In this document: piece after piece, positions 1-64,000 of the stretch | Layout of the letters: each line of letters opens with the position of its first letter | How positions within the stretch are numbered: position 1 is the first letter of the stretch | Virus record (IMG/VR): IMGVR_UViG_3300042473_000506 | Source of the DNA: a virus | Taxonomy: Duplodnaviria; Heunggongvirae; Uroviricota; Caudoviricetes | Reading direction: 5' to 3' (one strand) | Length of the DNA: 64,000 nt | Made by a program: the position numbers and the translations under genes | Notes under the pieces: model-generated | What the model was told of the DNA's origin: nothing | The model's database searches: none | The model's input: only the letters and a program-made list of their open reading frames with translations

Positions 1-124
1 CCTTCCATTAGTTTCTTAAGAAACCAACGTGCTAACACTCCCGGACGTTTAACTTTCTTTTGAACGTCCGGTCTAAAATCTGATTCTTCTGCGTATTTTT
101 CTGACGCTGTTACTGCATATCCAT

Positions 125-589
125 TCATTGCTTATTCCTTTCTGCTTCTGCTACACGTTTACGCAGGCTTGAACTACTAAAAGAATGATCTCGTCCGTTG
201 TACACAATTTCAATTCCGCGCTTCATACAAATTTCTTTACCTGTAAACTCTTTGTCTGCATACTCTACACCTAATATTCTAACATCTACTGGCAGAATAA
301 GCAATAGGTCTTCAAGGTCTTTTTCTGTTTGATAGACAACAACTTCATCCACATTGCGATTTGTACTGACCTGTATTTGTCGTTCTACAATAGTTTGTAT
401 AGGTGGATTCTTTGTGTCTGGTCGATCAATAGTTGGATCAGTTTGCAGTGCAGCAATTAGATAATCACAATGATTCTTTGCTTCTGCCAACATGGCAACA
501 TGCCCTGCATGGAATAGATCAAAACTGCTGAATACAATTCCTACCTTTAATCCATCTTCTTTTAGTTGTTTTATTTTATTGAATATCAT
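125..589 (-). CDS. cytidylyltransferase (glycerol-3-phosphate cytidylyltransferase / RfaE-domain-II-like nucleotidyltransferase)
   Basis: HxGH signature 'FDLFHAGH' near N-terminus and conserved 'VDEVVVY' block typical of the TagD/HldE cytidylyltransferase fold; paralogue of 12408..12890. Confidence 0.6.
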   Translation of the reverse strand: MIFNKIKQLKEDGLKVGIVFSSFDLFHAGHVAMLAEAKNHCDYLIAALQTDPTIDRPDTKNPPIQTIVERQIQVSTNRNVDEVVVYQTEKDLEDLLLILPVDVRILGVEYADKEFTGKEICMKRGIEIVYNGRDHSFSSSSLRKRVAEAERNKQ

Positions 590-875
590 CTTTAAGATAA
601 CTTATAATTTTTTTCTGTTCTTGTTCATTGAGCCACTCTGCTTCAGTGCTTCCAAAGTTGGGACACATTTTCATCATGTCGTCTAAGAACCATTTTAACT
701 GATATAGATCCTGTTTAACACCCCAAGCAATGAATCCGTCGTTGCGAGCGTTAGAGCATTCTGAAACTGCTGCTCTAACCTGTTGGAATGTTTCTATAAT
801 ATTGTATGAATGTTTGTGGCCCATATAGATAGTATAGAGGTAAAAAAAGGGCCCGTCAAGACCCTTATTCCCCAA
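576..875 (-). CDS. hypothetical protein (true start probably the internal Met at ~824, after the terminator hairpin)
   Basis: ORF only; N-terminal 17 codons overlap a hairpin+T-run terminator at 840..866. Confidence 0.3.
   Translation of the reverse strand: MGNKGLDGPFFYLYTIYMGHKHSYNIIETFQQVRAAVSECSNARNDGFIAWGVKQDLYQLKWFLDDMMKMCPNFGSTEAEWLNEQEQKKIISYLKDDIQ
840..866 (-). terminator. rho-independent terminator after the GroES-like gene
   Basis: Stem aaggg(c)/(g)accctt with 7-nt loop, followed on the minus strand by a T-run (plus-strand aaaaaaa at 842-848). Confidence 0.45.
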
Positions 876-882
876 TATCTTG

Positions 883-1263
883 TTAGATTCCCGGGATATT
901 AAAGTTTACATTCGAACCTGCTCCGATAGTTTTTCGAATATCTACATCGTCTGGTCTTTCTTCTGCACTCATCAAAATAGCAGTATTATCTACTCGGCGT
1001 AGCTCAATAATGTTTCCATCTTCTTGTTCTACTTCAAAAGTTCGCGTCCATCTACCATGTTCGACACATATCCAGTCCCCTACAGATACTTCGTTCTGCT
1101 CTGGACCAATGGCCCATACCCGGCCCCATCTCGGCTTAACGCCTCGAGACTTTCCATTGTCTGATTGAATTACAATACCCGATGCAGTTTTTTGTACACC
1201 GAAATCCATATCAGAAACAATTACGTGATCTCTGATTGGGCGAATTTTGCCTTTAGTTACCAT
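883..1263 (-). CDS. GroES-like co-chaperonin (Cpn10)
   Basis: N-terminal 'KIRPIRDHVIV...KTASGIVI' matches the GroES 'IRPLHDRVIV...SAGGIVL' mobile-loop region; size ~126 aa. Confidence 0.6.
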   Translation of the reverse strand: MVTKGKIRPIRDHVIVSDMDFGVQKTASGIVIQSDNGKSRGVKPRWGRVWAIGPEQNEVSVGDWICVEHGRWTRTFEVEQEDGNIIELRRVDNTAILMSAEERPDDVDIRKTIGAGSNVNFNIPGI

Positions 1264-1533
1264 TTATTCTCCAGTAGTTTTTGTTTTATTAGATGCAACA
1301 ATACCTGATTGTGCTTGTTTAACTTTAGAAGATTCTGGAATTGCTTTAGGGTTGTTTTCATAATACTCAGCAATAACTTCTTCGCGTTTGCGAACAATTT
1401 TTCCACCTGGGCCTAATTCGTCCCCTCTTGCATTTACTCTTGCGTTGCCGATAGCAGGCATAAGTTCATTTTGCGTCATGAGCTTATCCATGTCTACTTC
1501 TTTACCCTGCATTGTTTTATACACTCTTCCCAT
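1264..1533 (-). CDS. hypothetical protein
   Basis: ORF in an operon-like minus-strand run. Confidence 0.3.
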   Translation of the reverse strand: MGRVYKTMQGKEVDMDKLMTQNELMPAIGNARVNARGDELGPGGKIVRKREEVIAEYYENNPKAIPESSKVKQAQSGIVASNKTKTTGE

Positions 1534-1543
1534 ATCTATCTCC

Positions 1544-2098
1544 TTATTTTAGGAATTCTTTTATATCTAGATCGTATTTAATGCTATCAATTCGGTGAAC
1601 TCCGATAAGATATAACACATAGCTTGCTACACTACTTCCACGACCGACTCCCCACACGATTTTATTCTCTCGCATAGTGTCTACTAAGTATTTAAGGTAG
1701 AACAACAAATCAAACATGCCATGTTGGATAAAAAGTAGTAGTTCTTGATCTACTCTTGCACGTTGTTGTTCTGTAGTGCATCGATCATACAACCAATCGA
1801 CTATAGGAAACTCACTGCATTCTTTGGGCATAAACCAAGTGCATTGATTTGCTTCATCAAAAAATGCCACATCTTCTTGGGGTTGCTGCCACTCTTGTAG
1901 TGGAACAAGGTTGTCTTTGTTAGTGTCGACAGCAGTATTGAACTGAACTACTGTGTTGCTATCGAGGTAGACGTTTTGTAAACTTTTGAGTTTGCCCGAA
2001 TACAAGTGTTCAAATAGTTCACTAGGATCTAGAAAGACGGCACCGTATTCATTGGTATTCATATTAACATTATACGCACCTACTGCATACAATGTCAA
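1544..2098 (-). CDS. hypothetical protein whose C-terminus resembles the DnaE/PolC palm region (possible gene fragment)
   Basis: C-terminal 'ELLLFIQHGMFDLLFYLKYLVD...VWGVGRGSSVASYVLYLIGVHRIDSIKYDLDIKEFL' parallels the DnaE block 'GFPGYFLIV.DFI.W...VGPGRGSGAGSLVAYAL.ITDLDPL..DLLFERFLN'; only 184 aa. Confidence 0.4.
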   Translation of the reverse strand: MTLYAVGAYNVNMNTNEYGAVFLDPSELFEHLYSGKLKSLQNVYLDSNTVVQFNTAVDTNKDNLVPLQEWQQPQEDVAFFDEANQCTWFMPKECSEFPIVDWLYDRCTTEQQRARVDQELLLFIQHGMFDLLFYLKYLVDTMRENKIVWGVGRGSSVASYVLYLIGVHRIDSIKYDLDIKEFLK

Positions 2099-2376
2099 TT
2101 ATCTACGTTAATAAAATCGTCTAAATTCTTATTTTGATTTGCCAACTTTTGATTGGCTTTGATGTGACGGGTAGACTGCTCGGCTTTGTATGCTTCGAGT
2201 ATTACTGAAATTTGGTTGCATACTGCGCCCTGTCCGAATCTAGCAGCCAAGAAGTACTTTTTCATTAACTCGGTAATCTTATTGTCGATATCTTCGTTTT
2301 TCAACGTAGACAAATCTGGTAATAACGGATTAAACATTATGATAACGTAACTGAGGTACCAGTAAATGCATACCAT
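2095..2376 (-). CDS. hypothetical protein
   Basis: ORF, 4-nt overlap with downstream gene. Confidence 0.3.
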   Translation of the reverse strand: MVCIYWYLSYVIIMFNPLLPDLSTLKNEDIDNKITELMKKYFLAARFGQGAVCNQISVILEAYKAEQSTRHIKANQKLANQNKNLDDFINVDN

Positions 2377-2732
2377 GTGCCGCTATGATAATATGCAGGT
2401 CTATTGTATGCTGCGTCTGCAACAAATACCAATGTTCCGTTTTCTACATTTCCGGTATCAGTTAACGCAGATAGCTCGCTTAGACTATAATTTTTTAATA
2501 CAATTGAACAATCTACTAAGGTTGCTTTTTTAATTTCATTTCCACCAAAATTATTTGAGCTAGATAGACTTACTAAGTTTACCTGAAGGTTGGAAATTTC
2601 TTCTCCTGTTGTAGACAGTGCTGATTGAATATTAGAAAAGTTAGTTCTAAAACCCTGAGAATCGTTATCAGATCCAGGAACTGGATAGTTGATGTTTATT
2701 AAATTGCTATAATCTGTAATAGTACTTGCCAC
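2337..2732 (-). CDS. small tail-fibre-associated protein, paralogue A
   Basis: Shares N-terminal 'M.STIT.YSNLI.IN.PV.G.DND.Q.FR.NFSNI' with 2745..3002; sits directly upstream of the collagen-like fibre genes. Confidence 0.4.
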   Translation of the reverse strand: MASTITDYSNLININYPVPGSDNDSQGFRTNFSNIQSALSTTGEEISNLQVNLVSLSSSNNFGGNEIKKATLVDCSIVLKNYSLSELSALTDTGNVENGTLVFVADAAYNRPAYYHSGTWYAFTGTSVTLS

Positions 2733-2744
2733 AATTAACTCCTG

Positions 2745-3002
2745 TTAAGATGAAGTGTAACTTTTTAATACAATGCTACAATTCACAATAGTTGCATTAG
2801 TGACGGTGTTATCGTTAAAGTTATTATTATCAGTTAAGAACACTCCGTTTGTTTTTAATGCATTAATTTCTCTATTAGCAATTTCTATGGAAGTTTTGAT
2901 ATTAGAAAAATTATCACGGAATTTTTGAAGGTCGTTGTCTGCACCCTGTACAGGGAAATTAATGTCAATTAAATTACTATAATTTGTGATAGTGCTAGTC
3001 AA
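2745..3002 (-). CDS. small tail-fibre-associated protein, paralogue B
   Basis: Tandem paralogue of 2337..2732; TATAAATA (plus 3024-3031, reverse complement) ~20 nt upstream of its start. Confidence 0.4.
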   Translation of the reverse strand: MTSTITNYSNLIDINFPVQGADNDLQKFRDNFSNIKTSIEIANREINALKTNGVFLTDNNNFNDNTVTNATIVNCSIVLKSYTSS

Positions 3003-3023
3003 GATTCAACTCCAGTGATGCTA

Positions 3024-3031
3024 TATTTATA
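3024..3031 (-). promoter_or_regulatory. T4-type late promoter TATAAATA
   Basis: Exact TATAAATA on minus strand ~20 nt upstream of the start codon at 3002. Confidence 0.45.
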
Positions 3032-3039
3032 GACAAAAC

Positions 3040-6006
3040 TCACTTGAGTTTATTTTTAAGTTCTTTAACTTCTTTAGATAATTCTTTAACAGCTTCAATT
3101 AAAAGTGGCACTAGTTTTTCATACTTGACAGCTAGATATCCGTTGGTTCTTGTAGCAACAATTTCTGGTAAAATTGCTTCAATTTCTTGAGCAATAACAC
3201 CTATGTCGTGTTTTCTTACAAAGAAATCATCTTCTCCACCACGACTTTCAATATATGAATCTGTCCAGTCAAAGCGTACACCCCTAATTTGTTCAAGCAT
3301 TTCGAGAGGGTTGCTTAATGATTGTACATTTTCTTTTAGTCTAGCATCAGATGAGTAGTAAGCAGTGATTTCGTTTTCTGCCCTGATTTCACCAACTGCC
3401 CCGCTGTACCAACCACTTCCTACTGACAGTGTAGTAACAGTAATTGTACTTTGATATGCTGGTGCCGCCGCACCTCGACTTACTGCAATTTGACCTATAG
3501 AGCCCGGACCGTAGAAAGCAGTTGTATCAGGAGCTGATTGATAAGGAACTTGACCAGCAGTACCACCTGCTAAGTTTGTAGAATTACCTACAGTAACTGT
3601 GCTAGGTGCTTGCCATGTAGCAGTGCTCGAACCCGCAGTTAACACATATCCGTTAACACCTATTGGAATAAATGCTGTTCTTCCAGGACCGCTTTGGATA
3701 GGAATGCTGCCAGCGGTACCACCTGCTAGGTTAGTTGCAGTTGTAGAATTACCTACAGTAACTGTGCTAGGTGCTTGCCATGTAGCAGTCGTTGCTCCGG
3801 CTGTTAATACATGTCCAGCTGTTCCTAGAGTAATAAATGCAGTACGTCCCGGTGCGCTTTGAATAGGCATTGCACCTTGTGAACCACCTGCTAGATGAGT
3901 AGCAGTGGTTGCATTGCCCGCTGTTAAATCAGTTACCTGACTCCATTGTGGTGCTGTACCTCCTGAATTAACAGTTAGTATATAACCTGCAGAGCCGATG
4001 CCTAAGAAAGTTGTAGTACCTGCACCAGTTTGGTATACAATAGAACCTGCTAATCCACCACCAACATTGTCAGTGATTGCAGATCTTCCTACATATAAAG
4101 ATGAAGTTGATATAAAGGACGGACCTGTTGCACTAGCACCGTTGCTTACTAAAACTTGTCCTGCTATACCCGGGCCTACAAAACTAGTAACACCTGATGT
4201 AGTTTGGAATGGTAACTGTCCAGTAGTACCGTTTTTCAAGTTTGTAGCAGTAGTTGCTTCGCCCGCTGCAACTCCTGCTAGTGTTTCCCAGCGAGGACCA
4301 CTAGCACCAGCGACCAGTACATAACCTAATGCGCCCAGTGATAAAAATACTGTACTGTTGGCAGCATTTTGATAAGGAAGTGATCCAGCACTACCACCTA
4401 CTAGGTCGTCTGCTAAAGTTGATCGTCCAACATATATACTACTTGTGTTAGTAAACACCGGACCAGTTGATGTGGTTCCTGCACTCACTAGCAGTTGTCC
4501 TGCTGTTCCTGGGCCAAAGAAACTAGTCAATCCAGGGCTAGTTTGGAATGGAACTTGTCCTGTAGTACCGTTCTTCAAGTTAGTTGCAGTGGTTGCTTCA
4601 CCTGTAGCAATACCACTTAGTGATGCCCATTGAGGTGCAGTTGCACCTGCGGTTAACACATAACCGTTAGTGCCTAGAGGTAAAAATACTGTGCTGTTAG
4701 CACCATCTTGATAGACTAAACCACCTGCACCACCACCGACGATGTCATCTGCTAGTACCGCTCTACCTACGTAGATGTTTGATGTGGAAACAAATTTAGG
4801 ACCAGTTGCACTTGCACCGTCACTGGTTAATATTTCACCCGCTGTACCTGGACCAAAGAAACTAGTGTTATGAGGTGCTGTCTGGAATGGAACTTGTCCC
4901 GTAGTACCGTTCCTTAAATTAGTAGACGAATTAGCACTTGATATAGATCCAGAAACAGTTGCGTATAATGTTCCGCCTACATACAAATCTCCACCAATAC
5001 CTGCACCACCTCCGACAATCAATGCACCGGTATTAGTTGATGTTGCATTTGTAGCATTGTTAGTTTGTATAATATCATCTGTGACTATTAACGTTGTTGT
5101 AACAGTTGTTAATTGAATTGTTAATTTTTGAGCAACAATTTCACCACCAACATACAAATCGCCACCGATACCGACACCCCCTACAACTCTTAGAGCACCG
5201 GTTTGCGTAGAAGTTGCAATAGTTGTGTTGGTTATAGTTGACGCAGGTGTAGTTAGTATACCGTTGTTTGTATTAAACACGAGGTTACCACTTGCACCTA
5301 ATGTTGCATAAGCACTAGCACCGGCAACCATTGTCAAGTATCTTAACGGAGTTGCTTCGCTGGTGCCCAAGCTGGTAACGTATGTTTTTTCACTTTCAGC
5401 AGATTTACCTACAGATATTGTAGTTGTTGAAACAAAACTTGCAGTATTTGTCTGAGCTTGTAGTAAACTTCCTGCTGCACCGGCTGATATAAATGTAGTA
5501 ACACTGGTTGCAGATTGAATAGGGATCTCGCCTGCTGCACCGTTGTTTATGTTATTTGTGTCTGTAGGGCCAGATGGACCAGATGGACCAGATGGCCCAG
5601 TAACACCTTGCGGTCCTTGCGGACCGGGAGGTCCTGAAGGTCCTTGAACGCCTTGCGGTCCTTGTGGACCTGTAGCACCCCTAGGTCCTTGAACGCCTTG
5701 CGGTCCTTGTGGACCTTGCGGACCAGTAACGCCCTGTGGTCCTTGAACTCCTTGTGGTCCCTGCGGGCCTTGAACGCCTTGTGGTCCTTGGGGTCCCTGA
5801 ACTCCCTGTGGTCCTTGTGGACCTGTAACACCTTGTGGTCCCTGTGGACCAGTGGCACCTATTTGATTTCCTAACCAAGTTCTAACTCTTGCTGGTTCGA
5901 GTTGTTGCTCAACACCGTCGTGCGCTACAATGAATACCGTTTGGTAATCAGTAGGATTCGTTAAGTTAGTCGATAAGACTTCAGAAAGAGATGCTCTAAT
6001 AGACAT
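3040..6006 (-). CDS. long tail fibre: N-terminal collagen-like triple-helix region, repeated Ser/Thr/Gly-rich ~100-aa modules, C-terminal peptidase-S74 intramolecular chaperone domain
   Basis: ~35 G-P-Q/G-V-Q triplets (aa 50-150); three ~100-aa modules '[39 protein letters not shown]' plus three shorter ~55-aa modules; C-terminus 'SDARLKENV...[16 protein letters not shown]' matches the S74 autoproteolysis motif (Ser in S-D-x-R-L-K). Confidence 0.8.
3330..4920. repeat. divergent ~300-bp tandem modules (x3) plus shorter modules encoding repeated fibre domains
   Basis: Protein-level repeats '[12 protein letters not shown](V/L)PFQT..SF(F/V)GPG.AGQ.L.S.G...TGP.F..TS.(I/L)YVGR' recur three times. 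Confidence 0.6.
5545..5875. repeat. collagen-type 9-bp (Gly-X-Y) tandem repeats inside the 988-aa fibre gene
   Basis: Imperfect repeats of ggtcc(t/a)tg(t/a)gg(a/t)cc giving GPQGPQGVQ; responsible for the spurious antisense ORFs. Confidence 0.8.
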
Positions 6007-6089
6007 GTGTAGTATCAGTACCCGATTTAATATGTTATTTATTATCTTTCAATAACAATAACATTGCGGTTGTTTGCTATTAAATCCTC

Positions 6090-7637
6090 TTAAACCCAGG
6101 ATTGAATGTTGGAACCTGTAGTTCCTACTCTAATCCATGTATCAGTTGCTACACAAACGTAAAGAAAATTTGTGTCATAAGATACAAGCCCAGAAAAACC
6201 TGACGAGTTAGGAAGTTTTGATCCTGTTCCAACTGCTACAGTGCCTGGTGGTCCCGACGGACCTGATGCTCCAGTGGGTCCAGTAGCTCCACTAGGACCT
6301 TGTGGTCCTGTAGCGCCAGATGGTCCACTAGGTCCTGTAGCGCCTACTCCTGATGGTCCACTAGGACCTGATGGTCCTGTTGGTCCAGTTGGTCCAACAA
6401 AGCCAATTCCGTTGGCGCCCGATGGGCCTGACGGTCCTGTCGGTCCTGTACTACCTGCGGGACCCTGCGGTCCTGTGGCACCTGCGCCCGATGGCCCAGT
6501 CGGACCTGATGGTCCTGCAACAGCACTTGCTGGACCCGGAGGTCCCGACGGTCCTGTTGCACCTTCTGGTCCTGTTGGACCCGACGGTCCTTGTGGCCCT
6601 GTAGCACCTGCACCTGTGGGTCCTACGTCACCTGGAATTCCTTGAGCACCTGACGGTCCTTGTGGGCCTTGTGGTCCCGTAGTACCACCGCCGGTGCCGC
6701 CTGATATTGTAACCCATTCGGTGTCATACTCAGTGTTTGATGCTTTGGCTAGAACTTGTCCAGTAAATCCACCTACTGCTATGCCTGTGCCTGTGCTTCC
6801 AGGTGCGCCTGATGGTCCTGATGGTCCTGATGGGCCTGGCAAACCGGGGCTTCCCGGACTACCTGCAGGGCCTTGTGGTCCAGTAGGCCCTGCACCAGCA
6901 GTTGTACTAGTGTTGACCCATTTAGTACCGTCGTACTTTAAAAACTCTCCGCTAATAGGACTTGTTAGTGTTACATCAGTTAACGAGCTTAATGCAGTTA
7001 CTCCCGGTGTTGCAGAACCTAAATTTACAACTCCGAATGTACCATACATGTCACTACTGTTTTCTGCGGCATAATATAGTGTAGATGGAGCGCCTAACGG
7101 TACAGCAAATGTAATTGTTCCCGTGGCTGTGCCATTATTAGTTACACCACTATTATATGTATTTTCAGTTCCTGTAGTAGCCGCAGTTTTAATCCATAAC
7201 GGATACCCAGCAGCATTAACACTGAAGTTATATGTAAATCCTCTTACAAGGTTTAATGTAGGATCATTGAATCCTTCGATAATATAGTCTAAACTACCGT
7301 TGTTAGTAATAGTATATGTAATTCCAAACCCGCCACCTTCTGGTCCAGTTGGACCAGCGTCACCTTGCGGCCCTTGAGGACCAGAAGGCCCAGTTGGACC
7401 AGGTACTGTACTAGCATCGCCCTGCGGACCTTGTGGTCCTGTTGCACCTTCTGGTCCTTGTGGTCCAGCGCCACCAGCTACTCCGCCATAGGCAAGAGTA
7501 GCCCAGGTCGAAGTGCCGCTGCCTATTTTAAATTGCCCTGTATCTGTTTCTAGGGCCATTTCTCCTTCGGCCAGGACAGGGTTTGCAGAACTCCATTCTG
7601 CAGCGGTACCTCTTCTAAGTTGAATTTGAACAGCCAT
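6090..7637 (-). CDS. collagen-like tail fibre protein with conserved phage fibre N-terminal domain
   Basis: N-terminus '[40 protein letters not shown]' (common phage tail-fibre/Mtd-like N-domain) followed by several G-P-X-G-P-X blocks. Confidence 0.75.
6235..6680. repeat. collagen-type triplet repeats inside the 515-aa fibre gene (further blocks at ~6790-6900 and ~7330-7480)
   Basis: ggtcctg(a/t)(t/c)ggtcc-type repeats encoding [10 protein letters not shown]. Confidence 0.8.
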
Positions 7638-7668
7638 GTTTGTATTCTTTCCGTATTATCAATATTTA

Positions 7669-8091
7669 TTACACACCACCTGCATTGATGGGTGTGATTC
7701 CACCATATATAGATGACGGTGTACCACCATCTAAATTTAAAATTCCTTCGCCACTTGCACCACTAGGACCCGATACTCCACTGGGACCTGTAGGTCCAGG
7801 TACTCCTATTGGTCCTTGAGGACCCGTGGGACCTACAATACTATCGCCCTGTGGTCCTTGCGGACCTGTGGGACCAAAAACTCCCTGTGGTCCTTCTGGC
7901 CCTTGTGGTCCTTGCGGCCCTACAGGACCAGTAGGTCCTACAATCTGTATAGCAGCTTCGTTAACTAGAGTAATTAACTGCTCTAATTCCATTTTCCTGG
8001 TTCTAGCAGGCTCGTAAGAGACATCAACAACTGGAACAATAAGTTGATCTGTTAATGTGCTTAAAAATGGTAAATTGGTGATTCTTGCCAT
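7669..8091 (-). CDS. short collagen-like (G-X-Y) protein
   Basis: '[31 protein letters not shown]...' triple-helix repeats in a 140-aa ORF. Confidence 0.6.
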
Positions 8092-8094
8092 AAA

Positions 8095-9177
8095 TTATTC
8101 TCGTTGTAAAGGTTGGTTATTTTCATCATCAAGGCGTACCCAACCTTCTGGACCAAATAGGTAACCATCTATATCCATCAGATCCCCAACAGCATTTCTG
8201 TTGAATATTAGATATTTAGCTCCACTATTGTCTAAACTATTTTCCACAATTATTCGGTCAACTTCAAAATCAACAGTGTTAAACTTAAAATTATTAGATT
8301 TAATTCTATTTAGAATAATTCTGCTTTTATTAGGCAATGTGTAACATAAAGGAACAACCCTCATGTACGTCTTTGTTCTGTAATCATTCGACTGCTGAGT
8401 TAACATAAATCTAGGCTGTAGTTGTTCATCTACGCTGATAGTCGACCAGTCTTGTAGTGTAATAGATTGTAGCTGTTTACGCATATTATCTATACTTGCA
8501 GGGTAATATAATTCATCGTTGTGGTCAGTGTGTACTACAGAAGAGACGCTAATATCGGAATTATTAACTAATTCGTCAACTACTTCCACATATATTAAAT
8601 CGTATACGTGTGTTCCTGCAGAATTTTTAGCAATAGCGGATTTTACACCGCCTAATCTTATCTTCTTTTTATAAAAATTCTCTTGTAATGCATATTGATA
8701 TTCGTAGAGATTTAGTTGTTCTATACCAAAATCCAACGTTAGTTTAATACTTCTCTGGACTCCAAAGTTTGAATCGTAATATCTATACATTAATAGCGGG
8801 TCAAATATAGTAGAGTCGTTGATAAAATTGTTAAATTGATTACGTTTAGTAACACTCAAAAAAGGTCTAATATAGATATCGGTATACTTGATATTGTTGG
8901 GTTGCGTTACATTTAGAGTGAATGTCTGTGTTGATTCTTCGGTATTTGCAAGGTCAACAGCATTGATTATAAAAGTAAAGGTTCCCGAGGAATTATAATT
9001 TGCTCTACCAACTATGGTACCATCATGTTTTAAAGTTAGCCCGCTGGGAAGTTGCCCAGCTTTAAGCTCGTATTTTAACTCTGAACCTGACGATGTCTGT
9101 GTAGACTGCACAGAAATTTCACTAACATATCCAGTTTGAAGTGTACCTAGACTGCTAGTTGTCAACCATTTTAACAT
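8095..9177 (-). CDS. hypothetical virion/tail protein
   Basis: 360-aa ORF co-oriented with the fibre genes; TATAAAT-like late motif ~25 nt upstream (plus 9202-9209). Confidence 0.35.
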   Translation of the reverse strand: MLKWLTTSSLGTLQTGYVSEISVQSTQTSSGSELKYELKAGQLPSGLTLKHDGTIVGRANYNSSGTFTFIINAVDLANTEESTQTFTLNVTQPNNIKYTDIYIRPFLSVTKRNQFNNFINDSTIFDPLLMYRYYDSNFGVQRSIKLTLDFGIEQLNLYEYQYALQENFYKKKIRLGGVKSAIAKNSAGTHVYDLIYVEVVDELVNNSDISVSSVVHTDHNDELYYPASIDNMRKQLQSITLQDWSTISVDEQLQPRFMLTQQSNDYRTKTYMRVVPLCYTLPNKSRIILNRIKSNNFKFNTVDFEVDRIIVENSLDNSGAKYLIFNRNAVGDLMDIDGYLFGPEGWVRLDDENNQPLQRE

Positions 9178-9294
9178 TAAGAAATACCCCTACGGTGAGA
9201 TTTATAGAGGTATTTACCTAAAAATACTCAAATAACAATAGCCTTAATTTTTAGAAAGTTAAATATATTATACTTTAATTAAAGGAAAAGTACC

Positions 9295-9663
9295 ATGGAA
9301 ATTATTGTCGCAGTCGCAGTATTTGGCTTTGGATTATGGTGGGTCTTTTTAAGAACTCCTGCTGATACAAAACCATCTGCACCTTATAAAATTGAAACTC
9401 CACCTGCACCAGAACCTGCTCCGGTTGTGGTAGAAACTGCACCTGCAGTTGTTACTGATACAGTAGTGGTAGTAGAAAATGCAGTCGTACCAGAAGCTGT
9501 AGTAGCAGAAGCTCCTGCTAAGAAGCCACGTACACCACGTGCTCCTAAAGTAGAAGCTCCTGTAGCAAAACCAGCCGCAAAAAAAGCAGCCCCTGTTAAG
9601 AAGGCTGCTGCTATTAAAGCTGCTCCTAAGAAACCAGCAACTCCGAGATCAAAGAAGGCTTAA
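9295..9663 (+). CDS. membrane-anchored Pro/Ala/Lys-rich low-complexity protein
   Basis: N-terminal hydrophobic helix 'IIVAVAVFGFGLWWVFL' then 'PAPEPAPVVVETAPAVV...AKKAAPVKKAAAIKAAPKKPATPRSKKA'; AAAGGA RBS upstream; one of the few plus-strand genes in the first 39 kb. Confidence 0.5.
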   Translation: MEIIVAVAVFGFGLWWVFLRTPADTKPSAPYKIETPPAPEPAPVVVETAPAVVTDTVVVVENAVVPEAVVAEAPAKKPRTPRAPKVEAPVAKPAAKKAAPVKKAAAIKAAPKKPATPRSKKA

Positions 9664-10677
9664 TTTTTTAGCTCGGTCGGCAAGGGCAACGCTCGCAAGG
9701 TTTTTGCCCTTTGCTTCTACCATAATATCATGGGTATCGAGGAAACTTAATGCCCATTCATTTACTGCGGTGTTCCACATAAAATTACTGTGGGCTCGCA
9801 GTTTCTGCTTTTTGTGTCCGGCTTCTAATAGCTGTGCATAATCGGGCAGTGTTTTCTCACAATGTCCAGGTAGCCATTCTTCACGGCTAACAGAATAGTG
9901 CATAACGGGTCGAACACCCCGCCAGCTGTCAATCACACGTAGAACTCTATCGTCGGTGGGTTGAATGTAGTCTCCTGTACGGACCCAGTGATGGTGTACG
10001 TCAAGCACGAGGGCGCAATGTTTTTGCAGCTCAAGGCTGCTTTCGATTCCCCAGGCGTTCTCGTCGTTTTCAATTGTGATGCAGTTTCTTGCTTCGGGGG
10101 TAAGTCTTCCGAGTACATCCTTAATGCCTTGTGGACCTCTTCGACCCGAGATGTGGACGTTGATTTTAAAGTCTTGAAACGATTTACCATATCCCATCCA
10201 GCGGGCCATATCCACATGATATTCAAACTCCTCTATCGACCTATTTACAATATCATCCGACTCACTTGCCAAGACAGTAAACTGACCAGGATGAAAGCTG
10301 AGCCTAACGCCGCCCTTGCGAGCCAGATCTCCCACGGCTCGAAATGCTCTTTCGCAATAGGCTCTAACATCGGATAGCCTGTAAAAGAACTGCCAATCGC
10401 GCTGAGTATACACAGGTAGTATATCGCTGCCGAGTCGTACCATTCTAAGATTTTCATCAAGTGCTCCTACACGTTCTACCAGTTTGCGAACAGCTTCAAT
10501 GTTACCTTTAGTAAGGTCCCAAAGTTTTTCTTCTGCTACATTCTGGCTCTGTCTATTTAACCACGCAACGGTGGTAGAGCCAGTATTGTACTTTTTAGCA
10601 TCGTCATTGGGCTTGATGCCATTAACTTGTGCAGGAGTGTCGATCCATTTGCAGGCAAATCCAATTTGTTTTTTCAT
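9649..10677 (-). CDS. uvdE: UV-damage endonuclease (UvdE/UvsE family)
   Basis: Blocks 'VRLSFHPGQFTVLAS', 'ITIENDENAWG', 'VLDVHHHW', 'DIMVEAKGKNLA' match the UvsE blocks 'LRTSFHPNQFTLFTS', 'MTLENDDKTYT', 'VFDFHHF', 'DFMIEAKQKDKA'. Confidence 0.8.
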   Translation of the reverse strand: MKKQIGFACKWIDTPAQVNGIKPNDDAKKYNTGSTTVAWLNRQSQNVAEEKLWDLTKGNIEAVRKLVERVGALDENLRMVRLGSDILPVYTQRDWQFFYRLSDVRAYCERAFRAVGDLARKGGVRLSFHPGQFTVLASESDDIVNRSIEEFEYHVDMARWMGYGKSFQDFKINVHISGRRGPQGIKDVLGRLTPEARNCITIENDENAWGIESSLELQKHCALVLDVHHHWVRTGDYIQPTDDRVLRVIDSWRGVRPVMHYSVSREEWLPGHCEKTLPDYAQLLEAGHKKQKLRAHSNFMWNTAVNEWALSFLDTHDIMVEAKGKNLASVALADRAKKLSLL

Positions 10678-11324
10678 GATATCAATCTTAAATGAGAGGG
10701 CGTTGTTATCCCAATTTCTGGAAAAAAGTTTTTTGTGTAAATGTCAAATGCAATTCCAACCCTTAAATTTCCCTGATAGGGCAATGTTTCGTGTGGCATA
10801 ATGCAAGAAAAGAAATGTATGTCTCCTGTTTTATTTGGAATTTTTAAAATGTCTTTACCGTAATACACAGTATCACTAGGTGCATCACCTTGTAAGAATA
10901 AGTTTCCACAGATTGTTTTAAACACATTCTTTTTAAACATGTCATTCTCAATAATCGGAGATGCATGGTGCATGTGTTTTTCTATTCTTTCTCCTTTTCG
11001 GAAAATATTAGCCCACATTTTAACATAGAATTCCTCCCCACCAATGATCTGTTTTGCAGATTCTAAAATCTTTTTAAGCAACGGATTTATTTGATTAGGA
11101 AGAAAATCAATTAAATTGTAATATTCGTGTCTAGTGGTAATAGAATTAACGGGTGCTTCTTTGTAATGTGACGGACCTAATCCAATAATTTTACTTTCTA
11201 GTTTAACAATACTATCAGTAAGTGCATTACAATAAGTTTGATCTAGTACATTGACCCCGAGGATATTGTTTTTGAAATTCTCAATGCGGTCTTCGTAGAC
11301 TATTTGGGTTTGTGCAACGACCAT
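10674..11324 (-). CDS. hypothetical protein
   Basis: 216-aa ORF; no secure motif. Confidence 0.35.
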   Translation of the reverse strand: MVVAQTQIVYEDRIENFKNNILGVNVLDQTYCNALTDSIVKLESKIIGLGPSHYKEAPVNSITTRHEYYNLIDFLPNQINPLLKKILESAKQIIGGEEFYVKMWANIFRKGERIEKHMHHASPIIENDMFKKNVFKTICGNLFLQGDAPSDTVYYGKDILKIPNKTGDIHFFSCIMPHETLPYQGNLRVGIAFDIYTKNFFPEIGITTPSHLRLIS

Positions 11325-11466
11325 GAACCATCCTTGTTGTCAATCCATTCGAGGGTGTCGCCTTCTACCCAACCTTGCATATTGAGTAGTTCTTGAGGCA
11401 ACGGCAAAATAAGATCCTTAGTATCGGGATCTTCTTCAAGTATTACTGTCCAAGAATGTTTAGTCA
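11303..11466 (-). CDS. small AbrB/MazE-like (SpoVT-AbrB fold) protein; ORF below the 60-aa track threshold
   Basis: Hand translation 'MTKHSWTVILEEDPDTKDLILPLPQELLNMQGWVEGDTLEWIDNKDGSWSLHKPK' shows the x-I-x-L-P-x-x-L...GDxLxI swapped-hairpin pattern; its 3' end overlaps the start of 10674..11324 in another frame. Confidence 0.3.
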
Positions 11467-11472
11467 TAGTAT

Positions 11473-11501
11473 ATTTTACACGATTGTACGGAAATAGTCA
11501 A
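11473..11501 (-). promoter_or_regulatory. candidate sigma70-type promoter TTGACT-N17-TAAAAT inside the 3' end of the UXS gene
   Basis: Minus strand 'aTTGACTatttccgtacaatcgtgTAAAATatac'; would transcribe the AbrB-like small ORF and the 216-aa gene. Confidence 0.35.
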
Positions 11502-12411
11502 TGGTTCTAACAAGTCCTTGTTCCAAATTGATTTTAGGTTCCCAATCGAGCATAGACTTTGCTACTGAAATATCCGGACGACGTTGCTTTGGATCGTCTT
11601 GAGGCAAAGGCATTTGAAGGATTTGGCTCTTGCTTCCGGTAAGTTCAATAACTTTATGTGCTAATTCCCACATGGTAAACTCTCCTGGATTGCCAGTATT
11701 GACAGGCCCGATAAAATTATCGTCGGTGTGGTTCATCATTGCCTGCATAGCATCCAAAAGATCATCAACATAGCAGAAACTACGAGTTTGCATACCATCA
11801 CCGTAGATAGTAATGTCTTTGCCTTGTAGTGCTTGAACGATGAAATTACTAACTACTCTGCCATCATTTTGAGCCATTCTTGGGCCATAAGTGTTGAAAA
11901 TACGAACAATTTTGGCCTTAACATCGTGAGTACGGTAGTAGTCCATAAACAGTGTTTCTGCGGCACGTTTACCCTCATCGTAGCAACTACGGATACCAAT
12001 TGGATTTACATTGCCCCAATATGATTCCGGTTGTGGATGTACAGTTGGGTCACCGTAGCATTCACTGGTACTTGCCTGTAGAATCTTAGCACCAGTACGT
12101 TTGGCCAAACCTAGCATATTGTAGGCACCTAGCACACTGGTTTTCATTGTTTGGATAGGATCCCATTGATAATAATATGGACTTGCAGGGCAAGCCAAAT
12201 TATAAATCTCATCAACTTCTACATATAATGGAAAGCAAACATCTTGTCGGATGACTTCAAAATTCTTGTTATCTAATAAATGAGCAATATTGTTTTTGCT
12301 ACCTGTAAAATAATTGTCCACACAAAGAACATGGTGTCCTTCGTTGACAAGCCGATCACATAAATGTGAACCTAAAAATCCTGCGCCGCCTGTTACTAAT
12401 ACTTTTTTCAT
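11476..12411 (-). CDS. UDP-glucuronate decarboxylase (UDP-xylose synthase), SDR family
   Basis: '[18 protein letters not shown]', '[61 protein letters not shown]...YDEGKRAAE' is near-identical in pattern to UXS1. Confidence 0.8.
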
Positions 12412-12890
12412 TTGTTTCCTTTAATTAAATTAGGTGAGTACTGTGGCAATACATTACTAACTTCTGTTTCTTTTTTATTTTCTAGTTTAACGGTTCTATC
12501 TCTAAGTTCGCTAGAACTATAAACATGTTCTCTTTTATGATAGTGTAATTCTATACCGTTGTCAATACACCATTGCTTGCCTGTAAAATCTCTATTTAGA
12601 TATTCGTCACTGAGAAACCGAATATGAATAGTCTGTGTCTTAAGTAATTGTAACAGATCGAATTCGGTTTCGTATATTAAAATTTCATCCACATATTTGC
12701 AGGCCTGTAATTGCACATATCTTTCATAGGCACTTTGAACAGGTTTATTTTTAACTCCAGGTCTATCTATTGAAGGATCAATTTGAAGTGCAACAACAAG
12801 ATAATCGCATAACTGTTTCTCCATTTTAAGCATGGTTACATGACCTGCATGTAACAGATCAAAACTACTACAGTTAAATCCTATCTTCAT
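12408..12890 (-). CDS. cytidylyltransferase, second paralogue
   Basis: 'FDLLHAGH' HxGH motif, 'VDEILIY' block; 4-nt overlap with UXS start (operon). Confidence 0.6.
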
Positions 12891-13176
12891 TCTGCGTCCT
12901 TTGGCGCTACAATTCCATATTGTTCATACATCCATTTAATAAATCTTTCAATTTCTTTACTTGGGTATGGATACGCTTTGTATGCTATGGTTACTCTTTC
13001 TAACCAATCTTTATCTGTCATGTTAGTTCCAGTGCCTTAATACACCTGCTACTATAAAGCAGTTTGTTATTATGTATGATAGCACAATAAATGTGCGAAA
13101 GCAAGCAATTAGATCTGATTCCGAATCTGTATTGCCTGCTTTTTCTCCAAGGGCCTTAGCCCATAGTCTCCAAATG

Positions 13177-13683
13177 TTACGCAAATAGGTCTTCATTCCA
13201 TTCACGATGTCCTTCACGGAACGCCATATTGGCCTGTGTTTCGCGTACTTCCACACGATAGCACCAAAGTCTTGCCGCTTCGCCCGGTCCCCACATCTCT
13301 GGAATGTAAACGCCGTTGACATATTTGTAGAGCATGTCACTTAATGCTTCACAACCGAGTGCTGGTAGAATGACAATCTTAGCCATGTTCTTTTCTTGTA
13401 GCATTTTGAATACTTCCATTTGAGGATCGTCTTGTGCAACAATTAAAGTATGATCGAATTGATCCTCTAATGTTTTCTTTAGTTCTTTTAAACCACCATA
13501 GTCAGCCGCCCAATTGCGGACATCTAGGTCGTTGGTGCCAAAGTAGAATTTCATGCTAAATGAATAGCCGTGAATTAGATTACAATGACTATCACTGCGC
13601 CATTGGCGGTATGCACAGGGAAATGCATCGTGATATTCTTTTGTGCTTGTGTACTTGTATAGTACGGGTTGTAGATTTGCCAT
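13177..13683 (-). CDS. queD: 6-carboxytetrahydropterin synthase / PTPS family (QueD-like)
   Basis: 'SHCNLIHGYSF' corresponds to the QueD/PTPS Cys-x-x-x-His-Gly-His zinc/catalytic motif; ~170 aa. Confidence 0.65.
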   Translation of the reverse strand: MANLQPVLYKYTSTKEYHDAFPCAYRQWRSDSHCNLIHGYSFSMKFYFGTNDLDVRNWAADYGGLKELKKTLEDQFDHTLIVAQDDPQMEVFKMLQEKNMAKIVILPALGCEALSDMLYKYVNGVYIPEMWGPGEAARLWCYRVEVRETQANMAFREGHREWNEDLFA

Positions 13684-13783
13684 CTCTAGTCTCCTTTGTA
13701 AGGTAGCAAGTTTGACGACATGCAGAGTTTATAAAGCGGGATGAATGTGCGTGAAAGTCCGCTGCCTACTATTTATTATAGGC

Positions 13784-14368
13784 TTATCGACGTGAAACAA
13801 TTTTGTCGCAAAGACCATAAGCCAGTGCTTCATCTGCGCTCATAAATGTATCTCGATCCATATCACGCTCAAAATCGGCATAGCTTTTACCGGCGGTATT
13901 GTGTTCAACATACAATTTGGTTAACATGGTTTTCATTTGTGTGATTTCTTTGTATTGAATTTCAATATCACTCTGCATACCACGAGCACCACCACTAGGC
14001 TGATGAATCATGTGACGAGCATGTGGCAACATAAAACGTTTACCTGGATGTCCTGCCTGTGCTAGGAAACTACCCATTGAACAAGCCTGACCCATAACAT
14101 AGGTACACACATTTGGTTTGACAAACTGCATAACGTCATAGATAGCCATGCCACTTGTAATTACACCGCCTGGACTATTAATGTAAAAGTGAATATCCTT
14201 TTCGCTGTCTGAACTTTCCAAATGTAGGATCTGTGCTACAATTAGATTACTACTGTGATCATCGACTGGTCCATTCAAGAACACAATACGCTCATTAAGC
14301 AAGCGGCTAAAAATATCAAAGGCTCTTTCGCCTTGTCCGGTCTTCTCGACCACCATTGGTACTAACAT
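13784..14368 (-). CDS. clpP: ATP-dependent Clp protease proteolytic subunit ClpP
   Basis: '[17 protein letters not shown]', catalytic 'GQACSMGSF' (Ser), 'MIHQPSGG' (His) blocks. Confidence 0.9.
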
Positions 14369-14793
14369 TATTTGTATGCCTTATCAAGTGTTGTATTAGT
14401 CAGGCCAGCAATGACCTGGAAATTGTCCCACGCTTTTTTCACTGCGGGATTGCGATCTAGTTCTTCACTAGGTAAAACTGTTTCGAGCCATATTTCTGAT
14501 CGACGAGCAGGATGTCTGCCAAACTTGCGAGGTTGGTGCAGTTTTCCATCTTCCCACAACATGATGCTGACACTACGGAACTTGTCCTCGTCGTCTTTAT
14601 TGTTAAAGTCATAGTGACTCCACTCGGCATGGCTTGCACCTCCGAGGCAGTAGCCTTCCCAGATACCTGACCATTGTAGGTCATCTCGCGGGTCAAAATC
14701 TGTACGAGTAATTACTACCAGTACATCTTCTATGTCTACACGTTCTTCAACAATATCAAGAACGCAACGACTGTAACTTAGACCGACTTTCAT
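14368..14793 (-). CDS. hypothetical protein
   Basis: ORF with ATGA-type overlap to clpP. Confidence 0.4.
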
Positions 14794-14999
14794 TCTTTAA
14801 CTCCGAAATATTGTTTCATGTACCACCCTACAGATACACTAGGATCGTATTGCTCGTATCCCTGTTCTTTCAATTCACCAATCTGAGCACATTTGCAAAT
14901 AATCAATTCGGCAAACTTTTCGGCGTGTTCGATGCCCATCCATTTACCGCTCGTATCAGTTCCAGCCTGTTTCATAAGTGTTTCAATTTGTTCTCTCAT
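14790..14999 (-). CDS. hypothetical protein
   Basis: ORF in overlapping operon run. Confidence 0.3.
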   Translation of the reverse strand: MREQIETLMKQAGTDTSGKWMGIEHAEKFAELIICKCAQIGELKEQGYEQYDPSVSVGWYMKQYFGVKE

Positions 15000-15421
15000 T
15001 CTTTAAATCTTTCTGCATAACGGGCATCTGATTCTGCCCTGTGTGTAGGACACAATGTTTTAATCCAACCTTTACCACCTGCTGTGCCAGGAGCACCGCA
15101 AGTTTCACAACTCTTGTCAGCCCATGCTTCTGCCATACGTACCATACCACTAATTTGATCGTCGCCACCTTGATAGTAGAACCGCAATCCGCCAAACTTT
15201 TCTTTGATCTGTTCTACTACTACCTGTTCAATAACAGGGCGAGTTTCGCGGTTCTTATTCCACCAGTCAGTGTGGCTTTGGATATTGGCACATAGGCTTT
15301 CGATAATAGGCCACCATCCTTCACCTACAGCAAACCCACCGTAGGATTGTGAGAACATCTTTGGATACTTCTCTTCCATGCTTTTGGCAAATGCTTCGTA
15401 CTTGTCTATATCACGATTCAT
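14996..15421 (-). CDS. hypothetical Cys-containing protein
   Basis: ORF; 'CETCGAPG...C' cluster. Confidence 0.35.
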   Translation of the reverse strand: MNRDIDKYEAFAKSMEEKYPKMFSQSYGGFAVGEGWWPIIESLCANIQSHTDWWNKNRETRPVIEQVVVEQIKEKFGGLRFYYQGGDDQISGMVRMAEAWADKSCETCGAPGTAGGKGWIKTLCPTHRAESDARYAERFKE

Positions 15422-15656
15422 TTTCTTTATCCTGTTCGTAGGCTTTTACCATTCGATATAACGGTTCCATGCGTTCAGAAAATACATCGGGGCAATTTTC
15501 AGCAGCTCGTTTCATATCCCACGCACTGGGATAATGTCTAAGACAATACCTAGCATTATCCTTAATGGCTTTAGGAACTCGAGGAGTATTAAGAATTTCT
15601 ACTAAAAACTCTTGAGTCCTTACTACTGCTCGATATCTTTCATCAGGTAATGTCAC
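15411..15656 (-). CDS. hypothetical protein
   Basis: ORF. Confidence 0.3.
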   Translation of the reverse strand: MTLPDERYRAVVRTQEFLVEILNTPRVPKAIKDNARYCLRHYPSAWDMKRAAENCPDVFSERMEPLYRMVKAYEQDKENES

Positions 15657-16206
15657 GACTGGCCTTCCATTGATCGGCCTTGTCCTTCATACCTTCTGGG
15701 TCACGCTTGTAGTCTTCAAGCACTGCTCGAAGAGCTTCTTCTATGAACTGGTTAAATGTCATATCACGTTCGTGTGCTAGCTTCATATATTTTAACAGCT
15801 CTTCGTCTGTAAAGTCTACAGGAACACTAACACGAGTATCATAATCCTCGCCTGCGGCAATGGCCAGAGCCTTTTGCATAAAGTCGTCATCGGCCTCGAG
15901 ATCTACATAGTTGACATCTTCCCAGGCCTCATCCGGCACCCTGCGATTAGCAGTTTCTTTTGCATGAGCCGAGGCATAGTCGGAATTGATCATACGGTAG
16001 GCTCGACCGTTACGGAAGTCGTGTGCCTCTACTTGATAAACTTCTTGAGTCTTAGTATCAAAGGTGATAGTAAAACTATGACCCTCTTGGTCACCATTCC
16101 AACTGTCGAGTTGATACACGTCATCTCCAAAACACCTCCACCCATAGGTGCTACCTTCGGTAATACGGTAATCGACAAGTTCCATCCATTCTTTAACTGT
16201 TAGCAT
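15643..16206 (-). CDS. hypothetical protein
   Basis: ORF. Confidence 0.4.
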   Translation of the reverse strand: MLTVKEWMELVDYRITEGSTYGWRCFGDDVYQLDSWNGDQEGHSFTITFDTKTQEVYQVEAHDFRNGRAYRMINSDYASAHAKETANRRVPDEAWEDVNYVDLEADDDFMQKALAIAAGEDYDTRVSVPVDFTDEELLKYMKLAHERDMTFNQFIEEALRAVLEDYKRDPEGMKDKADQWKASRDIT

Positions 16207-16804
16207 TTTGCGGTTCCTTAGTTAGTTCGCACATTAAAATAAAATGTTCGTAGGCTTTACGAACTGCTTCATTAGAGTATAGCATCTTTGCTTCTTCTTG
16301 TAAAGCCTTTACACCAGCTTCGGCAATTTCTCTGGCACTGGGGATTTCCACATAGTAGCGGTCGTCACCGAATGCCTTGGCCATTGCTTCCCAAGCCTTC
16401 TTCTGCTTTTCAGTAATGGGCCTATTGTGTGGGCGCATCTCGCTAGCCTGCACCACTGCCTTACTAATAGCATCTTCAGCCACTCGGCTGGCCGCAATCA
16501 GCCCTGCATAATCCGGGTTGATATTAAAGCGGCGACTAGTGCCCCCAGGATAACACATAACCAAATGAGTACCCTTCGTATAACTATCCATAAAATCGCT
16601 GTCGTACTCGGCGACAGGAACATATCTGCGGCCCTTTTTCTCATAGTATATCTTCTTGGTCATTTTGTAATCCGTTGCTGTGTCGGTCTGTAGTTTTTTC
16701 AACATCTTGGAATAGACGTTTTTCTTGTGCTGTAAGACTGTCTTTGTGGATATGTCGAGGATTCCCGCACATAGCACAACCTGGTCTGCCACAATCCATT
16801 GCAT
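16193..16804 (-). CDS. hypothetical protein
   Basis: ORF. Confidence 0.4.
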   Translation of the reverse strand: MQWIVADQVVLCAGILDISTKTVLQHKKNVYSKMLKKLQTDTATDYKMTKKIYYEKKGRRYVPVAEYDSDFMDSYTKGTHLVMCYPGGTSRRFNINPDYAGLIAASRVAEDAISKAVVQASEMRPHNRPITEKQKKAWEAMAKAFGDDRYYVEIPSAREIAEAGVKALQEEAKMLYSNEAVRKAYEHFILMCELTKEPQNANS

Positions 16805-16955
16805 GATGCTTGGCCAAACGATGTGGCTCTTTTAGCACTTTGTTTTCATCAGCAAATGAATTGTGTTGTTTGGCAATTTTAAGTTGCTTCTTTACTGCTG
16901 TTTCATCTTTAAAACGTCTGCGGCTATTCAAATACTTTGCTTGTTCATTGGCCAT
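16641..16955 (-). CDS. hypothetical zinc-finger-like protein
   Basis: 'CGRPGCAMCGNPRH' Cys cluster; overlaps previous ORF in another frame so one of the two may be shorter. Confidence 0.3.
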   Translation of the reverse strand: MANEQAKYLNSRRRFKDETAVKKQLKIAKQHNSFADENKVLKEPHRLAKHHAMDCGRPGCAMCGNPRHIHKDSLTAQEKRLFQDVEKTTDRHSNGLQNDQEDIL

Positions 16956-17161
16956 TATAACCTCTTATGTTGTTATTTTAGAAGATTGACGTTTTCGGCA
17001 CTCCTCTCTAACCTTAGGAGGAATATCGGGATGCCATTCTGCCATTCCGCAGTCATATACTCGTTGCTGAGGTAAACTGTTTCCAAAAACTATAAGTCCA
17101 AACATTGCTAGAGATAACCCTACAACGATCATAGACAATCCGATCATTTGTAGAGTTTGCT

Positions 17162-18382
17162 TCATTTGTATACCTTTAGGATAACAGTATCTTCACTGAA
17201 CCGGCCGTTGAGTTGAGTCTCTGTAGTTTTAACACTCTTAGCAAACCAAGTCTCAAAACGCTTCTGTGTATTCTGCTCTTTGAACTCTTTGATCTGCTCT
17301 GGCGGCTTACGCAGGGTCTTCTGAACACTCTTGTCAGTAAAGCCAGTTAGTGTGGTGCCTTTTACACCAAGTCCAACACTGCTGGTAGCAATGTAGTAAC
17401 CGATCTTACGAGTCTTTACATTGAACACTGCTACACCACTTGCACCAATAATAGTAGCAGGCGGAGCACTGGTAATGCCAAGTTTAGTGTCGCTCAACAT
17501 GAACTTGAGTTTAGCAACAATCTGTTCTGCAGGCTTGACCTTGGCAGCACGAGGCTTCTTCATAACCTTCTGTTCAGCCGCAATCTGCTCACATGCAGCC
17601 ATAATGCTTTCGTAGAACTCGATCAGCTTCTTGACATTCTTACGTGGCAGGTGCTTGTAACCCTCACGAAGTTGCTCATCTGCGTTACCGCTAGCCAACT
17701 CCATCAGTTCATCGTGACCTCGCTGGAAGTAACCTTTGATGATACGACTGTGAGCTGCCTTGGCACCCTTGCCTTTGAGCAAGTTCACAACCTTAATGTC
17801 TTTAGGGTTAAACGCTTCTGGGTCTACGATAAAGCTGTCAATGGCTGCATCAATTTCCTCACTCATACCACCTGCGGCTTCACGCAGACGATCTTGAATA
17901 GTAGGAACATATACATCAGCAGTCTTTACACTTTTAACAGAGTCGTCGCTCTCAACTTCGTCATCCGCACCTTGCTCGATTACTTTGGAAATTTCTTTGC
18001 CCAACCAAGTTGCAGTGTCACGCCCATTGTTAAACCCTGAATGAGTTGATGGCATACCTCGGAGCAAGCAAGCGGCTACTGCACCCATAGTAGTACCACA
18101 GCGGCTGTCTTTAGTATCTTTAAATGCTTTAATAGTAGACTTGTCGTAGCCGTTAGCACCCATCCAGTTAATAACTGAGGGCTTCAATTCTTTAGCAGAC
18201 TTCTCCAAACGATACCAAGCCATTGCACCATGGAAGTGACGCATGAATTGATTGTCGCTCCACGATTCTGCACCATCCCACTTTGGGCTATAGTCGCGCT
18301 TGGCATTCTCACGGATGCTTACGCTAGTGATCTTTTCTTTTTTAACTTTGGGTTTAATCTTAATGCCTGCGACTGTAGCCAT
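17162..18382 (-). CDS. hypothetical protein (406 aa)
   Basis: ORF with AAGGAG RBS and a sigma70 consensus promoter at 18414..18442. Confidence 0.45.
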   Translation of the reverse strand: MATVAGIKIKPKVKKEKITSVSIRENAKRDYSPKWDGAESWSDNQFMRHFHGAMAWYRLEKSAKELKPSVINWMGANGYDKSTIKAFKDTKDSRCGTTMGAVAACLLRGMPSTHSGFNNGRDTATWLGKEISKVIEQGADDEVESDDSVKSVKTADVYVPTIQDRLREAAGGMSEEIDAAIDSFIVDPEAFNPKDIKVVNLLKGKGAKAAHSRIIKGYFQRGHDELMELASGNADEQLREGYKHLPRKNVKKLIEFYESIMAACEQIAAEQKVMKKPRAAKVKPAEQIVAKLKFMLSDTKLGITSAPPATIIGASGVAVFNVKTRKIGYYIATSSVGLGVKGTTLTGFTDKSVQKTLRKPPEQIKEFKEQNTQKRFETWFAKSVKTTETQLNGRFSEDTVILKVYK

Positions 18383-18413
18383 TTTGTGCTCCTTGCTGTT
18401 TCAGTATAGTTAT

Positions 18414-18442
18414 ATTATACAGCCAGAACGGCTGTAAGTCAA
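18414..18442 (-). promoter_or_regulatory. sigma70-type early promoter TTGACT-N17-TATAAT
   Basis: Minus strand 'cTTGACTtacagccgttctggctgTATAATataac'; spacer contains an inverted repeat cagcc/ggctg. Confidence 0.55.
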
Positions 18443-18717
18443 GAGTCGGTAATACCAGTTTTGTCCAAATATTCCGAGTATTTCAACAGGAACATAGTAC
18501 GCTTTGGCTCGTTGTAAAAGTCCAAATAGATTGACTCTTTTAGATACTTATGTCCAAAATCTGGATCCATCTTCCATACCCTGTGGGTTCTGCTAGTAAA
18601 ACCTAAAACCGATTTCATCTTATTTCGAATTAGTAATACACTAGGCGGGTAATCCTGAGCTATTTGATTATAGATTTTAAGCCATTGTGCCTCGGACAAC
18701 ACTATAGATCTGCTCAT
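18439..18717 (-). CDS. hypothetical protein
   Basis: ORF. Confidence 0.3.
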   Translation of the reverse strand: MSRSIVLSEAQWLKIYNQIAQDYPPSVLLIRNKMKSVLGFTSRTHRVWKMDPDFGHKYLKESIYLDFYNEPKRTMFLLKYSEYLDKTGITDS

Positions 18718-19256
18718 TAGAACTCATTATTTTGATCCACGACTATCCAACCAAGTCGTTTTAGGTCTTCTTGAATTTCGGCAGTGACAACACTTTCCGG
18801 AACATACCCGTTTGGGAAGGCTATGTTTATTTTTGGATCATAATTGTTGTCGTTTCGAATGCCACTACAATACCAATCGATGTAGTCTCCTTCTTGTAGC
18901 ATATCTGCCACAATTCCACCAGCACGTCTCCAAGAAGCGCCCCAAGTTTGATTCTTGAGAATGGGCATAACGTCTAACTTTTGGAAGTCATTGTTGCAGA
19001 TTGCGGCGTAGAGATTTTGAGCATATACATCACTTGTCCGTACCTTTTCCAAAATCCATTCAGTACTACGGAGATCGTACTCCATGTTATCCTTTTGCCA
19101 TTCTGGATCAACCATATTTTCTTCATCCTGTTGTCGTGCAGATTTGTAAAGATTAAGGTAATCTTCACTCGGCACTTTACCTTCTTCTTCACAGCGTTTT
19201 ATATACCCTTCGGCTTGAAAAGTATGTCGTTCAGGACTGCTTGAAACTTTAGTCAT
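18717..19256 (-). CDS. hypothetical protein
   Basis: ORF. Confidence 0.4.
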   Translation of the reverse strand: MTKVSSSPERHTFQAEGYIKRCEEEGKVPSEDYLNLYKSARQQDEENMVDPEWQKDNMEYDLRSTEWILEKVRTSDVYAQNLYAAICNNDFQKLDVMPILKNQTWGASWRRAGGIVADMLQEGDYIDWYCSGIRNDNNYDPKINIAFPNGYVPESVVTAEIQEDLKRLGWIVVDQNNEF

Positions 19257-19507
19257 TGCAGATTTCGTTTGTCAGCTTCACCGAAGTCCTCGGCAAACAT
19301 GCGGAGTTCTTCATCGCTAAGTTCATCAATAGGGACTGCTTTGTCGAACAATTCTCCACTTTGGATCAGTTGTCCAATTTCAGCCATCAACTCATCGAGC
19401 TCTTCCTGGGAACCTTCAAAGCTGTCGAAACAGCCAGGTGCAAATACAACTTTGAGCTCTTTGCGCTCTTCTGGAGTCATATCTTGAGGAGTTTTCTTTT
19501 CAGTCAT
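19253..19507 (-). CDS. small acidic hypothetical protein
   Basis: ORF, Glu/Asp-rich. Confidence 0.3.
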   Translation of the reverse strand: MTEKKTPQDMTPEERKELKVVFAPGCFDSFEGSQEELDELMAEIGQLIQSGELFDKAVPIDELSDEELRMFAEDFGEADKRNLQ

Positions 19508-19638
19508 TATTTTCTTTCGGAGTTAAGGGTCGATTGTTACAATAAAAACATTCACGGTCGTTACAAATATCTTCTAACCATTCATTGCAGGTTTCGCAAT
19601 AGTGAGCATCATACTCTTTCGAGTACGATTTTATGCAA

Positions 19639-20511
19639 TCAAGTCCACAGGCCATGACGCACCTTGATAAGACGGATCATCATTTCTTCATCTTCGGCTT
19701 CGTATGCCTGCTCAATTTCGTGAGTCTTCATAAGAGCAGCATCGCCTAAGGCACGAGTTTCTGGATTAGCACTTTCTTTCATAAAGCTAAGTCCAGTCTC
19801 GCCGTGTTCTTTGCGCTTGAGTTCACAGTACTCACTCCACCCGCCGGCATCGTGTGCGTCAGGACGGTTTGGATAAACATCTTTCCACCAACGATATAGG
19901 TCAAGAACTTCCTGTGCCTTAACAGCCTGCGGAGTTGGCTTACCAATATTTGGATCACCTTCGGCCCAGCCACTATCTGTATCGTGGCGGAGACTTCGTT
20001 GCCAATCCAGATTGTCGAGTCCAGCTTGTGGACAACGCCAGGTTCTCCAACGGAACCAACCAGTTGCCCAGAATGGGGGATTATACTTAACACTGTCTGC
20101 CTTATCTGCCCAAGCAATTTGCCACCAAGCTAATTCGACTTCAACAAAGTCGACCAGCTCATTAAAAAGACAAGGAAGGAAACGATTACCAACATCACAC
20201 CACTGACCGGGTTTAATGTCTTTAGGGTGTGCAGTGAGACTATGAGTACGAGTAACCCACCGGTTATTAACATAATACTTGATATCATAAATCTTCCTAA
20301 CGGGCCAAGTGACAAAGTCTTGGAGGTGGCCGAGTGCTTCTTCCGCTAGCCAGTAACGGAAATTGTGTTTCATTTGAGCCGCAGTTGTCCAGTCGTCCCA
20401 TTGTTCAGCTGTACCGGCACTAAGTTTCTTAGTACCACGAAGCCAATCTGCAAAAGGACTGCAACTCCAATATTTCGAGTGTTGTGCCATTTTAGTCTTT
20501 CTTTTCGCCAA
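19639..20511 (-). CDS. hypothetical Trp-rich protein
   Basis: 290-aa ORF. Confidence 0.4.
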   Translation of the reverse strand: MAKRKTKMAQHSKYWSCSPFADWLRGTKKLSAGTAEQWDDWTTAAQMKHNFRYWLAEEALGHLQDFVTWPVRKIYDIKYYVNNRWVTRTHSLTAHPKDIKPGQWCDVGNRFLPCLFNELVDFVEVELAWWQIAWADKADSVKYNPPFWATGWFRWRTWRCPQAGLDNLDWQRSLRHDTDSGWAEGDPNIGKPTPQAVKAQEVLDLYRWWKDVYPNRPDAHDAGGWSEYCELKRKEHGETGLSFMKESANPETRALGDAALMKTHEIEQAYEAEDEEMMIRLIKVRHGLWT

Positions 20512-21178
20512 ACAGTTGTAGTAGGCTTAGGAACAAGTTAATAAAATTCAAATACAAGCTCAGTGCTCCGCGAATTTCGGCAACACCATCATTTTCCATT
20601 GATACCTCTTCACGAATACGCTGTGTGTCGTAGGCAGTTAATCCAAGGAACACTAGAATAGCAATGGCCGAAATGACCATTTGAAATACTGTGCTACCAA
20701 CAAAAATATTGATAACGCTGGCAATAATAATGGCAATCAATCCAATTAACAATAGTGATCCAAATCCACTAAGATCCTTTTTAGTAAAGTACCCGTATCC
20801 ACTCATAACACCAAATAGGATCGCACCTCCCATAAAGGCCGATACAATACTGCCCATGTTGTACACCACAAAAATTGTAGCAAAACTAAGCCCCATGAGT
20901 GCTGAAAATATATACAAAAATATCTGTGAGCCCGTTTTACTAAACTTTTCACTGGCTACACTAAATGCCAAAATCAGTAAAAGAGGTGCAAAAATTACTA
21001 TCCATTTCATAATACCAGTGAAGAAAAAGGCCATCAATGCTGCATTAGCACTGACCTGATAGCTAGTAAACATTGAAATCAATACCGCAATTGCCATGTG
21101 CCCATAGACCCGACCCATTGCAGAATTGATCTGCTCTGCGTTTCTATAGACACTATTTTCATAAGTTGTCGAATACAT
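20492..21178 (-). CDS. Bax-inhibitor-1 / YccA (TMBIM) family membrane protein
   Basis: ~7 predicted TM helices, N-terminal 'NAEQINSAMGRVYGHMAIAVLIS' like the YccA/BI-1 start, size 228 aa. Confidence 0.5.
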   Translation of the reverse strand: MYSTTYENSVYRNAEQINSAMGRVYGHMAIAVLISMFTSYQVSANAALMAFFFTGIMKWIVIFAPLLLILAFSVASEKFSKTGSQIFLYIFSALMGLSFATIFVVYNMGSIVSAFMGGAILFGVMSGYGYFTKKDLSGFGSLLLIGLIAIIIASVINIFVGSTVFQMVISAIAILVFLGLTAYDTQRIREEVSMENDGVAEIRGALSLYLNFINLFLSLLQLFGEKKD

Positions 21179-21192
21179 ATATATAATCTCCT

Positions 21193-21432
21193 TTAACCTC
21201 TAATGGTTATTTGTGTTTTATTTACAACGGGACCGTCGCTAACGAAGTCTAATCCAGCCATCTTGCCTTCATAAACTTTACCGTTCCATCTCATTGGCAT
21301 CTTGATGCTTTTATTTAATACAACAGTTAGCCGATCTTTATCTTTAAATTCATAGACGGTAGCATCCACTAACTTACTAGTATTTGCCTGCCGCACTTTA
21401 CATGTTTCACTATGCCTAATTATATCTGCCAT
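21193..21432 (-). CDS. hypothetical protein
   Basis: ORF. Confidence 0.3.
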   Translation of the reverse strand: MADIIRHSETCKVRQANTSKLVDATVYEFKDKDRLTVVLNKSIKMPMRWNGKVYEGKMAGLDFVSDGPVVNKTQITIRG

Positions 21433-21463
21433 ACGACTATTATATAGTAGATTGTACCAAAAG

Positions 21464-21835
21464 TCAATTGGTTTTGGTAATAAACGGAGTTAATTCTGGA
21501 GGCGTCCAGCCCAAAGGTTTAAGCACTTTTCCATCCTCGCGCTTACGCACCTTGCCTGTTTCTTTGTCAATTTTGGCAAAATTAGTTCTCATGACTTCTT
21601 TCCATGCACCCTCTGCATCTGCGCCCATGCTGTGTAATGCTCCTATTGTAACAACTAAAATATCGACTAGTGCATCGACGGTTTCGACTTTATCGTGTTG
21701 GCCTACAGCTTCGCCTAATTCTCTACACTCTTCTTCTATTAGCGTCATGTAAAGGTTAAATTGATCTTCGTTAAAGTTATCAACGGTCTGGTCGCAGGCT
21801 CGCATAAACTTTTCCATATCTCTAAAAACATTCAT
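21464..21835 (-). CDS. MazG-like nucleoside triphosphate pyrophosphohydrolase
   Basis: 'LIEEECRELGEAV...ETVDALVDILVVTIGAL' all-alpha EExxE/D pattern of the MazG/HisE family. Confidence 0.55.
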   Translation of the reverse strand: MNVFRDMEKFMRACDQTVDNFNEDQFNLYMTLIEEECRELGEAVGQHDKVETVDALVDILVVTIGALHSMGADAEGAWKEVMRTNFAKIDKETGKVRKREDGKVLKPLGWTPPELTPFITKTN

Positions 21836-21892
21836 ATTTGGTCCTTTTGTTTTTTATTTTTTCTATTTTGAGCAGCTAGTCTCATTTTTTCT

Positions 21893-22726
21893 TTAGTTTC
21901 GTCGGAATGTGTTTGTCATATATTCCTTGTTGTAAATTAAATTTTTAATACTTTGAGATCTACTCTTAGAACTCTTTTCCCCTAACACTGCTACTGCAAA
22001 CATAGTATCATTGTGCTTGACCAACATTACTAAGCATCTACCTGCTTTGCTGGTAAAGCCAGTTTTACTAATCAACACATTATAGTTTGTAATATCAGGA
22101 TTAGTGTTTCTTACCTGTAATGTTACAGTCTTGTTCCTGTTATTGTCAAACTCTACTTTCTCATTTTCAGCCGATGAAATCTGTGTGATTAGCGTGTATC
22201 TACGCAACCACCATACAAAATTTACTAGATCATTAGCTGTACTAACATTTCCGGCGCCTATACCACTAGCATCTTCAATACGAGTATTTTTTAGACCGAT
22301 GTCGCTTATATGTTCATTGACATAGTTTATAAAGGCAGCGTAGCCACCAGGATGAGCATGTGCTAAACTGTCAGCGGCCCGATTATCGCTGGCGATCAGC
22401 ATGGCCTTGATAAGTTCTATTCGGAGAACCTTGGTCTTATTTGGAAATCGTCCTGTTGTAGATCCTTTGACAACGATTGATTCGTTGAGATCAACTCCAC
22501 TGTCAATTACTGCCATTGCTGTAAATAGTTTAGTAACACTGGCAATTGGTACTACTTGATCTTCTCTAACCGCAGCCTCCATTACTGCATCGGTAAAATT
22601 ATATAGTGCGGCAGTTGTGGCACCTGCGTTTAGAGAGCAGAACAGAAGAAGGATAGTTAGGATTTTCATACATTTATTTAACTTGTCCCCAACGAAGATA
22701 AAACTCGGATAACTTCTTTGCTTCAA
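21893..22726 (-). CDS. secreted D-alanyl-D-alanine carboxypeptidase (peptidase S11 / class-A PBP fold)
   Basis: Signal peptide 'MKILTILLLFCSLNAGA'; SxxK 'SVTK', 'SDN' and 'KTG' motifs in order. Confidence 0.7.
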   Translation of the reverse strand: MKQRSYPSFIFVGDKLNKCMKILTILLLFCSLNAGATTAALYNFTDAVMEAAVREDQVVPIASVTKLFTAMAVIDSGVDLNESIVVKGSTTGRFPNKTKVLRIELIKAMLIASDNRAADSLAHAHPGGYAAFINYVNEHISDIGLKNTRIEDASGIGAGNVSTANDLVNFVWWLRRYTLITQISSAENEKVEFDNNRNKTVTLQVRNTNPDITNYNVLISKTGFTSKAGRCLVMLVKHNDTMFAVAVLGEKSSKSRSQSIKNLIYNKEYMTNTFRRN

Positions 22727-22967
22727 GTTCCGCCATAATAATATACCTATATCCCATCCACATTGAATCCATATGTCTATGCCATTCTGGTTTATCTACA
22801 GCGTGTTTGAATACAAACTGCCCTGCTTCACTACGTTCCCAATCAAACATAGGCCCAGCAGCATATATGTCAGGATCGTCGACATCGGCAAGATTAAACT
22901 TATGCACAACAACCTTGTGAATCTTTTTCACAACATCGCCTTCTACAGTATATCTTACTGAGCCCAT
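22674..22967 (-). CDS. hypothetical protein
   Basis: ORF. Confidence 0.3.
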   Translation of the reverse strand: MGSVRYTVEGDVVKKIHKVVVHKFNLADVDDPDIYAAGPMFDWERSEAGQFVFKHAVDKPEWHRHMDSMWMGYRYIIMAELEAKKLSEFYLRWGQVK

Positions 22968-23284
22968 GATAGATGAAATACAGTTATAAATTTTTCAGCA
23001 TCACTGCGATTTTTAAAATCCCACATGTCCCAAGACATTCGCTTACAGTTGGGCCAATCTTTTAATTTTTCTTCTGTCCATCTAACACAGTTGTCTAGAT
23101 TTATTGAATGAAGATGGTCGTTTACAAATTCCTCTGCCTCGGACGAACCCCAGTCTTCTACAAGTTGTAGCCGCCACCATCTTACACCGGTACCTGTTCC
23201 ATCACAATTAAGTTTAGGTTTAATCACAGAAAGTTTTTTGCTCCACTGAAATATCACCGCCTGCAAATCATCAAGTGCGCTCAT
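22955..23284 (-). CDS. hypothetical protein
   Basis: ORF. Confidence 0.3.
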   Translation of the reverse strand: MSALDDLQAVIFQWSKKLSVIKPKLNCDGTGTGVRWWRLQLVEDWGSSEAEEFVNDHLHSINLDNCVRWTEEKLKDWPNCKRMSWDMWDFKNRSDAEKFITVFHLSWAQ

Positions 23285-23736
23285 GCCTTCTTCTTTTTAA
23301 AGTACCGACGCTTTGGTTTATTGTCTTTTAGATTTAAAGGAGCGTGTTCCATCTCCATTTGACTCTTCTGTAGAGCCGCATGTATTTCTTCCGTGCTAGG
23401 CCCTTCTTCTTCCTCAGATGAGTCAAGACTGGGATGATCATCAAATGCAAAACCAACAGTACTGGCAAATTTAATAGTAGATTCAAAATTACCAAGGTTT
23501 CTTAAAGACCCCACCGGACCTTTTTCGTCTTGACTAATGTTATGCCACGTTCGAATCTCAAGAATAGGTTCAATGTGTGAAGGTACTTCGATAATATAGT
23601 GATCACCGACAGAGTACCCTGCTTCACTTAGGTCAATTACTTTAATAACCTTGCCCTGAACAGGCTTGGTATTGCTTCGGTTAATGCCATATATCCATAC
23701 TGTATCACCTACTGCATATTGTTTTTTAACTGTCAT
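23281..23736 (-). CDS. hypothetical protein
   Basis: ORF. Confidence 0.3.
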   Translation of the reverse strand: MTVKKQYAVGDTVWIYGINRSNTKPVQGKVIKVIDLSEAGYSVGDHYIIEVPSHIEPILEIRTWHNISQDEKGPVGSLRNLGNFESTIKFASTVGFAFDDHPSLDSSEEEEGPSTEEIHAALQKSQMEMEHAPLNLKDNKPKRRYFKKKKA

Positions 23737-23911
23737 GTTTTTCCTTAACGCTTACGTTACCTTTAGACTCTAACATGTCCTTAATGAACTTGATAGCTTT
23801 TCTATCGGTATCGTAAACGTATTCTGCGTCCTCGTCATCGGTCCGCAAAGTTACTACAACACCGTTTTTTACCTTACGGATCTCGATTGACTCAAACATA
23901 AATTCACCTTT

Positions 23912-24643
23912 TTATTTAGGAACACTTAAATTGTAATTGAAGTGAAAGATTCCAATATGAGCTGTTTCACGACTCAACTCTTGATCACACCAGATCTCGT
24001 AACCTGCTTTTTGTGCCTGTTGACAGAAGAAGATATCTTCACCGATTTCCAAATTAAGTTCTGGAATAAACTCTTGCAAGTAATGAGGCTGTGGGATTTT
24101 TTCATATACTTCACGCTTGCAAAGTACTAGACCGTGTGGTAGAACATCGATCAGTTCCATTGCTGGACTATTATCTGTAGTTTGGAATTCACGGAAGTTT
24201 CCGCTAGATCCAACCATACCTGTGAAGTTTGCATTAGGGAAACGACGACGACGATAGTTAGCACCCACAATGTCTTTGTTCCGCTTGAGTAAACGAATAG
24301 GAGCATCGATTGGGAATTTCATGTCACTGTCAACCCACCAGATATAATCAAAGTCACTCTTTAAGAAGATGTCAACTAGGTTACGACGAGCAATAGTAAT
24401 AACACTACCGATATTAAATGCACAATTAATCTTAATACCGTGTGCTACTAGATTAGCAGCCGACATAGCAAGATGTTGTGCAAACTCTGCATTGACCATT
24501 TCCATTGCTGGAACAGCAATCATAATTGATGGCGGTTTACCTCCTGGCTGCGTTGGCATCGCAGTGGTAGTTGGTGCTGTCGGAGCTGCCGGGCGAGCCA
24601 AGTTAGTCGGGCGGCTTGGAATGTTTAATTTACCTTTTTTCAT
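23912..24643 (-). CDS. putative GT-A fold glycosyltransferase
   Basis: 'IMIAVP' Rossmann start and 'WWVDSDMKF' DxD-like motif. Confidence 0.4.
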   Translation of the reverse strand: MKKGKLNIPSRPTNLARPAAPTAPTTTAMPTQPGGKPPSIMIAVPAMEMVNAEFAQHLAMSAANLVAHGIKINCAFNIGSVITIARRNLVDIFLKSDFDYIWWVDSDMKFPIDAPIRLLKRNKDIVGANYRRRRFPNANFTGMVGSSGNFREFQTTDNSPAMELIDVLPHGLVLCKREVYEKIPQPHYLQEFIPELNLEIGEDIFFCQQAQKAGYEIWCDQELSRETAHIGIFHFNYNLSVPK

Positions 24644-24655
24644 TTTTATCCTTAA

Positions 24656-25354
24656 TTATCTAGGTGCGAACTCTTGTTGTAATTTGATGTTATCAAAAAA
24701 TTCTTTCTTTGTAGCTGGATCATCTCTAAATGATCCTTTGAGCACAGTTGTTTGAGTTAATGAACTATGCGCCATGATGCCACGATTCTCACAGCACCCG
24801 TGTACTGCTTGAATGTAGACTGCTACGTTTTCTGAGGCAGTAGCTTTACTAATTTCTCGGGCAATGTCGTTGCAAAGTTCCTCCTGGAGAGTCCCGCGAC
24901 GAGCACACCACTGAGCAATACGAGTGTACTTGCTAAGACCAATAAGTTTTTCTGCGGCGATGATGCCAATGTAAGCGACACCGCTAACGGGCTGATGATG
25001 ATGACTGCACATAGAGCGCAACTCACTACGTACCACCAGCATACCTTCGTATCGGTCTTCTGAATCGTTTGGAAATGCTGTTGCGTCTGGTGCTGCTTCA
25101 TATCTTCCTGCCATTATTTCATTGTAGTACATCTTGGCCAGTCTACGTGCTGTGCCTTTGCTGTTGGGGTCGGTTTCACGATCGATCAACAGTGAATCTA
25201 ACACTTTTTCAAAGGCCTCTGTTGCTTCGTCAATAAGTTCAGGCATAACATTGTTGTCGACATAGTCGCTGATGTTGTCGCCTGCCCAGAAGCGTTTGTT
25301 ATCTTGTTTCATTCGATCGCGGATAACTTGCGATAGATTTTTACTTGTATCCAT
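24656..25354 (-). CDS. folE: GTP cyclohydrolase I (FolE)
   Basis: 'TARRLAKMY', 'SMCSHHHQPVSGVAYIGI', 'LSKYTRIAQWCARR', 'QAVHGCCENRG' match FolE catalytic blocks. Confidence 0.85.
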   Translation of the reverse strand: MDTSKNLSQVIRDRMKQDNKRFWAGDNISDYVDNNVMPELIDEATEAFEKVLDSLLIDRETDPNSKGTARRLAKMYYNEIMAGRYEAAPDATAFPNDSEDRYEGMLVVRSELRSMCSHHHQPVSGVAYIGIIAAEKLIGLSKYTRIAQWCARRGTLQEELCNDIAREISKATASENVAVYIQAVHGCCENRGIMAHSSLTQTTVLKGSFRDDPATKKEFFDNIKLQQEFAPR

Positions 25355-25392
25355 TTATTCTCCGAGTTATTGTCGTGGATGACTTGTATATT

Positions 25393-25421
25393 ATAATACA
25401 TTATTATTTAGGTTCAGTCAA
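25393..25421 (-). promoter_or_regulatory. candidate sigma70-type promoter TTGACT-N17-TATTAT upstream of folE
   Basis: Minus strand 'cTTGACTgaacctaaataataatgTATTATaatatac'; overlaps the 3' end of the UGDH-like gene. Confidence 0.35.
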
Positions 25422-26237
25422 GCGTAGTATTAGATTTTTCTTAACTGCGGAGTCCAAAACATTCATTTGCACACCTTGTTGTTCTGCGTATTTTAATAGA
25501 GCAGAAGTATCTTTTGGAAAGCACATACCGCCAAATCCGAACTCGCCGTCGGGTCCTGGCACCTTCATATGACTATTGCCAATACGACTATCCATTGTAA
25601 TCATACTGGCAATCTTATTATAATCTTGCCCTGTTTTAGTAGCAAGGGCATATAACTCATTCATAAACGTAACCTTAGTCGATAGGAATGAATTGATAGC
25701 ATATTTGCTCAGTGCGGCTTCTTGGATAGTGCAATGCTGTACCTGTTCTAATGCAGTTTGCCCAAGCCGAATAATGCGTTCTGCATCACGCTGATATGCA
25801 CCTACGCTACCGCCGATAATGGCAAACTTGCCATTTATATAATCTCTCTCAGCATTGGCAGCAGTTAGAAACTCCGGAGCATGAACTAGATTAGGGTACT
25901 GATCATTTAGAGTTTGGTACACACTAGGTGGTGCAGTACACTTACTGATAATAACGCCTTTGTAATCTTTAAGTTTTTCTAAGACGTACTCTAATATACT
26001 GGCATCGCATTTGCCATCGTCTCCCATTGGAGTAGGTACGCAGACAAACACGCCTTCGCAGTCGGCGAGATCTTTAAATGTGTGTGAACCTTTTGTTGTA
26101 TCTTTATCAACTAGTATAAGGTCAGTTGAGATTTCCATTGATCTAGCAATGGCACTGCCCACAAATCCTAGGCCCACAATGCCTATTTTTGGGTTATTTG
26201 AAAAAGGGAAATTCATAATATATGTATTTAATGTCAT
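25404..26237 (-). CDS. UDP-glucose/GDP-mannose dehydrogenase family protein, short form (UGDH-like)
   Basis: 'KIGIVGLGFVGSAIA' NAD-binding loop and catalytic-Cys motif 'GFGGMCFPKD'; only ~43 aa follow the catalytic Cys. Confidence 0.7.
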   Translation of the reverse strand: MTLNTYIMNFPFSNNPKIGIVGLGFVGSAIARSMEISTDLILVDKDTTKGSHTFKDLADCEGVFVCVPTPMGDDGKCDASILEYVLEKLKDYKGVIISKCTAPPSVYQTLNDQYPNLVHAPEFLTAANAERDYINGKFAIIGGSVGAYQRDAERIIRLGQTALEQVQHCTIQEAALSKYAINSFLSTKVTFMNELYALATKTGQDYNKIASMITMDSRIGNSHMKVPGPDGEFGFGGMCFPKDTSALLKYAEQQGVQMNVLDSAVKKNLILRLTEPK

Positions 26238-26461
26238 TCACTGAGCCCCATAAAAATAAGTTCACGCTCTGTAACATTGGCAACAGGTTTGAGCCAACCG
26301 TGACGAATACATTCATTGATAATCATCTTGTATTCTTTTGGACAACTTTGATTGATCTCAAATCCTGCTCGAGGTGCCTGCATCAATCCGTCGTAGATTA
26401 CGAATTTAGGATCGCTCTGTTTGAGAGTGCGTATTTGACTTTTGTATAGAGTGTATGTCAT
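26234..26461 (-). CDS. hypothetical protein
   Basis: ORF; TTGACA-N18-TATACT-like element at 26468..26497. Confidence 0.3.
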   Translation of the reverse strand: MTYTLYKSQIRTLKQSDPKFVIYDGLMQAPRAGFEINQSCPKEYKMIINECIRHGWLKPVANVTERELIFMGLSE

Positions 26462-26492
26462 ACTGCTAGTATAGCAGTATTAACATTGCATG

Positions 26493-27227
26493 TCAACGGT
26501 CTATCCAGTCTTTATTACGGTAAGGTTTACCAATGGCTGCTTGCGGTAGATATCGAACTACTTTCTTTTTTAATCGTTGAATAATGGGATGGTTGTGATC
26601 GTGTTGGAATGCTCTTAAATACATTCTCCAACTGTTGTGACGTCGTCTGATGCCTTTTTGGTTTTCACTTAGGTAGTCGACGATTTGGTCCACATCACCT
26701 TTAAATTTGTCTATTAATTCACAAGCGATATTGAATCCGTATGCATCTATTTCATCGGAACAGCCCAAATAACTCTGCTCCATTTGCACTTCTGTTTTGT
26801 TTGCAGTGCTGGCATAATCTGGAATAATTTTAAATTTACGCCTACGATACTGCCTCATGTGTATCAATTCGTGTAGTAGGGTGTCTGCTACTGTATAACA
26901 CATTCCCTTGTAGCGTTTTTTAGTTATGCATATATGCTCGTCAAACAACGAATAAACAAATATTATCTCTACAGCCTTCTTTTTATCTTGGTCCCACTCA
27001 CTATAATATGTTCCGCCCACCCAAACTTGATTGGATTCTACTTTAAAATTAGTACTTCGTTTAAACCTAACTGGCGCTAATTTTTTTAAATGATTGGTAA
27101 TTTTGCTGTGGAATTTTTCTATAGTAAGCTGTTGCCCGACTAATTCCGGATAAAGAGAGTACAGGAAACTGGCGATAGTTTCTCGATCTAGCATAGACCA
27201 ATTGAATCGTACTCTTGGTGTAGTCAT
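26493..27227 (-). CDS. hypothetical HExxH metallopeptidase-like protein
   Basis: 'LLHELIHMRQY' zinc-binding-like motif. Confidence 0.35.
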   Translation of the reverse strand: MTTPRVRFNWSMLDRETIASFLYSLYPELVGQQLTIEKFHSKITNHLKKLAPVRFKRSTNFKVESNQVWVGGTYYSEWDQDKKKAVEIIFVYSLFDEHICITKKRYKGMCYTVADTLLHELIHMRQYRRRKFKIIPDYASTANKTEVQMEQSYLGCSDEIDAYGFNIACELIDKFKGDVDQIVDYLSENQKGIRRRHNSWRMYLRAFQHDHNHPIIQRLKKKVVRYLPQAAIGKPYRNKDWIDR

Positions 27228-27247
27228 GTTTCCACCTTGTAATATAT

Positions 27248-27781
27248 TTAGTTATCACTTACACTTTCATTATGTGCTACTTTAATGACGCTAAGACCAC
27301 TCTTCTCTAAAAATTCTACGCCCGCCATGTCCCTATAACTATTGCGATAGTATACGCTAGATATGCCGCTTTGGTATATAAGTTTGGCACAATCCAAACA
27401 AGGAGCGTGAGTAATAAAAATATCAGCATCACGGCCGCTTTGGCTCGACTTGGCCAGCTTCGCAATCGCATTGGATTCAGCATGTAATACCTCTGGTTTA
27501 GTTTTTAATCCGTAACGAACATTTCGTTGAGCACCTTCGTGCCATCCTTCGTGCGGGTACTTAGCATCGAACTCCTCTGGGTCAAGCCAACCACCTGCAC
27601 CCGAATCCCAAACTTTATCTTCACAGTCATTATCCCAGCCCGCAGGCATTCCGTTGTAGCCGTAGCTAATAACTGAACCATCTTTAACAATAACCGCACC
27701 TACCTGAAGTCTAATGGCGTGGCTAAGTTCAGCAGCTCTTAAAGCCCAATCCATATACATGTCTATGTATTTTTCTTTCAT
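27248..27781 (-). CDS. deoxycytidylate (dCMP) deaminase
   Basis: 'HAESNAIAK...' and 'THAPCLDCAKLIYQSGISSVYY' = H-A-E...P-C-x-x-C zinc deaminase signature. Confidence 0.75.
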   Translation of the reverse strand: MKEKYIDMYMDWALRAAELSHAIRLQVGAVIVKDGSVISYGYNGMPAGWDNDCEDKVWDSGAGGWLDPEEFDAKYPHEGWHEGAQRNVRYGLKTKPEVLHAESNAIAKLAKSSQSGRDADIFITHAPCLDCAKLIYQSGISSVYYRNSYRDMAGVEFLEKSGLSVIKVAHNESVSDN

Positions 27782-28533
27782 TGATAATCTCTGCCGTCTC
27801 TAGAGTGGTACTTTTTATCGGGATCATAGTGGGCAAATTGATCATAATTTGGTTCGTTTGGTAACACTCTTTTACCTACGAACCACTCGCCTATGTGATT
27901 AATTAGTTTTCTTCCATAATAATTTCTAATATTCGCAGACACCATGCCGTACTGTTCGTGTAGTACTTTACCTACAAGCCCTTCATTTAAATTAAAATCG
28001 TAGAATTTTCTATAGTCCACCTTAACCCTATCTAATGAATATAAACTTGCCATGGGACTAAAAATCAAGCTATTTTTTGTATAACGAAAATTCTTATAGA
28101 TATGATCTGATCTGTCAGCAATCGGATCCGTTTCGTGACCGTACCATGCTTGTCTTGCTAACTGAACCTGTCCCAATTCTTGATCTTTTTGCAATAGCTC
28201 TATAAGGTCGGTGACTAGTACAGGTTCTAGTATTTCTACGTCATCTTCTTGGTGCCATATGTAGTCATAATCTCTTTCTTTCATTAGGTCCCAGAATTGA
28301 CTCCATGTTACACTCAACCCTAGATTTTCTGGATGCAAAATAATTTCATTATAGCCGTACAACTTAACCAGCTCTGTGATCATCAAATCGTTTCGAGTTT
28401 TAGGATAATCATCGATGAAAATTTTATGTACTTCGCATCCGTAATAATTTATATTACGCTGTGCTCTTAGTGTACGAGTCAAGTACTCTAGTCTGTTAGT
28501 TGAAAATATTACCTGACAAATTTTATAGGTCAT
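27778..28533 (-). CDS. putative glycosyltransferase (GT-A-like)
   Basis: 'KIFIDDYP', 'HQEDDVE' DxD-like features. Confidence 0.4.
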   Translation of the reverse strand: MTYKICQVIFSTNRLEYLTRTLRAQRNINYYGCEVHKIFIDDYPKTRNDLMITELVKLYGYNEIILHPENLGLSVTWSQFWDLMKERDYDYIWHQEDDVEILEPVLVTDLIELLQKDQELGQVQLARQAWYGHETDPIADRSDHIYKNFRYTKNSLIFSPMASLYSLDRVKVDYRKFYDFNLNEGLVGKVLHEQYGMVSANIRNYYGRKLINHIGEWFVGKRVLPNEPNYDQFAHYDPDKKYHSRDGRDYQ

Positions 28534-29081
28534 TAGATTCTCTCAGTATTAAAGAAGAAAGTTTGGAAAAGTCTGCCAGTTTCGTTGCTGTTACCAAAAT
28601 AATCTAAACTTGCGTGATATAGATCACCTCGATAAATTATTAGCCTGTTGTATTTGTTTCCTACTCTATCAAATTGATCCCATTTAGTATAATCATAACC
28701 TTCGTGGTCTTTGTTAGATCTTCTAAATTCTCCAGTTTCTTTGTGACGATAAAATGCAGTTCCACCTGTATGTGGAGCATCTGGAGTTAGGTAACAAACA
28801 CCTGCCCACATATTATGATGGTCGGCATGTATCCATGTTCTGTCTTGAGCTGTGGCTAATTGAAAGGCTCCGGTGTAACCTTGATCTTCAAACCAGTGAG
28901 TAACCGGCCCTGCAAATGCCATCCAGTATTCGATACAGGATTTAACATCGTCCGGTAGATAAGGTTTAGTTCTTGATCCGGGATAATTTCCTTTTACCGA
29001 GAAGTCTTGAGACAATGCATAATTTCTAACAATGTCTGGGTTCTCATAAAAGTTATCGATAACTAATAATTCTAAATTCAT
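28533..29081 (-). CDS. 2OG-Fe(II) oxygenase (prolyl-hydroxylase-like)
   Basis: 'WIHADHH' (HxD) ... 'RLIIYRGDLYHAS' (distal His, Arg). Confidence 0.55.
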   Translation of the reverse strand: MNLELLVIDNFYENPDIVRNYALSQDFSVKGNYPGSRTKPYLPDDVKSCIEYWMAFAGPVTHWFEDQGYTGAFQLATAQDRTWIHADHHNMWAGVCYLTPDAPHTGGTAFYRHKETGEFRRSNKDHEGYDYTKWDQFDRVGNKYNRLIIYRGDLYHASLDYFGNSNETGRLFQTFFFNTERI

Positions 29082-29843
29082 TTAATACCTCATGTATGTT
29101 CCACTAACTCCTTCCCAGCCATATATTTTCCAGTCAGTTTCTACTATGTCTTTTTCGTAAGGTCTAGTAAAGAAATATAACAAGGTTTCAAGATCATATG
29201 CTATACCATTGGGGTTATTCGTAAATTCTGCAATCACTCTATAGATGTCTAGCATTTTTTCATGATACTCAGAAGTCCATCCATAAAGCACTGAGCAATA
29301 TTGTCTAAGCGTGTTATCTTGCTGGGTACTTCGTCTATCTACCATTTCATAGGGCCAAGTATCCTGCCACTCAAATTTTAACGGATGTTTAAAAAACAAT
29401 TTCCCTGTATTTTCATTTGTACAATGAGTTAGGTTAAACGACCGATCAAAGAAATATCTTCCACTTAATTTAAAAAAGAAGTCATATTCTTTGAGCAAAT
29501 CTTTATATCTATTAAAGAATGCAAGTTGTAATATTGTTTCACAGTGACTCTTGTGAGAGTGTGTTCTAATAATATCAAATAAGTCGGGAAATTCTTCTGC
29601 TACATTAATAAAAACAAGATTTGGTTGGTAGGCAAGTACTGCTTTGTAGTGTGCAGAATTTTTAGATGAGTCAACTAAAAATATAGTTGTTTCGTCGTCT
29701 ATTATTCTATCTAAAGATGATAGAGTAAAAATAGTTTGTCTTAATCGTTCTTCATTACTGAAGATAGATCTTACATTACTGTAGGTAAGTGGATAGGTAT
29801 TATCAACATCAATGACGCTAGTAACCAGTATTGCTTTCTTCAT
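29082..29843 (-). CDS. hypothetical protein (possible nucleotide-sugar transferase)
   Basis: ORF in the GT cluster. Confidence 0.3.
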   Translation of the reverse strand: MKKAILVTSVIDVDNTYPLTYSNVRSIFSNEERLRQTIFTLSSLDRIIDDETTIFLVDSSKNSAHYKAVLAYQPNLVFINVAEEFPDLFDIIRTHSHKSHCETILQLAFFNRYKDLLKEYDFFFKLSGRYFFDRSFNLTHCTNENTGKLFFKHPLKFEWQDTWPYEMVDRRSTQQDNTLRQYCSVLYGWTSEYHEKMLDIYRVIAEFTNNPNGIAYDLETLLYFFTRPYEKDIVETDWKIYGWEGVSGTYMRY

Positions 29844-30862
29844 GATCTATAAAAGTTGCCTGTTAATAATTTTTTAAAATATTCATCGAGTTGTTTATGT
29901 ACAACTTCTTCAGAGTAGTGTTTCATTGCCCAGTCTCGGCAAACTTTGGGGTCTATCTTGTCAATGTTATTCAATGCGTCGACAAATTCTTTAAACTCTC
30001 TACAACGGAATCCAGTTACACCTTGTACAACTGTTTCTGTAAAGCCCCCCCAGTCTGTGGTAATAGCTGGGGTGCCGGAGAAGTAGCCTTCAGCAACCAT
30101 ATTGCCAAAAGGTTCAACGTAGTAAGTCGGTCCTATGATCGCCTTTGCATCTCGCATTAATACTTTACGCTGTTCTGCATTTGCCACACCAAACACTTCT
30201 ACATGACTAGGAATTTCAGAATAACCCATGTCTGCTAGATCTCCGGGACCTGCTACAATCAATTTATGTCCTGTTTCTTTTGTAGCTTGTATAGCAATAT
30301 TAAGACCTTTGTTTTCAATAACTCTACCAAAGTAAAGAATATAATCTTTCTTTGCCTTAGAGAATTCAAACTCGTCTGGTGAAAATGCATTTGGTATAAC
30401 AGCGTCATACCAGCTAGGAGCCATTAACATCTTTCTCTCACCGTAGAACATGTGCATTTGGGCATAGCTGACAAATACTCTATAAGGTGCGAACACTGCC
30501 TTAGTGTCGTAGCCTATGCTAGGTTCGATGATAATAAGATCGTTATTGGCTTCGGCGGCAACTTGATTTTCCCAACCATGAAAGCAAACTATAATATCTC
30601 CGGGAGATTTTCGGGATTTAATTTCACCGGCTGCTCTTATATTGTATTTGTCTATACAAGAATTTCTGTGTGGGTATATCTCATCTAAACAAATTACAGT
30701 TTCACAATCTACTTTACAGCCCACTATACCGTAATGGATACAGTCCCATCCTAGAGGCATCATGTTGTTGATAAATTTTATTACCGCTATAGAAAAGGGA
30801 TCGGTCCTGTTATTAATATGAACAGGACCGGTTGGATTGCTTAATATATGAATTGTAGGCAT
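29840..30862 (-). CDS. GT-B glycosyltransferase family 1 (GT4-like)
   Basis: 'EPFGNMVAEGYFSGTPAITTDWGGFTETV' EX7E-type motif and 'GRVIENKGLNIAIQA' block. Confidence 0.75.
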   Translation of the reverse strand: MPTIHILSNPTGPVHINNRTDPFSIAVIKFINNMMPLGWDCIHYGIVGCKVDCETVICLDEIYPHRNSCIDKYNIRAAGEIKSRKSPGDIIVCFHGWENQVAAEANNDLIIIEPSIGYDTKAVFAPYRVFVSYAQMHMFYGERKMLMAPSWYDAVIPNAFSPDEFEFSKAKKDYILYFGRVIENKGLNIAIQATKETGHKLIVAGPGDLADMGYSEIPSHVEVFGVANAEQRKVLMRDAKAIIGPTYYVEPFGNMVAEGYFSGTPAITTDWGGFTETVVQGVTGFRCREFKEFVDALNNIDKIDPKVCRDWAMKHYSEEVVHKQLDEYFKKLLTGNFYRS

Positions 30863-31036
30863 AGAGTTAATTAGATGCTTTTGATTTTTGTAGCCGCAAT
30901 TTATTAAGTTGATCTTCTAACATTTTAATATAATGTACAGAAAATCTTCTTCTTAGTTCTACGGGAAAATCTTTTGATGCAAGTCTGTACTTTTGAATCT
31001 CTTCTTCTTTGAGAAAAATAAGTTTATCGATATCAT

Positions 31037-31219
31037 TCATTGTGTACTATTTAATCGATCAATCTCATCGGCTGCTTCTTCTAACAAATCTGCAATACGG
31101 TCTGGCGTGCCTTCCTGTACTGATTTACGGTCTTTGATCTGTCTGCGAATCTCTGCTCGCTTGCGTAGGCGGAATATAAGACTCTGTTCACTTACTGGTA
31201 AATGACTTTCGTCTTTCAT
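31037..31219 (-). CDS. hypothetical protein
   Basis: ORF. Confidence 0.3.
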   Translation of the reverse strand: MKDESHLPVSEQSLIFRLRKRAEIRRQIKDRKSVQEGTPDRIADLLEEAADEIDRLNSTQ

Positions 31220-31440
31220 TTTATATCAAGCCCCTGTGTTTCTGGACTATAGTCCAATGTGCCGCCGTCTTTGTCATTAGGGTAGAAGTAAGCATCCTCA
31301 TCTACTATTGTAACTTCTAAATCACCATGACGCAGGTCATAGTCCGTGAATCCACCTTTGTCGTGATATACACGGAATACATATCCGTTCAGTGTGTCCA
31401 GAATAAATCCTCGTGTGCCCACAGCGTTTTTGATTTTCAT
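31216..31440 (-). CDS. hypothetical protein
   Basis: ORF. Confidence 0.3.
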   Translation of the reverse strand: MKIKNAVGTRGFILDTLNGYVFRVYHDKGGFTDYDLRHGDLEVTIVDEDAYFYPNDKDGGTLDYSPETQGLDIK

Positions 31441-31563
31441 TTTTCTACCACCTTATATCCTGAGTAGGGATAGTGTTCTTGCAACCATTCCAACATGCCT
31501 GGTTCATTGGGCAGTCGGATTGAATCGTATTTGTTTGTGATATACATTATGCTTTCTCTGAAA

Positions 31564-31594
31564 AAGGGCCGTGACAGCCCTTGTTCTTCTTTTT
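31564..31594. terminator. bidirectional rho-independent terminator
   Basis: Hairpin aagggc-cgtgaca-gccctt flanked by A-run on one side and T-rich run on the other; immediately 3' of the SPFH gene. Confidence 0.5.
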
Positions 31595-31600
31595 GTCTAA

Positions 31601-32398
31601 TTACTTAGGCATCATCAATGCATTGAAGTTGCTTGGAACAACAATGGTCTGTACTTGTCCATTCTTGATACCTTCTGAGATATTCAACATGGCTTGTGCC
31701 TGCATGAATGCAATACTAGCACCTGAGTTATTTGCAAGTGCTGCCATACGACGGCTTTCAGCTTCGGCAGTCTTAACTTCAACTTCCTTCTGCTTGAGTT
31801 CGTTCTTACTACGAACCAATGCGTTAGCCGACTCAACAACAGTATCACTTGGCAGTACATTACGAATCATAACCTGACTGATCATAATGGAACCGTCCAA
31901 CTTTTCTTCAGAAAGGTTGCGAACAATTTCTTCCTTAATGTAGTTTTCCATGTCAGTGCGGTTGTCTGCCATATCCAATGCTTCGTACTTTCGTGCGGCT
32001 TTGTAGATAGCATTACGAGCATTCTGAACCACATAGTTGTACATCACATAAGTGTCACCTTTGAATTCAGCGTGGAACGATTTGTTCTTGGTTGAATAAA
32101 GTTCGGCAACATTCTGTGAATTGATGTTGTAAACAACTACAGCATCGAAGTCTTTCATGGTTGAGTTGTCCTTGGCCACCGGAGTCATATTCTCCAAGAC
32201 CACGTTAACATCCTTGACCGGGAATGTAAGCACATCACCGATGAATGTCTGATTGAACGAACCAGGCAACAACTCACCTGGTTGTACCTGTTTATCAAAA
32301 CCAACTCGCACACCGACCTCACCAGTCTCAATACGAGTACAAGCACTAGTTAGAGCAACTGCGGTCAAAACCAAACCAACTTTAATAAAACGCATCAT
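31601..32398 (-). CDS. SPFH/band-7 (prohibitin/HflC-like) lipoprotein
   Basis: Lipobox 'LTSAC' after a signal peptide; 'ETGEVGVRVGFDK' SPFH start; coiled-coil C-terminus. Confidence 0.55.
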   Translation of the reverse strand: MMRFIKVGLVLTAVALTSACTRIETGEVGVRVGFDKQVQPGELLPGSFNQTFIGDVLTFPVKDVNVVLENMTPVAKDNSTMKDFDAVVVYNINSQNVAELYSTKNKSFHAEFKGDTYVMYNYVVQNARNAIYKAARKYEALDMADNRTDMENYIKEEIVRNLSEEKLDGSIMISQVMIRNVLPSDTVVESANALVRSKNELKQKEVEVKTAEAESRRMAALANNSGASIAFMQAQAMLNISEGIKNGQVQTIVVPSNFNALMMPK

Positions 32399-32493
32399 TT
32401 AGATAACTCCAGTGGAAAAAAGATAAAAACAAACAACAAAACCCAAAGCAAAATACAAGGGCCTTAGCCAACGATCATTGATCATACAATACC

Positions 32494-32670
32494 TTAAAAA
32501 AGAATTACAAGCACTGTCATCAACATTACTGCTGCCAGTGATACAAGTATACTATAGCCTATGCTTTTTGTCAAGGCCAATTGTTCCTTGCCTTCCATAT
32601 TTCTCATAGCACGAATGCCAAAATGTATCAGAACAGCAAGGATAGCAAATGCAAACCAAAGTTTAATCAT
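32494..32670 (-). CDS. small two-TM membrane protein (58 aa; below ORF-track threshold)
   Basis: Hand translation 'MIKLWFAFAILAVLIHFGIRAMRNMEGKEQLALTKSIGYSILVSLAAVMLMTVLVILF'; AAAGGA ~7 nt upstream; lies between rIIB and the SPFH gene. Confidence 0.3.
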   Translation of the reverse strand: MIKLWFAFAILAVLIHFGIRAMRNMEGKEQLALTKSIGYSILVSLAAVMLMTVLVILF

Positions 32671-32675
32671 TTTGA

Positions 32676-33755
32676 TTATCCTTTAGTTGGGAAAGGCCAA
32701 TCACTGCCTTGTGCCCTAAACACAGTTCCAGGAGGTGGTGTCACCTTACCATCAGTATTGCGAGTCCAACCAGTTGGTTGCACATAACGATACCGTGCTG
32801 GATCACCGTTTTCGCGATCTTCCACACCGGCCTCGTATCCAACGTCATATGCATTGTGTTCTCTGGAACCATAGTTGTATGAATTGCTATAGTCTGCACC
32901 AGAGAAGCCGTCACTATAACCACGCTTATGGATACTTGAACCGACTCGGACTTCTGGCGCAGGCTTAGCCGCACGTACAGTTTCAGTACTGTTGGCATTG
33001 CTCTGTACAGGCTTGTCAAAAGCATCCCTTGCTTCACCGCCCATTTCACCAATAACTTCATATCGGCAAGCACGACCCTTGGCACCATTGTAGTCACTTG
33101 GGATTGAAACAACATCAGCTGGATCAATCTTAACAATTACCACACGGCTGTCATTACCACCAAAGTGGTCCAAGTAACTCAAACCGCAGAAGTGGAGACC
33201 AGTACTGCAAGTTTGATCCTTGTTGTCGTCAACAGCGTTGCGTTCCATTTCGACAACAGTACCCGGGCTATTGTCCATAGTACCACTGTGAATGTCTTTG
33301 AAGTCTCGGCGTACTTTCTTGTAGGCAAGGAAGTAACCATCGGGAGTGATGGGCAAACTGTTCTTTTCCAAGAAGCCATAGAGTTCATCTACTGAACGCT
33401 TTGAAGGGTTCTTCATCAAGTTGTGCATGAACAGAACCATTGGCTCAATAGTAAAGCCATCCTGCAACATGGTAATCATACGGCTTGCCAATACACCTGC
33501 AAAAGGTTGTCCTTTCCAGAACAGTTGTTCGCCTTTGACAGAGATGTTGCCAGCACCGTAGTTCAGCACAACCTTGACTGGGTCAATAATGTTTTTAACA
33601 GTGTCCCAGTCTTGTGCTTTAATAGCATCAACTACCTTTTGGTAAGTGACGTGGGTCTTAGAAATCGTATGTGGTTTGCCGTCAATAACGACAGTAACAT
33701 TCGAACCTTGAAGAATAAACGGATAACTCATTTTAAATACCTTTCTTTGCATCAA
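32676..33755 (-). CDS. rIIB: rIIB-like protein
   Basis: 'PITPDGYFLAYKKV...MDNSPGTVVEMERNAVDDNKDQTCSTGLHF...VVSIPSDYNGAKGRACRYEVI' matches remembered T4 rIIB blocks; adjacent to rIIA. Confidence 0.65.
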   Translation of the reverse strand: MMQRKVFKMSYPFILQGSNVTVVIDGKPHTISKTHVTYQKVVDAIKAQDWDTVKNIIDPVKVVLNYGAGNISVKGEQLFWKGQPFAGVLASRMITMLQDGFTIEPMVLFMHNLMKNPSKRSVDELYGFLEKNSLPITPDGYFLAYKKVRRDFKDIHSGTMDNSPGTVVEMERNAVDDNKDQTCSTGLHFCGLSYLDHFGGNDSRVVIVKIDPADVVSIPSDYNGAKGRACRYEVIGEMGGEARDAFDKPVQSNANSTETVRAAKPAPEVRVGSSIHKRGYSDGFSGADYSNSYNYGSREHNAYDVGYEAGVEDRENGDPARYRYVQPTGWTRNTDGKVTPPPGTVFRAQGSDWPFPTKG

Positions 33756-35910
33756 TTAAATTTACATACTCGGCAATATCGCTTGCCTCTACGCGGTAAG
33801 TACTCAAACTAGTCAACAACGGATAACGGCTGTTAACTGTGTTGAGTTCTGTTTGATACTTGGTCACAAGTGCTTCTGGGCTAAGGTTAGCTGTAGGAGC
33901 AAACTTGCGGAACAGTCTATCAATATTGTAGCGGTTTCCTGTGAACTTGTCAACCTTTACAAACACTGAAACCAGTTTAGCGTAAGGACTGTTGGCATCA
34001 ATTTCAGCCAAAATATCTTTATTGTGGATGCCGTTGATAACATCGGCCCCCTCTAATGCACTCTTAACCAAACTCATCAACAGTTTGGAATTGTCCTTAG
34101 CAGCCAACTGATCAACAATGTGTTCTTCAAAGTTCTTCCAGTTTGGCTTCTTCTTGATATCTTCAATGTCGCTCTTACGTACACCGTAGATCTCACCGTT
34201 GAACAAATTGTGCAAGCTCTTGACATCTTCATGCATGTCCTTACCGCTAGTATAGCCTTTGGCACTTAGCATTGTGAAGCCGCTCAATGGTACATAGTAG
34301 TAGGTTTCTGTAGTGACAAACTTGCTAGTATCGCCTGCGGCACGCCAGACCATATCTTGCTCATCACGACGATAGCCACCGCCACCACGACGTTCCAACT
34401 TGAGAATTGAAACGTTCTTACCCATGTTCTCACGTTCACGTTGCTTCAAGGTACTTGCGACAAAGCGACGAGCAAGCGGAGGTTCTTGGATAGCGGCAAA
34501 GAAAGACTTGGTATCCATGTCCTTAGTCTTGTCTGCCTTTTCCAAAATCCAGATAGCACGGCTGTAAACATCGCAACCAGTTTCACGATAGTGATAACGA
34601 GCACGTTCGCCGGCACCGGTCTTTAAATCATTGATGATGAAGTGACTGGCGTCATCAACCTGCACATGCCATTCTTGCCAAGTGATGTAATGTCCGGCAG
34701 CATTTTTTGCATGTCCGGGAGCGTACTCTGTAGTGCTCTTACCAGTGGTCACAGCCTTGTTATGACGAGTCTGATGCAACTGTCGAATCTGGATGTTATA
34801 GTTAGCAGCCAGGTCCTCTACTTTAAACTCAAACCGCTTCAAACGGTTGTACTGTTTGTCGTCATAAGTAGGCAAAGCAGTGTCTTGAGCATACTTGCTC
34901 ACAGCCGCGGTCCACAGTCGATGCTCTTTCTTCTTGAACAAGAACACAGCACGATCCCACAGGTTCTCAATAGCATCTGCTTCCTTGGCAATGACCACAG
35001 TCAACGCCGCATTGACTGCTTCCAATTTACGTTTGATAGCCGCAACAGTTGATGGGATGTAACTGAGGCCTTCGCGGCTGGCTTGGAAGTCCAGTTCGCC
35101 AATACCAAAGTGCATTTCCAAACCGCAGATCAACAACTGCTTCAACTCAGGCGGAATAGATCCGTCAGCGTTAGGCACCTCGATAGGATAAGCAATATTG
35201 CCCATAATGGCTGCACTGTTACTGCGATCCTTGAAACTATGCACACCGGGAACAATGTCGCGGCTTTCGTACTCAGCATCAACAAACTGGAAATCGGAAC
35301 TGCCAGAAACAACCGGACGGAGAGCAAAGTGTTTGTAGACAACTCGAGCTTCTTGTCGGAACTTGTCAAAGTCGTAACGATCGTTGACGGAAAACTTAAC
35401 TTCAACACCAGCAGGCTCGTCTGTAGCTTCCTGCATCATCAAGGCAATGCTGGGCACGCCTTCCCCGTTGATAAAAGCTGAGTAGATACCCTTAACGCCG
35501 TTTTGGATAGCAGTCACAGTGAAGTTGTCAGTGTAGCTGAACGGACTCTTTGAACCCAACCCCAGCGCACCAATAAACTCGTTGGAGTTTGTTTTAGTAC
35601 TTTCAAAGTAAGTGGTGTAGATTTGGGTAACTTGCTGATGACTCAAGCCAGTGCCGTAGTCACGGATGGCAAAGTGCGGCTCCAATGTGTTGGGCAAATG
35701 CACATCAAACGGAGTGTCTTTCTTACCTGCGGCTGCATGGCTGTCCACAGCATTGCAACTCAATTCGCGGATGATAGCACGGATCTTGTTAGCATACAAG
35801 CCCGAACTCAAAATGCTGAACGCTTTGGCAGAATTGCGAATACGGAACTCGCCAATTTCTGCTACGTTAGAAACAATAGCTTCGTTAACTGGAGCATTGT
35901 TGAGAATCAT
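33733..35910 (-). CDS. rIIA: rIIA-like protein with N-terminal GHKL ATPase fold
   Basis: 'SAKAFSILSSGLYANKIRAIIRELSCNAVDSH' (Bergerat N-box ExxxNAxD) and 'IRDYGTGL' (G1 box); 725 aa like T4 rIIA; overlaps rIIB start. Confidence 0.7.
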   Translation of the reverse strand: MILNNAPVNEAIVSNVAEIGEFRIRNSAKAFSILSSGLYANKIRAIIRELSCNAVDSHAAAGKKDTPFDVHLPNTLEPHFAIRDYGTGLSHQQVTQIYTTYFESTKTNSNEFIGALGLGSKSPFSYTDNFTVTAIQNGVKGIYSAFINGEGVPSIALMMQEATDEPAGVEVKFSVNDRYDFDKFRQEARVVYKHFALRPVVSGSSDFQFVDAEYESRDIVPGVHSFKDRSNSAAIMGNIAYPIEVPNADGSIPPELKQLLICGLEMHFGIGELDFQASREGLSYIPSTVAAIKRKLEAVNAALTVVIAKEADAIENLWDRAVFLFKKKEHRLWTAAVSKYAQDTALPTYDDKQYNRLKRFEFKVEDLAANYNIQIRQLHQTRHNKAVTTGKSTTEYAPGHAKNAAGHYITWQEWHVQVDDASHFIINDLKTGAGERARYHYRETGCDVYSRAIWILEKADKTKDMDTKSFFAAIQEPPLARRFVASTLKQRERENMGKNVSILKLERRGGGGYRRDEQDMVWRAAGDTSKFVTTETYYYVPLSGFTMLSAKGYTSGKDMHEDVKSLHNLFNGEIYGVRKSDIEDIKKKPNWKNFEEHIVDQLAAKDNSKLLMSLVKSALEGADVINGIHNKDILAEIDANSPYAKLVSVFVKVDKFTGNRYNIDRLFRKFAPTANLSPEALVTKYQTELNTVNSRYPLLTSLSTYRVEASDIAEYVNLIDAKKGI

Positions 35911-35948
35911 GTAAAACCTTTCAGTAGTGTGTTTGTCTGTATGTATAT

Positions 35949-35977
35949 ATTATACAAGAAAAAACCAACCCTGTCAA
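35949..35977 (-). promoter_or_regulatory. sigma70 consensus early promoter TTGACA-N17-TATAAT upstream of rIIA
   Basis: Minus strand 'cTTGACAgggttggttttttcttgTATAATatatac'; -35 lies in an inverted repeat ccaac/gttgg. Confidence 0.6.
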
Positions 35978-35994
35978 GAGTTGGTTTGTCCAAA

Positions 35995-36198
35995 TTATCT
36001 ACCCACTGCAATCAATCGAATTCGTAATGCGTTCAAACTTGACTGGATGGTCATAAGTTCTGCCAACGCCTTAGTGTAGTGACCGTTAGGATGTTTATCA
36101 TGTCCCAGTTTACGATCTACGCCTAGAGCCATTTTTACACTGGCAATGGCTGTGTCAACTGCTTCAATTCTTGCTTCGAGTTTTTCTAAATCTGTCAT
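35995..36198 (-). CDS. hypothetical protein
   Basis: ORF. Confidence 0.3.
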   Translation of the reverse strand: MTDLEKLEARIEAVDTAIASVKMALGVDRKLGHDKHPNGHYTKALAELMTIQSSLNALRIRLIAVGR

Positions 36199-36404
36199 TT
36201 TCTTTTTCCAATCTTGTCTACAACATCGGCCTTGCTCTGTAGCAGTTGGGCACGGAAGCGACGATAAACTCGCAGTGAAGCGACACTCATAGGATCTTCC
36301 TTGCCCTCCAACTCTGCTATCTTAGCATCCAGTTCGGCTTCGTGGGCACGATGACGTTCGACATCTGCCTTGAGCCCTTTCGCATCACCCCAGAAGAATT
36401 TCAT
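36195..36404 (-). CDS. hypothetical protein
   Basis: ORF. Confidence 0.3.
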   Translation of the reverse strand: MKFFWGDAKGLKADVERHRAHEAELDAKIAELEGKEDPMSVASLRVYRRFRAQLLQSKADVVDKIGKRK

Positions 36405-36405
36405 A

Positions 36406-36699
36406 TCATCCCCACTTTAAAATAAAGAACACAGCGTCCTTTTCGTTTTTAAATCTATACTCAAAGGGTCCAGTACTCCAGCGAGGATTATTATATCCTT
36501 CGTTTCTGTGTCCGAAATACTTTGAGCACCATGCCATCATCTCATCCTTTTCTTCCCACCAATCACCGCCTGAATAATACACAGTGTATTTCTGGGGAGC
36601 AAGTTCTTCTCGAACCCGCAGTTCTAAACTACGGGGCCGTTTAGTAAACCAGTTCATAGGAGTATGCGGATAAAAACTATTAACGTCTAAATCAATCAT
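36406..36699 (-). CDS. hypothetical protein
   Basis: ORF. Confidence 0.3.
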   Translation of the reverse strand: MIDLDVNSFYPHTPMNWFTKRPRSLELRVREELAPQKYTVYYSGGDWWEEKDEMMAWCSKYFGHRNEGYNNPRWSTGPFEYRFKNEKDAVFFILKWG

Positions 36700-37232
36700 A
36701 CACCTACGAACCGGCTGGCTTCGGCGTGCAACCCTGCGTCACCCTTGGTCATCACAGCCAACAACAATCTCTTTTCCTCCAAGTAGGTCTTGGCGAAAGC
36801 AGGATCGTGAGCCATGATGCTACGGCTGTTGCTGATCAAATCTGCCAACTTGATGGTCTGTGCTTCGGCGGGCGCTCTTGCAGTATGCTCACGGTCTATT
36901 GCCTTGCGGTGGGCACGATTGCCATCATGCGGTTGGCTAACATCAGTCAACCATCCAACCAAGGTAGCAACATCGATACCAAAGGCCATGTGGATGTCAG
37001 TGTATGTGCAACCAGTGTCTTCCACAACATCATGCAACCAAGCAGCCGCAACCATATCAGGAGTGCTACCCGGAACGCCTGCTACGATCTTGGCAACTTC
37101 AGCCGGGTGGACAATGTAGGGTTCGTTAGTGTACTTACGCCTCTGTCCAACTGCGGCGTGAGCAGCCATGGCATAGACTTGCGCCTTACGGACTACATCA
37201 AATCCGCTGAGATCCATTGTAAAATCTTCCAT
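36696..37232 (-). CDS. HD-domain (p)ppGpp hydrolase (SpoT/Mesh1-like)
   Basis: 'NEPYIVHPAEVAKIV...MVAAAWLHDVVEDT' parallels SpoT 'GEPYITHPVAVACIL...LMAALLHDVIEDT'. Confidence 0.7.
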   Translation of the reverse strand: MEDFTMDLSGFDVVRKAQVYAMAAHAAVGQRRKYTNEPYIVHPAEVAKIVAGVPGSTPDMVAAAWLHDVVEDTGCTYTDIHMAFGIDVATLVGWLTDVSQPHDGNRAHRKAIDREHTARAPAEAQTIKLADLISNSRSIMAHDPAFAKTYLEEKRLLLAVMTKGDAGLHAEASRFVGV

Positions 37233-37258
37233 GCTGCTCTCCTTGTTAATAAGTATAT

Positions 37259-37287
37259 ATTATAGCATGGATTTACCATGCTGTCAA
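37259..37287 (-). promoter_or_regulatory. sigma70 consensus early promoter TTGACA-N17-TATAAT upstream of the HD hydrolase gene
   Basis: Minus strand 'gTTGACAgcatggtaaatccatgcTATAATatatac'; spacer is a perfect hairpin gcatgg/ccatgc. Confidence 0.6.
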
Positions 37288-37514
37288 CCGGAAGTTTTAA
37301 CCACTTCCAGGATGGTAATTTCTACTACTAAATGCTTACGCAGTAGCATGAACTTTTTGAACTTGGCTTCTATGTCCGCCTGAATGTACTCGTCATGGTA
37401 AGGCATAGTAGCAACGTCCTCATAGGGTTCATCGTTTTCGTTTAACGCTATGAAACTGAGCTTCACTGTGCCCTGTTCGGGCTCTTTGAACATTTTAACA
37501 AATTTGTTGAACAT
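37284..37514 (-). CDS. hypothetical protein
   Basis: ORF. Confidence 0.3.
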   Translation of the reverse strand: MFNKFVKMFKEPEQGTVKLSFIALNENDEPYEDVATMPYHDEYIQADIEAKFKKFMLLRKHLVVEITILEVVKTSG

Positions 37515-37522
37515 GCAAATAT

Positions 37523-38068
37523 TTAGTGATGCCCTTTAATTTCGTTATCTTTAATCATACGAACTGCCCGATCCATGGAGATTACAATTTCCCCAGTTGA
37601 GTCCATACCCACATCCATGCAACGATATTTTTCCATGCCTGTAGTGCCACCGTGCAAGTGACCGTGAAAGTGCAGAGAACCACGATGCATCTGATCCCAT
37701 TCATAGATAGGATAGTGAAACATCACGCACTTGTGGCCATCATAGGTGATATCCAAATACTTATGTACTTCAACAAATGCATCGCGGAATGTTACATCCA
37801 TTAGGGTCTTGCGGTCATGGTTGCCTTCTACAAGGATCTTATCTCCGTTCAACCGATTCATCATTCGTCCAGCATCACTTCCTGACATAAACGCTACATC
37901 GCCTAAGATGTAGACTAAATCACCCGGCTCTACTTTGTCGTTCCATTCTTCCGCCATTGCGTTATTCATATAAGCAACATCGTCACGAAATCGTGCCCGT
38001 GTTTGCGGACAGAACTTCATAATGTTCTTGTGCCCGAAATGGAGATCCGAAGTAATCCAAGTTTTCAT
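37523..38068 (-). CDS. calcineurin-like metallophosphoesterase (Ser/Thr phosphatase-like)
   Basis: 'SDLHFGH', 'ILGDVAF', 'GNHD', 'HGH' metallophosphatase motifs in order. Confidence 0.7.
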   Translation of the reverse strand: MKTWITSDLHFGHKNIMKFCPQTRARFRDDVAYMNNAMAEEWNDKVEPGDLVYILGDVAFMSGSDAGRMMNRLNGDKILVEGNHDRKTLMDVTFRDAFVEVHKYLDITYDGHKCVMFHYPIYEWDQMHRGSLHFHGHLHGGTTGMEKYRCMDVGMDSTGEIVISMDRAVRMIKDNEIKGHH

Positions 38069-38103
38069 ATTATTTCCTATTATACAGCCAGTGACCTATA
38101 CCG

Positions 38104-38568
38104 TCAACTGGCATACCAAATTTCTTTAAACCCTTCTTCCTCAGTGGGCTCTTCCCAACTGGCAATCATGCTGGCAATAACATGATCCGGAATCTCTTTG
38201 CCAGGGCGGCTCATCAATCGGCGCATAAGTTCTTTGTGTTCAGGTGTCTTAAACACTATTGCAATATGCTCATAGTCAGGTAACATGTTAAACTTGCGAG
38301 TACGACTTGCAAGAGTAGTACTAGTTTGATCCCAGATAATATCTCGATTCATTTCACGAGCCGCAACAACTTCCTTGGCCATAAGGTCTACAGCAGTGGG
38401 CATAAAGTCTACAAACACTTCGCTGTAGGTGCGTCCTACTTCCTTTGCGTAGATTTCAACCCACTTGTCTGTGCTAATACAAGAGCAGGTCAACGCCCAG
38501 TCTTGTTCAGCCACCCAAGTACTTTTACCTGAACCAGGCACTCCAATCAATTGATAACATTTTGCCAT
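38104..38568 (-). CDS. P-loop NTPase / small nucleotide or polynucleotide kinase
   Basis: Walker A 'GVPGSGKST' at residues 9-17; 154 aa. Confidence 0.5.
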   Translation of the reverse strand: MAKCYQLIGVPGSGKSTWVAEQDWALTCSCISTDKWVEIYAKEVGRTYSEVFVDFMPTAVDLMAKEVVAAREMNRDIIWDQTSTTLASRTRKFNMLPDYEHIAIVFKTPEHKELMRRLMSRPGKEIPDHVIASMIASWEEPTEEEGFKEIWYAS

Positions 38569-39036
38569 TTAATCTACACTCCTAAAAGTTCGCCAATCGT
38601 CTATGTTTGGCTTTTCATCTTCATCATATGTCCAACCCAAAGCCTTCATCATGCGATGCTTGACCAATAGGTTGGGGCTACGGAATCTACCTGTGTCTTC
38701 AAAGCCCATCATAACACCAACTTCGCAAACTGCACCACTGCGGCAAATACCCGCATAGCAGTGAACAACTACATTCATACGGTTGTCCTTTGCGTGTTGC
38801 AACAGTCGAACAAGCTCGTTAGCCTGCTCTTGACTACATTTCATTGCTTCTTCCAACACTTCGTCCTTGGCCTCTACGTCCAAAAACTCAAAGTTGTGTT
38901 GCTCTTTAAACTTGTGAGCAGGCACAGGGCGCCAGCTGGCCGGATCAACAATGCTGATCAGCATACTGTTCTCACCTGCCTCATGATGAAACCTTGTGGG
39001 TATATCAGCGGCCGCTACGTTTTCAATCCATGGCAT
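38569..39036 (-). CDS. dual-specificity / tyrosine-phosphatase-like protein
   Basis: 'VVVHCYAGICRSGA' = HCx5R(S/T) phosphatase P-loop. Confidence 0.65.
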   Translation of the reverse strand: MPWIENVAAADIPTRFHHEAGENSMLISIVDPASWRPVPAHKFKEQHNFEFLDVEAKDEVLEEAMKCSQEQANELVRLLQHAKDNRMNVVVHCYAGICRSGAVCEVGVMMGFEDTGRFRSPNLLVKHRMMKALGWTYDEDEKPNIDDWRTFRSVD

Positions 39037-39059
39037 TTTATTCTCCTGCGCATTATATA

Positions 39060-39088
39060 ATTATAGCATCACTTTACCATTTTGTCAA
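39060..39088 (-). promoter_or_regulatory. sigma70 consensus early promoter TTGACA-N17-TATAAT upstream of the phosphatase gene
   Basis: Minus strand 'cTTGACAaaatggtaaagtgatgcTATAATtatataat'; aligns over ~38 bp with the 37259..37287 promoter; AGGAG RBS downstream. Confidence 0.6.
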
Positions 39089-39103
39089 GCCAGTAAATAA
39101 TGT

Positions 39104-39317
39104 TATGTCCACCCAAAAAACTCGCCTAGAAAAAAAAGCTGACGATATATTTGAGTTGCTGGATCATTATGTTTATCCCACAACGGGCGAAACACTGGCA
39201 GCTCAAAAGGGTTTGATGGTAGGCTGGTTAGCTAGACTGGCAACTACTGACTGGACAGTTGCAGAAGAATTAGAAAGACGATTACATCTTGCTCGGAAAC
39301 AAAAAGGTAAAATTTGA
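39104..39317 (+). CDS. possible small protein (70 aa; C-terminal part of ORF 38994..39317)
   Basis: Start at Met 'MSTQKTRLEKK...'; the upstream part of the listed ORF overlaps the minus-strand promoter. Confidence 0.25.
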
Positions 39318-39353
39318 ATTTTATACCCTCTAATTTTAGAAATAAATATAATT

Positions 39354-39905
39354 ATGAGATGTTTCTATAAATTAAAAATTAATAATCTAGAATCTATACA
39401 GGCACACGCATTATCTAAAATATCTGAAGAAGATCTTAATTTGATGCCAACTAGATTATTTTATCCAGAATATAATTTTTTAGATGATCAAGATCTCTTA
39501 TGTGCGTTAAATCAATACGGGTTGACAAATTATATACATAATGTTGCTCTTTTTGTTCTCAATTCAGGAGGCATAAGCCCTATTCATGTCGACGGGGATA
39601 ATGACTATAATTGGAGTTTAAATATACCTTTAAAAAATTGCAGATATACTCGAACTAATTTTTATCAATCTAATGAGGTTCCTGTTAAGAAAAAAAGTCC
39701 AAACAGTGATATAGAATACAGTATCTTTGATCCAAACTCTTGCACACTACTAGATTCTCTTCGATTATCTGATCCATTTTTAATGAATGTGTCAGTTCCT
39801 CACAGCATATCTAATCTTACTTTTACAACAAGAGTTTCTATATGTATAAGAATAAAATCTACATTTGACATAGAAGCCGCTCTGTCAGAATGGGATTTAA
39901 AATAA
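39354..39905 (+). CDS. small 2OG/Fe(II)-oxygenase-like (DSBH) protein, island paralogue 1
   Basis: 'SPIHVDGDNDYNWSLNIPLKNC' (HxD, NxPL) ... 'VSVPHSISN' ... 'RVSICIR' (distal His + Arg). Confidence 0.5.
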   Translation: MRCFYKLKINNLESIQAHALSKISEEDLNLMPTRLFYPEYNFLDDQDLLCALNQYGLTNYIHNVALFVLNSGGISPIHVDGDNDYNWSLNIPLKNCRYTRTNFYQSNEVPVKKKSPNSDIEYSIFDPNSCTLLDSLRLSDPFLMNVSVPHSISNLTFTTRVSICIRIKSTFDIEAALSEWDLK

Positions 39906-39912
39906 CGAATTT

Positions 39913-40452
39913 CTACATAATAAATTTTTCAAATCTACTTAATGCATCCTGCCATTTGAAATATTTCGAATTGTGTAATGATACTTTTATACTAACACAC
40001 CATCGAGGTGACGTTATATTTGATACGTTATGAGGAACACCGCTTTGAAATAAACACGCCCCTTGTAAGTTTACGGATTCGATTAACTGCATTTTATCAA
40101 TTTCGTAGTCTCTTTTCCAAGCTACACCATTGTGTTTCGGTAGTCCTGGATACTTATTAATTGATCTGTACCAGTTAACTAGACTATCATTTGCATTTAT
40201 ATAAAAATTTAAATTTGTTTGATCGTAAACGTTATAGTTGTCTATATGAATCGGGGAAGACGTGCTTTCCCCACTATAATAAATTATTAGGCCGTTTAGT
40301 CGAAAATCATCAATTTTCTTTAACAGTTCTAGCATATCTGGACTTAATATTTCTGTTATATGAGCAGTACCTAATTTCCATTGTTTTTCGCATACAAAAG
40401 ATTCGCTAAGAAACGGTACAGGAAATGACAGTTTTTTAAAATAATCGCTCAT
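39913..40452 (-). CDS. 2OG/Fe(II)-oxygenase-like protein, paralogue 2
   Basis: 'SPIHIDNYN...' ... 'SGVPHNVSN' ... 'RWCVSIK'. Confidence 0.5.
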   Translation of the reverse strand: MSDYFKKLSFPVPFLSESFVCEKQWKLGTAHITEILSPDMLELLKKIDDFRLNGLIIYYSGESTSSPIHIDNYNVYDQTNLNFYINANDSLVNWYRSINKYPGLPKHNGVAWKRDYEIDKMQLIESVNLQGACLFQSGVPHNVSNITSPRWCVSIKVSLHNSKYFKWQDALSRFEKFIM

Positions 40453-40515
40453 TCAAATATTTACCACCTAATTATTAATCGAGCTTTCTAGGAGTAATAA
40501 GAGCAGATAAATATT

Positions 40516-41082
40516 TTGATGAAATATTATAAAAAAATAGAAATTGAAAACTTAGAGGTAATACAGAAAAAAGTTTTACAATTTATTAAATTTAAACACC
40601 CCACTATATATTTTAGAAAAGTTGAGTCATCTTGGAACCATCTCGATGTTCCGAGTTTGTTGGCGGCATGCCCAGAACTTTCTGAGTCTTTCGGCAAATT
40701 GAATTTATCCTGCATTTTTGCGTCAATTCATATAATGTATGATAATACACATTCTGCTATACATACTGATATTACGCCCTGGAAAGCTAGAATTAACATT
40801 CCTATTTTAAATTGCAACGGAACATTTACTAAATTTTATACAGGTGAAAAGGTAGTAGAAGAAATTAGGACCATGGCAAATAATAAAACGTTTAAGGTAG
40901 ATGCAATTATAAATCCACTTGAATGTATTGAAGTAGACGCATACGAATTAACACAGCCGTTAATTCTTAAAACTTATATACCACATAGGGTTTTTATGAA
41001 TGAAACTTCGAGACCTAGAATAGCATTGTCAATTGGCTGCGATCCTGATCCATTCTATCAATATTTTTCGTCAGACGAATAA
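40516..41082 (+). CDS. 2OG/Fe(II)-oxygenase-like protein, paralogue 3
   Basis: 'SAIHTDITPWKARINIPILNC' ... 'TYIPHRVFMN' ... 'RIALSIG'. Confidence 0.5.
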   Translation: MMKYYKKIEIENLEVIQKKVLQFIKFKHPTIYFRKVESSWNHLDVPSLLAACPELSESFGKLNLSCIFASIHIMYDNTHSAIHTDITPWKARINIPILNCNGTFTKFYTGEKVVEEIRTMANNKTFKVDAIINPLECIEVDAYELTQPLILKTYIPHRVFMNETSRPRIALSIGCDPDPFYQYFSSDE

Positions 41083-41649
41083 ATCTGTAGTATCCACTAC
41101 ATCTTCAATATTTCTAAATTTAATAGGATGTAGTCCCCATCGCACGGTAAACATTATCCTTATATCATCATTAAAATTTTTAACACCATGCATGACATCA
41201 CCTTTAACAAAACAAGGCTTTGTTATCTCAAGGTCTTCGATAATTTCTAATTTAGAATTGTCTATAGGAGTTAGACCATGCAGGTAACTGCTTTGTACGG
41301 CACCCATGACTAGATTTTCTTTTGGACAATGATACCATAACATTTTTGTATTATGACAATTTAATACAGGAATATTTAATCCAAACGGTACTGTAATGAA
41401 TGAACTATCAACATGAGGAGCTAGCTCAGCATGCCCCGGTGTAAAATAAAACCTAAGTAATCGAATTTGACTTTTACTCCTCGACTTTAGCCACCTCATT
41501 AATTTTGGACAATGTTCAGTCATATGCTCTTCACTGAACGTACATGCATGTAGGCCTTTAGATGCATAATCATAATTAATAGATTTAATTAATTCGTGTT
41601 GAATCTCTTCAAAGTTGGGGATATGGATGTATCTATAAAGTTCTTGCAT
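41071..41649 (-). CDS. 2OG/Fe(II)-oxygenase-like protein, paralogue 4
   Basis: 'LAPHVDSSFITVPFGLNIPVLNC' ... 'GDVMHGVKN' ... 'RIMFTVR'; 3' ends of paralogues 3 and 4 overlap convergently by 12 nt. Confidence 0.5.
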   Translation of the reverse strand: MQELYRYIHIPNFEEIQHELIKSINYDYASKGLHACTFSEEHMTEHCPKLMRWLKSRSKSQIRLLRFYFTPGHAELAPHVDSSFITVPFGLNIPVLNCHNTKMLWYHCPKENLVMGAVQSSYLHGLTPIDNSKLEIIEDLEITKPCFVKGDVMHGVKNFNDDIRIMFTVRWGLHPIKFRNIEDVVDTTDLFV

Positions 41650-41694
41650 ACTTCCAAATATTTAGTAATAAATACTTTACAAACTTTAAAAATT

Positions 41695-42315
41695 ATGCTA
41701 CCTTCTATAACATTAAACCCTGATGATTATTATTATGCACTTAATCAGCCCTGTACAATCTTACCTCAACTATTAGAATATGTTCAAAGTGTAGAAGACT
41801 GGGAGGGATTAGATTGGCATACATTTTATTTAGATGTACCAAATAGGACTGCTTGTAATTTCGAATCAGATCCTGTAATTAAATTTTTTCTAGATCAGGG
41901 ATGGAGGTTAAACTTCACATGTATGCCCCCTAAGGGGCATTATCGATGGCATATCGATAATCAAGGAAATAGACAAACCGCAATAAATTTAGCACTAAAT
42001 GGTTTTGAAACAACTAAAGTTATGTGGCGACCAAATAGACCGTACGTGCGAAAAATGAATACAGAAATTATGGATATTCCCTACACACCTGGTACGTATT
42101 TTGTATTTAATACACAAGAGGAACATTGTGTAACTAATTTCAGTAATGAAAATAGATATCTATTAAGCATTACACCAGATAAAAGATTTGCTGTTCCTGA
42201 GTATTTTGACGGAATTTATAAAAATGTAAGTCCTAGTCGATACGCTGAAATTCTAAAAGGTTACAAGCTAGCATTTAAAGAGGTCGTTAGCGAAGTTAAA
42301 GCACAAGGTTGGTAG
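41695..42315 (+). CDS. 2OG/Fe(II)-oxygenase-like protein, paralogue 5 (start moved to internal Met)
   Basis: 'YRWHIDNQGNRQTAINLALNG' ... 'QEEHCVTN' ... 'RYLLSIT'; the listed ORF start (41596) overlaps paralogue 4 on the other strand. Confidence 0.45.
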   Translation: MLPSITLNPDDYYYALNQPCTILPQLLEYVQSVEDWEGLDWHTFYLDVPNRTACNFESDPVIKFFLDQGWRLNFTCMPPKGHYRWHIDNQGNRQTAINLALNGFETTKVMWRPNRPYVRKMNTEIMDIPYTPGTYFVFNTQEEHCVTNFSNENRYLLSITPDKRFAVPEYFDGIYKNVSPSRYAEILKGYKLAFKEVVSEVKAQGW

Positions 42316-42327
42316 TAGATTTTAAAT

Positions 42328-42936
42328 TCAGTCTTTCCATCTAATAGTATTCCAATCAAACATAAAATTTAAGTTAAGTTGTTCGTACGCTATCCATTGT
42401 TTAGTGTACTGAATATTAAGAGGAAAATCAATTACATTAAAATTATTATAAAATAGATGATGTAATTGTCTAGGTGATCGAGTTTCACCTAATCTTTTTC
42501 TTTTAAATGTTTCTATCAAATTTTTATTATAGTCATTAAATGTGATAGCAATAGCTTTACAATTATTGTCTATTGCCCATTGTTTGTGCATTGGTAAAAA
42601 AAGTTCTCTAGGTAATCCTAAATGTCGGTAATCTTTTGTAACCCATGTTCTACATCCGCCTATGGCAACTTCATTGGAGAATTCACTTCTATAAACTCCC
42701 GAACAGGCTACAATAGTTTCATTTTTTATCGCTAAGTGAAACGCTCCACTGGTTTCAAAATATCGATGCCTGTTGTATATTTGATGTATTAGTGTGTTAG
42801 ATTTAGTATGCCAATCTTCTACCCACATATTGCTGTGTGCTAGCTGAGTAATTTCTTCTGATGCCTCTTGACAAAATTTAAAAAATAAACTTTTATCCTC
42901 TAACTCGTCATACCGAATAAGTGTTAGATCAGACAT
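42328..42936 (-). CDS. hypothetical protein (possible acyltransferase fold)
   Basis: ORF between paralogues; no secure motif. Confidence 0.3.
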   Translation of the reverse strand: MSDLTLIRYDELEDKSLFFKFCQEASEEITQLAHSNMWVEDWHTKSNTLIHQIYNRHRYFETSGAFHLAIKNETIVACSGVYRSEFSNEVAIGGCRTWVTKDYRHLGLPRELFLPMHKQWAIDNNCKAIAITFNDYNKNLIETFKRKRLGETRSPRQLHHLFYNNFNVIDFPLNIQYTKQWIAYEQLNLNFMFDWNTIRWKD

Positions 42937-43477
42937 TGCTAACTAAATCTTCAAAATTTGGATTACCGTGAAATCTCATAGTAAATACCCACCGATCTTC
43001 GAGTTGATTTGATTGTGCTGAATGCGGACAATCTACTCTTAATAGATGAGGGCTGTCAATTTCTAATTTAAAATCTTCTGTATATGGTTCTTGCCACATA
43101 ATTTCATGATAAACGTTGTTGGATAACATTACAAGAGATGTGCTGTATTTTCCTTTATACCAAATTTGGTAACTGTTTTTACAACCTTTCAACGGAATGT
43201 TTATTGCAGATTTTATAATACCTTCTTCATTACCGTCTATATGAATACCTTGAAAACTATTCTTTGGTCTAATATAACTTAGACAATAGCGAACAGGAGG
43301 TATATTATACCTAGCTAGGTCTGCATCAATTATATGCTTTAATTGATTGTTGAGCTCGTGTCTTATTTGTATTTGTCTATCTACAGGAATTGAAGTATCT
43401 ATCTTTTTCTCTATATCTAAAATTGCAAATTCTTTTATAAGATGTTCGCATGTTAAATGAATTTTTTTACAGTACAC
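42929..43477 (-). CDS. 2OG/Fe(II)-oxygenase-like protein, paralogue 6
   Basis: 'QGIHIDGNEEGIIKSAINIPLKGC' ... 'VDCPHSAQSN' ... 'RWVFTMR'. Confidence 0.5.
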   Translation of the reverse strand: MYCKKIHLTCEHLIKEFAILDIEKKIDTSIPVDRQIQIRHELNNQLKHIIDADLARYNIPPVRYCLSYIRPKNSFQGIHIDGNEEGIIKSAINIPLKGCKNSYQIWYKGKYSTSLVMLSNNVYHEIMWQEPYTEDFKLEIDSPHLLRVDCPHSAQSNQLEDRWVFTMRFHGNPNFEDLVSNV

Positions 43478-43542
43478 GATGTTTATCGTAAAATTTTGGA
43501 ATATCTTTTATTTAACTCTCTGCAATTTTGTAATATAAATAT

Positions 43543-44169
43543 ATGAAACATATTATGATAGTAGCCACACCACTTAACCTTCCTACTGTAGTCCCTGACG
43601 ATTGGTCTGTATTTTGGAATATTTGGAACAATTATGGAAAACCTATAGTTAAAACGCAACAAAACCATAAGGGATCTTATTCAAAAATTGGAGATACAGA
43701 TGTCTGGAAAGGTTTAGATATCTATAAAAATAATTTATTTCGATCTGCATGGACTGCACCTTACTATGATATTCGAGAAGAACTTCCCTTAATGTATCAA
43801 ATGATTACAAAAATTCCTCTATTCTCTCTTGTCACTGGTGTTAGGGTTGTAGAAAGCCTAGGAAATATTCCGCCACACACTGATGATAATATAGATCGAT
43901 GGAACGTTAGAGCAATGTTGCATTATACTGATTCGAACCCTCAATGGTTTTTTACTAAACCGAATGATACAAAAACTGCTGTGTTGTTAACATTGCCAGA
44001 GTCCACTAATTGGTTTGCATATAACGATAAGTACACATGGCATGGGTCGAAGTATAACCCGGATCACCCTAAATTATTAATTCAAATGTTTGGAGTAGGA
44101 TTTAAGAACAGTCAGTTCCTACAAAAAAGTGCAGAAATGTACAAAGAATATACAATATCATATGACTAA
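43543..44169 (+). CDS. 2OG/Fe(II)-oxygenase-like protein, paralogue 7 (divergent)
   Basis: 'IPPHTDDNIDRWNVRAMLHY' ... 'KYTWHGSKYN'. Confidence 0.4.
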   Translation: MKHIMIVATPLNLPTVVPDDWSVFWNIWNNYGKPIVKTQQNHKGSYSKIGDTDVWKGLDIYKNNLFRSAWTAPYYDIREELPLMYQMITKIPLFSLVTGVRVVESLGNIPPHTDDNIDRWNVRAMLHYTDSNPQWFFTKPNDTKTAVLLTLPESTNWFAYNDKYTWHGSKYNPDHPKLLIQMFGVGFKNSQFLQKSAEMYKEYTISYD

Positions 44170-44950
44170 TTTATTTCAAGCTAGTTCAACTACTGTTAGG
44201 TATTCTCATATTGTAGCAAGGTTAGCAATTATTATAGGTGCATTCTTTGTAACATTTAATTTACCCTTATTACTTGTGTCTGCTATTGCATATCATGTTT
44301 TACTATCTATCGGTATAAGCATAATGATGCATAGATACTTCAGCCATAAAAGTTTTGAATTTAAAAATAATATTGTCAGAAAAGTTTTTATTATAATTTC
44401 ATTGCTTTCGTTGCGAGGAAGTCCAATAGCTTGGGCATACATCCATCGAGCACATCACGAACACGTAGATACCGAAGATGATCCGCATACTCCTGTTGGT
44501 AGAAAATTTAACTTTTTTGGATTACTTGACAACAAAAATAAAGCTGATGATATTCAGATATTTAAAATTAGATCTATGATGACCAAGGAGCACCTATTTA
44601 TTAATCAATACTATTGGTTGATCTTAGCATGTTTGTTAGTACCTTTTGCATTTATTAATTTTACATTATTTTATTATACATGGCTAGTTCCTGTAGTTCT
44701 TGTACAATTTTCTATTAATTTACAAAACTATTTAGGACATATGTCAGGTATAGGTGCGTATAGGACTTACACTAATCCATCTAGCGGCAATAGTCAAAAT
44801 AGTTTGTTATTGTGGCCTTTATATTTAGGTGAAGCGTGGCATAACAACCACCATGCACATGCTCGACATTATCACTACGGAACTGAAATAAGTGGAAAGT
44901 GGTGGGAGATCGATCCCGGTGCAATGCTCATTAAGTTACTGAAAAAATGA
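44162..44950 (+). CDS. integral-membrane di-iron fatty-acid desaturase / hydroxylase-like enzyme
   Basis: Three histidine boxes 'HRYFSH', 'HRAHHEH', 'WHNNHHAH' separated by hydrophobic spans. Confidence 0.6.
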   Translation: MTNLFQASSTTVRYSHIVARLAIIIGAFFVTFNLPLLLVSAIAYHVLLSIGISIMMHRYFSHKSFEFKNNIVRKVFIIISLLSLRGSPIAWAYIHRAHHEHVDTEDDPHTPVGRKFNFFGLLDNKNKADDIQIFKIRSMMTKEHLFINQYYWLILACLLVPFAFINFTLFYYTWLVPVVLVQFSINLQNYLGHMSGIGAYRTYTNPSSGNSQNSLLLWPLYLGEAWHNNHHAHARHYHYGTEISGKWWEIDPGAMLIKLLKK

Positions 44951-45507
44951 TACGATTTTTAACAATGGATGACTTGCCGGATTGCATGAAAATTGCACCA
45001 TTAAAAAATAGAACCGGTGGCACTGTTCCATTAACACTCGAAGGATTTTTAGGTGCCTTTGAAAAATATTTCCAGGATGATGAATTTTGCCGTGTGATTG
45101 GATACTTTGAAAATAATGAACTTGTTAGTTTTGTATGTATCAGAATGTTCGAAACTACGATGAGAGGAAAATTTTGGGTTATTTCGGGATTATATACTAA
45201 GAATTTTAAAAGTTATTTTAGCTTTAACCATTCAGGAATAGGCGAATTAATTAAATTTGCATTCGATTATGCTGAATCACGAGGTTGGTATGAATATTAT
45301 TATTGCACTGCCGAACGTGTAATAAATGTATATGAAAGACAATGGAAACGATCACACTCTCATAGATACGAACATATATTGTTAGACGTTGTTCCACCTA
45401 ATACAAAACCATTTTATGAATTGCACTGGAGACTAATGGGGCAAGAAGTTAAACCTGTCCCAATGATTGTTAAAAAGCGAGCGTTAAAACAAGAATTTAG
45501 AAAATAA
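44947..45507 (+). CDS. hypothetical protein (GNAT-like acyltransferase fold possible)
   Basis: 186-aa ORF; beta-alpha pattern only. Confidence 0.3.
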   Translation: MIRFLTMDDLPDCMKIAPLKNRTGGTVPLTLEGFLGAFEKYFQDDEFCRVIGYFENNELVSFVCIRMFETTMRGKFWVISGLYTKNFKSYFSFNHSGIGELIKFAFDYAESRGWYEYYYCTAERVINVYERQWKRSHSHRYEHILLDVVPPNTKPFYELHWRLMGQEVKPVPMIVKKRALKQEFRK

Positions 45508-45553
45508 AAATCAGTTATTTTATCCTATAAATATAATGCTCATAGGAAACTAA

Positions 45554-46330
45554 ATGAACACAGCATTTTTATCTAGCAGCACTAGGGGTGCTCAACTATT
45601 CTTGATATTAAATTTAATAGGTACTTTCGGTGCTGTCTGGTTGTACGGATTAAATTTTAATTCTTTTATGATGGTACTAGTGGGATACTTTTTATATGGT
45701 TGTTTAGGTATCGTCGTAACTTATCACAGAAATCTTTCTCACAATAGTTATAGAACACATCCGATCATTGTAAAGATATTTTCATTATTAGGATGCTTTG
45801 CAGGGACCGGCAGTCCACTTGCATGGGTGGCCATTCATATCAATCATCACTTAAAGAGTGACAAGCCTACTGATCCGCATAGTCCGTTATACAAAGGGGT
45901 AAAGATCTTTATGATGGATTATATAAATGAAGTTGATAAAGATACAAAATGGAGAATGAGGGCATTAGTCACTGACAGATTCCAGCAATTCCTACATAGA
46001 TATTATTTTGCAATCATTGCAACCTATAGCCTTGTACTATTTTTAATAGGAGGATTTTGGTTGATGGTATTTTTTCATTGGGCGCCTGCTGCAATGACCG
46101 CCCTTATGAGTAATGTTGTTAATTATGTGGGACACAAACCAAGTTGGTGGGGTGGATATAGAACACACAATCTAAATGATCAAAGTACAAATAATTGGCT
46201 ATGGGCTATTCCTAGTTGGGGGGAAGCGTGGCACAACAATCATCATAGATATCCTAGGAATTTTAGTTTTGGAAACAAGTGGTGGGAGATTGATATTTCG
46301 GCACTTGTAATTAGATTGATTAAAATTTAA
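45554..46330 (+). CDS. integral-membrane di-iron desaturase / hydroxylase-like enzyme, second paralogue
   Basis: Histidine boxes 'HRNLSH', 'HINHHLKSD', 'WHNNHHRYP'; same C-terminal 'KWWEID' as 44162..44950. Confidence 0.6.
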   Translation: MNTAFLSSSTRGAQLFLILNLIGTFGAVWLYGLNFNSFMMVLVGYFLYGCLGIVVTYHRNLSHNSYRTHPIIVKIFSLLGCFAGTGSPLAWVAIHINHHLKSDKPTDPHSPLYKGVKIFMMDYINEVDKDTKWRMRALVTDRFQQFLHRYYFAIIATYSLVLFLIGGFWLMVFFHWAPAAMTALMSNVVNYVGHKPSWWGGYRTHNLNDQSTNNWLWAIPSWGEAWHNNHHRYPRNFSFGNKWWEIDISALVIRLIKI

Positions 46331-47202
46331 TGAAATTTAATAGCAAACATCCAATTGTGGCTATGCCCATGAATGGAGTATCCAATGTTGACTTAGCTAT
46401 TGCTGTAACTCAAGCGGGTGCTGTACCTAGTTTGTCAATCTTTAATTATTATGAAGGTGGAAAAGTAAATCTAAAGCATGTAGATGCCAGTTTAAAAAGG
46501 TTTACAGATGCAACCAGTTCTACAGAAATAATTTTAAGTATGCACTGGGAACATTTTATATGGACTCCTGTTATAGATGTTCTATTAGAAAATAATATAA
46601 AATTAGTTGAACTTTTTATTAGACCATCAGATCATCATTTGTGGCCTGAATTATCTAAACAGATCGACAATATGAAGGTACACGGTATAGCTGTAATGTT
46701 TAAAACTTCTAATCGGCTACCTATGTCCTATTTTGATTCGATAGTATTGAAAGGTCCTCAGGCTGCTGGGAGATCATTCGGTAGTCTAGTATCATTAGAA
46801 GATCGATATGATGCTATGAAAGAACAAGTAGGATCAAGAATCATTCCAAGCGGTGGTATTGGCAGTCCTGAACAGGTAAAATATTTTATGGACAGAGAAG
46901 CATTAGCTGTGGGTATTGGCACACTACTTGCAGCATCTGAAGAAAGTTGTGTGTCAAGCGATACTAAACAAAAAATTATAGAGTCCACATCAAAAGATAT
47001 CAAATTAATAGGTCCGTTAAATTGCAGAGGGCTGTTATTTTCTAGACTAGAAAATGACGACGATAACAATTCCAAATCTCTATATGAGGGTATCAAGGGA
47101 ACTAATTCCGGATGCATCTATGTAGGCAACGGAATAGACTATATAAACAAAATAATGCCAGTAAAAGATATAATAGAGTGGTTAGTTAAAGATGTTAATT
47201 AA
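46330..47202 (+). CDS. FMN-dependent nitronate monooxygenase / FabK-like TIM-barrel oxidoreductase
   Basis: 'PIVAMPMNGVSNVDLAIAVTQAGAVPSLSIF' and 'IIPSGGIGSPEQVKYFMDREALAVGIGTLL' parallel the NMO/FabK FMN-binding blocks. Confidence 0.55.
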   Translation: MKFNSKHPIVAMPMNGVSNVDLAIAVTQAGAVPSLSIFNYYEGGKVNLKHVDASLKRFTDATSSTEIILSMHWEHFIWTPVIDVLLENNIKLVELFIRPSDHHLWPELSKQIDNMKVHGIAVMFKTSNRLPMSYFDSIVLKGPQAAGRSFGSLVSLEDRYDAMKEQVGSRIIPSGGIGSPEQVKYFMDREALAVGIGTLLAASEESCVSSDTKQKIIESTSKDIKLIGPLNCRGLLFSRLENDDDNNSKSLYEGIKGTNSGCIYVGNGIDYINKIMPVKDIIEWLVKDVN

Positions 47203-48358
47203 TAAGTTACTGGGCTATTATACATGTGACGGTTTAGAATTTGAATCAAAAATTCAAGCATGTTTTCATTCTCTTAAAGTCAACAAGCCAGTTGACTGGG
47301 TCTTTAATGATTTAGAATTTAGCATACACGACTGGACTAAAGAACCAGAAGAAACATTAGACCAATTATATGATAAACGAGTGAGAGATCTGCGAGCAAA
47401 ATACGATTATCTTATTTTAAGTTACAGCGGCGGCGCTGATAGCCATCAAATTTTAATGAGTTTTATTAGACAAGGTATACACTTAGATGAGCTGCTAATC
47501 AACACAATGGAAAAAGGTTGGAAACCTTATACTAGTTTAGATCCTAGAAATGTTTCTAGTTTGAATTCAGGGGCCGAGCATTACCTACAAACTATTCCAA
47601 GACTAAAAGAAGTAGAGCAGTTTATTCCAAAAACAAAGATTACAATCTGTGATCTAACTGATCAAGTTAACGATTCATTATTGTCAGTAGGTGATGCAAG
47701 CTGGGTATTGCAAAAAAGAGAAGCATTGAATCCTATAGGAATTACTCGATTTAACTATGTATACTTTGATGAAGTTCGTAGACTGTTTGATAAAGAGAAG
47801 AAGATAGGTATTATACTTGGAGTAGAAAAACCTAAAAGCATTATCCATGAAGGTCAATTTTGGATGAGATTCAATGATCGATCAGCTAACATGGTTACAA
47901 TTGTCGATCACATAAAAGATTACGACAACAGTGTTATTGAATATTTTTACTGGAGCCCTGAGTGTGTGCCATTATTAATCAAACAAGGACATGTGATAAA
48001 AAGATGGCTAGAATTAAATCCTAATTATCAGCAATACTGGAACACTAAAACTTCTAGTTATGCTTCTGTAAGATTTTGGCATGAGAGATTATTAAGAAAA
48101 GTTATGTATCCGACAACTTGGAATAATTCTTGGTTTCAAGTGCATAAAGCAACAAAAGATTGGTATAGCGAATTTGACAATTGGTTCATCGAAGGAAGCG
48201 TTAAAACAAAAGCCAATGTCATATGGCATGAGGGCATTGATTATGTTAGGAATTCTTTAACTCCATTTTTGAGATACGATTTAGAAACAAATCAACCAGA
48301 CGGATTACAATCCTTTGTTAAACAATATTTAATTGGTAGAGTTGAAACACGGTCTTAA
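47192..48358 (+). CDS. PP-loop ATP pyrophosphatase (adenine-nucleotide alpha-hydrolase superfamily)
   Basis: 'LILSYSGGADSHQILMSF' SGGxDS motif. Confidence 0.55.
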   Translation: MLINKLLGYYTCDGLEFESKIQACFHSLKVNKPVDWVFNDLEFSIHDWTKEPEETLDQLYDKRVRDLRAKYDYLILSYSGGADSHQILMSFIRQGIHLDELLINTMEKGWKPYTSLDPRNVSSLNSGAEHYLQTIPRLKEVEQFIPKTKITICDLTDQVNDSLLSVGDASWVLQKREALNPIGITRFNYVYFDEVRRLFDKEKKIGIILGVEKPKSIIHEGQFWMRFNDRSANMVTIVDHIKDYDNSVIEYFYWSPECVPLLIKQGHVIKRWLELNPNYQQYWNTKTSSYASVRFWHERLLRKVMYPTTWNNSWFQVHKATKDWYSEFDNWFIEGSVKTKANVIWHEGIDYVRNSLTPFLRYDLETNQPDGLQSFVKQYLIGRVETRS

Positions 48359-49263
48359 TCTTTTGTTTTGATCTTATTTTCTAAAATAAATTTTCTAATA
48401 TTGTCATTATAATTCAACGATTCTTTAATCTTAGATTTATCAGTATCTGATTTGAAAAATAATCCTATATCAGTAAGCCCTTGCTTATATTCTGCTGATT
48501 GAAATATTGTTTTTAGATCAGCTGTAATTTTACCTTTAGTATATTCATCCATAGTCTTAGGAACAATTACTGAAAGATAGCTTTGGAATGGGAACACTTC
48601 TTTATAAAAACTTTCCCATGTTGATGTTTTTAATCCAACAGCATGACTAGTTAATAATAATTTTAAATTTTCGTGATTGGTGTAGGCTTTAACTGTCGGG
48701 TAGTTGCCAAACATACAATCAACATGCCCGCCAACTAAATCTAATACAGACTTATTTCCCCCTTGAGCATAGGGAACGACGATATGATTGTTTTTAGTTT
48801 TTGATAGTAATACTTCAGTGGCGATATGTTCGGAAGACCCATAACCTCCAACAGCAAAGGACAATGATTTTTTAGTATTGATAAAGTCTTGATAGGATGT
48901 TATTCCTGTTTTAGCATTACAGAGTAATGCAGAGGGCATAATTCCTATAGTGGCCAGCACTTCTAAATCAATTTTGTGATCGTAATTTAAGTCGTTAAAA
49001 TTGATAGGGTTGGTAACAAAAACTTGAACTACAGTAGCCAGTAGCATAGTTTTTTCATTCATTAAATGACCCATAGCAATTTTGCCAGATGCTCCTGGCC
49101 GATTGACTACTACATATTTTTTATCTAAGTTTTTAGCGATATACCGTGTTGTGATATCGCTCACACCACCGGGAGCGTGCATAACTGTAAACTCTAATGA
49201 TTGAGCTACTGCAACTTTTGAAAAAAATAAAATTAATAAAAGAAAAAATTTGTTGATTAGCAT
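48355..49263 (-). CDS. secreted TctC/Bug-family-like solute-binding protein
   Basis: Signal peptide 'MLINKFFLLLILFFSKVAVAQS'; 'HAPGGVSDITTRYIA...VVNRPGASGKIAMGHL' resembles the TctC 'PAGGGTD...V.N.PGAGG' signature. Confidence 0.45.
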   Translation of the reverse strand: MLINKFFLLLILFFSKVAVAQSLEFTVMHAPGGVSDITTRYIAKNLDKKYVVVNRPGASGKIAMGHLMNEKTMLLATVVQVFVTNPINFNDLNYDHKIDLEVLATIGIMPSALLCNAKTGITSYQDFINTKKSLSFAVGGYGSSEHIATEVLLSKTKNNHIVVPYAQGGNKSVLDLVGGHVDCMFGNYPTVKAYTNHENLKLLLTSHAVGLKTSTWESFYKEVFPFQSYLSVIVPKTMDEYTKGKITADLKTIFQSAEYKQGLTDIGLFFKSDTDKSKIKESLNYNDNIRKFILENKIKTKD

Positions 49264-49281
49264 GATATATAAATATTCTTT

Positions 49282-49848
49282 ATGTACTTCTCATACTTAT
49301 CTCTTCCAAGATTACCTAAAGAATTTTTTGCTCAATGTTTGGAAAATGTAAAATACATTGGTGTAGATCCTAGACTAGAAAATGTTAATAGTTATCGAGG
49401 GCCAATGAATCGAGCTACGTATCTGCCCGAAGAATGTAATACATGGATTATTAGAAATATTGTATTTCCGTTATATGGAAGTATTCCTTCAACTCTAAAA
49501 TTAAATTTATTAAATGTAACTACATACCAAAAGTTAAAACCTCAAGAAGAGACATGGGGTACACACCCTAAACATATCGACAAAGGCAGAAACTGGGCAT
49601 TAAATTATTATTTTACCACTGGTGGAAGTAATACTACCGTTAGGTGGTACGAAGATAATGTTGTGGCAGCAGAAACACCACCTATAGAAATTAATAGATG
49701 GTGTTTATTAAAAGTTAATCAACTACACGATGTTAGAGGAATTGAAGAAGGTCAAATTCGATATTTTTTAACATTGAATATTTCTTCTGAAAATATAGAT
49801 AATTTTAAATCAGTAATTGATCAAAATACAGTGATTGAAAAAAAATGA
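49282..49848 (+). CDS. 2OG/Fe(II)-oxygenase-like protein, paralogue 8 (divergent)
   Basis: 'HPKHIDKGRNWALNYYF' ... 'NQLHDVRG' ... 'RYFLTLN'. Confidence 0.4.
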   Translation: MYFSYLSLPRLPKEFFAQCLENVKYIGVDPRLENVNSYRGPMNRATYLPEECNTWIIRNIVFPLYGSIPSTLKLNLLNVTTYQKLKPQEETWGTHPKHIDKGRNWALNYYFTTGGSNTTVRWYEDNVVAAETPPIEINRWCLLKVNQLHDVRGIEEGQIRYFLTLNISSENIDNFKSVIDQNTVIEKK

Positions 49849-51377
49849 CAGTAGATTGTTTGTTACTATATGGTAATCATTTATTACCTATGTCTAAATA
49901 TGCGGGAACATTTCGAATTGCTAGCGAGTTAAGAAATGCAGGCTATACTGTTCAGTGTATTGATATGACAGCGTATGAAGACAACCGTGAAGAACTCATC
50001 GATACAATAAAGATGTTTATAGGTAATAATACATTATGGGTGGGAATTAGTACAACCTTTTTGCGTCATGTATTTGGATATCCCTATTTTCGTACGATAG
50101 ATTCATTTAATGTAAAATCTACAACTATCCCAAATATTGATAAAGAAATTTTAAATTTTATTAAAACCGTTAAGGATATTAATCCAAACGTAAAATTTAT
50201 TGCCGGTGGCTCGAAAAGATTTATGATCGAGAAATACGGTTTTAAAGTTTTTACAAAAAATAATGATACTGAAATTATTGAGTTTACAGATTATTGTGCA
50301 AAAAAATCTAAAAAAATACCAGTAAGTTTTTTAGAATCACTGATTGAAGGTTCAGAATTTCAACAGTTTACAACAAGCCAAAATATCTTTACTAAGAACG
50401 ATATTGTCGAATCGTCAGATACCCTTCCTATTGAAGTTAGTAGAGGTTGTATTTTTAAATGTAAATTTTGTTCATTTCCACTTAATGGTAAAAAGAAAGG
50501 CGAATGGGTTAAACGTTCTAATGTATTGTATGAAGAGTTTATAAAGAATTATGAGTTGCATGGAGTAACAGAATACAGTTTTTCCGATGACACATACAAT
50601 GATAGTGAAGAAAAAGTTAAAAGATTGTATGACGAAGTGTATAGTAGGCTACCATTTAAATTAAACTTTACTACATATTTGAGACTTGATTTAATGATAA
50701 AATTTCCCGACACAGTGAAATACTTACAAGAGTCAGGTTTAAAATCAGCAGTCTTTGGTATAGAAACAATAAATCATAATTCAGGTAAGGCTATTGGCAA
50801 AGGTTTAAATCCCATTGAACAATTTCAGTTTATTGAAGAAATTAAAAAAAATGAATTTAAAGAGATACTAACTCGTTCTGGATTTATATTAGGGTTGCCA
50901 AAAGACAGACACGACGAGATTAATATCCTAGAAGAATTCTTATTTTCAGAAAAGAATAAATTAGATGACTTTAGTGTAGAACCTTTGATTATATTTCCTC
51001 CAAAATTTGATCAAACAAAATTTAAAGATTTTTCTGAATTTGATATAGAATATGAAAAATATGGATATAAGATTTATGAAAACATCGAAACATCTTCTAT
51101 TACTGAAATTAGATGGACCAACGATTATATCGGAATGACTTTTGATCAAGTAGCTAAAGCTGCAAAAAAAATAAATGTAAGAAAATATTTCGATGGTAGA
51201 TTCAAGTGCGGTGGATTTGGTTACAATTGGCATAGGTCTCTCGGAATTCCAGCAGATGATCTAGTGGCACTGAGTCGGAATGAAATATATACAAAGTATA
51301 ACGTCAAACAACTGCTAAAAACAAAAAAAGATAATTATCGATCATTAATACTTAATGTAATGAAAAATAATGAATAA
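49845..51377 (+). CDS. B12-binding-domain radical SAM enzyme (class-B rSAM-like)
   Basis: N-terminal Rossmann-like B12-binding region then 'SRGCIFKCKFCSF' CxxxCxxC cluster; 'TYLRLDL', 'ESGL..A.FGIE'; paralogue of 62063..63565. Confidence 0.65.
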   Translation: MTVDCLLLYGNHLLPMSKYAGTFRIASELRNAGYTVQCIDMTAYEDNREELIDTIKMFIGNNTLWVGISTTFLRHVFGYPYFRTIDSFNVKSTTIPNIDKEILNFIKTVKDINPNVKFIAGGSKRFMIEKYGFKVFTKNNDTEIIEFTDYCAKKSKKIPVSFLESLIEGSEFQQFTTSQNIFTKNDIVESSDTLPIEVSRGCIFKCKFCSFPLNGKKKGEWVKRSNVLYEEFIKNYELHGVTEYSFSDDTYNDSEEKVKRLYDEVYSRLPFKLNFTTYLRLDLMIKFPDTVKYLQESGLKSAVFGIETINHNSGKAIGKGLNPIEQFQFIEEIKKNEFKEILTRSGFILGLPKDRHDEINILEEFLFSEKNKLDDFSVEPLIIFPPKFDQTKFKDFSEFDIEYEKYGYKIYENIETSSITEIRWTNDYIGMTFDQVAKAAKKINVRKYFDGRFKCGGFGYNWHRSLGIPADDLVALSRNEIYTKYNVKQLLKTKKDNYRSLILNVMKNNE

Positions 51378-51426
51378 TTATCTAGGTAGAGTTAAATTAA
51401 CATTTTTACAAAATTAGAACTAACAA

Positions 51427-52347
51427 ATGGAAAGACATAATCAATGGATGAGCTACAGTTTTGATGCTATAGAATATGGCAAAAAAACTGATTCAAATTC
51501 TATTTTTAAAATTCATTTTAATAAAAAAATAGATAAAAATCTCCCTTCTTATAGAGATGCATTATTTAATAATGCCCGTATTATGCGAGACTCGTATAAT
51601 GAACCATTTGATGTAATGTTGTCAGGCGGAGTTGATAGCGAAATGGTTGTGCGAACATTTCATGCTGTGGGAATTAAACACAATACATTTATTTTTAGAT
51701 TAGAAAATGATTATAACATTCGAGATGTTAATTATGCCATAGCTGTTTGTAAAGAACTAAACATTAATTATAAAATAATAGATTTTAATTTACAAAAATT
51801 CTTCGAAAATGATGCACTTGATTTATTTCAAAAGACACTAATTCCAAGATCAGGAAGAATAGTGAGACTTGCGTGGTTTAACTATCTTGATAATATTCCA
51901 GTTTTTTGTGACGGTGAACCCTACTGGCGCAGGGATGCAAATAAAGATTTTAGTAAAAAATCTACGTGGAGATTAATTTTAAACGAAGACGGATACTCGT
52001 GTTCTACCTATGCTAAATCAATTGGTAGAGTAGCGATTGGGGATTGGTATGAATATACCCCCGAATTGTTATTGTCATACAACGAATTGCCGTTAGTTAA
52101 AAAATTACTCAACGACGAAATCTCAGGGAAGATTAGTTCCTGGAGTAGCAGGTCTGCTATTCACAGAGATATCTGGCCTACTGTACAGGATAAAATAAAA
52201 TTAGCAGGATACGAAGGTGCAGACGGCAATCCTGTATTGAGTCGTCCGGATTTTATGAATCACTTTCAGGTAACGTATATGAATCAAGTGTCCAATACTC
52301 ATTACGAATATACTGAAGAAGAACTAAGAAATTTAATCCTTAATTAG
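51427..52347 (+). CDS. asparagine-synthetase-like PP-loop amidotransferase domain protein
   Basis: 'FDVMLSGGVDSEMVVRTF' followed by 'FCDGEPYW' (compare AsnB 'SGEGSDEVFGGY'); paralogue of 55967..56896. Confidence 0.5.
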   Translation: MERHNQWMSYSFDAIEYGKKTDSNSIFKIHFNKKIDKNLPSYRDALFNNARIMRDSYNEPFDVMLSGGVDSEMVVRTFHAVGIKHNTFIFRLENDYNIRDVNYAIAVCKELNINYKIIDFNLQKFFENDALDLFQKTLIPRSGRIVRLAWFNYLDNIPVFCDGEPYWRRDANKDFSKKSTWRLILNEDGYSCSTYAKSIGRVAIGDWYEYTPELLLSYNELPLVKKLLNDEISGKISSWSSRSAIHRDIWPTVQDKIKLAGYEGADGNPVLSRPDFMNHFQVTYMNQVSNTHYEYTEEELRNLILN

Positions 52348-53172
52348 ATTTTCTCGGACCCAACGTCCCCAATGTATACAATGATACTCGTATTTTGATA
52401 GTGATTCGGTAACAGGAAAGAATTTTGTTTTTATCTTTTCGATCGCAGCAACATCTTCCCTAAACACAGTTTCTAATGTTTCAAATTCGATACGATCATT
52501 ATGTGGAACATCAGGGGCATAATAGAATTGTGTAATCCATTCGAATTTCCATTCTATATTTTTATCTGCAGGAACAATAGTGTTTACTGACAGGCATCCT
52601 TTCTTATGCTCGACAAAGGTGTAGGGGTATATATAGAGTGACCACCAACCTGGAGAATGTTCTTGGAATATCCATCCATCTCCTTGATCCATAACAACAT
52701 TATCTAAATCAATTTGTTCAGAGAGTCTCGGATGAATTCCATCCTTTTGTACATGTAAATAATCTGCTTCAGCATCCATGAGCCATAACCAGCTTCCCTC
52801 GCTTTTACCTTGAAGAGAATGACTATATTCTAGCGTTGTTTCTTTTTCCAGATCATCGACCCATTGATGGTCTGGTTCGATAAAATCTTTAAATACTAAC
52901 CCTGATCGACCAACAGTTGCAGTCCCACAATTTAATTTTTTAGAATTATTAATTGGTGTGCCATTTGCATCCCATTGAAATCCGTGGAACTTACATGTAA
53001 TGCTGTTGATATGTGTTCCTGGATCAGCTAGTGGATACATTCTGTGGGGACAAAATCTGTGAAATAAATTTACTATATTACCTTGTTTATTTAGAATATA
53101 TTCAGAAACTGCAAAGTTCTTGTCCTGCAATGCACTGAGATGAGCAAAAATTTTAGGAGATTTAATAAACAT
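52333..53172 (-). CDS. Rieske [2Fe-2S] non-heme-iron oxygenase
   Basis: 'CPHRMYPLADPGTHINSITCKFHGFQW' = CxH-x16-CxxH Rieske motif. Confidence 0.6.
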   Translation of the reverse strand: MFIKSPKIFAHLSALQDKNFAVSEYILNKQGNIVNLFHRFCPHRMYPLADPGTHINSITCKFHGFQWDANGTPINNSKKLNCGTATVGRSGLVFKDFIEPDHQWVDDLEKETTLEYSHSLQGKSEGSWLWLMDAEADYLHVQKDGIHPRLSEQIDLDNVVMDQGDGWIFQEHSPGWWSLYIYPYTFVEHKKGCLSVNTIVPADKNIEWKFEWITQFYYAPDVPHNDRIEFETLETVFREDVAAIEKIKTKFFPVTESLSKYEYHCIHWGRWVRENLIKD

Positions 53173-53204
53173 TGTAAGAGTAATGTGCGTATATAAATAG
53201 TTGT

Positions 53205-53792
53205 ATGTATGCTATTTACTTAAACGACATAGAAAGATTTATTGCGATTGAAAAAGATCTTTGGATTGCACATGCATCGGCAAAATTGCTATCTTCAAAA
53301 TTATCTATCTCTATATGTGATATCGGAAATGCATTGTCTGTAACTAACTATAACTGTTTTCAATGGACATTGTCAAGTGTAGACTTGCCCGCCTCTACAC
53401 AATATCCAAAATTAGTTGTACCAAAAGATTCTAAATTAGAATTTGTCGGTGATCCTATTAATACAGATATGGAAATGTTAAAATTGCATCAGCAATTTTG
53501 TTTGTTAGTATTAAAGGTTGTTTTTGCGGCAAAAATGACCGACATTGAATTAAATTCAGGAGATCGAAAATATTTTCAATCTTTACTTAAAAACGACACT
53601 TTACTATCTGCGTCGGACGAGTCCGGAATTCCTGGAGGGTTTTTACATACAATAGAAAGAATTCTTTATTTGAGTTCAAATGTAACGCACGTTATGTCTC
53701 ATATTGAATTAATGTTTAATAATTCAGAGAGTATATTTCCTAGAAATCTTGCACAATATAAATTACTATTTTACAAATACTTAAATGCATAA
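53205..53792 (+). CDS. hypothetical protein
   Basis: ORF. Confidence 0.3.
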   Translation: MYAIYLNDIERFIAIEKDLWIAHASAKLLSSKLSISICDIGNALSVTNYNCFQWTLSSVDLPASTQYPKLVVPKDSKLEFVGDPINTDMEMLKLHQQFCLLVLKVVFAAKMTDIELNSGDRKYFQSLLKNDTLLSASDESGIPGGFLHTIERILYLSSNVTHVMSHIELMFNNSESIFPRNLAQYKLLFYKYLNA

Positions 53793-55077
53793 ATTTTATT
53801 ACAAAACCTTTGATCCAAACCTTAGAAGTTTTTCTAAATTGCTCAGTAACAATGTAACTGATTTACCACCAGGCGGCAGATTCTATTTTAATCTTGCAAG
53901 ATCAATGCGTATGAGCGGTGAGAATTACCTATTTAGAGATGGGGAGTGGAGTGATCCTTTTAAAACTGTGGTCCACCCTACCTTTGCTATGCCATCATAT
54001 ACGTCAAATTTTAATTTAAATTTTTCAGAAGTATCGGACTTAAGGTCTCTCGATATTAAAAAAATCATCAACGATACTGATCGGTCGATAGTAATTCAAT
54101 GGTCTGGAGGAATTGACAGTACTGTAGCACTTGTATCTTTATTAAAAAATCTGTCACATTCTGAATTGTCAAATGTAATTATTGCAATGAGTAGCGACAG
54201 CCTTTTAGAAAATCCTAATTTTTATAATAAGTTTATTAAAGATAAATTCAAAATTATTGATTCTGAAAATATGTTGTTTAACGATTATAAAGAAAAATAC
54301 AATGCATATTGCATCATGGGAGACACAGGCGATTGTCTATTTGGTTCAGAATTAGGAAATAAATTATACCCTAAGATGAAATTTATACAAGATAACACTG
54401 GTCATCTTTATAACAAAATTAGTTCACCTGATGTACATTATTCAATCTATAGGGATATCATTGTACAGTATTTTAATGATAATCTTCAAACTTCAATACT
54501 TTCTTTAAAACAACAAGGTGTAGTTAACAGTAGTATTAGCGAATTTATTTCAGGGGACGAAACGTTTGGAGAACTATTCTACGAAAAAATTGTTAAGAAT
54601 ATAGAAACATGCAGTGTTCCTATATACAGTCTACATGACTTTTTCTGGTGGACAATCTTTAGTGGAAGATATATATTCTGTGCCCTAAGAGGACCTAGTG
54701 TGTTTAGCATCGGCGCCAATAAAGAGGCATTAATTAATGATTGTCTTATTCAATGGTTTAATACCGACGAATATCAACTATGGTCTATGAATAATAATAA
54801 CAATGGGGAAAAGTTATCTGGGCCTATACAAGGCCTTGGAAAAACTGCTGCAAAAAAATACATTTACGATTTTGATAAAAACGAATGGTATTTTACGCAT
54901 AAGATGAAAGTCGTGTCGTCACCAAATATTCTTAGAAGAAACTGGCGTAAACATTTTGCAGATTTTGATCCTATGCTAGGTGTTGATACAAATTACAATT
55001 TGATTAAAATAGGACCAGCGACAGTTAACAATTATGTCATTAATAGACTAATGAACTACAAAATAGATTGGTGTTAA
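53785..55077 (+). CDS. PP-loop ATP pyrophosphatase
   Basis: 'VIQWSGGIDSTVALVSLL' SGGxDS motif. Confidence 0.5.
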   Translation: MHKFYYKTFDPNLRSFSKLLSNNVTDLPPGGRFYFNLARSMRMSGENYLFRDGEWSDPFKTVVHPTFAMPSYTSNFNLNFSEVSDLRSLDIKKIINDTDRSIVIQWSGGIDSTVALVSLLKNLSHSELSNVIIAMSSDSLLENPNFYNKFIKDKFKIIDSENMLFNDYKEKYNAYCIMGDTGDCLFGSELGNKLYPKMKFIQDNTGHLYNKISSPDVHYSIYRDIIVQYFNDNLQTSILSLKQQGVVNSSISEFISGDETFGELFYEKIVKNIETCSVPIYSLHDFFWWTIFSGRYIFCALRGPSVFSIGANKEALINDCLIQWFNTDEYQLWSMNNNNNGEKLSGPIQGLGKTAAKKYIYDFDKNEWYFTHKMKVVSSPNILRRNWRKHFADFDPMLGVDTNYNLIKIGPATVNNYVINRLMNYKIDWC

Positions 55078-55970
55078 TTTTGAGTTATTTCTTTCTTATA
55101 TCGTTCTCTGAAAGACTTTAATAAAGAAATACTTGAATGGTAATGCAATTTTGAATCTTGATTATAAAAGACAGGACTTATAAAGTCTCCTAATCCAAAC
55201 AACTTATTCTTGCCTAAATTCATTGTAGCTTGATGAAATATAGCGGATATATTTTCTTTAGTTTCTTTGGGCATTTCTTTTGATGCCATAGTGAAATGAA
55301 AGATATATGGAGCTGTAATTTTTTGCTCAGTTAACGTTTTAATATTTGGGAGATCTGGGTGTCGTTCTGTGCAACTCATTCCGATTATTTGTAAGTTAGG
55401 ATTCTTTGCCTTGTACTGATTAAATGCAGATACACGCTCAACAATAAAGTTAATACTATTATTGTCAGAAGCCATGTGGAGCAGTGCATCTGCATTGCTT
55501 CGATACACAATATAGCGAACAGGTATATTATATTTTTTTCCTAGTTCTAGACCTAGTAGATGAGTAGCACCACCTATAGCAGGGCCGCCTATGGTAAGTT
55601 CTTTAGGAAGCTCATTTTCTTTAAAGTTAGTAATAATTGCCCAGCAGGCACTTCCGTGACTAAACACTGGTTCTAATTTATTTAGGTCAATTAGTCCTCT
55701 ACTTTCAGCTTCGACTACACTATTGGTAATAGTCACAACACGATTTTTTGGTTGTTCTAATGCCTCTCGAACACCTATACTTTCAAAGCCACCAGCTTTA
55801 AATTCTGTAACAAATTTATATTTGTTTTGTATTTTATTTGCTTCATCTAACACAGCGAATATTTGAGGAGTCATACTTTGCGTAGGTCCTTGAGCATTTA
55901 TTACTACAATAGTTTCTTGTGCCTGTGCTAGATTTAAAAATAACAATAAACTTACAATTATAAACTTCAT
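55074..55970 (-). CDS. secreted periplasmic-binding-like protein
   Basis: Signal peptide 'MKFIIVSLLLFLNLAQAQE'; size and layout like 48355..49263. Confidence 0.4.
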   Translation of the reverse strand: MKFIIVSLLLFLNLAQAQETIVVINAQGPTQSMTPQIFAVLDEANKIQNKYKFVTEFKAGGFESIGVREALEQPKNRVVTITNSVVEAESRGLIDLNKLEPVFSHGSACWAIITNFKENELPKELTIGGPAIGGATHLLGLELGKKYNIPVRYIVYRSNADALLHMASDNNSINFIVERVSAFNQYKAKNPNLQIIGMSCTERHPDLPNIKTLTEQKITAPYIFHFTMASKEMPKETKENISAIFHQATMNLGKNKLFGLGDFISPVFYNQDSKLHYHSSISLLKSFRERYKKEITQN

Positions 55971-56896
55971 GGGATTCCTTTAAATTTTTTGTTTACTTCT
56001 TCAAGTGAATACGTAAAACTAAGATTGGTTAAGTCTGACATTTGATTTTCCATATAAAAATCTTTAAAAAATTTAGGAAGACTTTCTAAAGGTGTTCCAG
56101 TCGGACCTTCGTAACCAATTAATTTTGATTTATTTTTTATGTCTGGCCATATCTGTTGATGTAAAGATATTCTACTAGAGAGGGTGCTTTTTTTGCCTAC
56201 ATTTTTATCATCTAGCAAATCTTTTATAAGATCATTTTGATGGTAACTCATTGTAATGTAGGGAGTGTATAGGTACCATTCTCCTATAATCTCTCTATTA
56301 TGATGGTGTGATGTTAACGACATAAAAAGCTGGCGCTCAGTAAGATACAGAGACCAATTAGATTTTTTTGTATAATCACTGAGCAAGTCTCGTTTCCAAT
56401 AAGGAGATCCTTCACCAAAAACAGGTATGTTATCTAAATAATCTAACCATTTAATTTTTGATAAGGACGGACTATGCGGCACTAACGTTTTTTCAAATAT
56501 GTCTTTAGCATCGTGTTCATAAAATTTAGATAAGTTAAAATCAATAATTTTATAAGGTATATTTAATGTTTCACATATCTGTATTGAAGAATTAATATCT
56601 CGAATATTTAAATTATCTTCGTACCTAAAAATAAATGTATTATGTGTTATACCTAAATCTTTAAAAGTGCGAACTATCACTTCGCTATCTATGCCACCGG
56701 ATAATAAAACATCAAACGGCTCTGAAAAAGAATCTCGCATAATACTTGCATTTTGTATCAATGCATCATGATACGACATTGGCATAATGTCGTTAGAGAT
56801 ATTAAAATGAATGTCCAGGAAAGATCTTCTAGAAGATTTAGGAGAATTTAAAATTCCGTCAAAAGAATACGTCATCCAATCTCTAAATCTTCTCAT
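55967..56896 (-). CDS. asparagine-synthetase-like PP-loop amidotransferase domain protein (paralogue)
   Basis: 'FDVLLSGGIDSEVIVRTF', 'FGEGSPYW'; ~50% identical over long stretches to 51427..52347. Confidence 0.5.
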   Translation of the reverse strand: MRRFRDWMTYSFDGILNSPKSSRRSFLDIHFNISNDIMPMSYHDALIQNASIMRDSFSEPFDVLLSGGIDSEVIVRTFKDLGITHNTFIFRYEDNLNIRDINSSIQICETLNIPYKIIDFNLSKFYEHDAKDIFEKTLVPHSPSLSKIKWLDYLDNIPVFGEGSPYWKRDLLSDYTKKSNWSLYLTERQLFMSLTSHHHNREIIGEWYLYTPYITMSYHQNDLIKDLLDDKNVGKKSTLSSRISLHQQIWPDIKNKSKLIGYEGPTGTPLESLPKFFKDFYMENQMSDLTNLSFTYSLEEVNKKFKGIP

Positions 56897-56902
56897 AGAA
56901 AA

Positions 56903-57235
56903 TTAAAGTTCTTCTTTTTCTACCGGGTCAGAATAAATGCCTACAGAAGTGTTATATGCATCGAGAGCGGCAGTTCTTTCAATCGTTACACTACGACTTG
57001 CATAGTCCTCGTAGAGTTCTTTACTTTCCCATATGAATTCTACTTCTAATGTCAGCTCGTCCGGTTCGGATAACGTTCTGATTTTTCTCCCATGAAACTC
57101 TCCGAACATCATTTCTAACATTCGGGTATTTAAATCTTCATCTAAGTTTAGATTAAAATACCATTCTATCGTTTCATTCGGTCTATGAAATCTGCTTAAA
57201 ACTCTATATGCCATGCTAATTCTCCAGTGATACAA
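56903..57235 (-). CDS. hypothetical protein
   Basis: ORF. Confidence 0.3.
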   Translation of the reverse strand: MYHWRISMAYRVLSRFHRPNETIEWYFNLNLDEDLNTRMLEMMFGEFHGRKIRTLSEPDELTLEVEFIWESKELYEDYASRSVTIERTAALDAYNTSVGIYSDPVEKEEL

Positions 57236-57297
57236 TTATTTATTGTTTTAGATAAGAGATCTTATATTTTGATGTGCTAGCAATATACTTTTAGAAT

Positions 57298-58080
57298 TTA
57301 CCATATTATAGCATAGTCTTTAAATTTGGTAGCCGACATAACTATCATATCTCTAGTTCTCTGTCGAACTATAGTTTGATAATTTTTTTTAACTGTTATA
57401 AATGCTGCAATTCTAATACCTGAAACATTTATTGATGGTGCATGTACTGCTCTAAAATTGTTTAGATAATATGCCATGTGCGGATCGGTCATCTTACAAT
57501 TAAAAATTTCTTCTTGCAATCTTCTATCCCCGCCGGTTAACGGTACAGTAATACCTTCCTGTCTGTAGTAGGGCAGTTTTGTTTTTCGTAATAATAATGG
57601 ATTATCATTGTAGTGTTCACACTCGAGGTAGAATCTAAAACCGGTTGGATCAACATCATTGTGCCAAAATGAAACACCTTTGACGGATTTTCTTACTGGC
57701 AAGAATATTGCACCACTAAGTTCATGTCGGCGTATTTTAAAAGCTTCATAGCAATATACTGCTAGTTCGGGAAATTCTTTATCAAAATTATTTTGCCAGA
57801 CGCCGTCCCAAGCACCCCAAACTAAATCCCAAGGGTATTCTTCTCCAATAATATCTTCAGCATTATCTGATTTAGACTTACAGGATTGCGGGTAGGCACT
57901 TTGCGCCCAAGATAAAAATTTTGTAATGTCTACATCCGGTCTCTTTGGGATGTCTAAGGGAGTATAACAAATATCAATAGGTTCCATACTTATTTTTTTT
58001 AATCTTGTTTGCTTATAACGGATATGCACAATATTTAAAAGAGCATTCATTGCTAAGTTATTTATTTTTAAAAATAACAA
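57298..58080 (-). CDS. hypothetical protein (possible further HxD...H oxygenase; real start may be Met at 57987)
   Basis: 'FWHNDVD' ... 'RAVHAPS' pattern. Confidence 0.3.
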   Translation of the reverse strand: MLFLKINNLAMNALLNIVHIRYKQTRLKKISMEPIDICYTPLDIPKRPDVDITKFLSWAQSAYPQSCKSKSDNAEDIIGEEYPWDLVWGAWDGVWQNNFDKEFPELAVYCYEAFKIRRHELSGAIFLPVRKSVKGVSFWHNDVDPTGFRFYLECEHYNDNPLLLRKTKLPYYRQEGITVPLTGGDRRLQEEIFNCKMTDPHMAYYLNNFRAVHAPSINVSGIRIAAFITVKKNYQTIVRQRTRDMIVMSATKFKDYAIIW

Positions 58081-58116
58081 TATGTCCGCATTGAATGGCT
58101 ATACAATTAGATTGCC

Positions 58117-58374
58117 CTAAGCAGAGGAGCTCATCCTCAAAAGATACATCGTAACTTCGGCACCCTCAACTTTAACTAGATCGCTAGGATATTTGTTAGA
58201 ACCAGTATACCATCTACTGGCACTCCTTCCTGCTTCCATAACTTTAACCATCTTGGGATTTAGTTTTTTAACAGTTCCTAGATCTAGGCTGTTTTGGCAA
58301 GGGTAGCAAACAGCATCACCTACTGCTAGCACTCGTCCTAGTTTATCTCTATGTTCAGGAATTGCTTTTGCCAT
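58117..58374 (-). CDS. hypothetical protein
   Basis: ORF. Confidence 0.35.
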   Translation of the reverse strand: MAKAIPEHRDKLGRVLAVGDAVCYPCQNSLDLGTVKKLNPKMVKVMEAGRSASRWYTGSNKYPSDLVKVEGAEVTMYLLRMSSSA

Positions 58375-58375
58375 G

Positions 58376-58630
58376 TTAGACTCTTTCTCTTTTCATACCG
58401 CCAATTCGACTGGCCTTGTTCCAGTCATAGGCAACACCATCCGGACACATTCCGTCCTTGATGCTATCCACTCCGAAGATACCTACAATTTCAAAATCTG
58501 GTCCTGTGATAGTTACAAACTCATTCATTGACTTGGCAACGTTCATAGCCTCAGCTAGTGTAAGCACCTTGAATATTTCTTCTTTACCTTTTACTTTAAA
58601 CATACATCTATTGTACTTTCTTTTCGACAT
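58376..58630 (-). CDS. hypothetical protein
   Basis: ORF. Confidence 0.35.
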   Translation of the reverse strand: MSKRKYNRCMFKVKGKEEIFKVLTLAEAMNVAKSMNEFVTITGPDFEIVGIFGVDSIKDGMCPDGVAYDWNKASRIGGMKRERV

Positions 58631-58674
58631 TTAGTCAAGAGAACGCCCCACACAAAGTGTGAGGCGTTTATTAT

Positions 58675-58749
<75 letters not shown>

Positions 58750-58890
58750 TTATCTTGTGAATTTTCTTACTAGTTTTAGCCAGTAGTATTTAACTCCGCG
58801 GAATGATGGAGGCCAATCCATTCCGAAACTAGGAGTTATTTCTTTTGGGACATTACCGTATGCTTTGTCAAGCGTTTCTTTTACTTTCAT
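58750..58890 (-). CDS. small ORF (46 aa) with strong RBS; not in ORF track
   Basis: Hand translation 'MKVKETLDKAYGNVPKEITPSFGMDWPPSFRGVKYYWLKLVRKFTR'; AAGGAG 5 nt upstream of ATG. Confidence 0.3.
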   Translation of the reverse strand: MKVKETLDKAYGNVPKEITPSFGMDWPPSFRGVKYYWLKLVRKFTR

Positions 58891-58954
58891 GTCTACTCCT
58901 TTAGTTAACAGGTTCTCATTTTATGTGCTACCACTACACCAACACCGCTGACCA

Positions 58955-59115
58955 AGCAGTGCCCAGGATTCGAACCTGGCCCGTCTTTTTTACAGAAAGT
59001 TTAATAAGATTGCTGAAAAGAACCTAAATGGTCAAACCATTTGTTATATTGTAGATTTTATCAGTTTATTGTTCTACAACCTCACGACGCCATGGCAGCT
59101 ATACTGCCGCACTGC
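58955..59115 (-). tRNA. long (~160 nt) tRNA-like element: canonical acceptor/T-arm with an insert; possible Tyr(GTA)-type anticodon hairpin
   Basis: T-arm CCAGG-TTCGAAT-CCTGG and perfectly paired 7-bp acceptor GCAGTGC/GCACTGC lie 150 nt apart; 'ACTTT-CTGTAAA-AAAGA' hairpin precedes the T-arm. Confidence 0.25.
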
Positions 59116-59282
59116 TCGATACCACCTCCCCTTTCAGGGCGTCCGGAATAACAAAATAAAACAGGATACCTTTTTCGATGGCTTGGAAGCCATTGCTCTA
59201 CCATTGAGCGATCTACGCAAAAGCGTGGAGTTGGAATCGAACCAACATGTCATTTAAGACGTTGCTGCATGTATCCTAAAAT

Positions 59283-59356
59283 TGGATGCGGGCCCAGGAT
59301 TTGAACCTGGGATGCTCCGAGCTTATGAGACTGGAGTGGTGGCCGCCCTGCCCGCT
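59283..59356 (-). tRNA. aberrant tRNA-like gene with CAT anticodon loop (CTCATAA)
   Basis: Good T-arm (CCAGG-TTCAAAT-CCTGG), 6/7 acceptor with unpaired 1-72, CAT in a loop closed by a mismatched stem, degenerate D-arm. Confidence 0.3.
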
Positions 59357-59423
59357 ATATTCTTTGCCACACTACTTATCCTATTATACACCGTGTGCCA
59401 TGGTGAATTCTTTCTTGTATTTA

Positions 59424-59501
59424 TGGTCGGAATAGTAGGATTCGAACCTACGACCCTCGCGTCCCAAACGCGATGCGCTAACCAGACTGCGCTACATTCC
59501 G
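59424..59501 (-). tRNA. tRNA-Pro (anticodon TGG)
   Basis: Clean cloverleaf: acceptor CGGAATG/TATTCCG, D GCGC/GCGC, anticodon TCGCG-TTTGGGA-CGCGA, T GTAGG-TTCGAAT-CCTAC, CCA encoded. Confidence 0.7.
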
Positions 59502-59508
59502 ATTTAAA

Positions 59509-59584
59509 TGGTACCTGGTGTCAGACTCGAACTGACATCGTTCTCCGTGTAAAGGAGATGCATAACCTCTCTGCGCAACCAGGC
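59509..59584 (-). tRNA. tRNA-Val (anticodon TAC)
   Basis: Acceptor GCCTGGT/ACCAGGT, anticodon TCTCC-TTTACAC-GGAGA, T GTCAG-TTCGAGT-CTGAC, CCA encoded. Confidence 0.65.
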
Positions 59585-59591
59585 AAAAATA

Positions 59592-59665
59592 TGGAGCGGG
59601 GTAAGAGAATCGAACTCTCAGCATGAGCTTGGAAGGCTCAGGTATTACCACTATACGAACCCCGC
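59592..59665 (-). tRNA. tRNA-Gly (anticodon TCC)
   Basis: Acceptor GCGGGGT/ACCCCGC, D GTAT/ATAC, anticodon TGAGC-CTTCCAA-GCTCA, T GAGAG-TTCGATT-CTCTT, CCA encoded. Confidence 0.7.
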
Positions 59666-59669
59666 ATAC

Positions 59670-60177
59670 TTTATTAAAACATACTCCCAACAAGTGTCTT
59701 ATGCTTGTTGTACCGTGTGCTAGGCACATTTCCTTTGCAAGGCTCCCCCGGGTTTGGGCTACGTAGACAAAGAATATATTTTAATAAAGTTACCTTATTG
59801 AAACACACTGTTGCGGCCGCAGGATACCGAGTGATGTAGTGAGTCGGAATCAAACCTTCCCAATCTACACAGTGCTCTCCACAATGCGTTTCAATAAAGT
59901 GTCTAGCTACTCACACCACATGAGCCCTAAACTGGTCTGTTGCTACGTCCATAACATTTTCTTCTTCTGGAAAGGCTGTTAATCCTCACCCTAGGCAGTT
60001 TCCAGTATCCCTTAAATAGGGACTGTGAGGTCAGGTCCTAGTGTACCCTCTGGTCTATCGTTACAGAGACGCTATTTCGTTACGTAGAAATAGTAAGACG
60101 GGTTTTCAACAGGTTAATACTAGTTTAATGACCTAGCAGTCGCCATATTTTTGATAGCTGTAATTAACCTAAAAACT
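59670..60177. ncRNA. ORF-free ~500-nt spacer in the tRNA array with multiple local stems; candidate small stable RNA(s)
   Basis: No ORF >=60 aa on either strand; hairpins such as cctcac...gtgagg and tccc-ttaaata-ggga, recurring TACGTAG palindromes. Confidence 0.25.
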
Positions 60178-60252
60178 TGGTGCCCCGTGTCTGAATCGAA
60201 CAGACGATCTCCGCTTTACAAGAGCGGCGCATTGCCACTGTGCTAACAGGGC
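60178..60252 (-). tRNA. tRNA-Thr (anticodon TGT)
   Basis: Acceptor GCCCTGT/ACGGGGC (one G.T), anticodon CCGCT-CTTGTAA-AGCGG, T GTCTG-TTCGATT-CAGAC, CCA encoded. Confidence 0.65.
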
Positions 60253-60261
60253 GCAATATAT

Positions 60262-60528
60262 TTAACCGCCCTGAGTGGAATCACTTACATTCTTTGACTG
60301 TTCATCTGCTAGATATGATGCTAGCTTTGATTGAAAGTCAGCTTCTGTTAGACCATGCCAACCGACACACTTACCAGTCGGACTACGACCACAACCGCAT
60401 TTTCCAATCTCATCTGCATTTTCTTGTACTCTTACTTGCATATCTTTCTTTCCAAAAATAGCGTCATAGTTGTTAGCAAATGTATTCTGGCTAACGCTAA
60501 ACGGACGAGCTCTTGAACCTTTTGACAT
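60262..60528 (-). CDS. small Cys-rich (probable zinc-binding) protein
   Basis: 'GKCGCGRSPTGKCVGWHG' cluster; 1-nt junction with the rpoZ-like gene. Confidence 0.4.
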   Translation of the reverse strand: MSKGSRARPFSVSQNTFANNYDAIFGKKDMQVRVQENADEIGKCGCGRSPTGKCVGWHGLTEADFQSKLASYLADEQSKNVSDSTQGG

Positions 60529-60758
60529 TACCGAACCTTTTTAAGATACTCTCTACCAATTTTACCTGCTTCAATTTCTTGCAAGGCAGTAATAGTGGCA
60601 CTGTTGGTTCCGCTAACTTGTTTAGCATGTCCACGTCGCAGTTCGCGAACTCGAGCACTGGCAATCAGAACTAGATCAAATCTATTGCCCACGGCTTCGA
60701 CACATTTGTCTGTGTCGATGTTCTGTGGAGAAAAGGGAACTTTAATAACTTTAATCAT
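60528..60758 (-). CDS. rpoZ: RNA polymerase omega subunit (RpoZ) homologue
   Basis: '[24 protein letters not shown]' and '[14 protein letters not shown]' parallel E. coli RpoZ '[24 protein letters not shown]' and 'TTVIALREIEEGLI'. Confidence 0.7.
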   Translation of the reverse strand: [76 protein letters not shown]

Positions 60759-60785
60759 CTATTACTTTCGTTGGTTTAAAAAATT

Positions 60786-60861
60786 TGGCTCCCCGGGCAA
60801 GGATCGAACTTGCGACCAACAGATTAACAGTCTGCTGCTACTACCGCTGAGCTACCAGGGA
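60786..60861 (-). tRNA. tRNA-Asn (anticodon GTT)
   Basis: Acceptor TCCCTGG/CCGGGGA, anticodon GCAGA-CTGTTAA-TCTGT, T GCAAG-TTCGATC-CTTGC, CCA encoded. Confidence 0.6.
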
Positions 60862-60868
60862 ATATACT

Positions 60869-61042
60869 TTACTTTGCGTCTCGCTCTTTAGAGGATCGCG
60901 GAACAATGTTCGCAGCCACTTGAGCATCTATCATTGCATTTTTGAATCCATGACGGTCTTGATCGTTCTTAAAACTCATCAATGCTATCATAGTCTTTGC
61001 TCTTTTACTCAACCTAAAAGTTGAACCTGTTCTTGCTCTCAT
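60869..61042 (-). CDS. possible small basic ORF (57 aa) between tRNAs; not in ORF track
   Basis: Hand translation 'MRARTGSTFRLSKRAKTMIALMSFKNDQDRHGFKNAMIDAQVAANIVPRSSKERDAK'; weak AAGGA upstream. Confidence 0.2.
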   Translation of the reverse strand: MRARTGSTFRLSKRAKTMIALMSFKNDQDRHGFKNAMIDAQVAANIVPRSSKERDAK

Positions 61043-61063
61043 TTTATTCCTTAAAAAATTTTA

Positions 61064-61138
61064 TGGTGGACCGAGGGAGGATCGAACTCCCACCCGAGGC
61101 TTGCAAAGCCACTGTGCTCCCATTATCACTATCAGCCC
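61064..61138 (-). tRNA. tRNA-Ala (anticodon TGC), one mismatch in anticodon stem
   Basis: Acceptor GGGCTGA/TCGGTCC (two G.T), anticodon GTGGC-TTTGCAA-GCCTC (T.T), T GGGAG-TTCGATC-CTCCC, CCA encoded. Confidence 0.5.
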
Positions 61139-61222
61139 ATATTAAAACACATTTAAACAGTCCTTCAACGCTAGTCGCTATCTCCCCTACTAGAGGGCGG
61201 ATCTGTATGTGTTTTAATATGG
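61137..61222. repeat. perfect 16-bp inverted repeat forming a long hairpin that fills the spacer between two tRNA genes
   Basis: 'ccatattaaaacacat' (61137-61152) and 'atgtgttttaatatgg' (61207-61222) are exact reverse complements, 54-nt loop; arms overlap the ends of both flanking tRNAs. Confidence 0.6.
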
Positions 61223-61303
61223 TGCCCCAGGTCGGACTCGAACCGACACGCCTCTCGGCACTGGCTTCTAAGACCAGCGTGGCTACCATTACACCACCGG
61301 GGC
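61220..61303 (-). tRNA. tRNA-Leu (anticodon TAG), type II
   Basis: Acceptor GCCCCGG/CTGGGGC, anticodon CTGGT-CTTAGAA-GCCAG, 13-nt variable arm TGCCGAGAGGCGT, T GTCGG-TTCGAGT-CCGAC, CCA encoded. Confidence 0.6.
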
Positions 61304-61357
61304 AAATTTTTATTATACAGGATATTTATAATCCTGTCAACCTCTATTTTAATAACT

Positions 61358-61434
61358 TGGTGCGCCCACTAGGACTTGAACCTAGGACCAAAGGATTATG
61401 AGTCCTCTGCTCTGACCAACTGAGCTATAGGCGC
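61358..61434 (-). tRNA. tRNA-Met or tRNA-Ile2 (anticodon CAT)
   Basis: Acceptor GCGCCTA/TGGGCGC, D GCTC-AGTTGGTCA-GAGC, anticodon GAGGA-CTCATAA-TCCTT, T CTAGG-TTCAAGT-CCTAG, CCA encoded. Confidence 0.65.
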
Positions 61435-61443
61435 ATCAATCAT

Positions 61444-61535
61444 TGGTACCAGCGGAGGGGATCGAACCCTCTCAAGAACGCTAATCTGGCGCTAAAAGGT
61501 CTATAAGGCCTCTCTGACTACCAAGTCTCGCTGGC
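61444..61535 (-). tRNA. type-II (long) tRNA-like gene, isotype unresolved
   Basis: Acceptor GCCAGCG/CGCTGGT and T-arm GAGGG-TTCGATC-CCCTC are clean; 92 nt; no regular anticodon arm found by hand (candidate loops CTTATAG or CAGATTA). Confidence 0.35.
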
Positions 61536-61544
61536 ATGTATGTT

Positions 61545-61634
61545 TGGCGGTGCGACTGAGACTCGAACTCAGAACCCGGATTACGCCGAGCGACGGATTA
61601 GCAATCCGCTCTAATACCATTATAGGACCGCACC
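61545..61634 (-). tRNA. tRNA-Ser (anticodon GCT), type II
   Basis: Acceptor GGTGCGG/TCGCACC, anticodon GCGGA-TTGCTAA-TCCGT, long variable arm, T CTGAG-TTCGAGT-CTCAG, CCA encoded. Confidence 0.6.
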
Positions 61635-61762
61635 AAATTTCCATTAGTTGAATCCTCTACACTATATGCCTATCCTCAACACGCTTTACTCGAGTTGACG
61701 GTTTATTGAATAGGTTACATAACGTATGATCAAACCTCTGTGCTTGCAAAGGATTCAATTAA

Positions 61763-61846
61763 TGGTGCGAGAGACGGGACTCGAACCCGTATGCCTTTCG
61801 GCGGCAGATTTTAAGTCTGCTGAGTATACCATTTCTCCACTCTCGC
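61763..61846 (-). tRNA. tRNA-Leu (anticodon TAA), type II
   Basis: Acceptor GCGAGAG/CTCTCGC, D GAG-AAATGGTATA-CTC, anticodon GCAGA-CTTAAAA-TCTGC, variable CGCCGAAAGGCAT, T ACGGG-TTCGAGT-CCCGT, CCA encoded. Confidence 0.7.
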
Positions 61847-61952
61847 AAAATACTAACTTTACATTTTTAAAGAACAGTGCTGTTATTAGCAGCGTATGTA
61901 TAAATTATACTGTCTTTCTCAGTGTGTGTCAACAGGTATTTAAAAATATTTT

Positions 61953-62026
61953 TGGTGCTCAAGCAAAGAATCGAACTTTGATTGCTGTCGTACCAAGACA
62001 GTGTACTACCATTGTACTACAAGAGC
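61953..62026 (-). tRNA. tRNA-Thr-like (anticodon GGT) with two T.T mismatches in the acceptor stem (possible pseudogene)
   Basis: D GTAC/GTAC, anticodon CTGTC-TTGGTAC-GACAG, T CAAAG-TTCGATT-CTTTG are perfect, but acceptor GCTCTTG vs CTTGAGC has two T.T. Confidence 0.4.
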
Positions 62027-62062
62027 ATTTTTGTGTTATCACTAGGAATCAAATCTAAATGT

Positions 62063-63565
62063 TTATTTTAGAGACATGAGATCATTATAATACGTTTGTA
62101 CAAACAAGTGAACTCTATTTTGCCATTCATTGTCTAAGTTGTATTCGCCCCATCGCAGTCTATCTATTTCTTCAACAGTGTATCCAAATTGTAGGACTTC
62201 AACTGCGTTCCAGCCGCCTCTTTTAACATGCGGGGCCGCGCTTTCAGTTAGCAAATTTGTCCATTTTACTACATCTAAAAATGTAAGACCTGATGAATGC
62301 TTCCACCAAGTTTGTCTCCAGAGACGCTTACCAATAGCGTAAGACTCGGGCAATACCTGTATTATTTCAAATCCATATTTTTCTGCATTACGTTCAAACT
62401 CACTAGTGAATACCGAAGTATCAGGTTTATTAAGTAATAAGGGAATTATTTTCCAGGATGTTATTTTATTATCGACACACCAGTTATGAGTTTCTTTTAA
62501 ATCATCTAATGTTTCTGGAGGAATGCCTGCGATAAAACTAAGATGTTCTTTTACTTTTCCCTGCCATCTGTCCTGTAACAAATGAGGCAAATAGTCTTTG
62601 GCTTTTTTTCCGCTAAATGCCTTTCCTACCAAAGCAGATGCATCTTTATTAAAACTTTCTATTCCAAAAAAAGCTCCATAAAGACCGCTTTCCAATAACA
62701 TATCTTCAGTATGACGATGAGCCTCAATTAAATCTAATCTTAAATAAGTTGCATATTTAATTTTAAAAGGTAAGGATGATACCATTTTGGCAAATTCTTC
62801 CAATCTTTCGGTGTCTGCATTAAATGTATCGTCTAAAATATAATAATTCGTTGTTCCAAATCTTTCGTAATTGTCAAGTAACTCATCTCTTATATTTTCC
62901 ATCGGTTTAAGGAAATCTTTTTTATTTTTTCCAATTAACGGATATTGACAGAATTTACACTTAAAAATGCATCCCCTGGTTGTTTCTAACGGCAATGCTT
63001 CATTTGGCTGTATAGCATCACTGTCATGCCACCTAAAATTACACTGCTCAATTGAAAATCCTTCATTACTTTGATACGAAGATTCTTTTACAATTTTGTA
63101 ACCGTCTGCACCTATTTCGACAAATGGCTGTGGACCTTTTTTAAAAATCCAATTGCAAAATTGTAACATTGTATTTTCAGCATGACCTGTAAAATAATAA
63201 TCAAGTGTTTTTTTTAATTTTCCTTTAATTATACCAACAGATGGGCCACCGGCTATTATTTTTAAATTTGGATGTTTTGTTTTAAGTTGTTTAATTGCTG
63301 AACTGAATATAGAAAAGAATACATCGTTAGCTTCTAATAAAATTCCTCCAAGGCCTATAACTTTGGTTTCATCTGTTACAAATTTTTCAAACAGTGCATT
63401 TACTTTATCCAATGTAAAAATTGGTTCAGAATAATTTATAACCTGTACTGTATAACCAAAGAGTCTTAAATACCAAGCTAATTGGTGACCCCCAATTGAT
63501 CTAGGAGCGGCGCCCCGATAATCGCTAATTGTTTGTATAATAATAACATTCATAATAGTAAACAA
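62063..63565 (-). CDS. B12-binding-domain radical SAM enzyme, second paralogue, embedded in the tRNA array
   Basis: 'TRGCIFKCKFCQYPL', 'DDTFN', 'TYLRLDL', 'ESGLYGAFFGIE' co-linear with 49845..51377; AT-rich like the island. Confidence 0.65.
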   Translation of the reverse strand: MFTIMNVIIIQTISDYRGAAPRSIGGHQLAWYLRLFGYTVQVINYSEPIFTLDKVNALFEKFVTDETKVIGLGGILLEANDVFFSIFSSAIKQLKTKHPNLKIIAGGPSVGIIKGKLKKTLDYYFTGHAENTMLQFCNWIFKKGPQPFVEIGADGYKIVKESSYQSNEGFSIEQCNFRWHDSDAIQPNEALPLETTRGCIFKCKFCQYPLIGKNKKDFLKPMENIRDELLDNYERFGTTNYYILDDTFNADTERLEEFAKMVSSLPFKIKYATYLRLDLIEAHRHTEDMLLESGLYGAFFGIESFNKDASALVGKAFSGKKAKDYLPHLLQDRWQGKVKEHLSFIAGIPPETLDDLKETHNWCVDNKITSWKIIPLLLNKPDTSVFTSEFERNAEKYGFEIIQVLPESYAIGKRLWRQTWWKHSSGLTFLDVVKWTNLLTESAAPHVKRGGWNAVEVLQFGYTVEEIDRLRWGEYNLDNEWQNRVHLFVQTYYNDLMSLK

Positions 63566-63593
63566 ATATTTATCATTAACTGTATATAAAACT

Positions 63594-63670
63594 TGGTCCC
63601 GCCAGTAGGAATCGAACCTACATTTAAGTCTTAGGAGGACCCCGTACTATCCATTGTACTATAGCGAGAT
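63594..63670 (-). tRNA. tRNA-Arg-like (anticodon CCT) with non-complementary acceptor stem (probable pseudogene or recombined gene)
   Basis: D GTAC/GTAC, anticodon GGGTC-CTCCTAA-GACTT, T GTAGG-TTCGATT-CCTAC are good; 5' end ATCTCGC cannot pair with 3' TGGCGGG. Confidence 0.3.
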
Positions 63671-63671
63671 A

Positions 63672-63746
63672 TGGCCGGTCTTGAGAGGATCGAACTCCCA
63701 CCCTCGGTTTCGAAGACCGAGATGATATCCATTTCACCAAAGACCG
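63672..63746 (-). tRNA. tRNA-Arg (anticodon TCG)
   Basis: Acceptor CGGTCTT/AAGACCG perfect, D GTGA/TCAT, anticodon TCGGT-CTTCGAA-ACCGA, T GGGAG-TTCGATC-CTCTC (one mismatch). Confidence 0.6.
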
Positions 63747-63751
63747 ATATG

Positions 63752-63826
63752 TGGTACCGCCTACAGGAATCGAACCCATATTCGCAGGGTAGAAGCCTGC
63801 CGTATTATCCATTATACGAAAGCGGT
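63752..63826 (-). tRNA. tRNA-Arg (anticodon TCT)
   Basis: Acceptor ACCGCTT/AGGCGGT, D GTAT/ATAC, anticodon GCAGG-CTTCTAC-CCTGC, T ATGGG-TTCGATT-CCTGT (two G.T). Confidence 0.55.
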
Positions 63827-63827
63827 G

Positions 63828-63917
63828 TGGCAGTGAGTGAGAGATTCGAACTCTCGTGCCCCTTACGGAACCATCACCTTTCCAAGATGCGCCAATAGGC
63901 CTCTCTGGCAACTCACT
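63828..63917 (-). tRNA. tRNA-Ser (anticodon GGA), type II
   Basis: Acceptor AGTGAGT/ACTCACT perfect, T GAGAG-TTCGAAT-CTCTC perfect, loop TTGGAAA on a 4-bp stem, long variable arm. Confidence 0.5.
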
Positions 63918-63923
63918 ATTGTT

Positions 63924-64000
63924 TGGTACCCCTGACCGGATTCGAACCGGTACTTGACAATGTTTAAGACTGTTGCCTGCTACCAATTGGGCTACAGGGG
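63924..64000 (-). tRNA. tRNA gene truncated by the window edge (anticodon-loop candidate CTTAAAC)
   Basis: CCA, acceptor CAGGGGT, T ACCGG-TTCGAAT-CCGGT present; the 5' acceptor strand runs off the end of the window. Confidence 0.35.

Follow-up and report, generated by a model that had tools for sequence, protein, structure and literature searches.

A conserved guild of oxidising, amide-forming and radical enzymes in an AT-rich island of an uncultured jumbo phage, with a tentatively predicted envelope-lipid substrate

Among the enzymes that tailor ornithine lipids, OlsC and OlsD are 2OG oxygenases of the LpxO family and OlsE hydroxylates fatty acyl chains as a di-iron enzyme; the carboxylate of the head group can also be amidated in an ATP-dependent reaction for which the gene is unknown (PMC12971839). 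The 18-kb AT-rich island examined in this work is carried by an uncultured jumbo phage of ~375 kb, and was analysed within a stretch of 64,000 nucleotides (hereafter the window). Its genes belong to a guild of iron/oxygen-dependent oxidising, amide-forming, acyl/acetyl-transferase and radical enzymes that has never been studied before. We place at roughly 85% the probability that the region from 39.35 to 57.2 kb, together with a radical SAM gene at 62.06-63.57 kb, is the local version of a conserved, shuffled and copy-number-variable guild that is both functional and coupled, and we are just as confident that its carriers include many large uncultured phages as well as some bacterial genomes, both alphaproteobacterial and of the predatory, Bdellovibrio-like type.

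Borders and composition of the island

A prior sequence-only reading of this DNA had described an AT-richer block in which gene orientation switches from uniformly minus to mixed, and both observations were borne out when composition and strand were examined. GC content is 0.416 over positions 1-39353, falls at ~39.0 kb to 0.324 over 39354-57235, and is 0.402 over 57236-64000; the drop at the left edge is sharp (from 0.435 to 0.345 between 38.8 and 39.0 kb), and the right edge is graded, with GC climbing back over 57.3-58.2 kb. Genes in the island have a mean GC3 of 0.247, against 0.353 for those outside (Mann-Whitney p = 5e-7), and their GC1 and GC2 are lower as well. Upstream, ORFs of at least 150 aa all lie on the minus strand, save one antisense overlap; within the island the strands are mixed, with four convergent overlaps (41071-41082, 48355-48358, 52333-52347 and 55074-55077). 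In 33 of 37 related loci the AT content of the module genes exceeds that of their flanks, and a search for flanking repeats, an integrase or another mobility signature of the island found none. As such, "accessory island" is a fair label, and a recent foreign insertion is unproven.

Enzymes of the island

Nearly every enzyme class named from the sequence passes profile or structure tests. Of the eight small HxD...H...R paralogues proposed there, seven demonstrably constitute a single family of 2OG/Fe(II)-oxygenase-like proteins (cupinS), recovered by iterative HMM with these residues conserved: 39354..39905 (plus), 39913..40452 (minus), 40516..41082 (plus, the member that was modelled), 41071..41649 (minus), 41596..42315 (plus), 42929..43477 (minus) and 49282..49848 (plus). 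The fifth is more divergent, joining at HMM iteration 2-3 and matching Pfam 2OG-FeII_Oxy_3 at E 5e-4, under the cut-off; its real start is probably near 41623, and it has 230 aa in the JGI gene call. The seventh, also divergent, enters at iteration 2 (E 1e-4, then 1e-12) and is start-stop coupled to the radical SAM gene that follows. Over the catalytic residues the cupinS profile can be aligned with a PF05118-type family, and cupinS has beta-hydroxylases and AspH among its structural neighbours. A conserved protein, f43543 (43543..44169, plus; invariant H112, D114 and H167), is possibly a further cupin, its similarity to cupinS being marginal (hhalign E 0.013); in 15 of 23 loci its neighbour is a desaturase gene. 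No support was found for 57298 as a family member.

Both of the membrane di-iron desaturase/hydroxylase-like enzymes proposed earlier hold up. Desaturase A (44129..44950, plus), of the acyl-CoA/acyl-lipid desaturase type, scores 48.9 bits against Pfam FA_desaturase and has three TM-like segments; desaturase B (45554..46330, plus) scores 60.1 bits and is 32% identical to A. Alignment with SCD1 keeps all His boxes in the two proteins, each of which has TM segments, and B matches SCD1 (4ymk) at E 2e-11 with HRxxSH, HxxHH and HNxHH aligned. No guild gene is more conserved than that for desaturase B, which shares 64-80% identity with its orthologues (dN/dS = 0.10). The proposed flavoenzyme and Rieske oxygenase were likewise recovered, the former as an NMO/FabK-like FMN oxidoreductase (46330..47202, plus; Pfam NMO 53.3 bits; PDB FabK structures at E 2e-5) that adjoins PPloopB in 7 of 12 loci, and the latter as a Rieske [2Fe-2S] oxygenase-like protein (52333..53172, minus; Pfam Rieske 32.4 bits; dN/dS = 0.08) convergent with PPloopA-1.

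The SGGxDS motif is present in all four predicted PP-loop ATP pyrophosphatases, two of which are AsnB-like by structure, as had been suggested: PPloopA-1 (51427..52347, plus), a stand-alone AsnB-type synthetase domain, and its paralogue PPloopA-2 (55967..56896, minus; 50% identity, blastp E 5e-108). PPloopB (47192..48358, plus; SGGADS) matches PPloopA at hhalign E 3e-7, confined to the PP-loop region, had no relatives in the PDB by sequence, and adjoins TctC on the same strand in 15 of 28 loci. PPloopC (53785..55077, plus; SGGIDS) weakly matches TilS, GMP synthase and DndC via the PP-loop only, and a homologue with 36% identity to it lies on an alphaproteobacterial contig of 257 kb. The conserved protein f53205 (53205..53792, plus) is always upstream of PPloopC, the two occurring together in L002, L018 and the cellular contig L092.

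Two GNAT-like proteins were also upheld. The GNAT-fold acyl/acetyl-transferase at 42328..42936 (minus) scores 22.2 bits against Pfam Acetyltransf_1 (cut-off 20.7) and belongs to a family that numbers at least 405 members, PF00583 being present in many of them; the family profile of the second, f44947 (44947..45507, plus), matches the PDB N-acetyltransferase 4lua at E 1.2e-5. The latter adjoins PPloopA on the same strand in 15 of 28 loci, likewise a desaturase in 15 of 28, and is fused to PPloopA in P0293. Of the two signal-peptide TctC-like proteins claimed, both have hydrophobic, signal-like N-termini, and the TctC/Bug-type periplasmic solute-binding protein at 48355..49263 (minus) is a strong match (83.5 bits), but the divergent one at 55074..55970 (minus) is weak (E 6e-5, 23 bits, under the cut-off). 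A ~100-aa protein (56903..57235, minus; no Pfam match) represents a guild-accompanying family with 62 copies in 49 loci, often two to three per locus, adjoining PPloopB, PPloopA or MMACHC-like genes.

The two putative B12-binding (class-B) radical SAM enzymes share the motif CIFKCKFC (CxxxCxxC) and are 29% identical. Matches to NCBIfam B12-binding radical SAM families reach over the N-terminal domain in both, with a weak Pfam B12-binding match. rSAM-1 (49845..51377, plus; Pfam Radical_SAM 44.8 bits) aligns with TIGR04072 over residues 21-355, finds its best NCBIfam match, far under cut-off, in a "lipid biosynthesis B12-binding/radical SAM" family, and has relatives on 305 viral contigs; rSAM-2 (62063..63565, minus) aligns with the PhpK family over residues 27-373 (90 bits).

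Spread and coupling of the guild

Curated resources bear out the absence of any known phage product: PHROGs returned essentially nothing, neither the DNA nor the radical SAM and PP-loop proteins had a match among 50,697 deposited phage records, and the guild is absent from deposited phage genomes. Such an island is not confined to one phage, however: the guild recurs, with shuffled gene order, in hundreds of metagenomic contigs of uncultured viruses, and cellular counterparts without any phage context lie on genome contigs of Bdellovibrio-like bacteria and of alphaproteobacteria. Among 84 rSAM-anchored loci (tblastn and clustering, window included), 27 hold a desaturase, 26 PPloopA, 21 PPloopB and 19 a GNAT. 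Anchoring on PPloopA (n = 74) gives the desaturase as commonest partner (47), followed by cupinS (37), the f44947 GNAT (34), PPloopB (32), the 42328 GNAT (30), B12-rSAM (29), AspHydrox (27), PPloopC (25), TctC (22), and Rieske and FA-hydroxylase-like proteins (19 each). Counting same-strand neighbours in 86 dereplicated loci, PPloopA and the Rieske gene are adjacent in 19 of 21, and the FA-hydroxylase-like family lies directly beside PPloopA in 14 of 17 viral loci; a Bdellovibrio-type contig that also bears PPloopA has an FA_hydroxylase match of 98.6 bits (L087:17239-18183). PPloopA is fused to three GNAT subtypes, at either terminus, genes within guild operons overlap stop-to-start, and dN/dS is 0.08-0.10 (reference L001).

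The rival explanation, that the island holds unlinked auxiliary genes, must be set against reciprocal co-occurrence from two independent anchors, kept adjacencies, stop-to-start overlaps, AsnB-type-GNAT fusions and purifying selection (dN/dS ~0.1), which together argue that the genes are functionally coupled in a multi-step tailoring set and are not the usual cargo of a phage, as first proposed. Intact catalytic motifs, confident models and the same dN/dS argue that the members are functional.

Candidate substrates

The target in the infected cell is most likely a lipid-type or amino-acid-type molecule, and among candidate substrates the lipid/envelope or amino-acid type fits best. That the guild tailors an envelope lipid or aminolipid is our preferred reading but a tentative prediction, to which we would give well under even odds. 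During infection, the guild would remodel a membrane-anchored, acyl-chain-bearing host-envelope molecule with amine and carboxylate groups, for which an amino-acid-containing lipid or N-acyl amino acid would fit best and lipid A or another lipid-linked envelope precursor would be less likely. The SCD1-type desaturases, and in related loci FA-hydroxylase-type di-iron enzymes, would act on acyl chains; the soluble 2OG/Fe(II) oxygenases, as kin of the Asp/Asn-hydroxylase (LpxO/OlsC) family, would hydroxylate chain or head group; and the FabK/NMO-like flavoenzyme may tune the redox state of the chain. GNAT-fold proteins would N-acylate or N-acetylate an amine, the glutaminase-less AsnB-type PPloopA would adenylate and then amidate a carboxylate (PPloopB and PPloopC probably likewise), the B12-type radical SAM enzymes could methylate unactivated carbons, and the Rieske protein may hydroxylate, demethylate or supply electrons. 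Conjecturally, the secreted TctC-type proteins would bind, in the periplasm, a carboxylate that serves as precursor or co-substrate, candidate ligands being di- or tricarboxylates such as 2-oxoglutarate or citrate. If true, the phage would profit from a changed envelope, through superinfection exclusion, through effects on membrane fluidity or stability, or through a supply of phosphorus-free lipid.

A lipid is suggested by the SCD1-like desaturases, the FA-hydroxylase neighbours of PPloopA, the FabK-like flavoenzyme, the PF05118-type alignment and beta-hydroxylase/AspH neighbours of cupinS, the top match of rSAM-1, and ornithine-lipid enzymology (PMC12971839). Against it, no acyl carrier protein, acyl-CoA ligase, PlsC/LpxA-type acyltransferase or OlsB-type (PF13444) match was found in the window, and FA-hydroxylase-like and PF05118-type members are absent from the window itself. 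We know of no PP-loop enzyme that acts on a lipid. The lipid reading is further weakened because the GNATs look like N-acetyltransferases of small molecules (spermidine acetyltransferase, E 8e-4) and not like known long-chain N-acyl synthases, because cupinS proteins are soluble whereas LpxO is membrane-bound, and because the radical SAM, Rieske and NMO family-level matches all fall far under equivalog cut-offs. The guild may instead act on an amino-acid-derived small molecule, or modify a peptide or protein; the SPASM-rSAM, TauD and Amidohydro_2 partners in related loci suit peptide or small-molecule chemistry better than a lipid, and a precursor peptide is, as noted before, absent from the island as far as the tools reach, as are a transglycosylase and a kinase.

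A nucleic acid is the remaining rival. A DNA base is without support: neither DpdA nor a transglycosylase, a kinase or any nucleotide enzyme was found. For tRNA there is a weak positional hint, limited to the B12-rSAM: rSAM-2 lies beyond the AT-rich block, flanked by tRNA-Thr and tRNA-Arg genes, within a minus-strand array (58676..64000) in which ARAGORN finds 18 tRNAs in the window, and not the 20 first counted.

Composition, borders and surroundings of the island

The island at 39354-57235 had been described in the sequence-only reading as AT-richer than the DNA that precedes it and as the place where genes turn from uniformly minus to mixed strands, and computed GC, codon positions, tetranucleotides and ORF strands confirm both statements. 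By exact computation, the GC content is 0.416 over 1-39353, 0.324 over 39354-57235 and 0.402 over 57236-64000, and 2-kb sliding values run at approximately 0.40-0.47 over most of 1-39 kb, 0.29-0.35 at 39-58 kb and 0.43-0.44 at approximately 58-62 kb, within an array of 18 tRNA genes that ARAGORN places at 58.7-64.0 kb. The left border is sharp (GC falls from 0.435 to 0.345 between 38.8 and 39.0 kb) and the right border is gradual across 57.3-58.2 kb. Genes of the island have a GC3 of 0.247 against 0.353 outside it (Mann-Whitney p = 5e-7), with GC1 and GC2 lower as well, and tetranucleotide usage normalised for base composition gives r = 0.49-0.58 between the island and either upstream segment, compared with 0.69 between the upstream segments themselves. 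Upstream ORFs of at least 150 aa lie on the minus strand throughout, one antisense overlap excepted, whereas strands in the island are mixed, with four short convergent overlaps. A comparable bias accompanies the recurring set of island gene families elsewhere (hereafter the guild): its genes are AT-richer than their neighbours in 33 of 37 related loci, with a mean difference of 0.032 and the greatest difference, -0.086, in the window.

The phage backbone is that of a large myovirus whose closest cultured relatives are just 28% identical, with rIIA and rIIB at 32.7-35.9 kb. An identical copy of an island protein is found on JGI metagenome contigs of approximately 375-376 kb, and the island lies between the rII-side genes and the tRNA array of this phage of approximately 375 kb, not among the tail-fibre genes. 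A search of the island borders for flanking repeats or att-like sites gave chance-level matches only, and no integrase, transposase or other recombinase was found in the island with Pfam; as a signature of mobility is absent, we reject the recent insertion of a discrete mobile element, strong as the compositional contrast is. An Rfam scan for riboswitches over 38-59 kb, at E up to 1, returned a single kind of match, a tRNA.

Several features of the flanking DNA may be recorded here. The tail-fibre genes at 3040-6006 and 6090-7637 have collagen-like PHROG matches, and over such genes, at 5000-8000, lies a local GC peak of approximately 0.49 that is the maximum of the window. On the minus strand of the upstream backbone, at 9649-12411 and 29840-30862, are a 2OG-FeII_Oxy_5-type oxygenase (10674-11324), a nucleotide-sugar epimerase (11476-12411) and a glycosyltransferase (29840-30862), all accessory genes of envelope or glycan type that stand outside the AT-rich block. 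Two ORFs on opposite strands overlap almost fully within 36696-37265, at 36696-37232 (minus, 178 aa) and 36726-37265 (plus, 179 aa). Two proteins are encoded in the immediate left flank of the island, at 38104-39036 (minus): one is kinase-like (AAA_33, 64 bits) and the other resembles dual-specificity protein phosphatases (DSPc, 32 bits, a little under cut-off). Together they may be a phage-encoded kinase/phosphatase pair, and homologues of this flank are found near the guild in the related locus L006 too. To the right, 57298-58630 (minus) forms a transition zone of GC 0.36-0.42 with two ORFs of approximately 85 aa and a 260-aa ORF bearing an H-N-D motif, the latter with no homologue detected in any fetched related locus.

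Enzyme classes encoded in the island

The chemistry of each component is established at the superfamily level, and the enzyme inventory proposed from sequence alone proved essentially right in Pfam, PDB and NCBIfam comparisons; the classes hold, and the counts are corrected to seven rather than eight paralogues of the small 2OG/Fe(II)-oxygenase-like family (cupinS) and, by ARAGORN, to 18 rather than 20 tRNAs. Since no NCBIfam score for an island component comes near any curated cut-off, no equivalog assignment is made. By predicted compartment, the two di-iron enzymes are integral to the membrane, many other enzymes are soluble and cytoplasmic, and two proteins carry N-termini that resemble signal sequences.

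The cupinS paralogues are the proteins labelled 39354, 39913, 40516, 41071, 41596, 42929 and 49282. The iron ligands H83, D85 and H157 show no variation among 15 sequences and line up across the seven paralogues of the window, and R168, the basic residue approximately 10 positions after the distal His that binds the C5-carboxylate of 2OG, is also invariant. By this facial triad, the basic residue and the double-stranded beta-helix fold, cupinS belongs to the Fe(II)/2-oxoglutarate oxygenase superfamily. Its top structural neighbour is a hydroxylase of a nucleoside-antibiotic pathway, and TET, AlkB and JBP are not among the top neighbours. No match to PF05118 was obtained among the window proteins; a family of related loci that does match it (AspHydrox, 29.8 bits, over cut-off) aligns with cupinS at an hhalign E of 9e-5 and a probability of 59%. 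The proteins at 43543 and 57298 were considered as further members of the cupin family and not accepted (E 0.013 and 0.7, respectively).

Both membrane desaturases have three TM-like segments and Pfam scores of 48.9 and 60.1 bits, and the second aligns with the solved stearoyl-CoA desaturase SCD1 (4ymk) at E 2e-11 with the HRNLSH, HINHH and HNNHH boxes in register. On these His boxes and TM segments they are classed as SCD1-type acyl-CoA or acyl-lipid membrane desaturases, their activity being predicted. The NMO/FabK-like protein scores 53.3 bits against Pfam NMO and matches FabK structures at E 2e-5. For the Rieske protein (32.4 bits, ligands CPH...CKFH), PDB and NCBIfam matches are confined to the Rieske domain, residues 25-86, and PDB searches with it, as with the radical SAM proteins, gave generic domain matches only. 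Against Pfam TctC, the binding proteins score 83.5 bits (48355-49263) and 23 bits, under cut-off (55074-55970). No TctA or TctB membrane component lies alongside, the desaturases being the sole multi-TM ORFs in the island, and the window binding proteins would need host permeases.

The two putative class-B radical SAM proteins, rSAM-1 (49845-51377, plus) and rSAM-2 (62063-63565, minus), share the motif CIFKCKFC and score 44.8 and 40.8 bits against Pfam Radical_SAM. Their alignments to B12-rSAM models of NCBIfam (TIGR04072, PhpK family) begin at residues 21-27 with scores far under the equivalog cut-offs, and Pfam B12-binding matches the 62063 protein weakly (E 0.0056). Two GNAT families are represented: GNAT-42328, which exceeds the Pfam GNAT cut-off and comprises more than 400 proteins, and the f44947 family, whose profile matches PDB N-acetyltransferases at E 1.2e-5. 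We considered these GNATs as long-chain N-acyl synthases (FeeM, AHL-synthase or OlsB-like) and rejected the idea, their profiles matching generic or small-molecule N-acetyltransferases only.

Of the PP-loop proteins, PPloopB (47192-48358) had no match in the PDB by sequence. PPloopA (51427-52347 and 55967-56896) carries SGGxDS and, as modelled, an AsnB-type synthetase-domain fold, by which we assign it as a predicted AsnB-family synthetase; asparagine synthetase, beta-lactam synthetase and carbapenam synthetase are its nearest structures, and sequence identity to AsnB, beta-lactam synthetase, CarA and TsnB9 is 13-15%. The model and alignment span the synthetase domain alone, and PPloopA, at 306 aa, differs from the AsnB family in lacking the N-terminal Ntn glutamine amidotransferase domain with Cys1, so that it must draw its nitrogen from free ammonia, an amine or a partner protein. 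When 1.84 billion representatives were searched exhaustively, 969 PPloopA clusters (50% identity) were obtained at E <=1e-10. A second difference from the AsnB family is frequent fusion, at either terminus, to three different GNAT-fold subtypes, which to our knowledge is not an established AsnB architecture; tandem PPloopA-PPloopA proteins occur too.

Recurrence of the guild and its relation to tRNA arrays

Megablast with the island and with 19 kb upstream of it, and tblastn with rSAM and PPloopA, gave no match in 50,697 deposited phage records, and 20 island proteins gave two marginal matches in PHROGs, both to a family of unknown function, in agreement with the statement of the sequence-only reading that no known phage product is encoded. 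Relatives are present in IMG/VR, with rSAM on 305 viral contigs and PPloopA on 168. When relatives of rSAM were collected by tblastn and all ORFs within 10 kb of it were clustered (84 loci, the window included), the desaturase was found in 27 loci, PPloopA in 26, PPloopB in 21 and GNAT-42328 in 19, cupins and TctC recurring as well; PF05118-type Asp/Asn hydroxylases, a family not in the window, were found in 22. Other recurring families not in the window are QueC-like, MMACHC-like (putative B12-processing) and SPASM-rSAM proteins, SDRs, a small FA-hydroxylase-like membrane protein, a TRAP-type binding protein and further GNATs. With PPloopA as an independent anchor (74 loci), the outcome is alike: the guild comprises the desaturase (47), cupinS (37), f44947-GNAT (34), PPloopB (32), GNAT-42328 (30), B12-rSAM (29), AspHydrox (27), PPloopC (25; 53785-55077 in the window), f43543 (24), TctC (22), Rieske, SPASM-rSAM and FA-hydroxylase-like proteins (19 each), MMACHC-like (16) and NMO (15), with TauD-family oxygenases, NifU-like scaffolds and DUF2061 present too.

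Adjacency was counted in 86 dereplicated loci. PPloopA adjoins Rieske in 19 of 21 loci and the FA-hydroxylase-like gene in 14 of 17; it adjoins f44947 in 15 of 28, always on the same strand, and PPloopB adjoins TctC in 15 of 28, the desaturase f43543 in 15 of 23, and NMO PPloopB in 7 of 12. Orthologues of the window and of the closest locus, L001, show dN/dS of 0.08-0.10. Cellular relatives are known from contigs in MAGs of Bdellovibrio, Bacteriovoracaceae and Oligoflexia, from Bradyrhizobium denitrificans and from two long contigs of Alphaproteobacteria (257 and 362 kb); among their partners are PF05118 hydroxylases, desaturases, FA_hydroxylase (98.6 bits), MMACHC-like, SPASM-rSAM, TRAP-SBP and PPloopC with f53205. 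The island is thus a genuine, selected and functionally coupled guild, and is neither random cargo nor peculiar to this phage.

It might be argued that no single pathway exists, and that a hyperplastic accessory region merely gathers and duplicates independently useful genes, the guild then reflecting a shared hot spot and common expression timing. Gene order is indeed shuffled and copy number highly variable (at least 8 desaturases in L001, 5 PPloopA in L032), strands are mixed, and 25 of the 86 loci have at least three tRNAs within 10 kb, such arrays being typically plastic regions; the hypervariable regions of pelagimyophages likewise carry rSAM cassettes, transport genes and hydroxylases for which no functional linkage is described (PMC7029224). 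However, fusions of PPloopA to GNATs arose several times, the PPloopA-Rieske and FA-hydroxylase-PPloopA adjacencies are near-obligate, cellular contigs without any phage architecture show these combinations too, and the window genes are translationally coupled, and we regard a mere gathering of unlinked genes as decidedly unlikely. The linked tailoring pathway proposed earlier is supported by this co-occurrence, adjacency and fusion; the part of that proposal which admitted a DNA base as the substrate is not, such a substrate being unlikely.

A nucleic-acid target would have the guild hypermodify phage DNA bases or phage tRNAs, with the PP-loop proteins acting as TilS, QueC or thiolases do, rSAM methylating, and the 2OG enzymes oxidising in the manner of TET/JBP or AlkB. 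Proximity gives this idea some appeal, as the island abuts the 18-gene tRNA array and rSAM-2 lies between tRNAs. Of 77 cases of a B12-rSAM, 9 lie no more than 300 bp from a tRNA, and tRNAs enclose such a gene in at least three phage lineages (window 62063-63565, minus; L052:5206-6741; L053:9914-11449; L110:4113-5672), and cupinS is within 2 kb of one in 15 of 94 cases. PP-loop profiles weakly match tRNA thiolases, TilS and QueC, and QueC-like genes occur in some related loci. Against this, most other guild families are almost never near tRNAs (0-3%), PPloopA is closest to AsnB and beta-lactam synthetases and matches the tRNA enzymes by the generic PP-loop core only, the cupinS neighbours noted above do not favour TET, AlkB or JBP, and membrane desaturases and periplasmic binding proteins do not fit. 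Pfam, NCBIfam and PHROG comparisons found no DpdA/Tgt, nucleotide kinase, dNMP hydroxymethylase or other modifying enzyme, and no glycosyltransferase, in the island; because nucleotide-handling enzymes are absent, hypermodification of DNA bases is rejected, and we consider a nucleic-acid target of either kind very improbable. The 62063-type rSAM could act on tRNA or, equally, tRNA arrays could be insertion hot spots, and its proximity to tRNAs does not restore the case for tRNA as the target of the guild in its entirety.

Two kinds of RNA gene were also seen in related loci, namely tmRNA-like genes (ARAGORN, permuted) at L028:19146-19505, L072:11979-12382, L103:14728-15119, L119:3347-3816 and L121:488-973, and tRNAs with the amber-reading CUA anticodon near the guild at L005:13226-13300 and L153:2722-2798. 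Loci L084 and L085, on short contigs binned as 'Nitrososphaerales archaeon CRAIB_MAG96', carry a near-complete phage-type guild (cupins, two desaturases, f43543, GNAT, FA-hydroxylase-like, PPloopA, PPloopB and TctC) plus tRNAs, and are probably mis-binned viral contigs.

Candidate substrates, known systems and accompanying genes

Given that a carboxylate-adenylating, amide-forming enzyme is coupled to GNAT transferases, it is reasonable to postulate that the substrate would bear both carboxylate and amine functions. Membrane acyl chains would likewise be expected of it, since SCD1-type desaturases are dominant and conserved and are accompanied by FA-hydroxylase partners, a FabK-like enzyme and hydroxylases related to LpxO/OlsC. 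Amino-acid-containing lipids would be the class that joins acyl chain, carboxylate and amine. Two ornithine-lipid enzymes, OlsC and OlsD, belong to the 2OG oxygenases of the LpxO family, and a third, OlsE, is a di-iron enzyme that hydroxylates fatty-acyl chains; an ATP-dependent reaction that amidates the carboxylate of the head group (taurine transfer) is also known from biochemistry, no gene having been assigned to it (PMC12971839). An AsnB-type synthetase would be a chemically apt candidate for that head-group amidation. As amino-acid lipids unite the features of the guild and the ornithine-lipid enzymes parallel them, the reading that we favour, at a probability of roughly one in three, is that the guild tailors an envelope lipid or aminolipid.

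Several observations weigh against this assignment. No acyl carrier or long-chain acyltransferase signature was found, the GNATs resemble small-molecule acetyltransferases, and we know of no PP-loop enzyme that acts on a lipid; furthermore, the SPASM-rSAM, TauD and Amidohydro_2 partners in related loci suit peptide or small-molecule chemistry. In a soluble alternative, an imported or cytoplasmic amino-acid or organic-acid precursor would become a capped, oxidised and methylated product, which might serve as a compatible solute or a signal or might resemble an antibiotic or a beta-lactam. PPloopA and GNAT would cap its carboxylate and amine ends, the 2OG, TauD, Rieske and B12-rSAM enzymes would tailor it, and TctC or TRAP proteins would import the precursor. 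The nearest structures of PPloopA, the small-molecule character of its fused and adjacent GNATs, and the nucleoside-antibiotic hydroxylase nearest to cupinS are all in accord with this, and TauD-family, Amidohydro_2 and SDR genes recur in the guild along with TctC and TRAP binding proteins. There are precedents as well: N-acetylglutaminylglutamine amide is made by an AsnB-family amidotransferase and a GNAT-containing enzyme, and in thienamycin clusters a beta-lactam synthetase stands together with three B12-rSAMs, with 2OG oxygenases and with a GNAT. The window, however, has no scaffold-forming enzyme (ATP-grasp, NRPS, crotonase and PLP enzymes were not found), no exporter and no membrane permease to partner the binding proteins, and a soluble product would give no role to the acyl desaturases and FA hydroxylases, integral-membrane enzymes that are the commonest partners and the best conserved. 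We think a soluble product unlikely.

Equally unlikely, in our estimation, is that the guild post-translationally tailors a ribosomal product, be it a RiPP-like peptide, virion or tail-fibre proteins, or host translation factors. Cupins resembling AspH, P4H or lysyl hydroxylases would hydroxylate it, the AsnB-like proteins would form amides or isopeptides (compare lasso cyclases), GNATs would acetylate it, and radical enzymes (B12-rSAM, and SPASM-rSAM in related loci) would methylate its carbons or cross-link it. B12-rSAM and SPASM-rSAM are typical of peptide maturation, with NCBIfam matches to RiPP methyltransferases; a multi-paralogue family of approximately 100 aa could serve as substrate or scaffold; and tail-fibre ORFs (3-7.6 kb) have collagen-like PHROG matches. 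An Asp/Asn beta-hydroxylase is, moreover, reported as core to pelagimyophages (PMC7029224), which we count for a protein target. On the other hand, the conserved small ORFs include no recognisable precursor in which a constant leader is joined to a variable core, the approximately 100-aa family is conserved over its full length, and no RRE/PqqD, leader protease or transporter was found in a search that was not RRE-specific. PPloopA lacks the N-terminal domain of lasso cyclases and AsnB, and peptide maturation offers no place for desaturases, FA hydroxylases, FabK-like or periplasmic binding proteins. The approximately 100-aa family itself (56903-57235, minus) has no Pfam match and is present as 62 copies in 49 loci, often as 2-3 paralogues (three in L137), usually adjoining PPloopB, PPloopA or MMACHC-like genes; members lie, for example, at L006:13595-13897 and 14548-14862, and carrier, chaperone and substrate are its candidate roles.

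Returning to the envelope lipid or aminolipid, one of the closest known systems is the set of ornithine-lipid and lipid A enzymes of Gram-negative bacteria (OlsB, OlsC, OlsD, OlsE and LpxO), which brings LpxO-family Fe(II)/2OG oxygenases, a di-iron fatty-acyl hydroxylase or desaturase and GNAT-clan N-acyltransferases to one amino-acid lipid, as the guild would on this reading. The resemblance is partial: no homologues of OlsB, OlsA or OlsF were detected, in place of a hydroxylase of OlsE type the window encodes desaturases of SCD1 type, and its cupins are small, soluble and, at the hhalign value given, distant from the PF05118 family of LpxO/OlsC. The B12-rSAM, Rieske, FabK-like and TctC proteins have no counterpart in the ornithine-lipid set. 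Thienamycin-type natural-product clusters and RiPP clusters (e.g. proteusin) have a similar inventory of enzyme classes. The guild differs from these in having no scaffold enzyme (CarB/ThnE crotonase) or precursor peptide, no exporter and no resistance gene, in having membrane desaturases and periplasmic binding proteins, and in an unrelated gene order.

Among phages, the hypervariable regions of pelagimyophages hold radical SAM cassettes, transport genes, an Asp/Asn hydroxylase and a stearoyl-CoA desaturase, with no linkage or function proposed (PMC7029224). That account of the pelagimyophage and cyanomyophage regions ('host recognition cluster') lists genes without a recurrent guild, adjacency rules, fusions or cellular counterparts (PMC7029224), and the window island, unlike that cluster, is not among tail-fibre genes. 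Cyanophages also carry a membrane fatty-acid desaturase, presumed to change host membrane unsaturation (PMC5776448). Such desaturases are treated as single genes, in a paper that uses no genomic-context terms (PMC5776448), whereas the window has two paralogues, and relatives up to 8, among PP-loop, GNAT, rSAM and oxygenase partners. Beyond the pelagimyophage trace (PMC7029224), nothing specific on this gene combination in phages was found in the literature. The component superfamilies and phage accessory or auxiliary-metabolism islands as such are known; undescribed are the combination of components, the AsnB-type synthetase that stands alone or is fused to GNATs, and the distribution over phages and predatory bacteria.

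That the island encodes a truly new pathway is possible, if doubtful. Tentatively, and with similar reserve, the guild may be an undescribed system that makes a new class of envelope lipid, for instance an N-acyl amino acid or aminolipid that is desaturated, hydroxylated and C-methylated and whose head group is amidated; within this system the glutaminase-less AsnB-type synthetase plus GNAT would be the long-missing type of enzyme for ATP-dependent head-group amidation; phages would rebuild the host envelope with it, and it would be common to uncultured large aquatic phages and predatory or oligotrophic bacteria. If it is a single pathway, its approximately 23 genes here would place it among the largest multi-enzyme metabolic modules in phages. 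Once known, the guild product would indicate how large aquatic phages chemically re-engineer their hosts and would give functions to several large 'hypothetical' families, including the stand-alone AsnB-type amide synthetase and its GNAT fusions, and the guild may also contain the genes behind orphan lipid modifications, among them the ATP-dependent step that amidates ornithine-lipid head groups. For a large, widespread and uncharacterised enzyme system, the island is a concrete, clonable 18-kb fragment suited to heterologous expression.

Genes of cofactor supply also accompany the guild. The MMACHC-like putative B12-processing protein (a weak Pfam match), present in 16 of the 74 PPloopA-anchored loci, adjoins SPASM-rSAM in 7 of 18, and the guild is also accompanied by an Fe-S scaffold resembling NifU (133.7 bits), examples of such cofactor-gene loci being L035:13591-14142 and L137:4535-4819. 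That these genes travel with the guild suggests that the phages invest in B12 and Fe-S supply for its enzymes.

Follow-up and report, generated by a model that had tools for sequence, protein, structure and literature searches.

The locus at 39354-44169 of the window (the whole 64,000-nucleotide stretch of DNA analysed here, from a giant, T4-like phage) raises the question of whether its series of small genes encodes a family of Fe(II)/2-oxoglutarate (2OG) oxygenases, as an earlier note on this DNA had proposed from a common HxD...NxPL...H...R motif set, and on what such enzymes might act. All eight ORFs of that proposal are present at the coordinates listed in Table 1 and encode proteins of 179-208 aa; the seven oxygenase-like genes of the array alternate in strand as described (+ - + - + - +), and the convergent 3' overlap of 40516 and 41071 is indeed 12 nt. 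The description as eight tandem genes applies only to the seven that are clustered, since p8 lies 5 kb off, and the array is not made up of oxygenase-like genes alone, as it contains a GNAT gene that had been overlooked (Pfam Acetyltransf_1, 22.2 bits with a cut-off of 20.7). For p3 the ATG at 40519 is a likelier start than 40516.

Table 1. Oxygenase-like genes p1 to p8 and neighbouring genes of the module (positions in the window).
Feature	Coordinates	Strand	Description
p1	39354..39905	+	183-aa DSBH oxygenase-like protein; H78, D80, N90-I-P92, H150, R160
p2	39913..40452	-	179-aa paralogue; H69, D71, N82, H141, R150; no Pro after Asn
p3	40516..41082	+	187/188-aa paralogue; H83, D85, N94-I-P96, H157, R168
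p4	41071..41649	-	192-aa paralogue; H79, D81, N92-I-P94, H154, R164; 3' end overlaps p3 (12 nt)
p5	41695..42315	+	206-aa distant member; H86, D88, N98, H144, R154; short strand IV-V insert
GNAT	42328..42936	-	acetyltransferase-family gene within array; same direction as p6, 8-nt overlap with p6
p6	42929..43477	-	182-aa paralogue; H79, D81, N93-I-P95, H152, R162; GTG start
p7	43543..44169	+	208-aa, most divergent member; H112-T-D114, Arg replacing Asn, H167, K177
Des1	44129..44950	+	FA_desaturase-family membrane protein; Pfam FA_desaturase E 1e-12; JGI start 44162
X186	44947..45507	+	186-aa protein between two desaturase genes; module-conserved
Des2	45554..46330	+	second FA_desaturase-family membrane protein; Pfam FA_desaturase E 3.6e-16
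NMO	46330..47202	+	NMO-family FMN oxidoreductase; best NCBIfam FabK enoyl-ACP reductase, far below cut-off
388-aa protein	47192..48358	+	SGGADS PP-loop motif; highly conserved, unannotated
TctC/Bug-type	48355..49263	-	solute-binding protein; Pfam TctC E 2.4e-23; hydrophobic, signal-peptide-like N-terminus
p8	49282..49848	+	188-aa distant member; H98, D100, N108, H149, R160; directly upstream of radical SAM gene
B12-radical SAM	49845..51377	+	B12-binding-type radical SAM protein, 510 aa; Pfam Radical_SAM
Module remainder	51427..56896		PP-loop 306 aa (+), Rieske 279 aa (-), 195 aa (+)
Module remainder, continued	51427..56896		PP-loop/DndC-like 430 aa (+), second TctC-like 298 aa (-), PP-loop 309 aa (-)

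The HxD pair and a second His are found in 8/8 proteins, the second His standing 51-75 aa after HxD (motif check of each protein, n = 8). The remaining motifs are less uniform than had been claimed: Asn follows HxD in all proteins except 43543, which has Arg, and lies 10-13 aa from the first His instead of about 15; the full N-x-P occurs in only four of the eight (39354, 40516, 41071 and 42929); and Arg is present 9-11 aa after the second His in seven, 43543 having Lys. In an alignment of 138 diverse relatives H78, D80 and H150 (p1 numbering) are invariant, while conservation is 90% or higher for N90, P92 and R160. Conservation of the H/D/H set and of the basic residue at this level is beyond chance and is the pattern expected of a catalytic site. 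The orthologues of p7 have H112 and H167 invariant, and D114 and K177 near-invariant.

That all eight are paralogues is clear to different degrees. Five (39354, 39913, 40516, 41071 and 42929) are linked by mutually significant BLASTP matches (E = 1e-4 to 1e-11, 21-28% identity). The next two, p5 and p8, are linked by profile only: in hhalign comparisons with a core profile of 129 sequences, from which both were left out, p5 scored with 97% probability (E = 4.9e-11) and the p8 orthologue set with 93% (E = 2.7e-7). The link of p7 to the core profile is weak (28%, E = 6e-4), and this, together with Arg in place of Asn and Lys in place of Arg, counts against the hydroxylase reading given below; p7 is also the most widespread orthologous group, with 36 orthologue clusters (twelve for p4). 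Orthologue dN/dS values across related contigs are 0.13-0.24, and thus the eight ORFs are real genes under purifying selection; individual values are 0.22 for the p2 orthologue in locus L010 (84% identical), 0.13-0.22 for those of p3, 0.16 for that of p6 in L011 (66% identical) and 0.13 for that of p8 in L010 (76% identical). Clustered at 50% identity, the family as a whole comes to about 2,400 groups, all of them unnamed metagenome proteins, and the genes of the array diverged from one another long ago.

The predicted structure of p1 (AF2 model, pLDDT 90.7) places H78 at the end of a short strand (strand II), and H150 and R160 as the first residues of strands 150-154 (strand VII) and 160-168 (strand VIII), respectively. 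Together with the family-wide HxD/His/Arg this model supports the proposed DSBH fold of the Fe(II)/2OG-oxygenase type; the model of p7 (pLDDT 93.8) is likewise beta-rich. The top Foldseek match of the p1 model is Cpz10 (E = 6e-6). Among Pfam profiles 2OG-FeII_Oxy_3 and Asp_Arg_Hydrox gave the only signals, both below threshold: p5 matches the former (PF13640) with E = 3.4e-4 and the latter (PF05118) with E = 0.02 (15.1 bits, gathering 22.6), PF05118 has no match among the other seven window paralogues, and none of the eight reaches a Pfam gathering threshold or matches an NCBIfam model. For p7 neither a Pfam match nor a PDB sequence match was found. PF05118 is matched by 18 of the 138 relatives (best E = 9e-7) and, faintly, by P0024, which is listed under p4. 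L-proline cis-4-hydroxylase (4p7w) gave a weak profile alignment with the family HxD and PH...R in register, p5 matches phrog_274, and matches in BFVD (E = 1e-5 to 1e-6) were to 2OG oxygenases of cyanophages and to proteins wrongly named 'endonuclease V', while tblastn against 50,697 GenBank phage records returned no match for the small oxygenase family. The maximum 19-residue Kyte-Doolittle hydropathy of the paralogues does not exceed 1.25, indicating that the proteins are soluble.

In our view the best explanation of these genes is that they probably encode small soluble single-domain Fe(II)/2OG-dependent hydroxylases of the aspartyl beta-hydroxylase/Cpz10 type, acting within a phage module; what the analysis shows is their fold, conserved motifs, membership of one family, purifying selection and conserved surroundings, and it is both catalysis and the class of substrate that we infer. 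Fe(II) would be coordinated by the two HxD residues together with the distal His, and the Arg about 10 residues past the distal His at the start of strand VIII (Lys in p7) would bind the C5 carboxylate of 2OG, whose C1 carboxylate would probably be contacted by the conserved Asn on strand III. Once 2OG is oxidatively decarboxylated, the resulting ferryl species would hydroxylate a C-H bond. Cpz10, the caprazamycin beta-hydroxylase (PDB 7V4M/7V4P; aspartyl/asparaginyl beta-hydroxylase-like), is similarly a small single-domain jelly-roll with a 168-residue chain, and its triad of H115, D117 and H160 is followed by Arg170 ten residues past the distal His (PMC9814697), the same spacing as between H150 and R160 of p1. 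It differs in its origin from an actinomycete antibiotic cluster, its known small-molecule substrate and its second iron site, whereas the phage proteins, 10% identical to it, carry N-I-P on strand III and differ from it in their N-terminal region. PF05118 (AspH) is the only Pfam family matched repeatedly by relatives and shares the HxD/His/Arg(+10) layout, but the phage proteins have no TPR and no membrane segments; human AspH is without the Asp ligand. Since the largest differences among the paralogues are in the N-terminal helical region and the strand IV-V insert, different substrates or positions are indicated, and the earlier suggestion of eight distinct ones is plausible.

A lineage of T4-like jumbo phages has a conserved accessory module, and the oxygenase genes are the part of it that varies in copy number. 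This module is of low GC and is found in at least 12 viral contigs; its recurring genes encode desaturases, a FabK-like reductase, PP-loop enzymes, Rieske, B12-radical SAM, GNAT and TctC-type proteins, a set shared by L002, L003, L005, L008, L010, L012-L018 and L020-L022. Copies of the oxygenase family number from 1 to 9 among related loci, Des1 adjoins family members in nearly all of them, and the GNAT gene is kept beside the array in L002, L010, L011, L012, L013, L018 and L022. Homologues of X186, which has no Pfam or NCBIfam match, occur in L010, L014-16, L018, L021 and L022, and the genes of 51427-56896 recur in L002, L003, L008, L014-17 and L022. The 388-aa PP-loop protein has 794 homologue clusters, and the 120 listed matches are 54-100% identical, none of them named.

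Small phage 2OG oxygenases in multiple copies are already known from marine phages and cyanomyoviruses; the family described here is unannotated. T4-like cyanomyoviruses have 1-5 2OG-Fe(II) oxygenase genes per genome, and 24 in S-SCSM1, again as several diverged copies of small size, 537-768 bp (PMC3037559; PMC9602691). Those genes belong to pfam13640/13661/13759/05721 (PMC9602691), whereas Pfam does not recognise the present family, whose copies also lie together in a single module alongside desaturase, PP-loop and radical SAM genes. The earlier description of the scaffold as unusually small is not supported: besides these cyanophage genes (PMC3037559), there are 2OG oxygenases of known structure with 168-190 residues (Cpz10, vCPH, Ofd2, ALKBH7).

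As to substrate, the gene neighbourhood and the sub-threshold matches of the neighbours lead us to a tentative first guess, the least certain step of our reading, that the enzymes might hydroxylate acyl or lipid-type molecules on which the desaturases encoded nearby also act. Those matches are to FabK/PfaD, to lipid-type B12-rSAM/HpnJ and, for the Rieske protein, to methylsterol monooxygenase; the B12-radical SAM protein scores best in NCBIfam with the models for lipid-biosynthesis B12/rSAM, PhpK and HpnJ, in each case far short of the cut-off. PF05118 also includes the lipid hydroxylases LpxO and OlsC. Counter to this guess, T4-like phage islands of such type also gather unrelated accessory genes.

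It is less likely, in our estimate, that the proteins are prolyl- or lysyl-hydroxylase-like enzymes that act late in infection on collagen-like tail-fibre proteins of the phage itself. The window does encode two tail-fibre-like proteins with long G-X-Y runs (33 consecutive triplets in 3040-6006; 8 runs with 71 triplets in total, mostly G-P-Q/S/T, in 6090-7637), which recalls the PBCV-1 collagen prolyl 4-hydroxylase vCPH (5C5T) and the mimivirus lysyl hydroxylase L230 (6AX6); 6ax6 is the best, though non-significant, PDB profile match, p5 has its PF13640 match, and the late-type motif ATAAATA lies ahead of the fibre gene 6090-7637 and of several array genes. However, identity to vCPH and L230 is about 12%, the P4H Pfam model is matched by p5 only and below cut-off, and PF05118, not the P4H family, is the nearest Pfam across relatives. 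The oxygenase genes have no genomic linkage to fibre genes, their conserved neighbours being desaturase, PP-loop and radical SAM genes and not structural ones. The repeats carry Pro at the X position, whereas classical collagen hydroxylation occurs at Y, and one repeat type hardly justifies eight enzymes.

Somewhat more doubtful is an action on small molecules or nucleotide- or peptide-linked intermediates in a phage-encoded secondary-metabolite-like pathway, which the PP-loop, GNAT, Rieske and radical SAM enzymes would share, as Cpz10 acts in caprazamycin biosynthesis. With four PP-loop proteins, a B12-rSAM, GNATs and a Rieske protein the module resembles a biosynthetic cluster, but no NRPS, PKS or recognisable precursor peptide is seen in 39-58 kb, every assignment of a neighbour falls far short of its family cut-off, and the identity to Cpz10 is low. 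We regard as improbable a main role in 2OG consumption or sensing, or in AlkB-like nucleic acid repair, even though both have been proposed for the multi-copy cyanomyovirus enzymes (PMC3037559) and p1, p4 and p6, core paralogues, carry a second Arg 6 residues past R160 on the same strand. The maintenance of eight long-diverged paralogues by purifying selection speaks for distinct specificities and against a bulk 2OG sink, and no AlkB-type Pfam match was found among paralogues or relatives. The His-to-Arg spacing of 10 is also shorter than that of AlkB. Non-catalytic cupin-fold proteins with a binding or regulatory role, or the halogenases that had also been suggested, are hardly credible, given the catalytic-site pattern in the 138 relatives and the invariant Asp, as Fe/2OG halogenases have this carboxylate ligand replaced by Ala or Gly.

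For the putative hydroxylases, finally, the claim that their arrangement resists polar read-through is not supported: no terminator-like hairpin was found between convergent pairs, and alternation is not kept in related loci, L011 having the order + + - - and L021 eight copies on one strand. A short promoter of the T4 late type appears to precede every gene individually, and such separate promoters would permit expression of genes in alternating orientation. This is suggested by the enrichment of ATAAATA, which at 10/17 sites is no more than 35 nt upstream of a gene start and on the same strand as that gene (0.43 expected), and which is the commonest of its 21 letter permutations in those upstream positions.

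All eight open reading frames named in the earlier note (p1 to p8, small genes resembling 2OG oxygenases) are present, and the seven that lie within 39354-44169 follow the strand order + − + − + − + reported there. Its description of a tandem array is accurate in that neighbouring genes are homologous (for p7 the link is weak), but the series is interrupted between the fifth and sixth members by a GNAT gene, missing from that account, which overlaps the sixth by 8 nt, and p8 is located 5 kb beyond the rest. Gaps are 7, −12 and 12 nt in the convergent pairs, and 63, 45 and 65 nt in the divergent ones. Since orthologues in related contigs (66-84% identity) yield dN/dS values of 0.13-0.24, these genes are functional.

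In an all-against-all BLASTP comparison p1, p2, p3, p4 and p6 are mutually homologous (E 1e-4 to 1e-11, 21-28% identity), and p5, p7 and p8 have no significant match to other paralogues. When hhalign is run against a 129-sequence family profile built without the p5, p7 and p8 sets, the p5 set (probability 97%, E 4.9e-11, 164 columns) and the p8 set (probability 93%, E 2.7e-7, 88 columns spanning all motifs) are recognized as homologous; the p7 family aligns over its N-terminal half only, up to HxD (probability 28%, E 6e-4). Every paralogue is nearer to proteins of other phages (35-74%) than to its array neighbours, which argues for an old divergence rather than a recent tandem duplication.

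Judging from sequences and models, the best-supported reading is that the array encodes Fe(II)/2OG hydroxylases of the AspH/Cpz10 type that would differ in specificity. The same ordered motifs had been ascribed to all eight proteins: HxD and the distal His, which make up the HxD/E...H metal triad of the superfamily, do occur in 8/8, but the Asn, the full N-x-P and the Arg are not universal. The Asn is found 10-13 residues past the first His of HxD in seven proteins (p7 has Arg at that place), the full N-x-P only in p1, p3, p4 and p6, and the Arg, at +9 to +11 from the distal His, in 7/8 (p7 has Lys at +10). H78, D80 and H150 (p1 numbering) do not vary among 138 diverse relatives, in which N90, P92 and R160 are conserved at a level of at least 90%. 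In a weak profile alignment the HxD/PH...R motifs of the family are in register with the motifs of 4p7w. HxD and the distal His are 72-75 residues apart in the five core paralogues and 51-58 apart in p5, p7 and p8, and the difference falls within one variable insert, which the model places between the fourth and fifth core strands; an insert at this location is a usual substrate-recognition element.

The AF2 model of p1 (pLDDT 90.7, pTM 0.87) starts with a helical N-terminal region and continues into eight main strands, with a predicted double-stranded beta-helix core, the jelly-roll fold that the earlier note had anticipated. H78 is within a short strand with D80 directly after it, N90 to P92 are within strand 85-94, and strands 150-154 and 160-168 begin at H150 and R160, respectively; as modelled, this corresponds to the canonical arrangement of 2OG oxygenases, in which the basic residue on strand VIII, about 10 positions past the distal His, would bind the C5 carboxylate of 2OG. 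The fold matches to p1 include a 2OG-Fe(II) oxygenase family protein of Burkholderia (6n1f, score 12.4), the beta-hydroxylase Cpz10 (7v4p, 12.3), a viral collagen prolyl hydroxylase (5c5t, 11.8), Ofd2 (5yl6, 11.8), L-proline cis-4-hydroxylase (4p7x, 11.6) and AspH (5apa, 11.2). Plain cupins score close behind, and therefore the fold alone is not decisive; it is the conserved triad and the basic residue together that, at the sequence level, support the assignment as oxygenases. The p7 model (pLDDT 93.8) is beta-rich. Among predicted viral structures the nearest belong to uncharacterised proteins from uncultured Caudovirales (TM 0.7-0.76), with cyanophage 2OG oxygenases ranking next (E 1e-5 to 1e-6).

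With clustering at 50% identity, an exhaustive profile search retrieved 2,387 representatives of the family at E≤0.001, of which 596 reach E≤1e-10; all the members sampled are of metagenome origin and annotated as 'hypothetical protein'. None of the eight window proteins passes a Pfam threshold. With PF05118 (Asp_Arg_Hydrox) p5 scores 15.1 bits against a gathering threshold of 22.6 and the other seven have no match, and 18 of the 138 relatives match at E≤0.01 (best E 9e-7); with PF13640 (2OG-FeII_Oxy_3, prolyl 4-hydroxylase type) p5 scores 21.9 bits against a threshold of 27, the others nothing, and a single one of the 138 relatives matches. NCBIfam gave no match for the five of the eight window proteins that were scanned, and PHROGs only a match of p5 to phrog_274 'endonuclease V' (E 0.005). 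Neither megablast of the 39-50 kb region nor tblastn of p1, p4 and p7 found anything in 50,697 GenBank phage records, and a PDB sequence search with four family profiles (A2, A5, A4, A6) brought up hits that were all spurious or non-significant (protein A repeats, antibody light chains, pyocin). Pattern scans from the p7 and p4 orthologue alignments, which reach fairly close relatives only and do not prove absence from cells, found no relative in 185,579 species genomes. Overall, this is a new, large, AspH-like clade, unrecognised by Pfam and seen so far only in viral and metagenome sequence. Two or three domain copies occur in one chain in the metagenome proteins P0090 (556 aa, 3 matched stretches), P0115 (345 aa) and P0132 (383 aa), which result either from fusion of tandem genes or from merging of gene calls.

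With regard to substrates, the gene neighbourhood makes us lean towards lipid or acyl compounds, because of the constant partnership with desaturases and the lipid-type best matches of several neighbouring proteins (FabK/PfaD, lipid-type B12-radical SAM/HpnJ and a methylsterol monooxygenase Rieske protein, all sub-threshold). The lipid hydroxylases LpxO and OlsC are members of PF05118. By analogy, a role in small-molecule tailoring, like that of Cpz10, is a possibility; Cpz10 has its ligands at H115, D117 and H160 and Arg170 ten residues past the distal His (PMC9814697), a spacing shared with p1. Two tail-fibre-like proteins contain collagen-like G-X-Y repeats (GPQ, GPS and GPT for the most part), as 33 consecutive triplets in one and as 8 runs totalling 71 in the other, and these could possibly be substrates for phage-encoded hydroxylases. 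An AlkB-type identity is improbable, as neither the eight window proteins nor the 138 relatives match Pfam 2OG-FeII_Oxy_2 and the His-to-Arg spacing is 9-11, and a non-catalytic cupin is rejected, given the conserved triad. Halogenation, also put forward in the earlier note, is rejected, because Fe(II)/2OG halogenases carry Ala or Gly in place of the carboxylate ligand (HxA/G) and the Asp is invariant in all eight window proteins and the 138 relatives.

The array belongs to a module that recurs, with its order shuffled, in at least a dozen independent contigs, IMG/VR viral contigs included, with one to nine copies of the family; the window has two FA_desaturase genes, and some related loci have up to three. 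An AAA_33 kinase-like gene and a dual-specificity phosphatase (DSPc) gene usually border the module. The other partners of the array in the window are the GNAT gene, a 186-aa protein, an NMO/FabK-like reductase, a 388-aa PP-loop protein and three more PP-loop proteins, a Rieske protein, a B12-type radical SAM enzyme and two TctC-type binding proteins. Six family members are found in the related locus L010 (p1+, p2−, p3+, two distant members and p8), three in L011 (p1+, p3+, p6−), five in L022 and nine in L021, eight of them on one strand; since copy number and orientation vary between loci, strand alternation is a trait of the window genome and L010, not of the family. The 388-aa PP-loop protein, with 794 homologue clusters, greatly exceeds the oxygenase-like genes in conservation and serves well as a marker of the module: among the 120 matches listed of these clusters identities are 54-100%, none is named, and many are on contigs up to 200-320 kb. 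No functional name emerged for it from a PDB search or a search of 5.8 billion proteins, nor for the Rieske protein from a PDB search. Oxygenase neighbours go unmentioned in a paper on the lipid desaturases of cyanophages. Small genes matching the RNA_pol_Rpb6/omega and eIF-1a Pfam models are present near the module in three related phage-like contigs.

A broader reading, which we regard as improbable, is that the array acts as the variable tailoring branch of a conserved jumbo-phage module of ~18 kb, two to four desaturase-family enzymes and two predicted secreted TctC-type binding proteins included, that would assemble or remodel a lipid or lipid-linked molecule late in infection through many oxidative steps. 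If true, the module would be a phage-encoded multi-enzyme pathway without a described counterpart and confined to viral sequences.

There is no terminator-like hairpin between the convergent pairs, and the sole terminator-like site found is inside the GNAT gene. Sigma-70-like sites are not enriched (62 versus 59.9 expected). The window has 17 copies of the heptamer ATAAATA, which forms the core of the T4 late promoter TATAAATA, and 10 of these copies are upstream of a start on the gene's own strand, within 35 nt (1-25 nt seen), versus 0.43 expected; among its 21 letter permutations none is more frequent at start-proximal positions. Seven of the ten sites are in the low-GC island, and near-variants precede p2, p4 and p5. 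The distance to the start is 5 nt for p1 and p3, 1 nt for p7 and 6 nt for p8, which, with the geometry of T4, suggests that several mRNAs would begin at or next to the ATG, as leaderless late transcripts. We infer that each array gene may be its own late transcription unit, which would account for the expression of genes placed in alternating orientation.

T4-like cyanomyoviruses carry 1-5 diverged small 2OG-Fe(II) oxygenase genes of 537-768 bp per genome (PMC3037559), and S-SCSM1 has 24 2OG-Fe(II) oxygenase genes (PMC9602691). Both the phenomenon and the size of the scaffold, which had been thought unusually small, are thus already known, and the array, taken alone, is the sort of gene content to be expected in a phage; what is new, besides the clade itself, is the fixed association of the family with a multi-enzyme module. 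Among the accessory genes of marine T4-like phages that lack an explanation, those for multi-copy 2OG oxygenases rank with the commonest, and none is known to have a demonstrated substrate. The locus adds to them a family of ~2,400 clusters with an apparently clear catalytic signature, invisible to Pfam, and its fixed partnership with desaturase, PP-loop, Rieske and radical SAM genes offers a defined set to co-express, by which the substrate question becomes approachable.

The window is part of a ~375 kb metagenome contig (JGI 3300042514), and its gene content is that of a T4-like jumbo phage, with rIIA and rIIB, tail-fibre genes and a tRNA block. The rIIA protein is 28% identical to that of PA5oct-like phages; no cultured close relative of the phage was found. 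Nearly all genes left of 39 kb are on the minus strand, and the low-GC island sits between this block and the tRNA genes. Signalling-type genes form a run just left of the island, and a perfect sigma-70 consensus promoter at its left border points into the phosphatase and kinase-like genes. A small ORF directly upstream of p1, on the same strand, is kept in three related contigs (the window, L010 and L011).

Positions of the features discussed, in window coordinates unless a related contig is named; p1 to p8 are identified by a single coordinate
Feature	Position	Strand	Remarks
Tail-fibre-like protein	3040-6006	−	G-X-Y repeats
Tail-fibre-like protein	6090-7637	−	G-X-Y repeats
rIIA and rIIB	32.7-35.9 kb		
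Signalling-type gene run	36696-39036	−	
HD_4 protein	within 36696-39036	−	SpoT-hydrolase-like
181-aa protein	within 36696-39036	−	metallophosphatase-like motifs
AAA_33 kinase-like protein; dual-specificity phosphatase	within 36696-39036	−	38.1-39.0 kb
Sigma-70 consensus promoter	39088-39060	−	TTGACA, 17 nt spacer, TG-extended TATAAT, 12/12 matches
Small ORF	~39108-39317	+	~69 aa; L010 2017-2226, L011 1142-1351
Low-GC island	~39300-57000		GC ~0.32, flanks 0.42-0.46; mixed gene orientation
p1	39354	+	
p2	39913	−	
p3	40516	+	
p4	41071	−	
p5	41695	+	
GNAT gene	42328-42936	−	
p6	42929	−	
p7	43543	+	
388-aa PP-loop protein	47192-48358	+	SGGADS motif
p8	49282	+	
Start-proximal ATAAATA sites	39341-39347, 40506-40512, 43535-43541, 45527-45533, 49269-49275, ~53193-53199, others		
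18 tRNA genes	58676-64000 (58.6-64 kb)	−	3 tRNA-Arg, 3 tRNA-Leu, 2 tRNA-Met among them
Rpb6/omega and eIF-1a-matching genes	L002 6234-6464, L008 6873-7085, L005 7649-7870		near module

Follow-up and report, generated by a model that had tools for sequence, protein, structure and literature searches.

Pseudomonas DesA and cyanobacterial DesC are acyl-lipid Delta9 desaturases that carry the motifs GEGWHNNHH and WWE.D, and some bacterial Delta9 desaturases are encoded beside their own reductase, as with DesB or with DesA3 and its dedicated oxidoreductase. Desaturases are already known from phages too, namely the cyanophage vFADs and that of pelagiphage Mosig, and have been interpreted as lone genes for adjusting the fluidity of the host membrane. 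vFAD-I and vFAD-II introduce a Delta9 double bond into C16 chains, as shown in yeast (Roitman et al, 2018; PMC5776448). They are membrane DesC-type enzymes with three His boxes from T4-like aquatic myophages, are found as one gene per contig, lie close to two marine picocyanobacterial DesC types (Delta9-3 and Delta9-4), and were interpreted as fluidity or photoprotection genes (PMC5776448). Stearoyl-CoA desaturase genes have also been noted in freshwater members of the pelagimyophages, a group with a hypervariable 'host recognition cluster' (PMC7029224), and in Lake Baikal Nitrospirota phages (PMC7678222). Bacterial polyynes are made by three desaturases that work together on a chain bound to ACP (PMC9828172), and the corresponding cassette (cay/pgn) comprises a FAAL, an ACP, the desaturase triad and a thioesterase (PMC9828172, PMC8406139). 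What is new in the locus described here is the context in which the desaturases occur.

The locus lies in a 64-kb stretch of DNA, hereafter the window, which was analysed as a whole. It belongs to an uncultured T4-like phage, as indicated by the rIIA, rIIB, baseplate and tail-fibre genes and the 18 tRNA genes in the window; this is probably a jumbo phage with a genome of ~376 kb. Two genes on the + strand, des1 (44162..44950, ATG start, 262 aa) and des2 (45554..46330, 258 aa), encode proteins that match Pfam FA_desaturase (PF00487) with 49.7 bits (E 6e-13) and 60.1 bits (E 4e-16), respectively, both above the gathering score of 29.7 bits. Des1 and Des2 share 32% identity along their whole length (E 2e-39), identifying them as paralogues. 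Their His boxes follow the order HxxxxH, HxxHH, HxxHH (H57RYFSH62, H95RAHH99 and H227NNHH231 in Des1; H58RNLSH63, H95INHH99 and H227NNHH231 in Des2), and the third box sits in the context GE(A/G)WHNNHH, followed by a WWE.D motif. A ninth histidine (H193 in Des1, H194 in Des2) is present, and the metal-site Asn of SCD1 is likewise kept; the resulting N-x3-H segment aligns with the 'NSAAH' segment of SCD1, past the second hairpin. Among 158 distinct viral homologues, H194 is kept in all and N190 in 118, and the only exceptions to the invariance of the nine histidines are two sequences that are truncated and two in which Gln replaces H227. An earlier note on this DNA had proposed a phage-borne pair of paralogous His-box membrane di-iron enzymes with a small GNAT-like gene between them; the family matches, the 32% identity, the nine histidines, the phage markers and the GNAT fold of the intervening protein (see below) all agree with that description.

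Hydrophobic segments are found just ahead of box 1 (two, ~residues 12-57) and as a hairpin at ~145-188. The His-bearing domains contain 13-14 and 6-7 Lys and Arg residues, compared with none in the two short inter-helix loops, and this K/R richness places them on the cytoplasmic side. The predicted topology consists of two hairpins of hydrophobic helices, four helices in all, and both His-bearing domains face the cytoplasm, a layout collinear with the SCD1 structure. The earlier note had named as adverse a location of the boxes in transmembrane cores or away from the cytoplasmic face; instead, none falls within a hydrophobic segment, and all are located in the two domains that correspond to the cytoplasmic face of SCD1.

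SCD1 is the only significant relative of Des1 and Des2 among solved structures. PDB entry 4ymk matches Des1 with E 2e-10 and Des2 with E 2e-11 over residues 12-252, and taking 4YMK and 4ZYO together the full-length alignments range from E 1e-9 to 2e-11. The phage proteins share with SCD1 the eight box histidines, the ninth histidine, the Asn and the order of hairpins and cytosolic domains, but they are ~100 residues shorter, only ~25% identical and, unlike SCD1, cannot have cytochrome b5 as electron donor. DesA and DesC belong to the same family and carry the same motifs, whereas Des1 and Des2 lack the extra ~130 residues of DesA and adjoin redox proteins from families other than the known partner reductases. 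In Pfam and NCBIfam, their sole matches are FA_desaturase and, weakly, DesA. The DesA equivalog NF049918 scored 67.8 and 90.7 bits, covering only model positions 12/22 to 232 of 385, against a cut-off of 400 bits, which makes Des1 and Des2 relatives of this equivalog rather than members. By sequence, they are catalytically intact, minimal (~260 aa) SCD1/DesC-like desaturases of the Delta9 type.

These comparisons also bear on the chemistry. The earlier note had left open desaturase, AlkB, CrtZ and sterol hydroxylase activities; the first is upheld by the profile and structure matches, and the others are not, because no FA_hydroxylase match was obtained and SCD1 is the only significant solved relative. 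We rejected the FA_hydroxylase, AlkB and CrtZ-CrtW types since Pfam and NCBIfam return only FA_desaturase and DesA. LpxO, suggested at the time as a His-box comparator, proved unsuitable: it is a 2OG/Fe protein of the Asp_Arg_Hydrox double-stranded beta-helix type, a different fold, and the LpxO type was rejected for Des1 and Des2. It is very improbable that the pair acts as a hydroxylase, ketolase, alkane hydroxylase, carotenoid or sterol enzyme or lipid A hydroxylase, or otherwise on a non-acyl substrate. The superfamily is chemically versatile and the island is full of oxygenases, but the box pattern with GE(A/G)WHNNHH and WWE.D, the SCD1 and FA_desaturase matches, the lack of any FA_hydroxylase, AlkB or CrtW/CrtZ-type match and the differing fold of LpxO all speak against such activities.

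An LpxO-type 2OG/Fe fold does occur next door, in the protein that opens the first of two apparent transcription units. This Fe(II)/2-oxoglutarate oxygenase fold protein (43543..44169, +, 208 aa) was recognized by its fold and HxD...H iron triad; despite these, it gave no match to the Asp_Arg_Hydrox profile. Its end overlaps the start of des1 by 8 nt (44162/44169), and the des1 stop overlaps the start of a GNAT-fold protein gene (44947/44950, ATGA). The latter protein (44947..45507, +, 186 aa) has a confident GNAT fold; it gave no Pfam family match, only one of 27 homologues gave a weak Acetyltransf_1 match, and its CoA-motif region (R/Q-x-x-G-x-G/A) is degenerate (NHSGIG; family consensus NRPEFG). 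The second unit begins with des2, whose stop overlaps by 1 nt (46330) the start of a FabK-like FMN oxidoreductase gene of the NMO family (46330..47202, +, 290 aa; Pfam NMO E 4e-14). The protein also shows weak NCBIfam FabK and PfaD matches, and its closest solved relatives are FabK enoyl-ACP reductases (top 5gvh, residues 6-288, E 2e-5). Its end overlaps the start (47192/47202) of the last gene of the unit, which encodes a PP-loop ATPase-like protein (47192..48358, +, 388 aa) with the motif SYSGGADS and no Pfam match, and which is conserved behind the two desaturase genes in 15 of the 20 close loci.

Both units are preceded by TATAAATA, a T4-type late-promoter-like motif, at 43534..43541 (+) ahead of the 2OG oxygenase-Des1-GNAT unit and at 45526..45533 (+), 21 nt upstream of the Des2 start codon; these are consensus matches and not mapped transcription starts. 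All four matches in the island are intergenic (3.7% of the island), each just upstream of a + strand unit, and in 89 related viral loci 107 of 177 matches touch intergenic DNA (5.4% of the sequence). The tail-fibre genes carry AATAAATA, and early-type neighbours carry TTGACA-N17-TATAAT. Both desaturase units are apparently expressed with the late genes.

Other genes of the surrounding island recur with the pair. A GNAT acetyltransferase-family protein (GNAT202; 42328..42936, -, 202 aa; Acetyltransf_1 22.2 bits, cut-off 20.7) occurs in 17 of the 20 close viral loci and in 17 of the 70 distant ones. The commonest companion is a PP-loop ATPase (51427..52347, +, 306 aa, motif LSGGVDSE), which 18 of the 20 close loci and 14 of the 70 distant ones contain, with weak Pfam QueC, tRNA_Me_trans and NAD_synthase matches at the PP-loop. 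A B12-binding radical SAM enzyme (49845..51377, +, 510 aa; Pfam Radical_SAM), often encoded near Des2-type genes, has NCBIfam B12-rSAM lipid and methyltransferase matches, all below the cut-offs, and its gene is directly downstream of Des2 in L001, L003, L006-8, L025 and L027. A Rieske [2Fe-2S] protein (52333..53172, -, 279 aa; Pfam Rieske E 9e-8), found in 11 of 20 close loci, weakly matches Rieske oxygenase alpha subunits in the PDB and is a candidate oxygenase or electron carrier. By analogy with the desaturases that have their own reductases, the FabK-like flavoprotein and the Rieske protein could be dedicated redox partners of Des1 and Des2. We searched the 64-kb window for ACP, AcpS, thioesterase, acyl-AMP ligase, ferredoxin and rubredoxin, and found none.

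Des2 has more than 1000 metagenomic homologues, the best 120 of which are 71-86% identical, and there are more than 559 relatives in IMG/VR. These numbers of Des2 homologues, together with the near-invariance of the nine histidines in 158 viral sequences, indicate that the two genes are not chance ORFs. No cellular relative exceeds 35% identity. The best cyanobacterial matches reach 30-34%, and among GenBank phages only Mosig has a genuine homologue, which argues indirectly against membership of Des1 and Des2 in the vFADs. The two proteins also differ from the vFADs as described: they form an obligate pair, their clade is confined to phages and is ~30% identical to any enzyme from cells, and their genes share units with those for GNAT, 2OG oxygenase, FabK-like and PP-loop proteins. 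In all 24 distinct Des1 loci a Des2-type gene is located within five genes of the Des1-type gene (within two in 20); the two are on the same strand in 23 loci and Des1 comes first in 20. Conversely, about 10 loci have a Des2-type gene without Des1. Mean pairwise identity of orthologues is 66% for Des2 versus 45% for Des1, and Des2 is the more similar in 114 of 120 locus pairs. Des1 is the fast-evolving 'dependent' paralogue and Des2 the conserved one. The type-I loci probably all come from related phages, so shared descent rather than functional coupling may partly explain the conserved gene order.

More elaborate arrangements were found in related viral loci. L010 and L011/L002 contain 8-9 tandem desaturases among genes for an 80-aa ACP (LGGDSLD), a ketosynthase with Pfam KS N and C domains, AcpS and an ATP-grasp enzyme, although these desaturases fall in other sub-clades than Des1 and Des2. 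In L006-8 and L019 an ACP is encoded less than 7 kb from the desaturases; in L006-8 it adjoins a PP-loop gene, two genes from the desaturase. L001 encodes a FabD-like acyltransferase. Overall, an ACP within 10 kb of a desaturase was seen in only ~6 of ~85 viral loci. Among the cellular relatives retrieved, L014 is a canonical Pseudomonas polyyne cluster (FAAL-Des-Des-ACP-Des/TE). Polyyne cassettes resemble the phage loci in having adjacent paralogous membrane desaturases of the same Pfam family, with ACP and carrier-dependent enzymes on related viral contigs, but the window has two desaturases only and no FAAL, ACP or thioesterase. We rejected its assignment as a polyyne/alkyne cassette, given that acyl-AMP ligase, ACP and thioesterase are all absent from the 64 kb. 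Polyyne desaturases are ~29% identical to Des1 and Des2, no closer than ordinary DesA-/DesC-like enzymes, and one of those in L014 has QNNHH as its third box where both phage proteins have HNNHH.

We tentatively favor a reading in which Des1 and Des2 carry out two sequential desaturations of one acyl chain within a phage lipid-tailoring module, a reading that we put at slightly below even odds. The two proteins would insert into the host inner membrane late in infection, a timing suggested by the TATAAATA-type motif class that both units share with the tail-fibre genes. Each would take two hydrogens off the acyl chain at the cost of O2 and two electrons; the electrons could come from a host ferredoxin or flavodoxin, or from the FabK-like flavoprotein next door and the Rieske protein close by. 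As an obligate pair, they would act on the same chain, the Des2 type introducing the first cis double bond and the Des1 type the second, an order suggested by co-occurrence only. The module would include 2OG/Fe oxygenase-Des1-GNAT and Des2-FabK-like-PP-loop ATPase, along with the additional GNAT, PP-loop ATPase, Rieske and B12 radical SAM proteins. Since the pair would belong to this module, its output is likely a di-unsaturated, possibly further modified, acyl lipid and probably not merely extra mono-unsaturated bulk phospholipid; the acyl carrier could be a phospholipid, ACP or an N-acyl amino compound. The acyl-handling nature of the neighbours (GNAT fold, FabK-like reductase, 2OG oxygenase) and the recurrence of companions in distant loci (GNAT202 in 17 of 70, PP-loop in 14 of 70), with the same theme in Mosig, support this module, as do the obligate pairing, the unequal conservation of the two paralogues, the overlapping genes, the desaturase arrays with ACP, KS and AcpS in relatives and a GNAT-oxygenase fusion encoded in L009. 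Against it, action of single phage desaturases on bulk membrane lipids has experimental precedent (PMC5776448), the island is hypervariable with unrelated-looking cassettes, the window has none of the carrier, ligase, thioesterase and ferredoxin-type genes looked for, an ACP is rarely close to a viral desaturase (~6 of ~85 loci), and the gene order may partly reflect common ancestry. Of the functions put forward in the earlier note, the best fit is that the island tailors lipids or makes a product with a lipid tail, in view of the obligate pairing, the operon structure and the ACP/KS arrays in relatives, whereas remodelling of lipid A found no specific support.

That precedent underlies a simpler account, in which Des1 and Des2 are two independent membrane-fluidity genes, acyl-lipid Delta9 desaturases working on host phospholipids as the cyanophage vFADs do. 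Preference for chain length or head group would be all that distinguishes them, and together they would raise unsaturation, for example in cold water, next to neighbours that are unrelated cassettes. We consider this possible but rather doubtful. It is consistent with the proven Delta9 activity of vFAD-I and vFAD-II on C16 chains (PMC5776448), with the stearoyl-CoA desaturase genes of freshwater pelagimyophages and Lake Baikal Nitrospirota phages (PMC7029224, PMC7678222), with the occurrence of a single desaturase in 45 of 90 viral loci, with the lack of ACP, ligase and thioesterase in the window and with its wealth of envelope-related genes. However, none of 24 loci has a Des1 type without a Des2-type partner; both desaturase genes are translationally coupled to others, those for GNAT and 2OG oxygenase in one unit and for FabK-like and PP-loop proteins in the other, and the same companions appear in distant loci and in Mosig. 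Arrays of up to nine paralogues with ACP, KS and AcpS are also hard to fit, as is an identity of only ~30% to any cellular DesC when vFAD genotypes match two marine picocyanobacterial DesC types. A third account is thiotemplated synthesis of a specialised metabolite, in which the chain would be held on a host ACP or on a phage ACP encoded elsewhere in the ~376-kb genome. As in bacterial polyyne clusters, the product would be a fatty acid resembling a polyene or polyyne; set free or conjugated, it would serve as a toxin, a signal or a lipid of the surface. The tandem desaturases with ACP, KS, AcpS and ATP-grasp enzyme in L010 and L011/L002, the nearby ACPs of L006-8 and L019, the acyltransferase of L001, the FabK/PfaD-like reductase directly after Des2, the retrieval of L014 and the cooperation of three desaturases on an ACP-bound chain in polyyne synthesis (PMC9828172) agree with such a route. 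Nevertheless, the window lacks ACP, AcpS, FAAL and thioesterase, the array desaturases represent other sub-clades, polyyne desaturases are no closer than DesA-/DesC-like enzymes, and with two desaturases nothing beyond a diene or a single alkyne could be made; we regard this route as unlikely for the pair.

The preferred reading, two desaturations of one chain, can be extended to a pair at the core of a late phage lipid pathway that yields a specialised lipid, with the twice-desaturated chain processed further. This extension is more speculative and, in our view, somewhat unlikely. The acyl chain would sit on ACP or be amide-linked by the GNAT enzymes, and the 2OG, Rieske, radical SAM and PP-loop enzymes would then oxidise, methylate or ligate it to a lipo-amino acid or a polyene-/polyyne-like acid. 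Such a product might act as a toxin or signal at lysis, as a deterrent to superinfection or grazing, or as a modifier of envelope or virion, and the 8-9-desaturase arrays with ACP, KS and AcpS would be elaborated versions of the same pathway.

Instead of single fluidity genes, the evidence points to a conserved module in which an obligate pair shares transcripts with acyl-handling and oxygenase genes and is apparently expressed late. If this is true, specific lipids are made or tailored by abundant aquatic phages; lake and ocean chemistry would then include a class of metabolites of viral origin, and part of the large, so far unexplained oxygenase/radical-SAM islands of T4-like aquatic phages would gain a function. 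Mosig EXVC030M is a cultured Pelagibacter phage with a simpler version, so the question is open to laboratory test. Like the source phage, it is T4-like and aquatic and has a short FA_desaturase gene, set in the order Asp_Arg_Hydrox-desaturase-aminotransferase-FMN reductase, with a GNAT further on and with radical SAM proteins and more oxygenases in the region. Unlike the source phage, it has one desaturase (216 aa, 23-25% identity, shorter N-terminus) in place of the Des1/Des2 pair, without FabK-like or PP-loop neighbours.

The island itself is hypervariable and holds many unrelated-looking cassettes, among them TctC binding proteins, small oxygenase-like paralogues and radical SAM enzymes, and the envelope-related genes of the window include sugar enzymes, a D,D-carboxypeptidase and an SPFH protein. 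The PP-loop ATPase at 51427..52347 has a paralogue at 55967-56896 (50% identity).

Des1 (44162-44950, + strand, 262 aa from its ATG) and Des2 (45554-46330, + strand, 258 aa) occupy the positions at which the earlier note had placed two paralogous histidine-box enzymes resembling desaturases or hydroxylases, and their paralogy was borne out by 32% identity from end to end. Both proteins passed the Pfam FA_desaturase gathering score, and each matched the NCBIfam DesA family weakly, below threshold. The three His boxes read HRYFSH (residues 57-62), HRAHH (95-99) and HNNHH (227-231) in Des1, and HRNLSH (58-63), HINHH (95-99) and HNNHH (227-231) in Des2. The only significant solved relatives were mouse and human stearoyl-CoA desaturase 1 (SCD1; 4YMK, 4ZYO), aligned over nearly the full length with E-values of 1e-9 to 2e-11; in this alignment the remaining ligands of the SCD1 di-metal site, a ninth histidine and an asparagine, are matched as well. 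Topology was assessed from hydropathy, the positive-inside rule and collinearity with the solved structure. Two hydrophobic helices (residues ~12-57) stop right at box 1, and a hydrophobic hairpin (~145-188) comes before the N-x3-H element and box 3, while Lys and Arg are absent from the two short inter-helix loops and number 13-14 and 6-7 in the two His-bearing domains. The predicted arrangement is that of SCD1, in which every iron ligand faces the cytoplasm; the boxes are thus predicted to lie neither in transmembrane cores nor outside the cytoplasmic face, either of which the earlier note had held to speak against its claim. Judged from sequence, Des1 and Des2 are securely identified as active membrane di-iron acyl desaturases of the Delta9 type, encoded by a phage.

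Des2 has more than 1000 homologues in metagenomes, the best 120 at 71-86% identity, and more than 559 viral stretches in IMG/VR encode relatives. Across 158 distinct viral sequences none of the nine histidines varies, except in two truncated sequences and two with Gln at H227, and these viral relatives appear to be active enzymes under purifying selection. An exhaustive representative search returned 6033 clusters at E<1e-3, the best mostly 245-275 aa long and 33-45% identical. Among the genomes of 185,579 species, no cellular relative above 35% identity was found; the cellular matches comprised Omnitrophota, Gemmata, DesA-like gammaproteobacterial enzymes and a Pseudomonas polyyne cluster, and plasmid-borne cyanobacterial and 'acyl-CoA' desaturases were 27-34% identical. 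The viral proteins make up a radiation of short Delta9-type desaturases that is largely specific to phages. A desaturase match in 'Acinetobacter phage MD-2021a' (L097, CAKLQH020000002.1) was dropped as phage evidence because of its bacterial chromosomal genes (trpB, trpC, btuB, baeSR); the record, which also carries aidB, looks like bacterial chromosomal DNA filed as phage.

The pair lies in a low-GC island at ~39-58 kb (~32% GC versus 40-45% in most flanking DNA), within six co-directional genes (43543-48358, + strand) packed with overlapping stops and starts. A 2OG/Fe oxygenase fold protein (43543-44169), the one HxD...H protein whose structure was modelled, precedes Des1, a GNAT-fold protein (44947-45507) separates it from Des2, and a FabK-like flavoprotein (46330-47202) and a PP-loop ATPase-like protein with the SGGxDS motif (47192-48358) complete the run. 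The flavoprotein scored above the Pfam NMO threshold, and its closest solved relatives are FabK enoyl-ACP reductases, the best of them aligned over nearly the full length. Profile comparisons revealed no sequence relationship of the GNAT-fold protein to the second GNAT (42328-42936, - strand) or to 43543-44169. At L009, a related desaturase locus, a 398-aa ORF (8782-9978) fuses a GNAT-fold domain like 44947-45507 to a 2OG oxygenase domain like 43543-44169, which may reflect a Rosetta-stone link or else an artefact of assembly or of a frameshift.

Four copies of the T4-type late promoter motif TATAAATA are present in the island (43534, 45526, 49268 and 53192, + strand), all within the intergenic 3.7% of island DNA and directly upstream of + strand units, including those starting at 43543 and Des2. 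Across 89 related viral loci, 107 of 177 copies (60%) overlap the intergenic DNA that accounts for 5.4% of the sequence, and the gene family most often immediately 3' of the motif is the desaturases. Within the window, AATAAATA precedes tail-fibre genes, with sites of the TATAAATA/AATAAATA class upstream of 6006 and 7637 (- strand). Canonical, near-perfect TTGACA-N17-TATAAT promoters serve rIIA and the adjoining HD, kinase and phosphatase genes, at sites upstream of 35910, 37232, 38068, 39036 and 18382 (- strand). We infer late-class status for the desaturase units, because they share the motif class of the tail-fibre genes, unlike rIIA and its neighbours. Scans of the island for sigma-70 promoters and terminators stayed at background level. 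The window as a whole displays two clear promoter classes, TATAAATA/AATAAATA versus TTGACA-N17-TATAAT, and the early-promoter cluster at 36696-39036 (- strand) encodes an HD-domain protein, an AAA_33 kinase-like protein and a dual-specificity phosphatase-like protein.

Pairing was surveyed in 90 viral loci, each covering a desaturase +/- 10 kb. One desaturase gene was present in 45 loci, two in 25, three to four in 15 and five to nine in the other 5. Distance clustering split a Des1-type clade from a Des2-type clade and a sister group (cluster 34). In all 24 distinct Des1-type loci a Des2-type gene lay no more than five genes away, and no more than two in 20; the two shared a strand in 23 of these loci, and Des1 came first in 20. 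Des2-type genes without Des1 occurred at ~10 loci, and orthologues averaged 66% pairwise identity for Des2 versus 45% for Des1. The gene family most frequent beside phage desaturases is PP-loop ATPase-like, a PP-loop ATPase being found at 18/20 close and 14/70 distant loci; the GNAT of 42328-42936 has counterparts at 17/20 and 17/70, respectively. A 388-aa PP-loop protein, a 2OG oxygenase, a GNAT-fold protein, a Rieske protein and a B12 radical SAM enzyme were the other commonest companions. NifU-like, rubrerythrin and rubredoxin-like genes lie a few kb upstream of the desaturase pair at the related locus L001 (773-2121) and on the 378-kb contig of P0035, where they may act in iron-centre assembly or electron supply; they are absent from the window.

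Tentatively, we favour a function in which Des1 and Des2, as a pair, would desaturate the same acyl chain in turn, as part of a conserved lipid-tailoring module with late expression. Where desaturases act in series, as with cyanobacterial DesC and DesA, a 'second' enzyme depends on what the Delta9 enzyme has made, and the sequential model draws on the resemblance of the Des1-type dependence on Des2-type genes to this relation. Counted against it are the lack of a carrier protein and of an obvious electron donor in the window, the hypervariability of the island and the probable relatedness by descent of the type-I loci. Electrons might, speculatively, come from the FabK-like flavoprotein and the Rieske protein. 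Delta9 desaturases encoded by phages are already established, cyanophage vFAD-I and vFAD-II having been functionally tested (PMC5776448). That Des1 and Des2 are two independent genes of this kind, each serving membrane fluidity, seems possible though unlikely; lone desaturases at half of the surveyed loci speak for it, and the constant Des2-type company of Des1-type genes speaks against it.

Carrier proteins do occur elsewhere in the radiation. Tandem desaturase arrays at L010 (848-11599) and L011 (2461-11611, on a contig shared with L002, IMGVR_UViG_3300013006_001903) hold 8-9 paralogues, with His boxes complete in nearly all. Also encoded in these arrays are an 80-aa acyl carrier protein (ACP; LGGDSLD; jackhmmer seeded with E. 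coli AcpP, E 5e-26), a ketosynthase (KS; Pfam KS N and C domains), a holo-ACP synthase-like ORF whose AcpS-like N-terminus was recognised by eye, an ATP-grasp enzyme, an ORF 38-39% identical to a protein of the Pelagibacter phage Mosig that is annotated as an aminotransferase and itself has no Pfam match, and a rubrerythrin-like ORF resembling the L001 gene with a Pfam Rubrerythrin match. The arrays look like a phage-borne carrier-protein-dependent lipid pathway. ACPs near desaturases were also found at L006-8, L019, L039 and L091, in all a minority of viral loci only, and L001 has a FabD-like acyltransferase. The ACPs beside desaturases in arrays and other loci suggest carrier-protein-dependent pathways for at least part of the phage desaturases in this radiation. 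Bacterial polyyne synthesis is one such pathway (PMC9828172), and a carrier-protein-bound specialised metabolite of the polyene or polyyne type is an improbable product of Des1 and Des2; the window, where ACP, AcpS, rubredoxin and plant-type ferredoxin were sought with known seed sequences, holds no ACP, AcpS, ligase, thioesterase, ferredoxin or rubredoxin. Some other His-box chemistry, for which the versatility of the superfamily would speak, is highly improbable beside the near-full-length alignment to SCD1. A defence or anti-defence reading was dropped: PADLOC models matched neither the desaturases nor their unit partners, giving only a weak radical-SAM match.

Freshwater pelagimyophages have been noted to carry a stearoyl-CoA desaturase and fabF (PMC7029224), and Nitrospirota phages of Lake Baikal an acyl-CoA desaturase (PMC7678222). 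The literature yielded no account of a module with phage desaturase pairs or arrays, or with a desaturase beside radical SAM, TctC or Rieske genes. Apparently new are the obligate pair, the GNAT/2OG/FabK/PP-loop units, the late-promoter association and the multi-desaturase arrays with ACP and KS, none of which was found in the literature searched. Cultured Mosig has an annotated desaturase gene in a similar region that adjoins tail-fibre genes (L098, 52768-67313), ordered Asp_Arg_Hydrox-desaturase-aminotransferase-FMN reductase-peroxiredoxin-TauD-methylase-GNAT-Asp_Arg_Hydrox, and is a tractable model for such islands. FMN reductases lie beside its desaturase, and three MoaA-like radical SAM genes beside the region.

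Among the products of the window are rIIA, rIIB and baseplate and tail-fibre proteins that have relatives in T4-like cyanophages. Near and distant DNA searches of GenBank phages gave no match for the desaturase locus or the first 20 kb of the window; no phage sequenced in that collection is closely related to this one. Between 43 and 67 public contigs, of which the longest measure 279,820 and 376,391 bp, encode exact copies of Des1 and of the GNAT-fold protein, and cluster metadata point to an abundant jumbo phage of ~376 kb as the probable source. The island is hypervariable. It contains ~8 small HxD...H proteins, two GNATs, four PP-loop ATPase-like proteins, a Rieske protein, the FabK-like flavoprotein, two TctC-type binding proteins with signal peptides and one B12 radical SAM enzyme. 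Wholesale transfer of a bacterial cluster left no sign, none of the island's other genes being common to the cellular relatives (L012-L017). The HxD...H proteins (180-260 aa; 39354-43477, 49282-49848, 57298-58080), five of them detectably paralogous, are probably further 2OG/Fe-type oxygenases; only 41596-42315 matches Pfam 2OG-FeII_Oxy_3, weakly. Two of the PP-loop (SGGxDS) proteins (47192-48358, 51427-52347, 53785-55077, 55967-56896) share 50% identity. The TctC/Bug-type periplasmic solute-binding proteins (48355-49263 and 55074-55970, - strand) carry N-terminal signal peptides, and the window has no TctA/TctB partner. A cell-envelope gene run (9649-32398, - strand) includes a nucleotide-sugar epimerase (11476-12411), a D-Ala-D-Ala carboxypeptidase (21893-22726), a UDP-glucose dehydrogenase-like protein (25404-26237), glycosyltransferases (27778-28533, 29840-30862) and an SPFH/Band 7 protein (31601-32398). 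Eighteen tRNA genes form an array at 58676-64001 (- strand) with several small ORFs embedded; within it, outside the island, lie a second B12 radical SAM gene (62063-63565) and a 76-aa ORF (60528-60758, - strand) with a Pfam match (E 1e-13) to RNA polymerase omega/Rpb6, an RpoZ-like protein being unusual for a phage.
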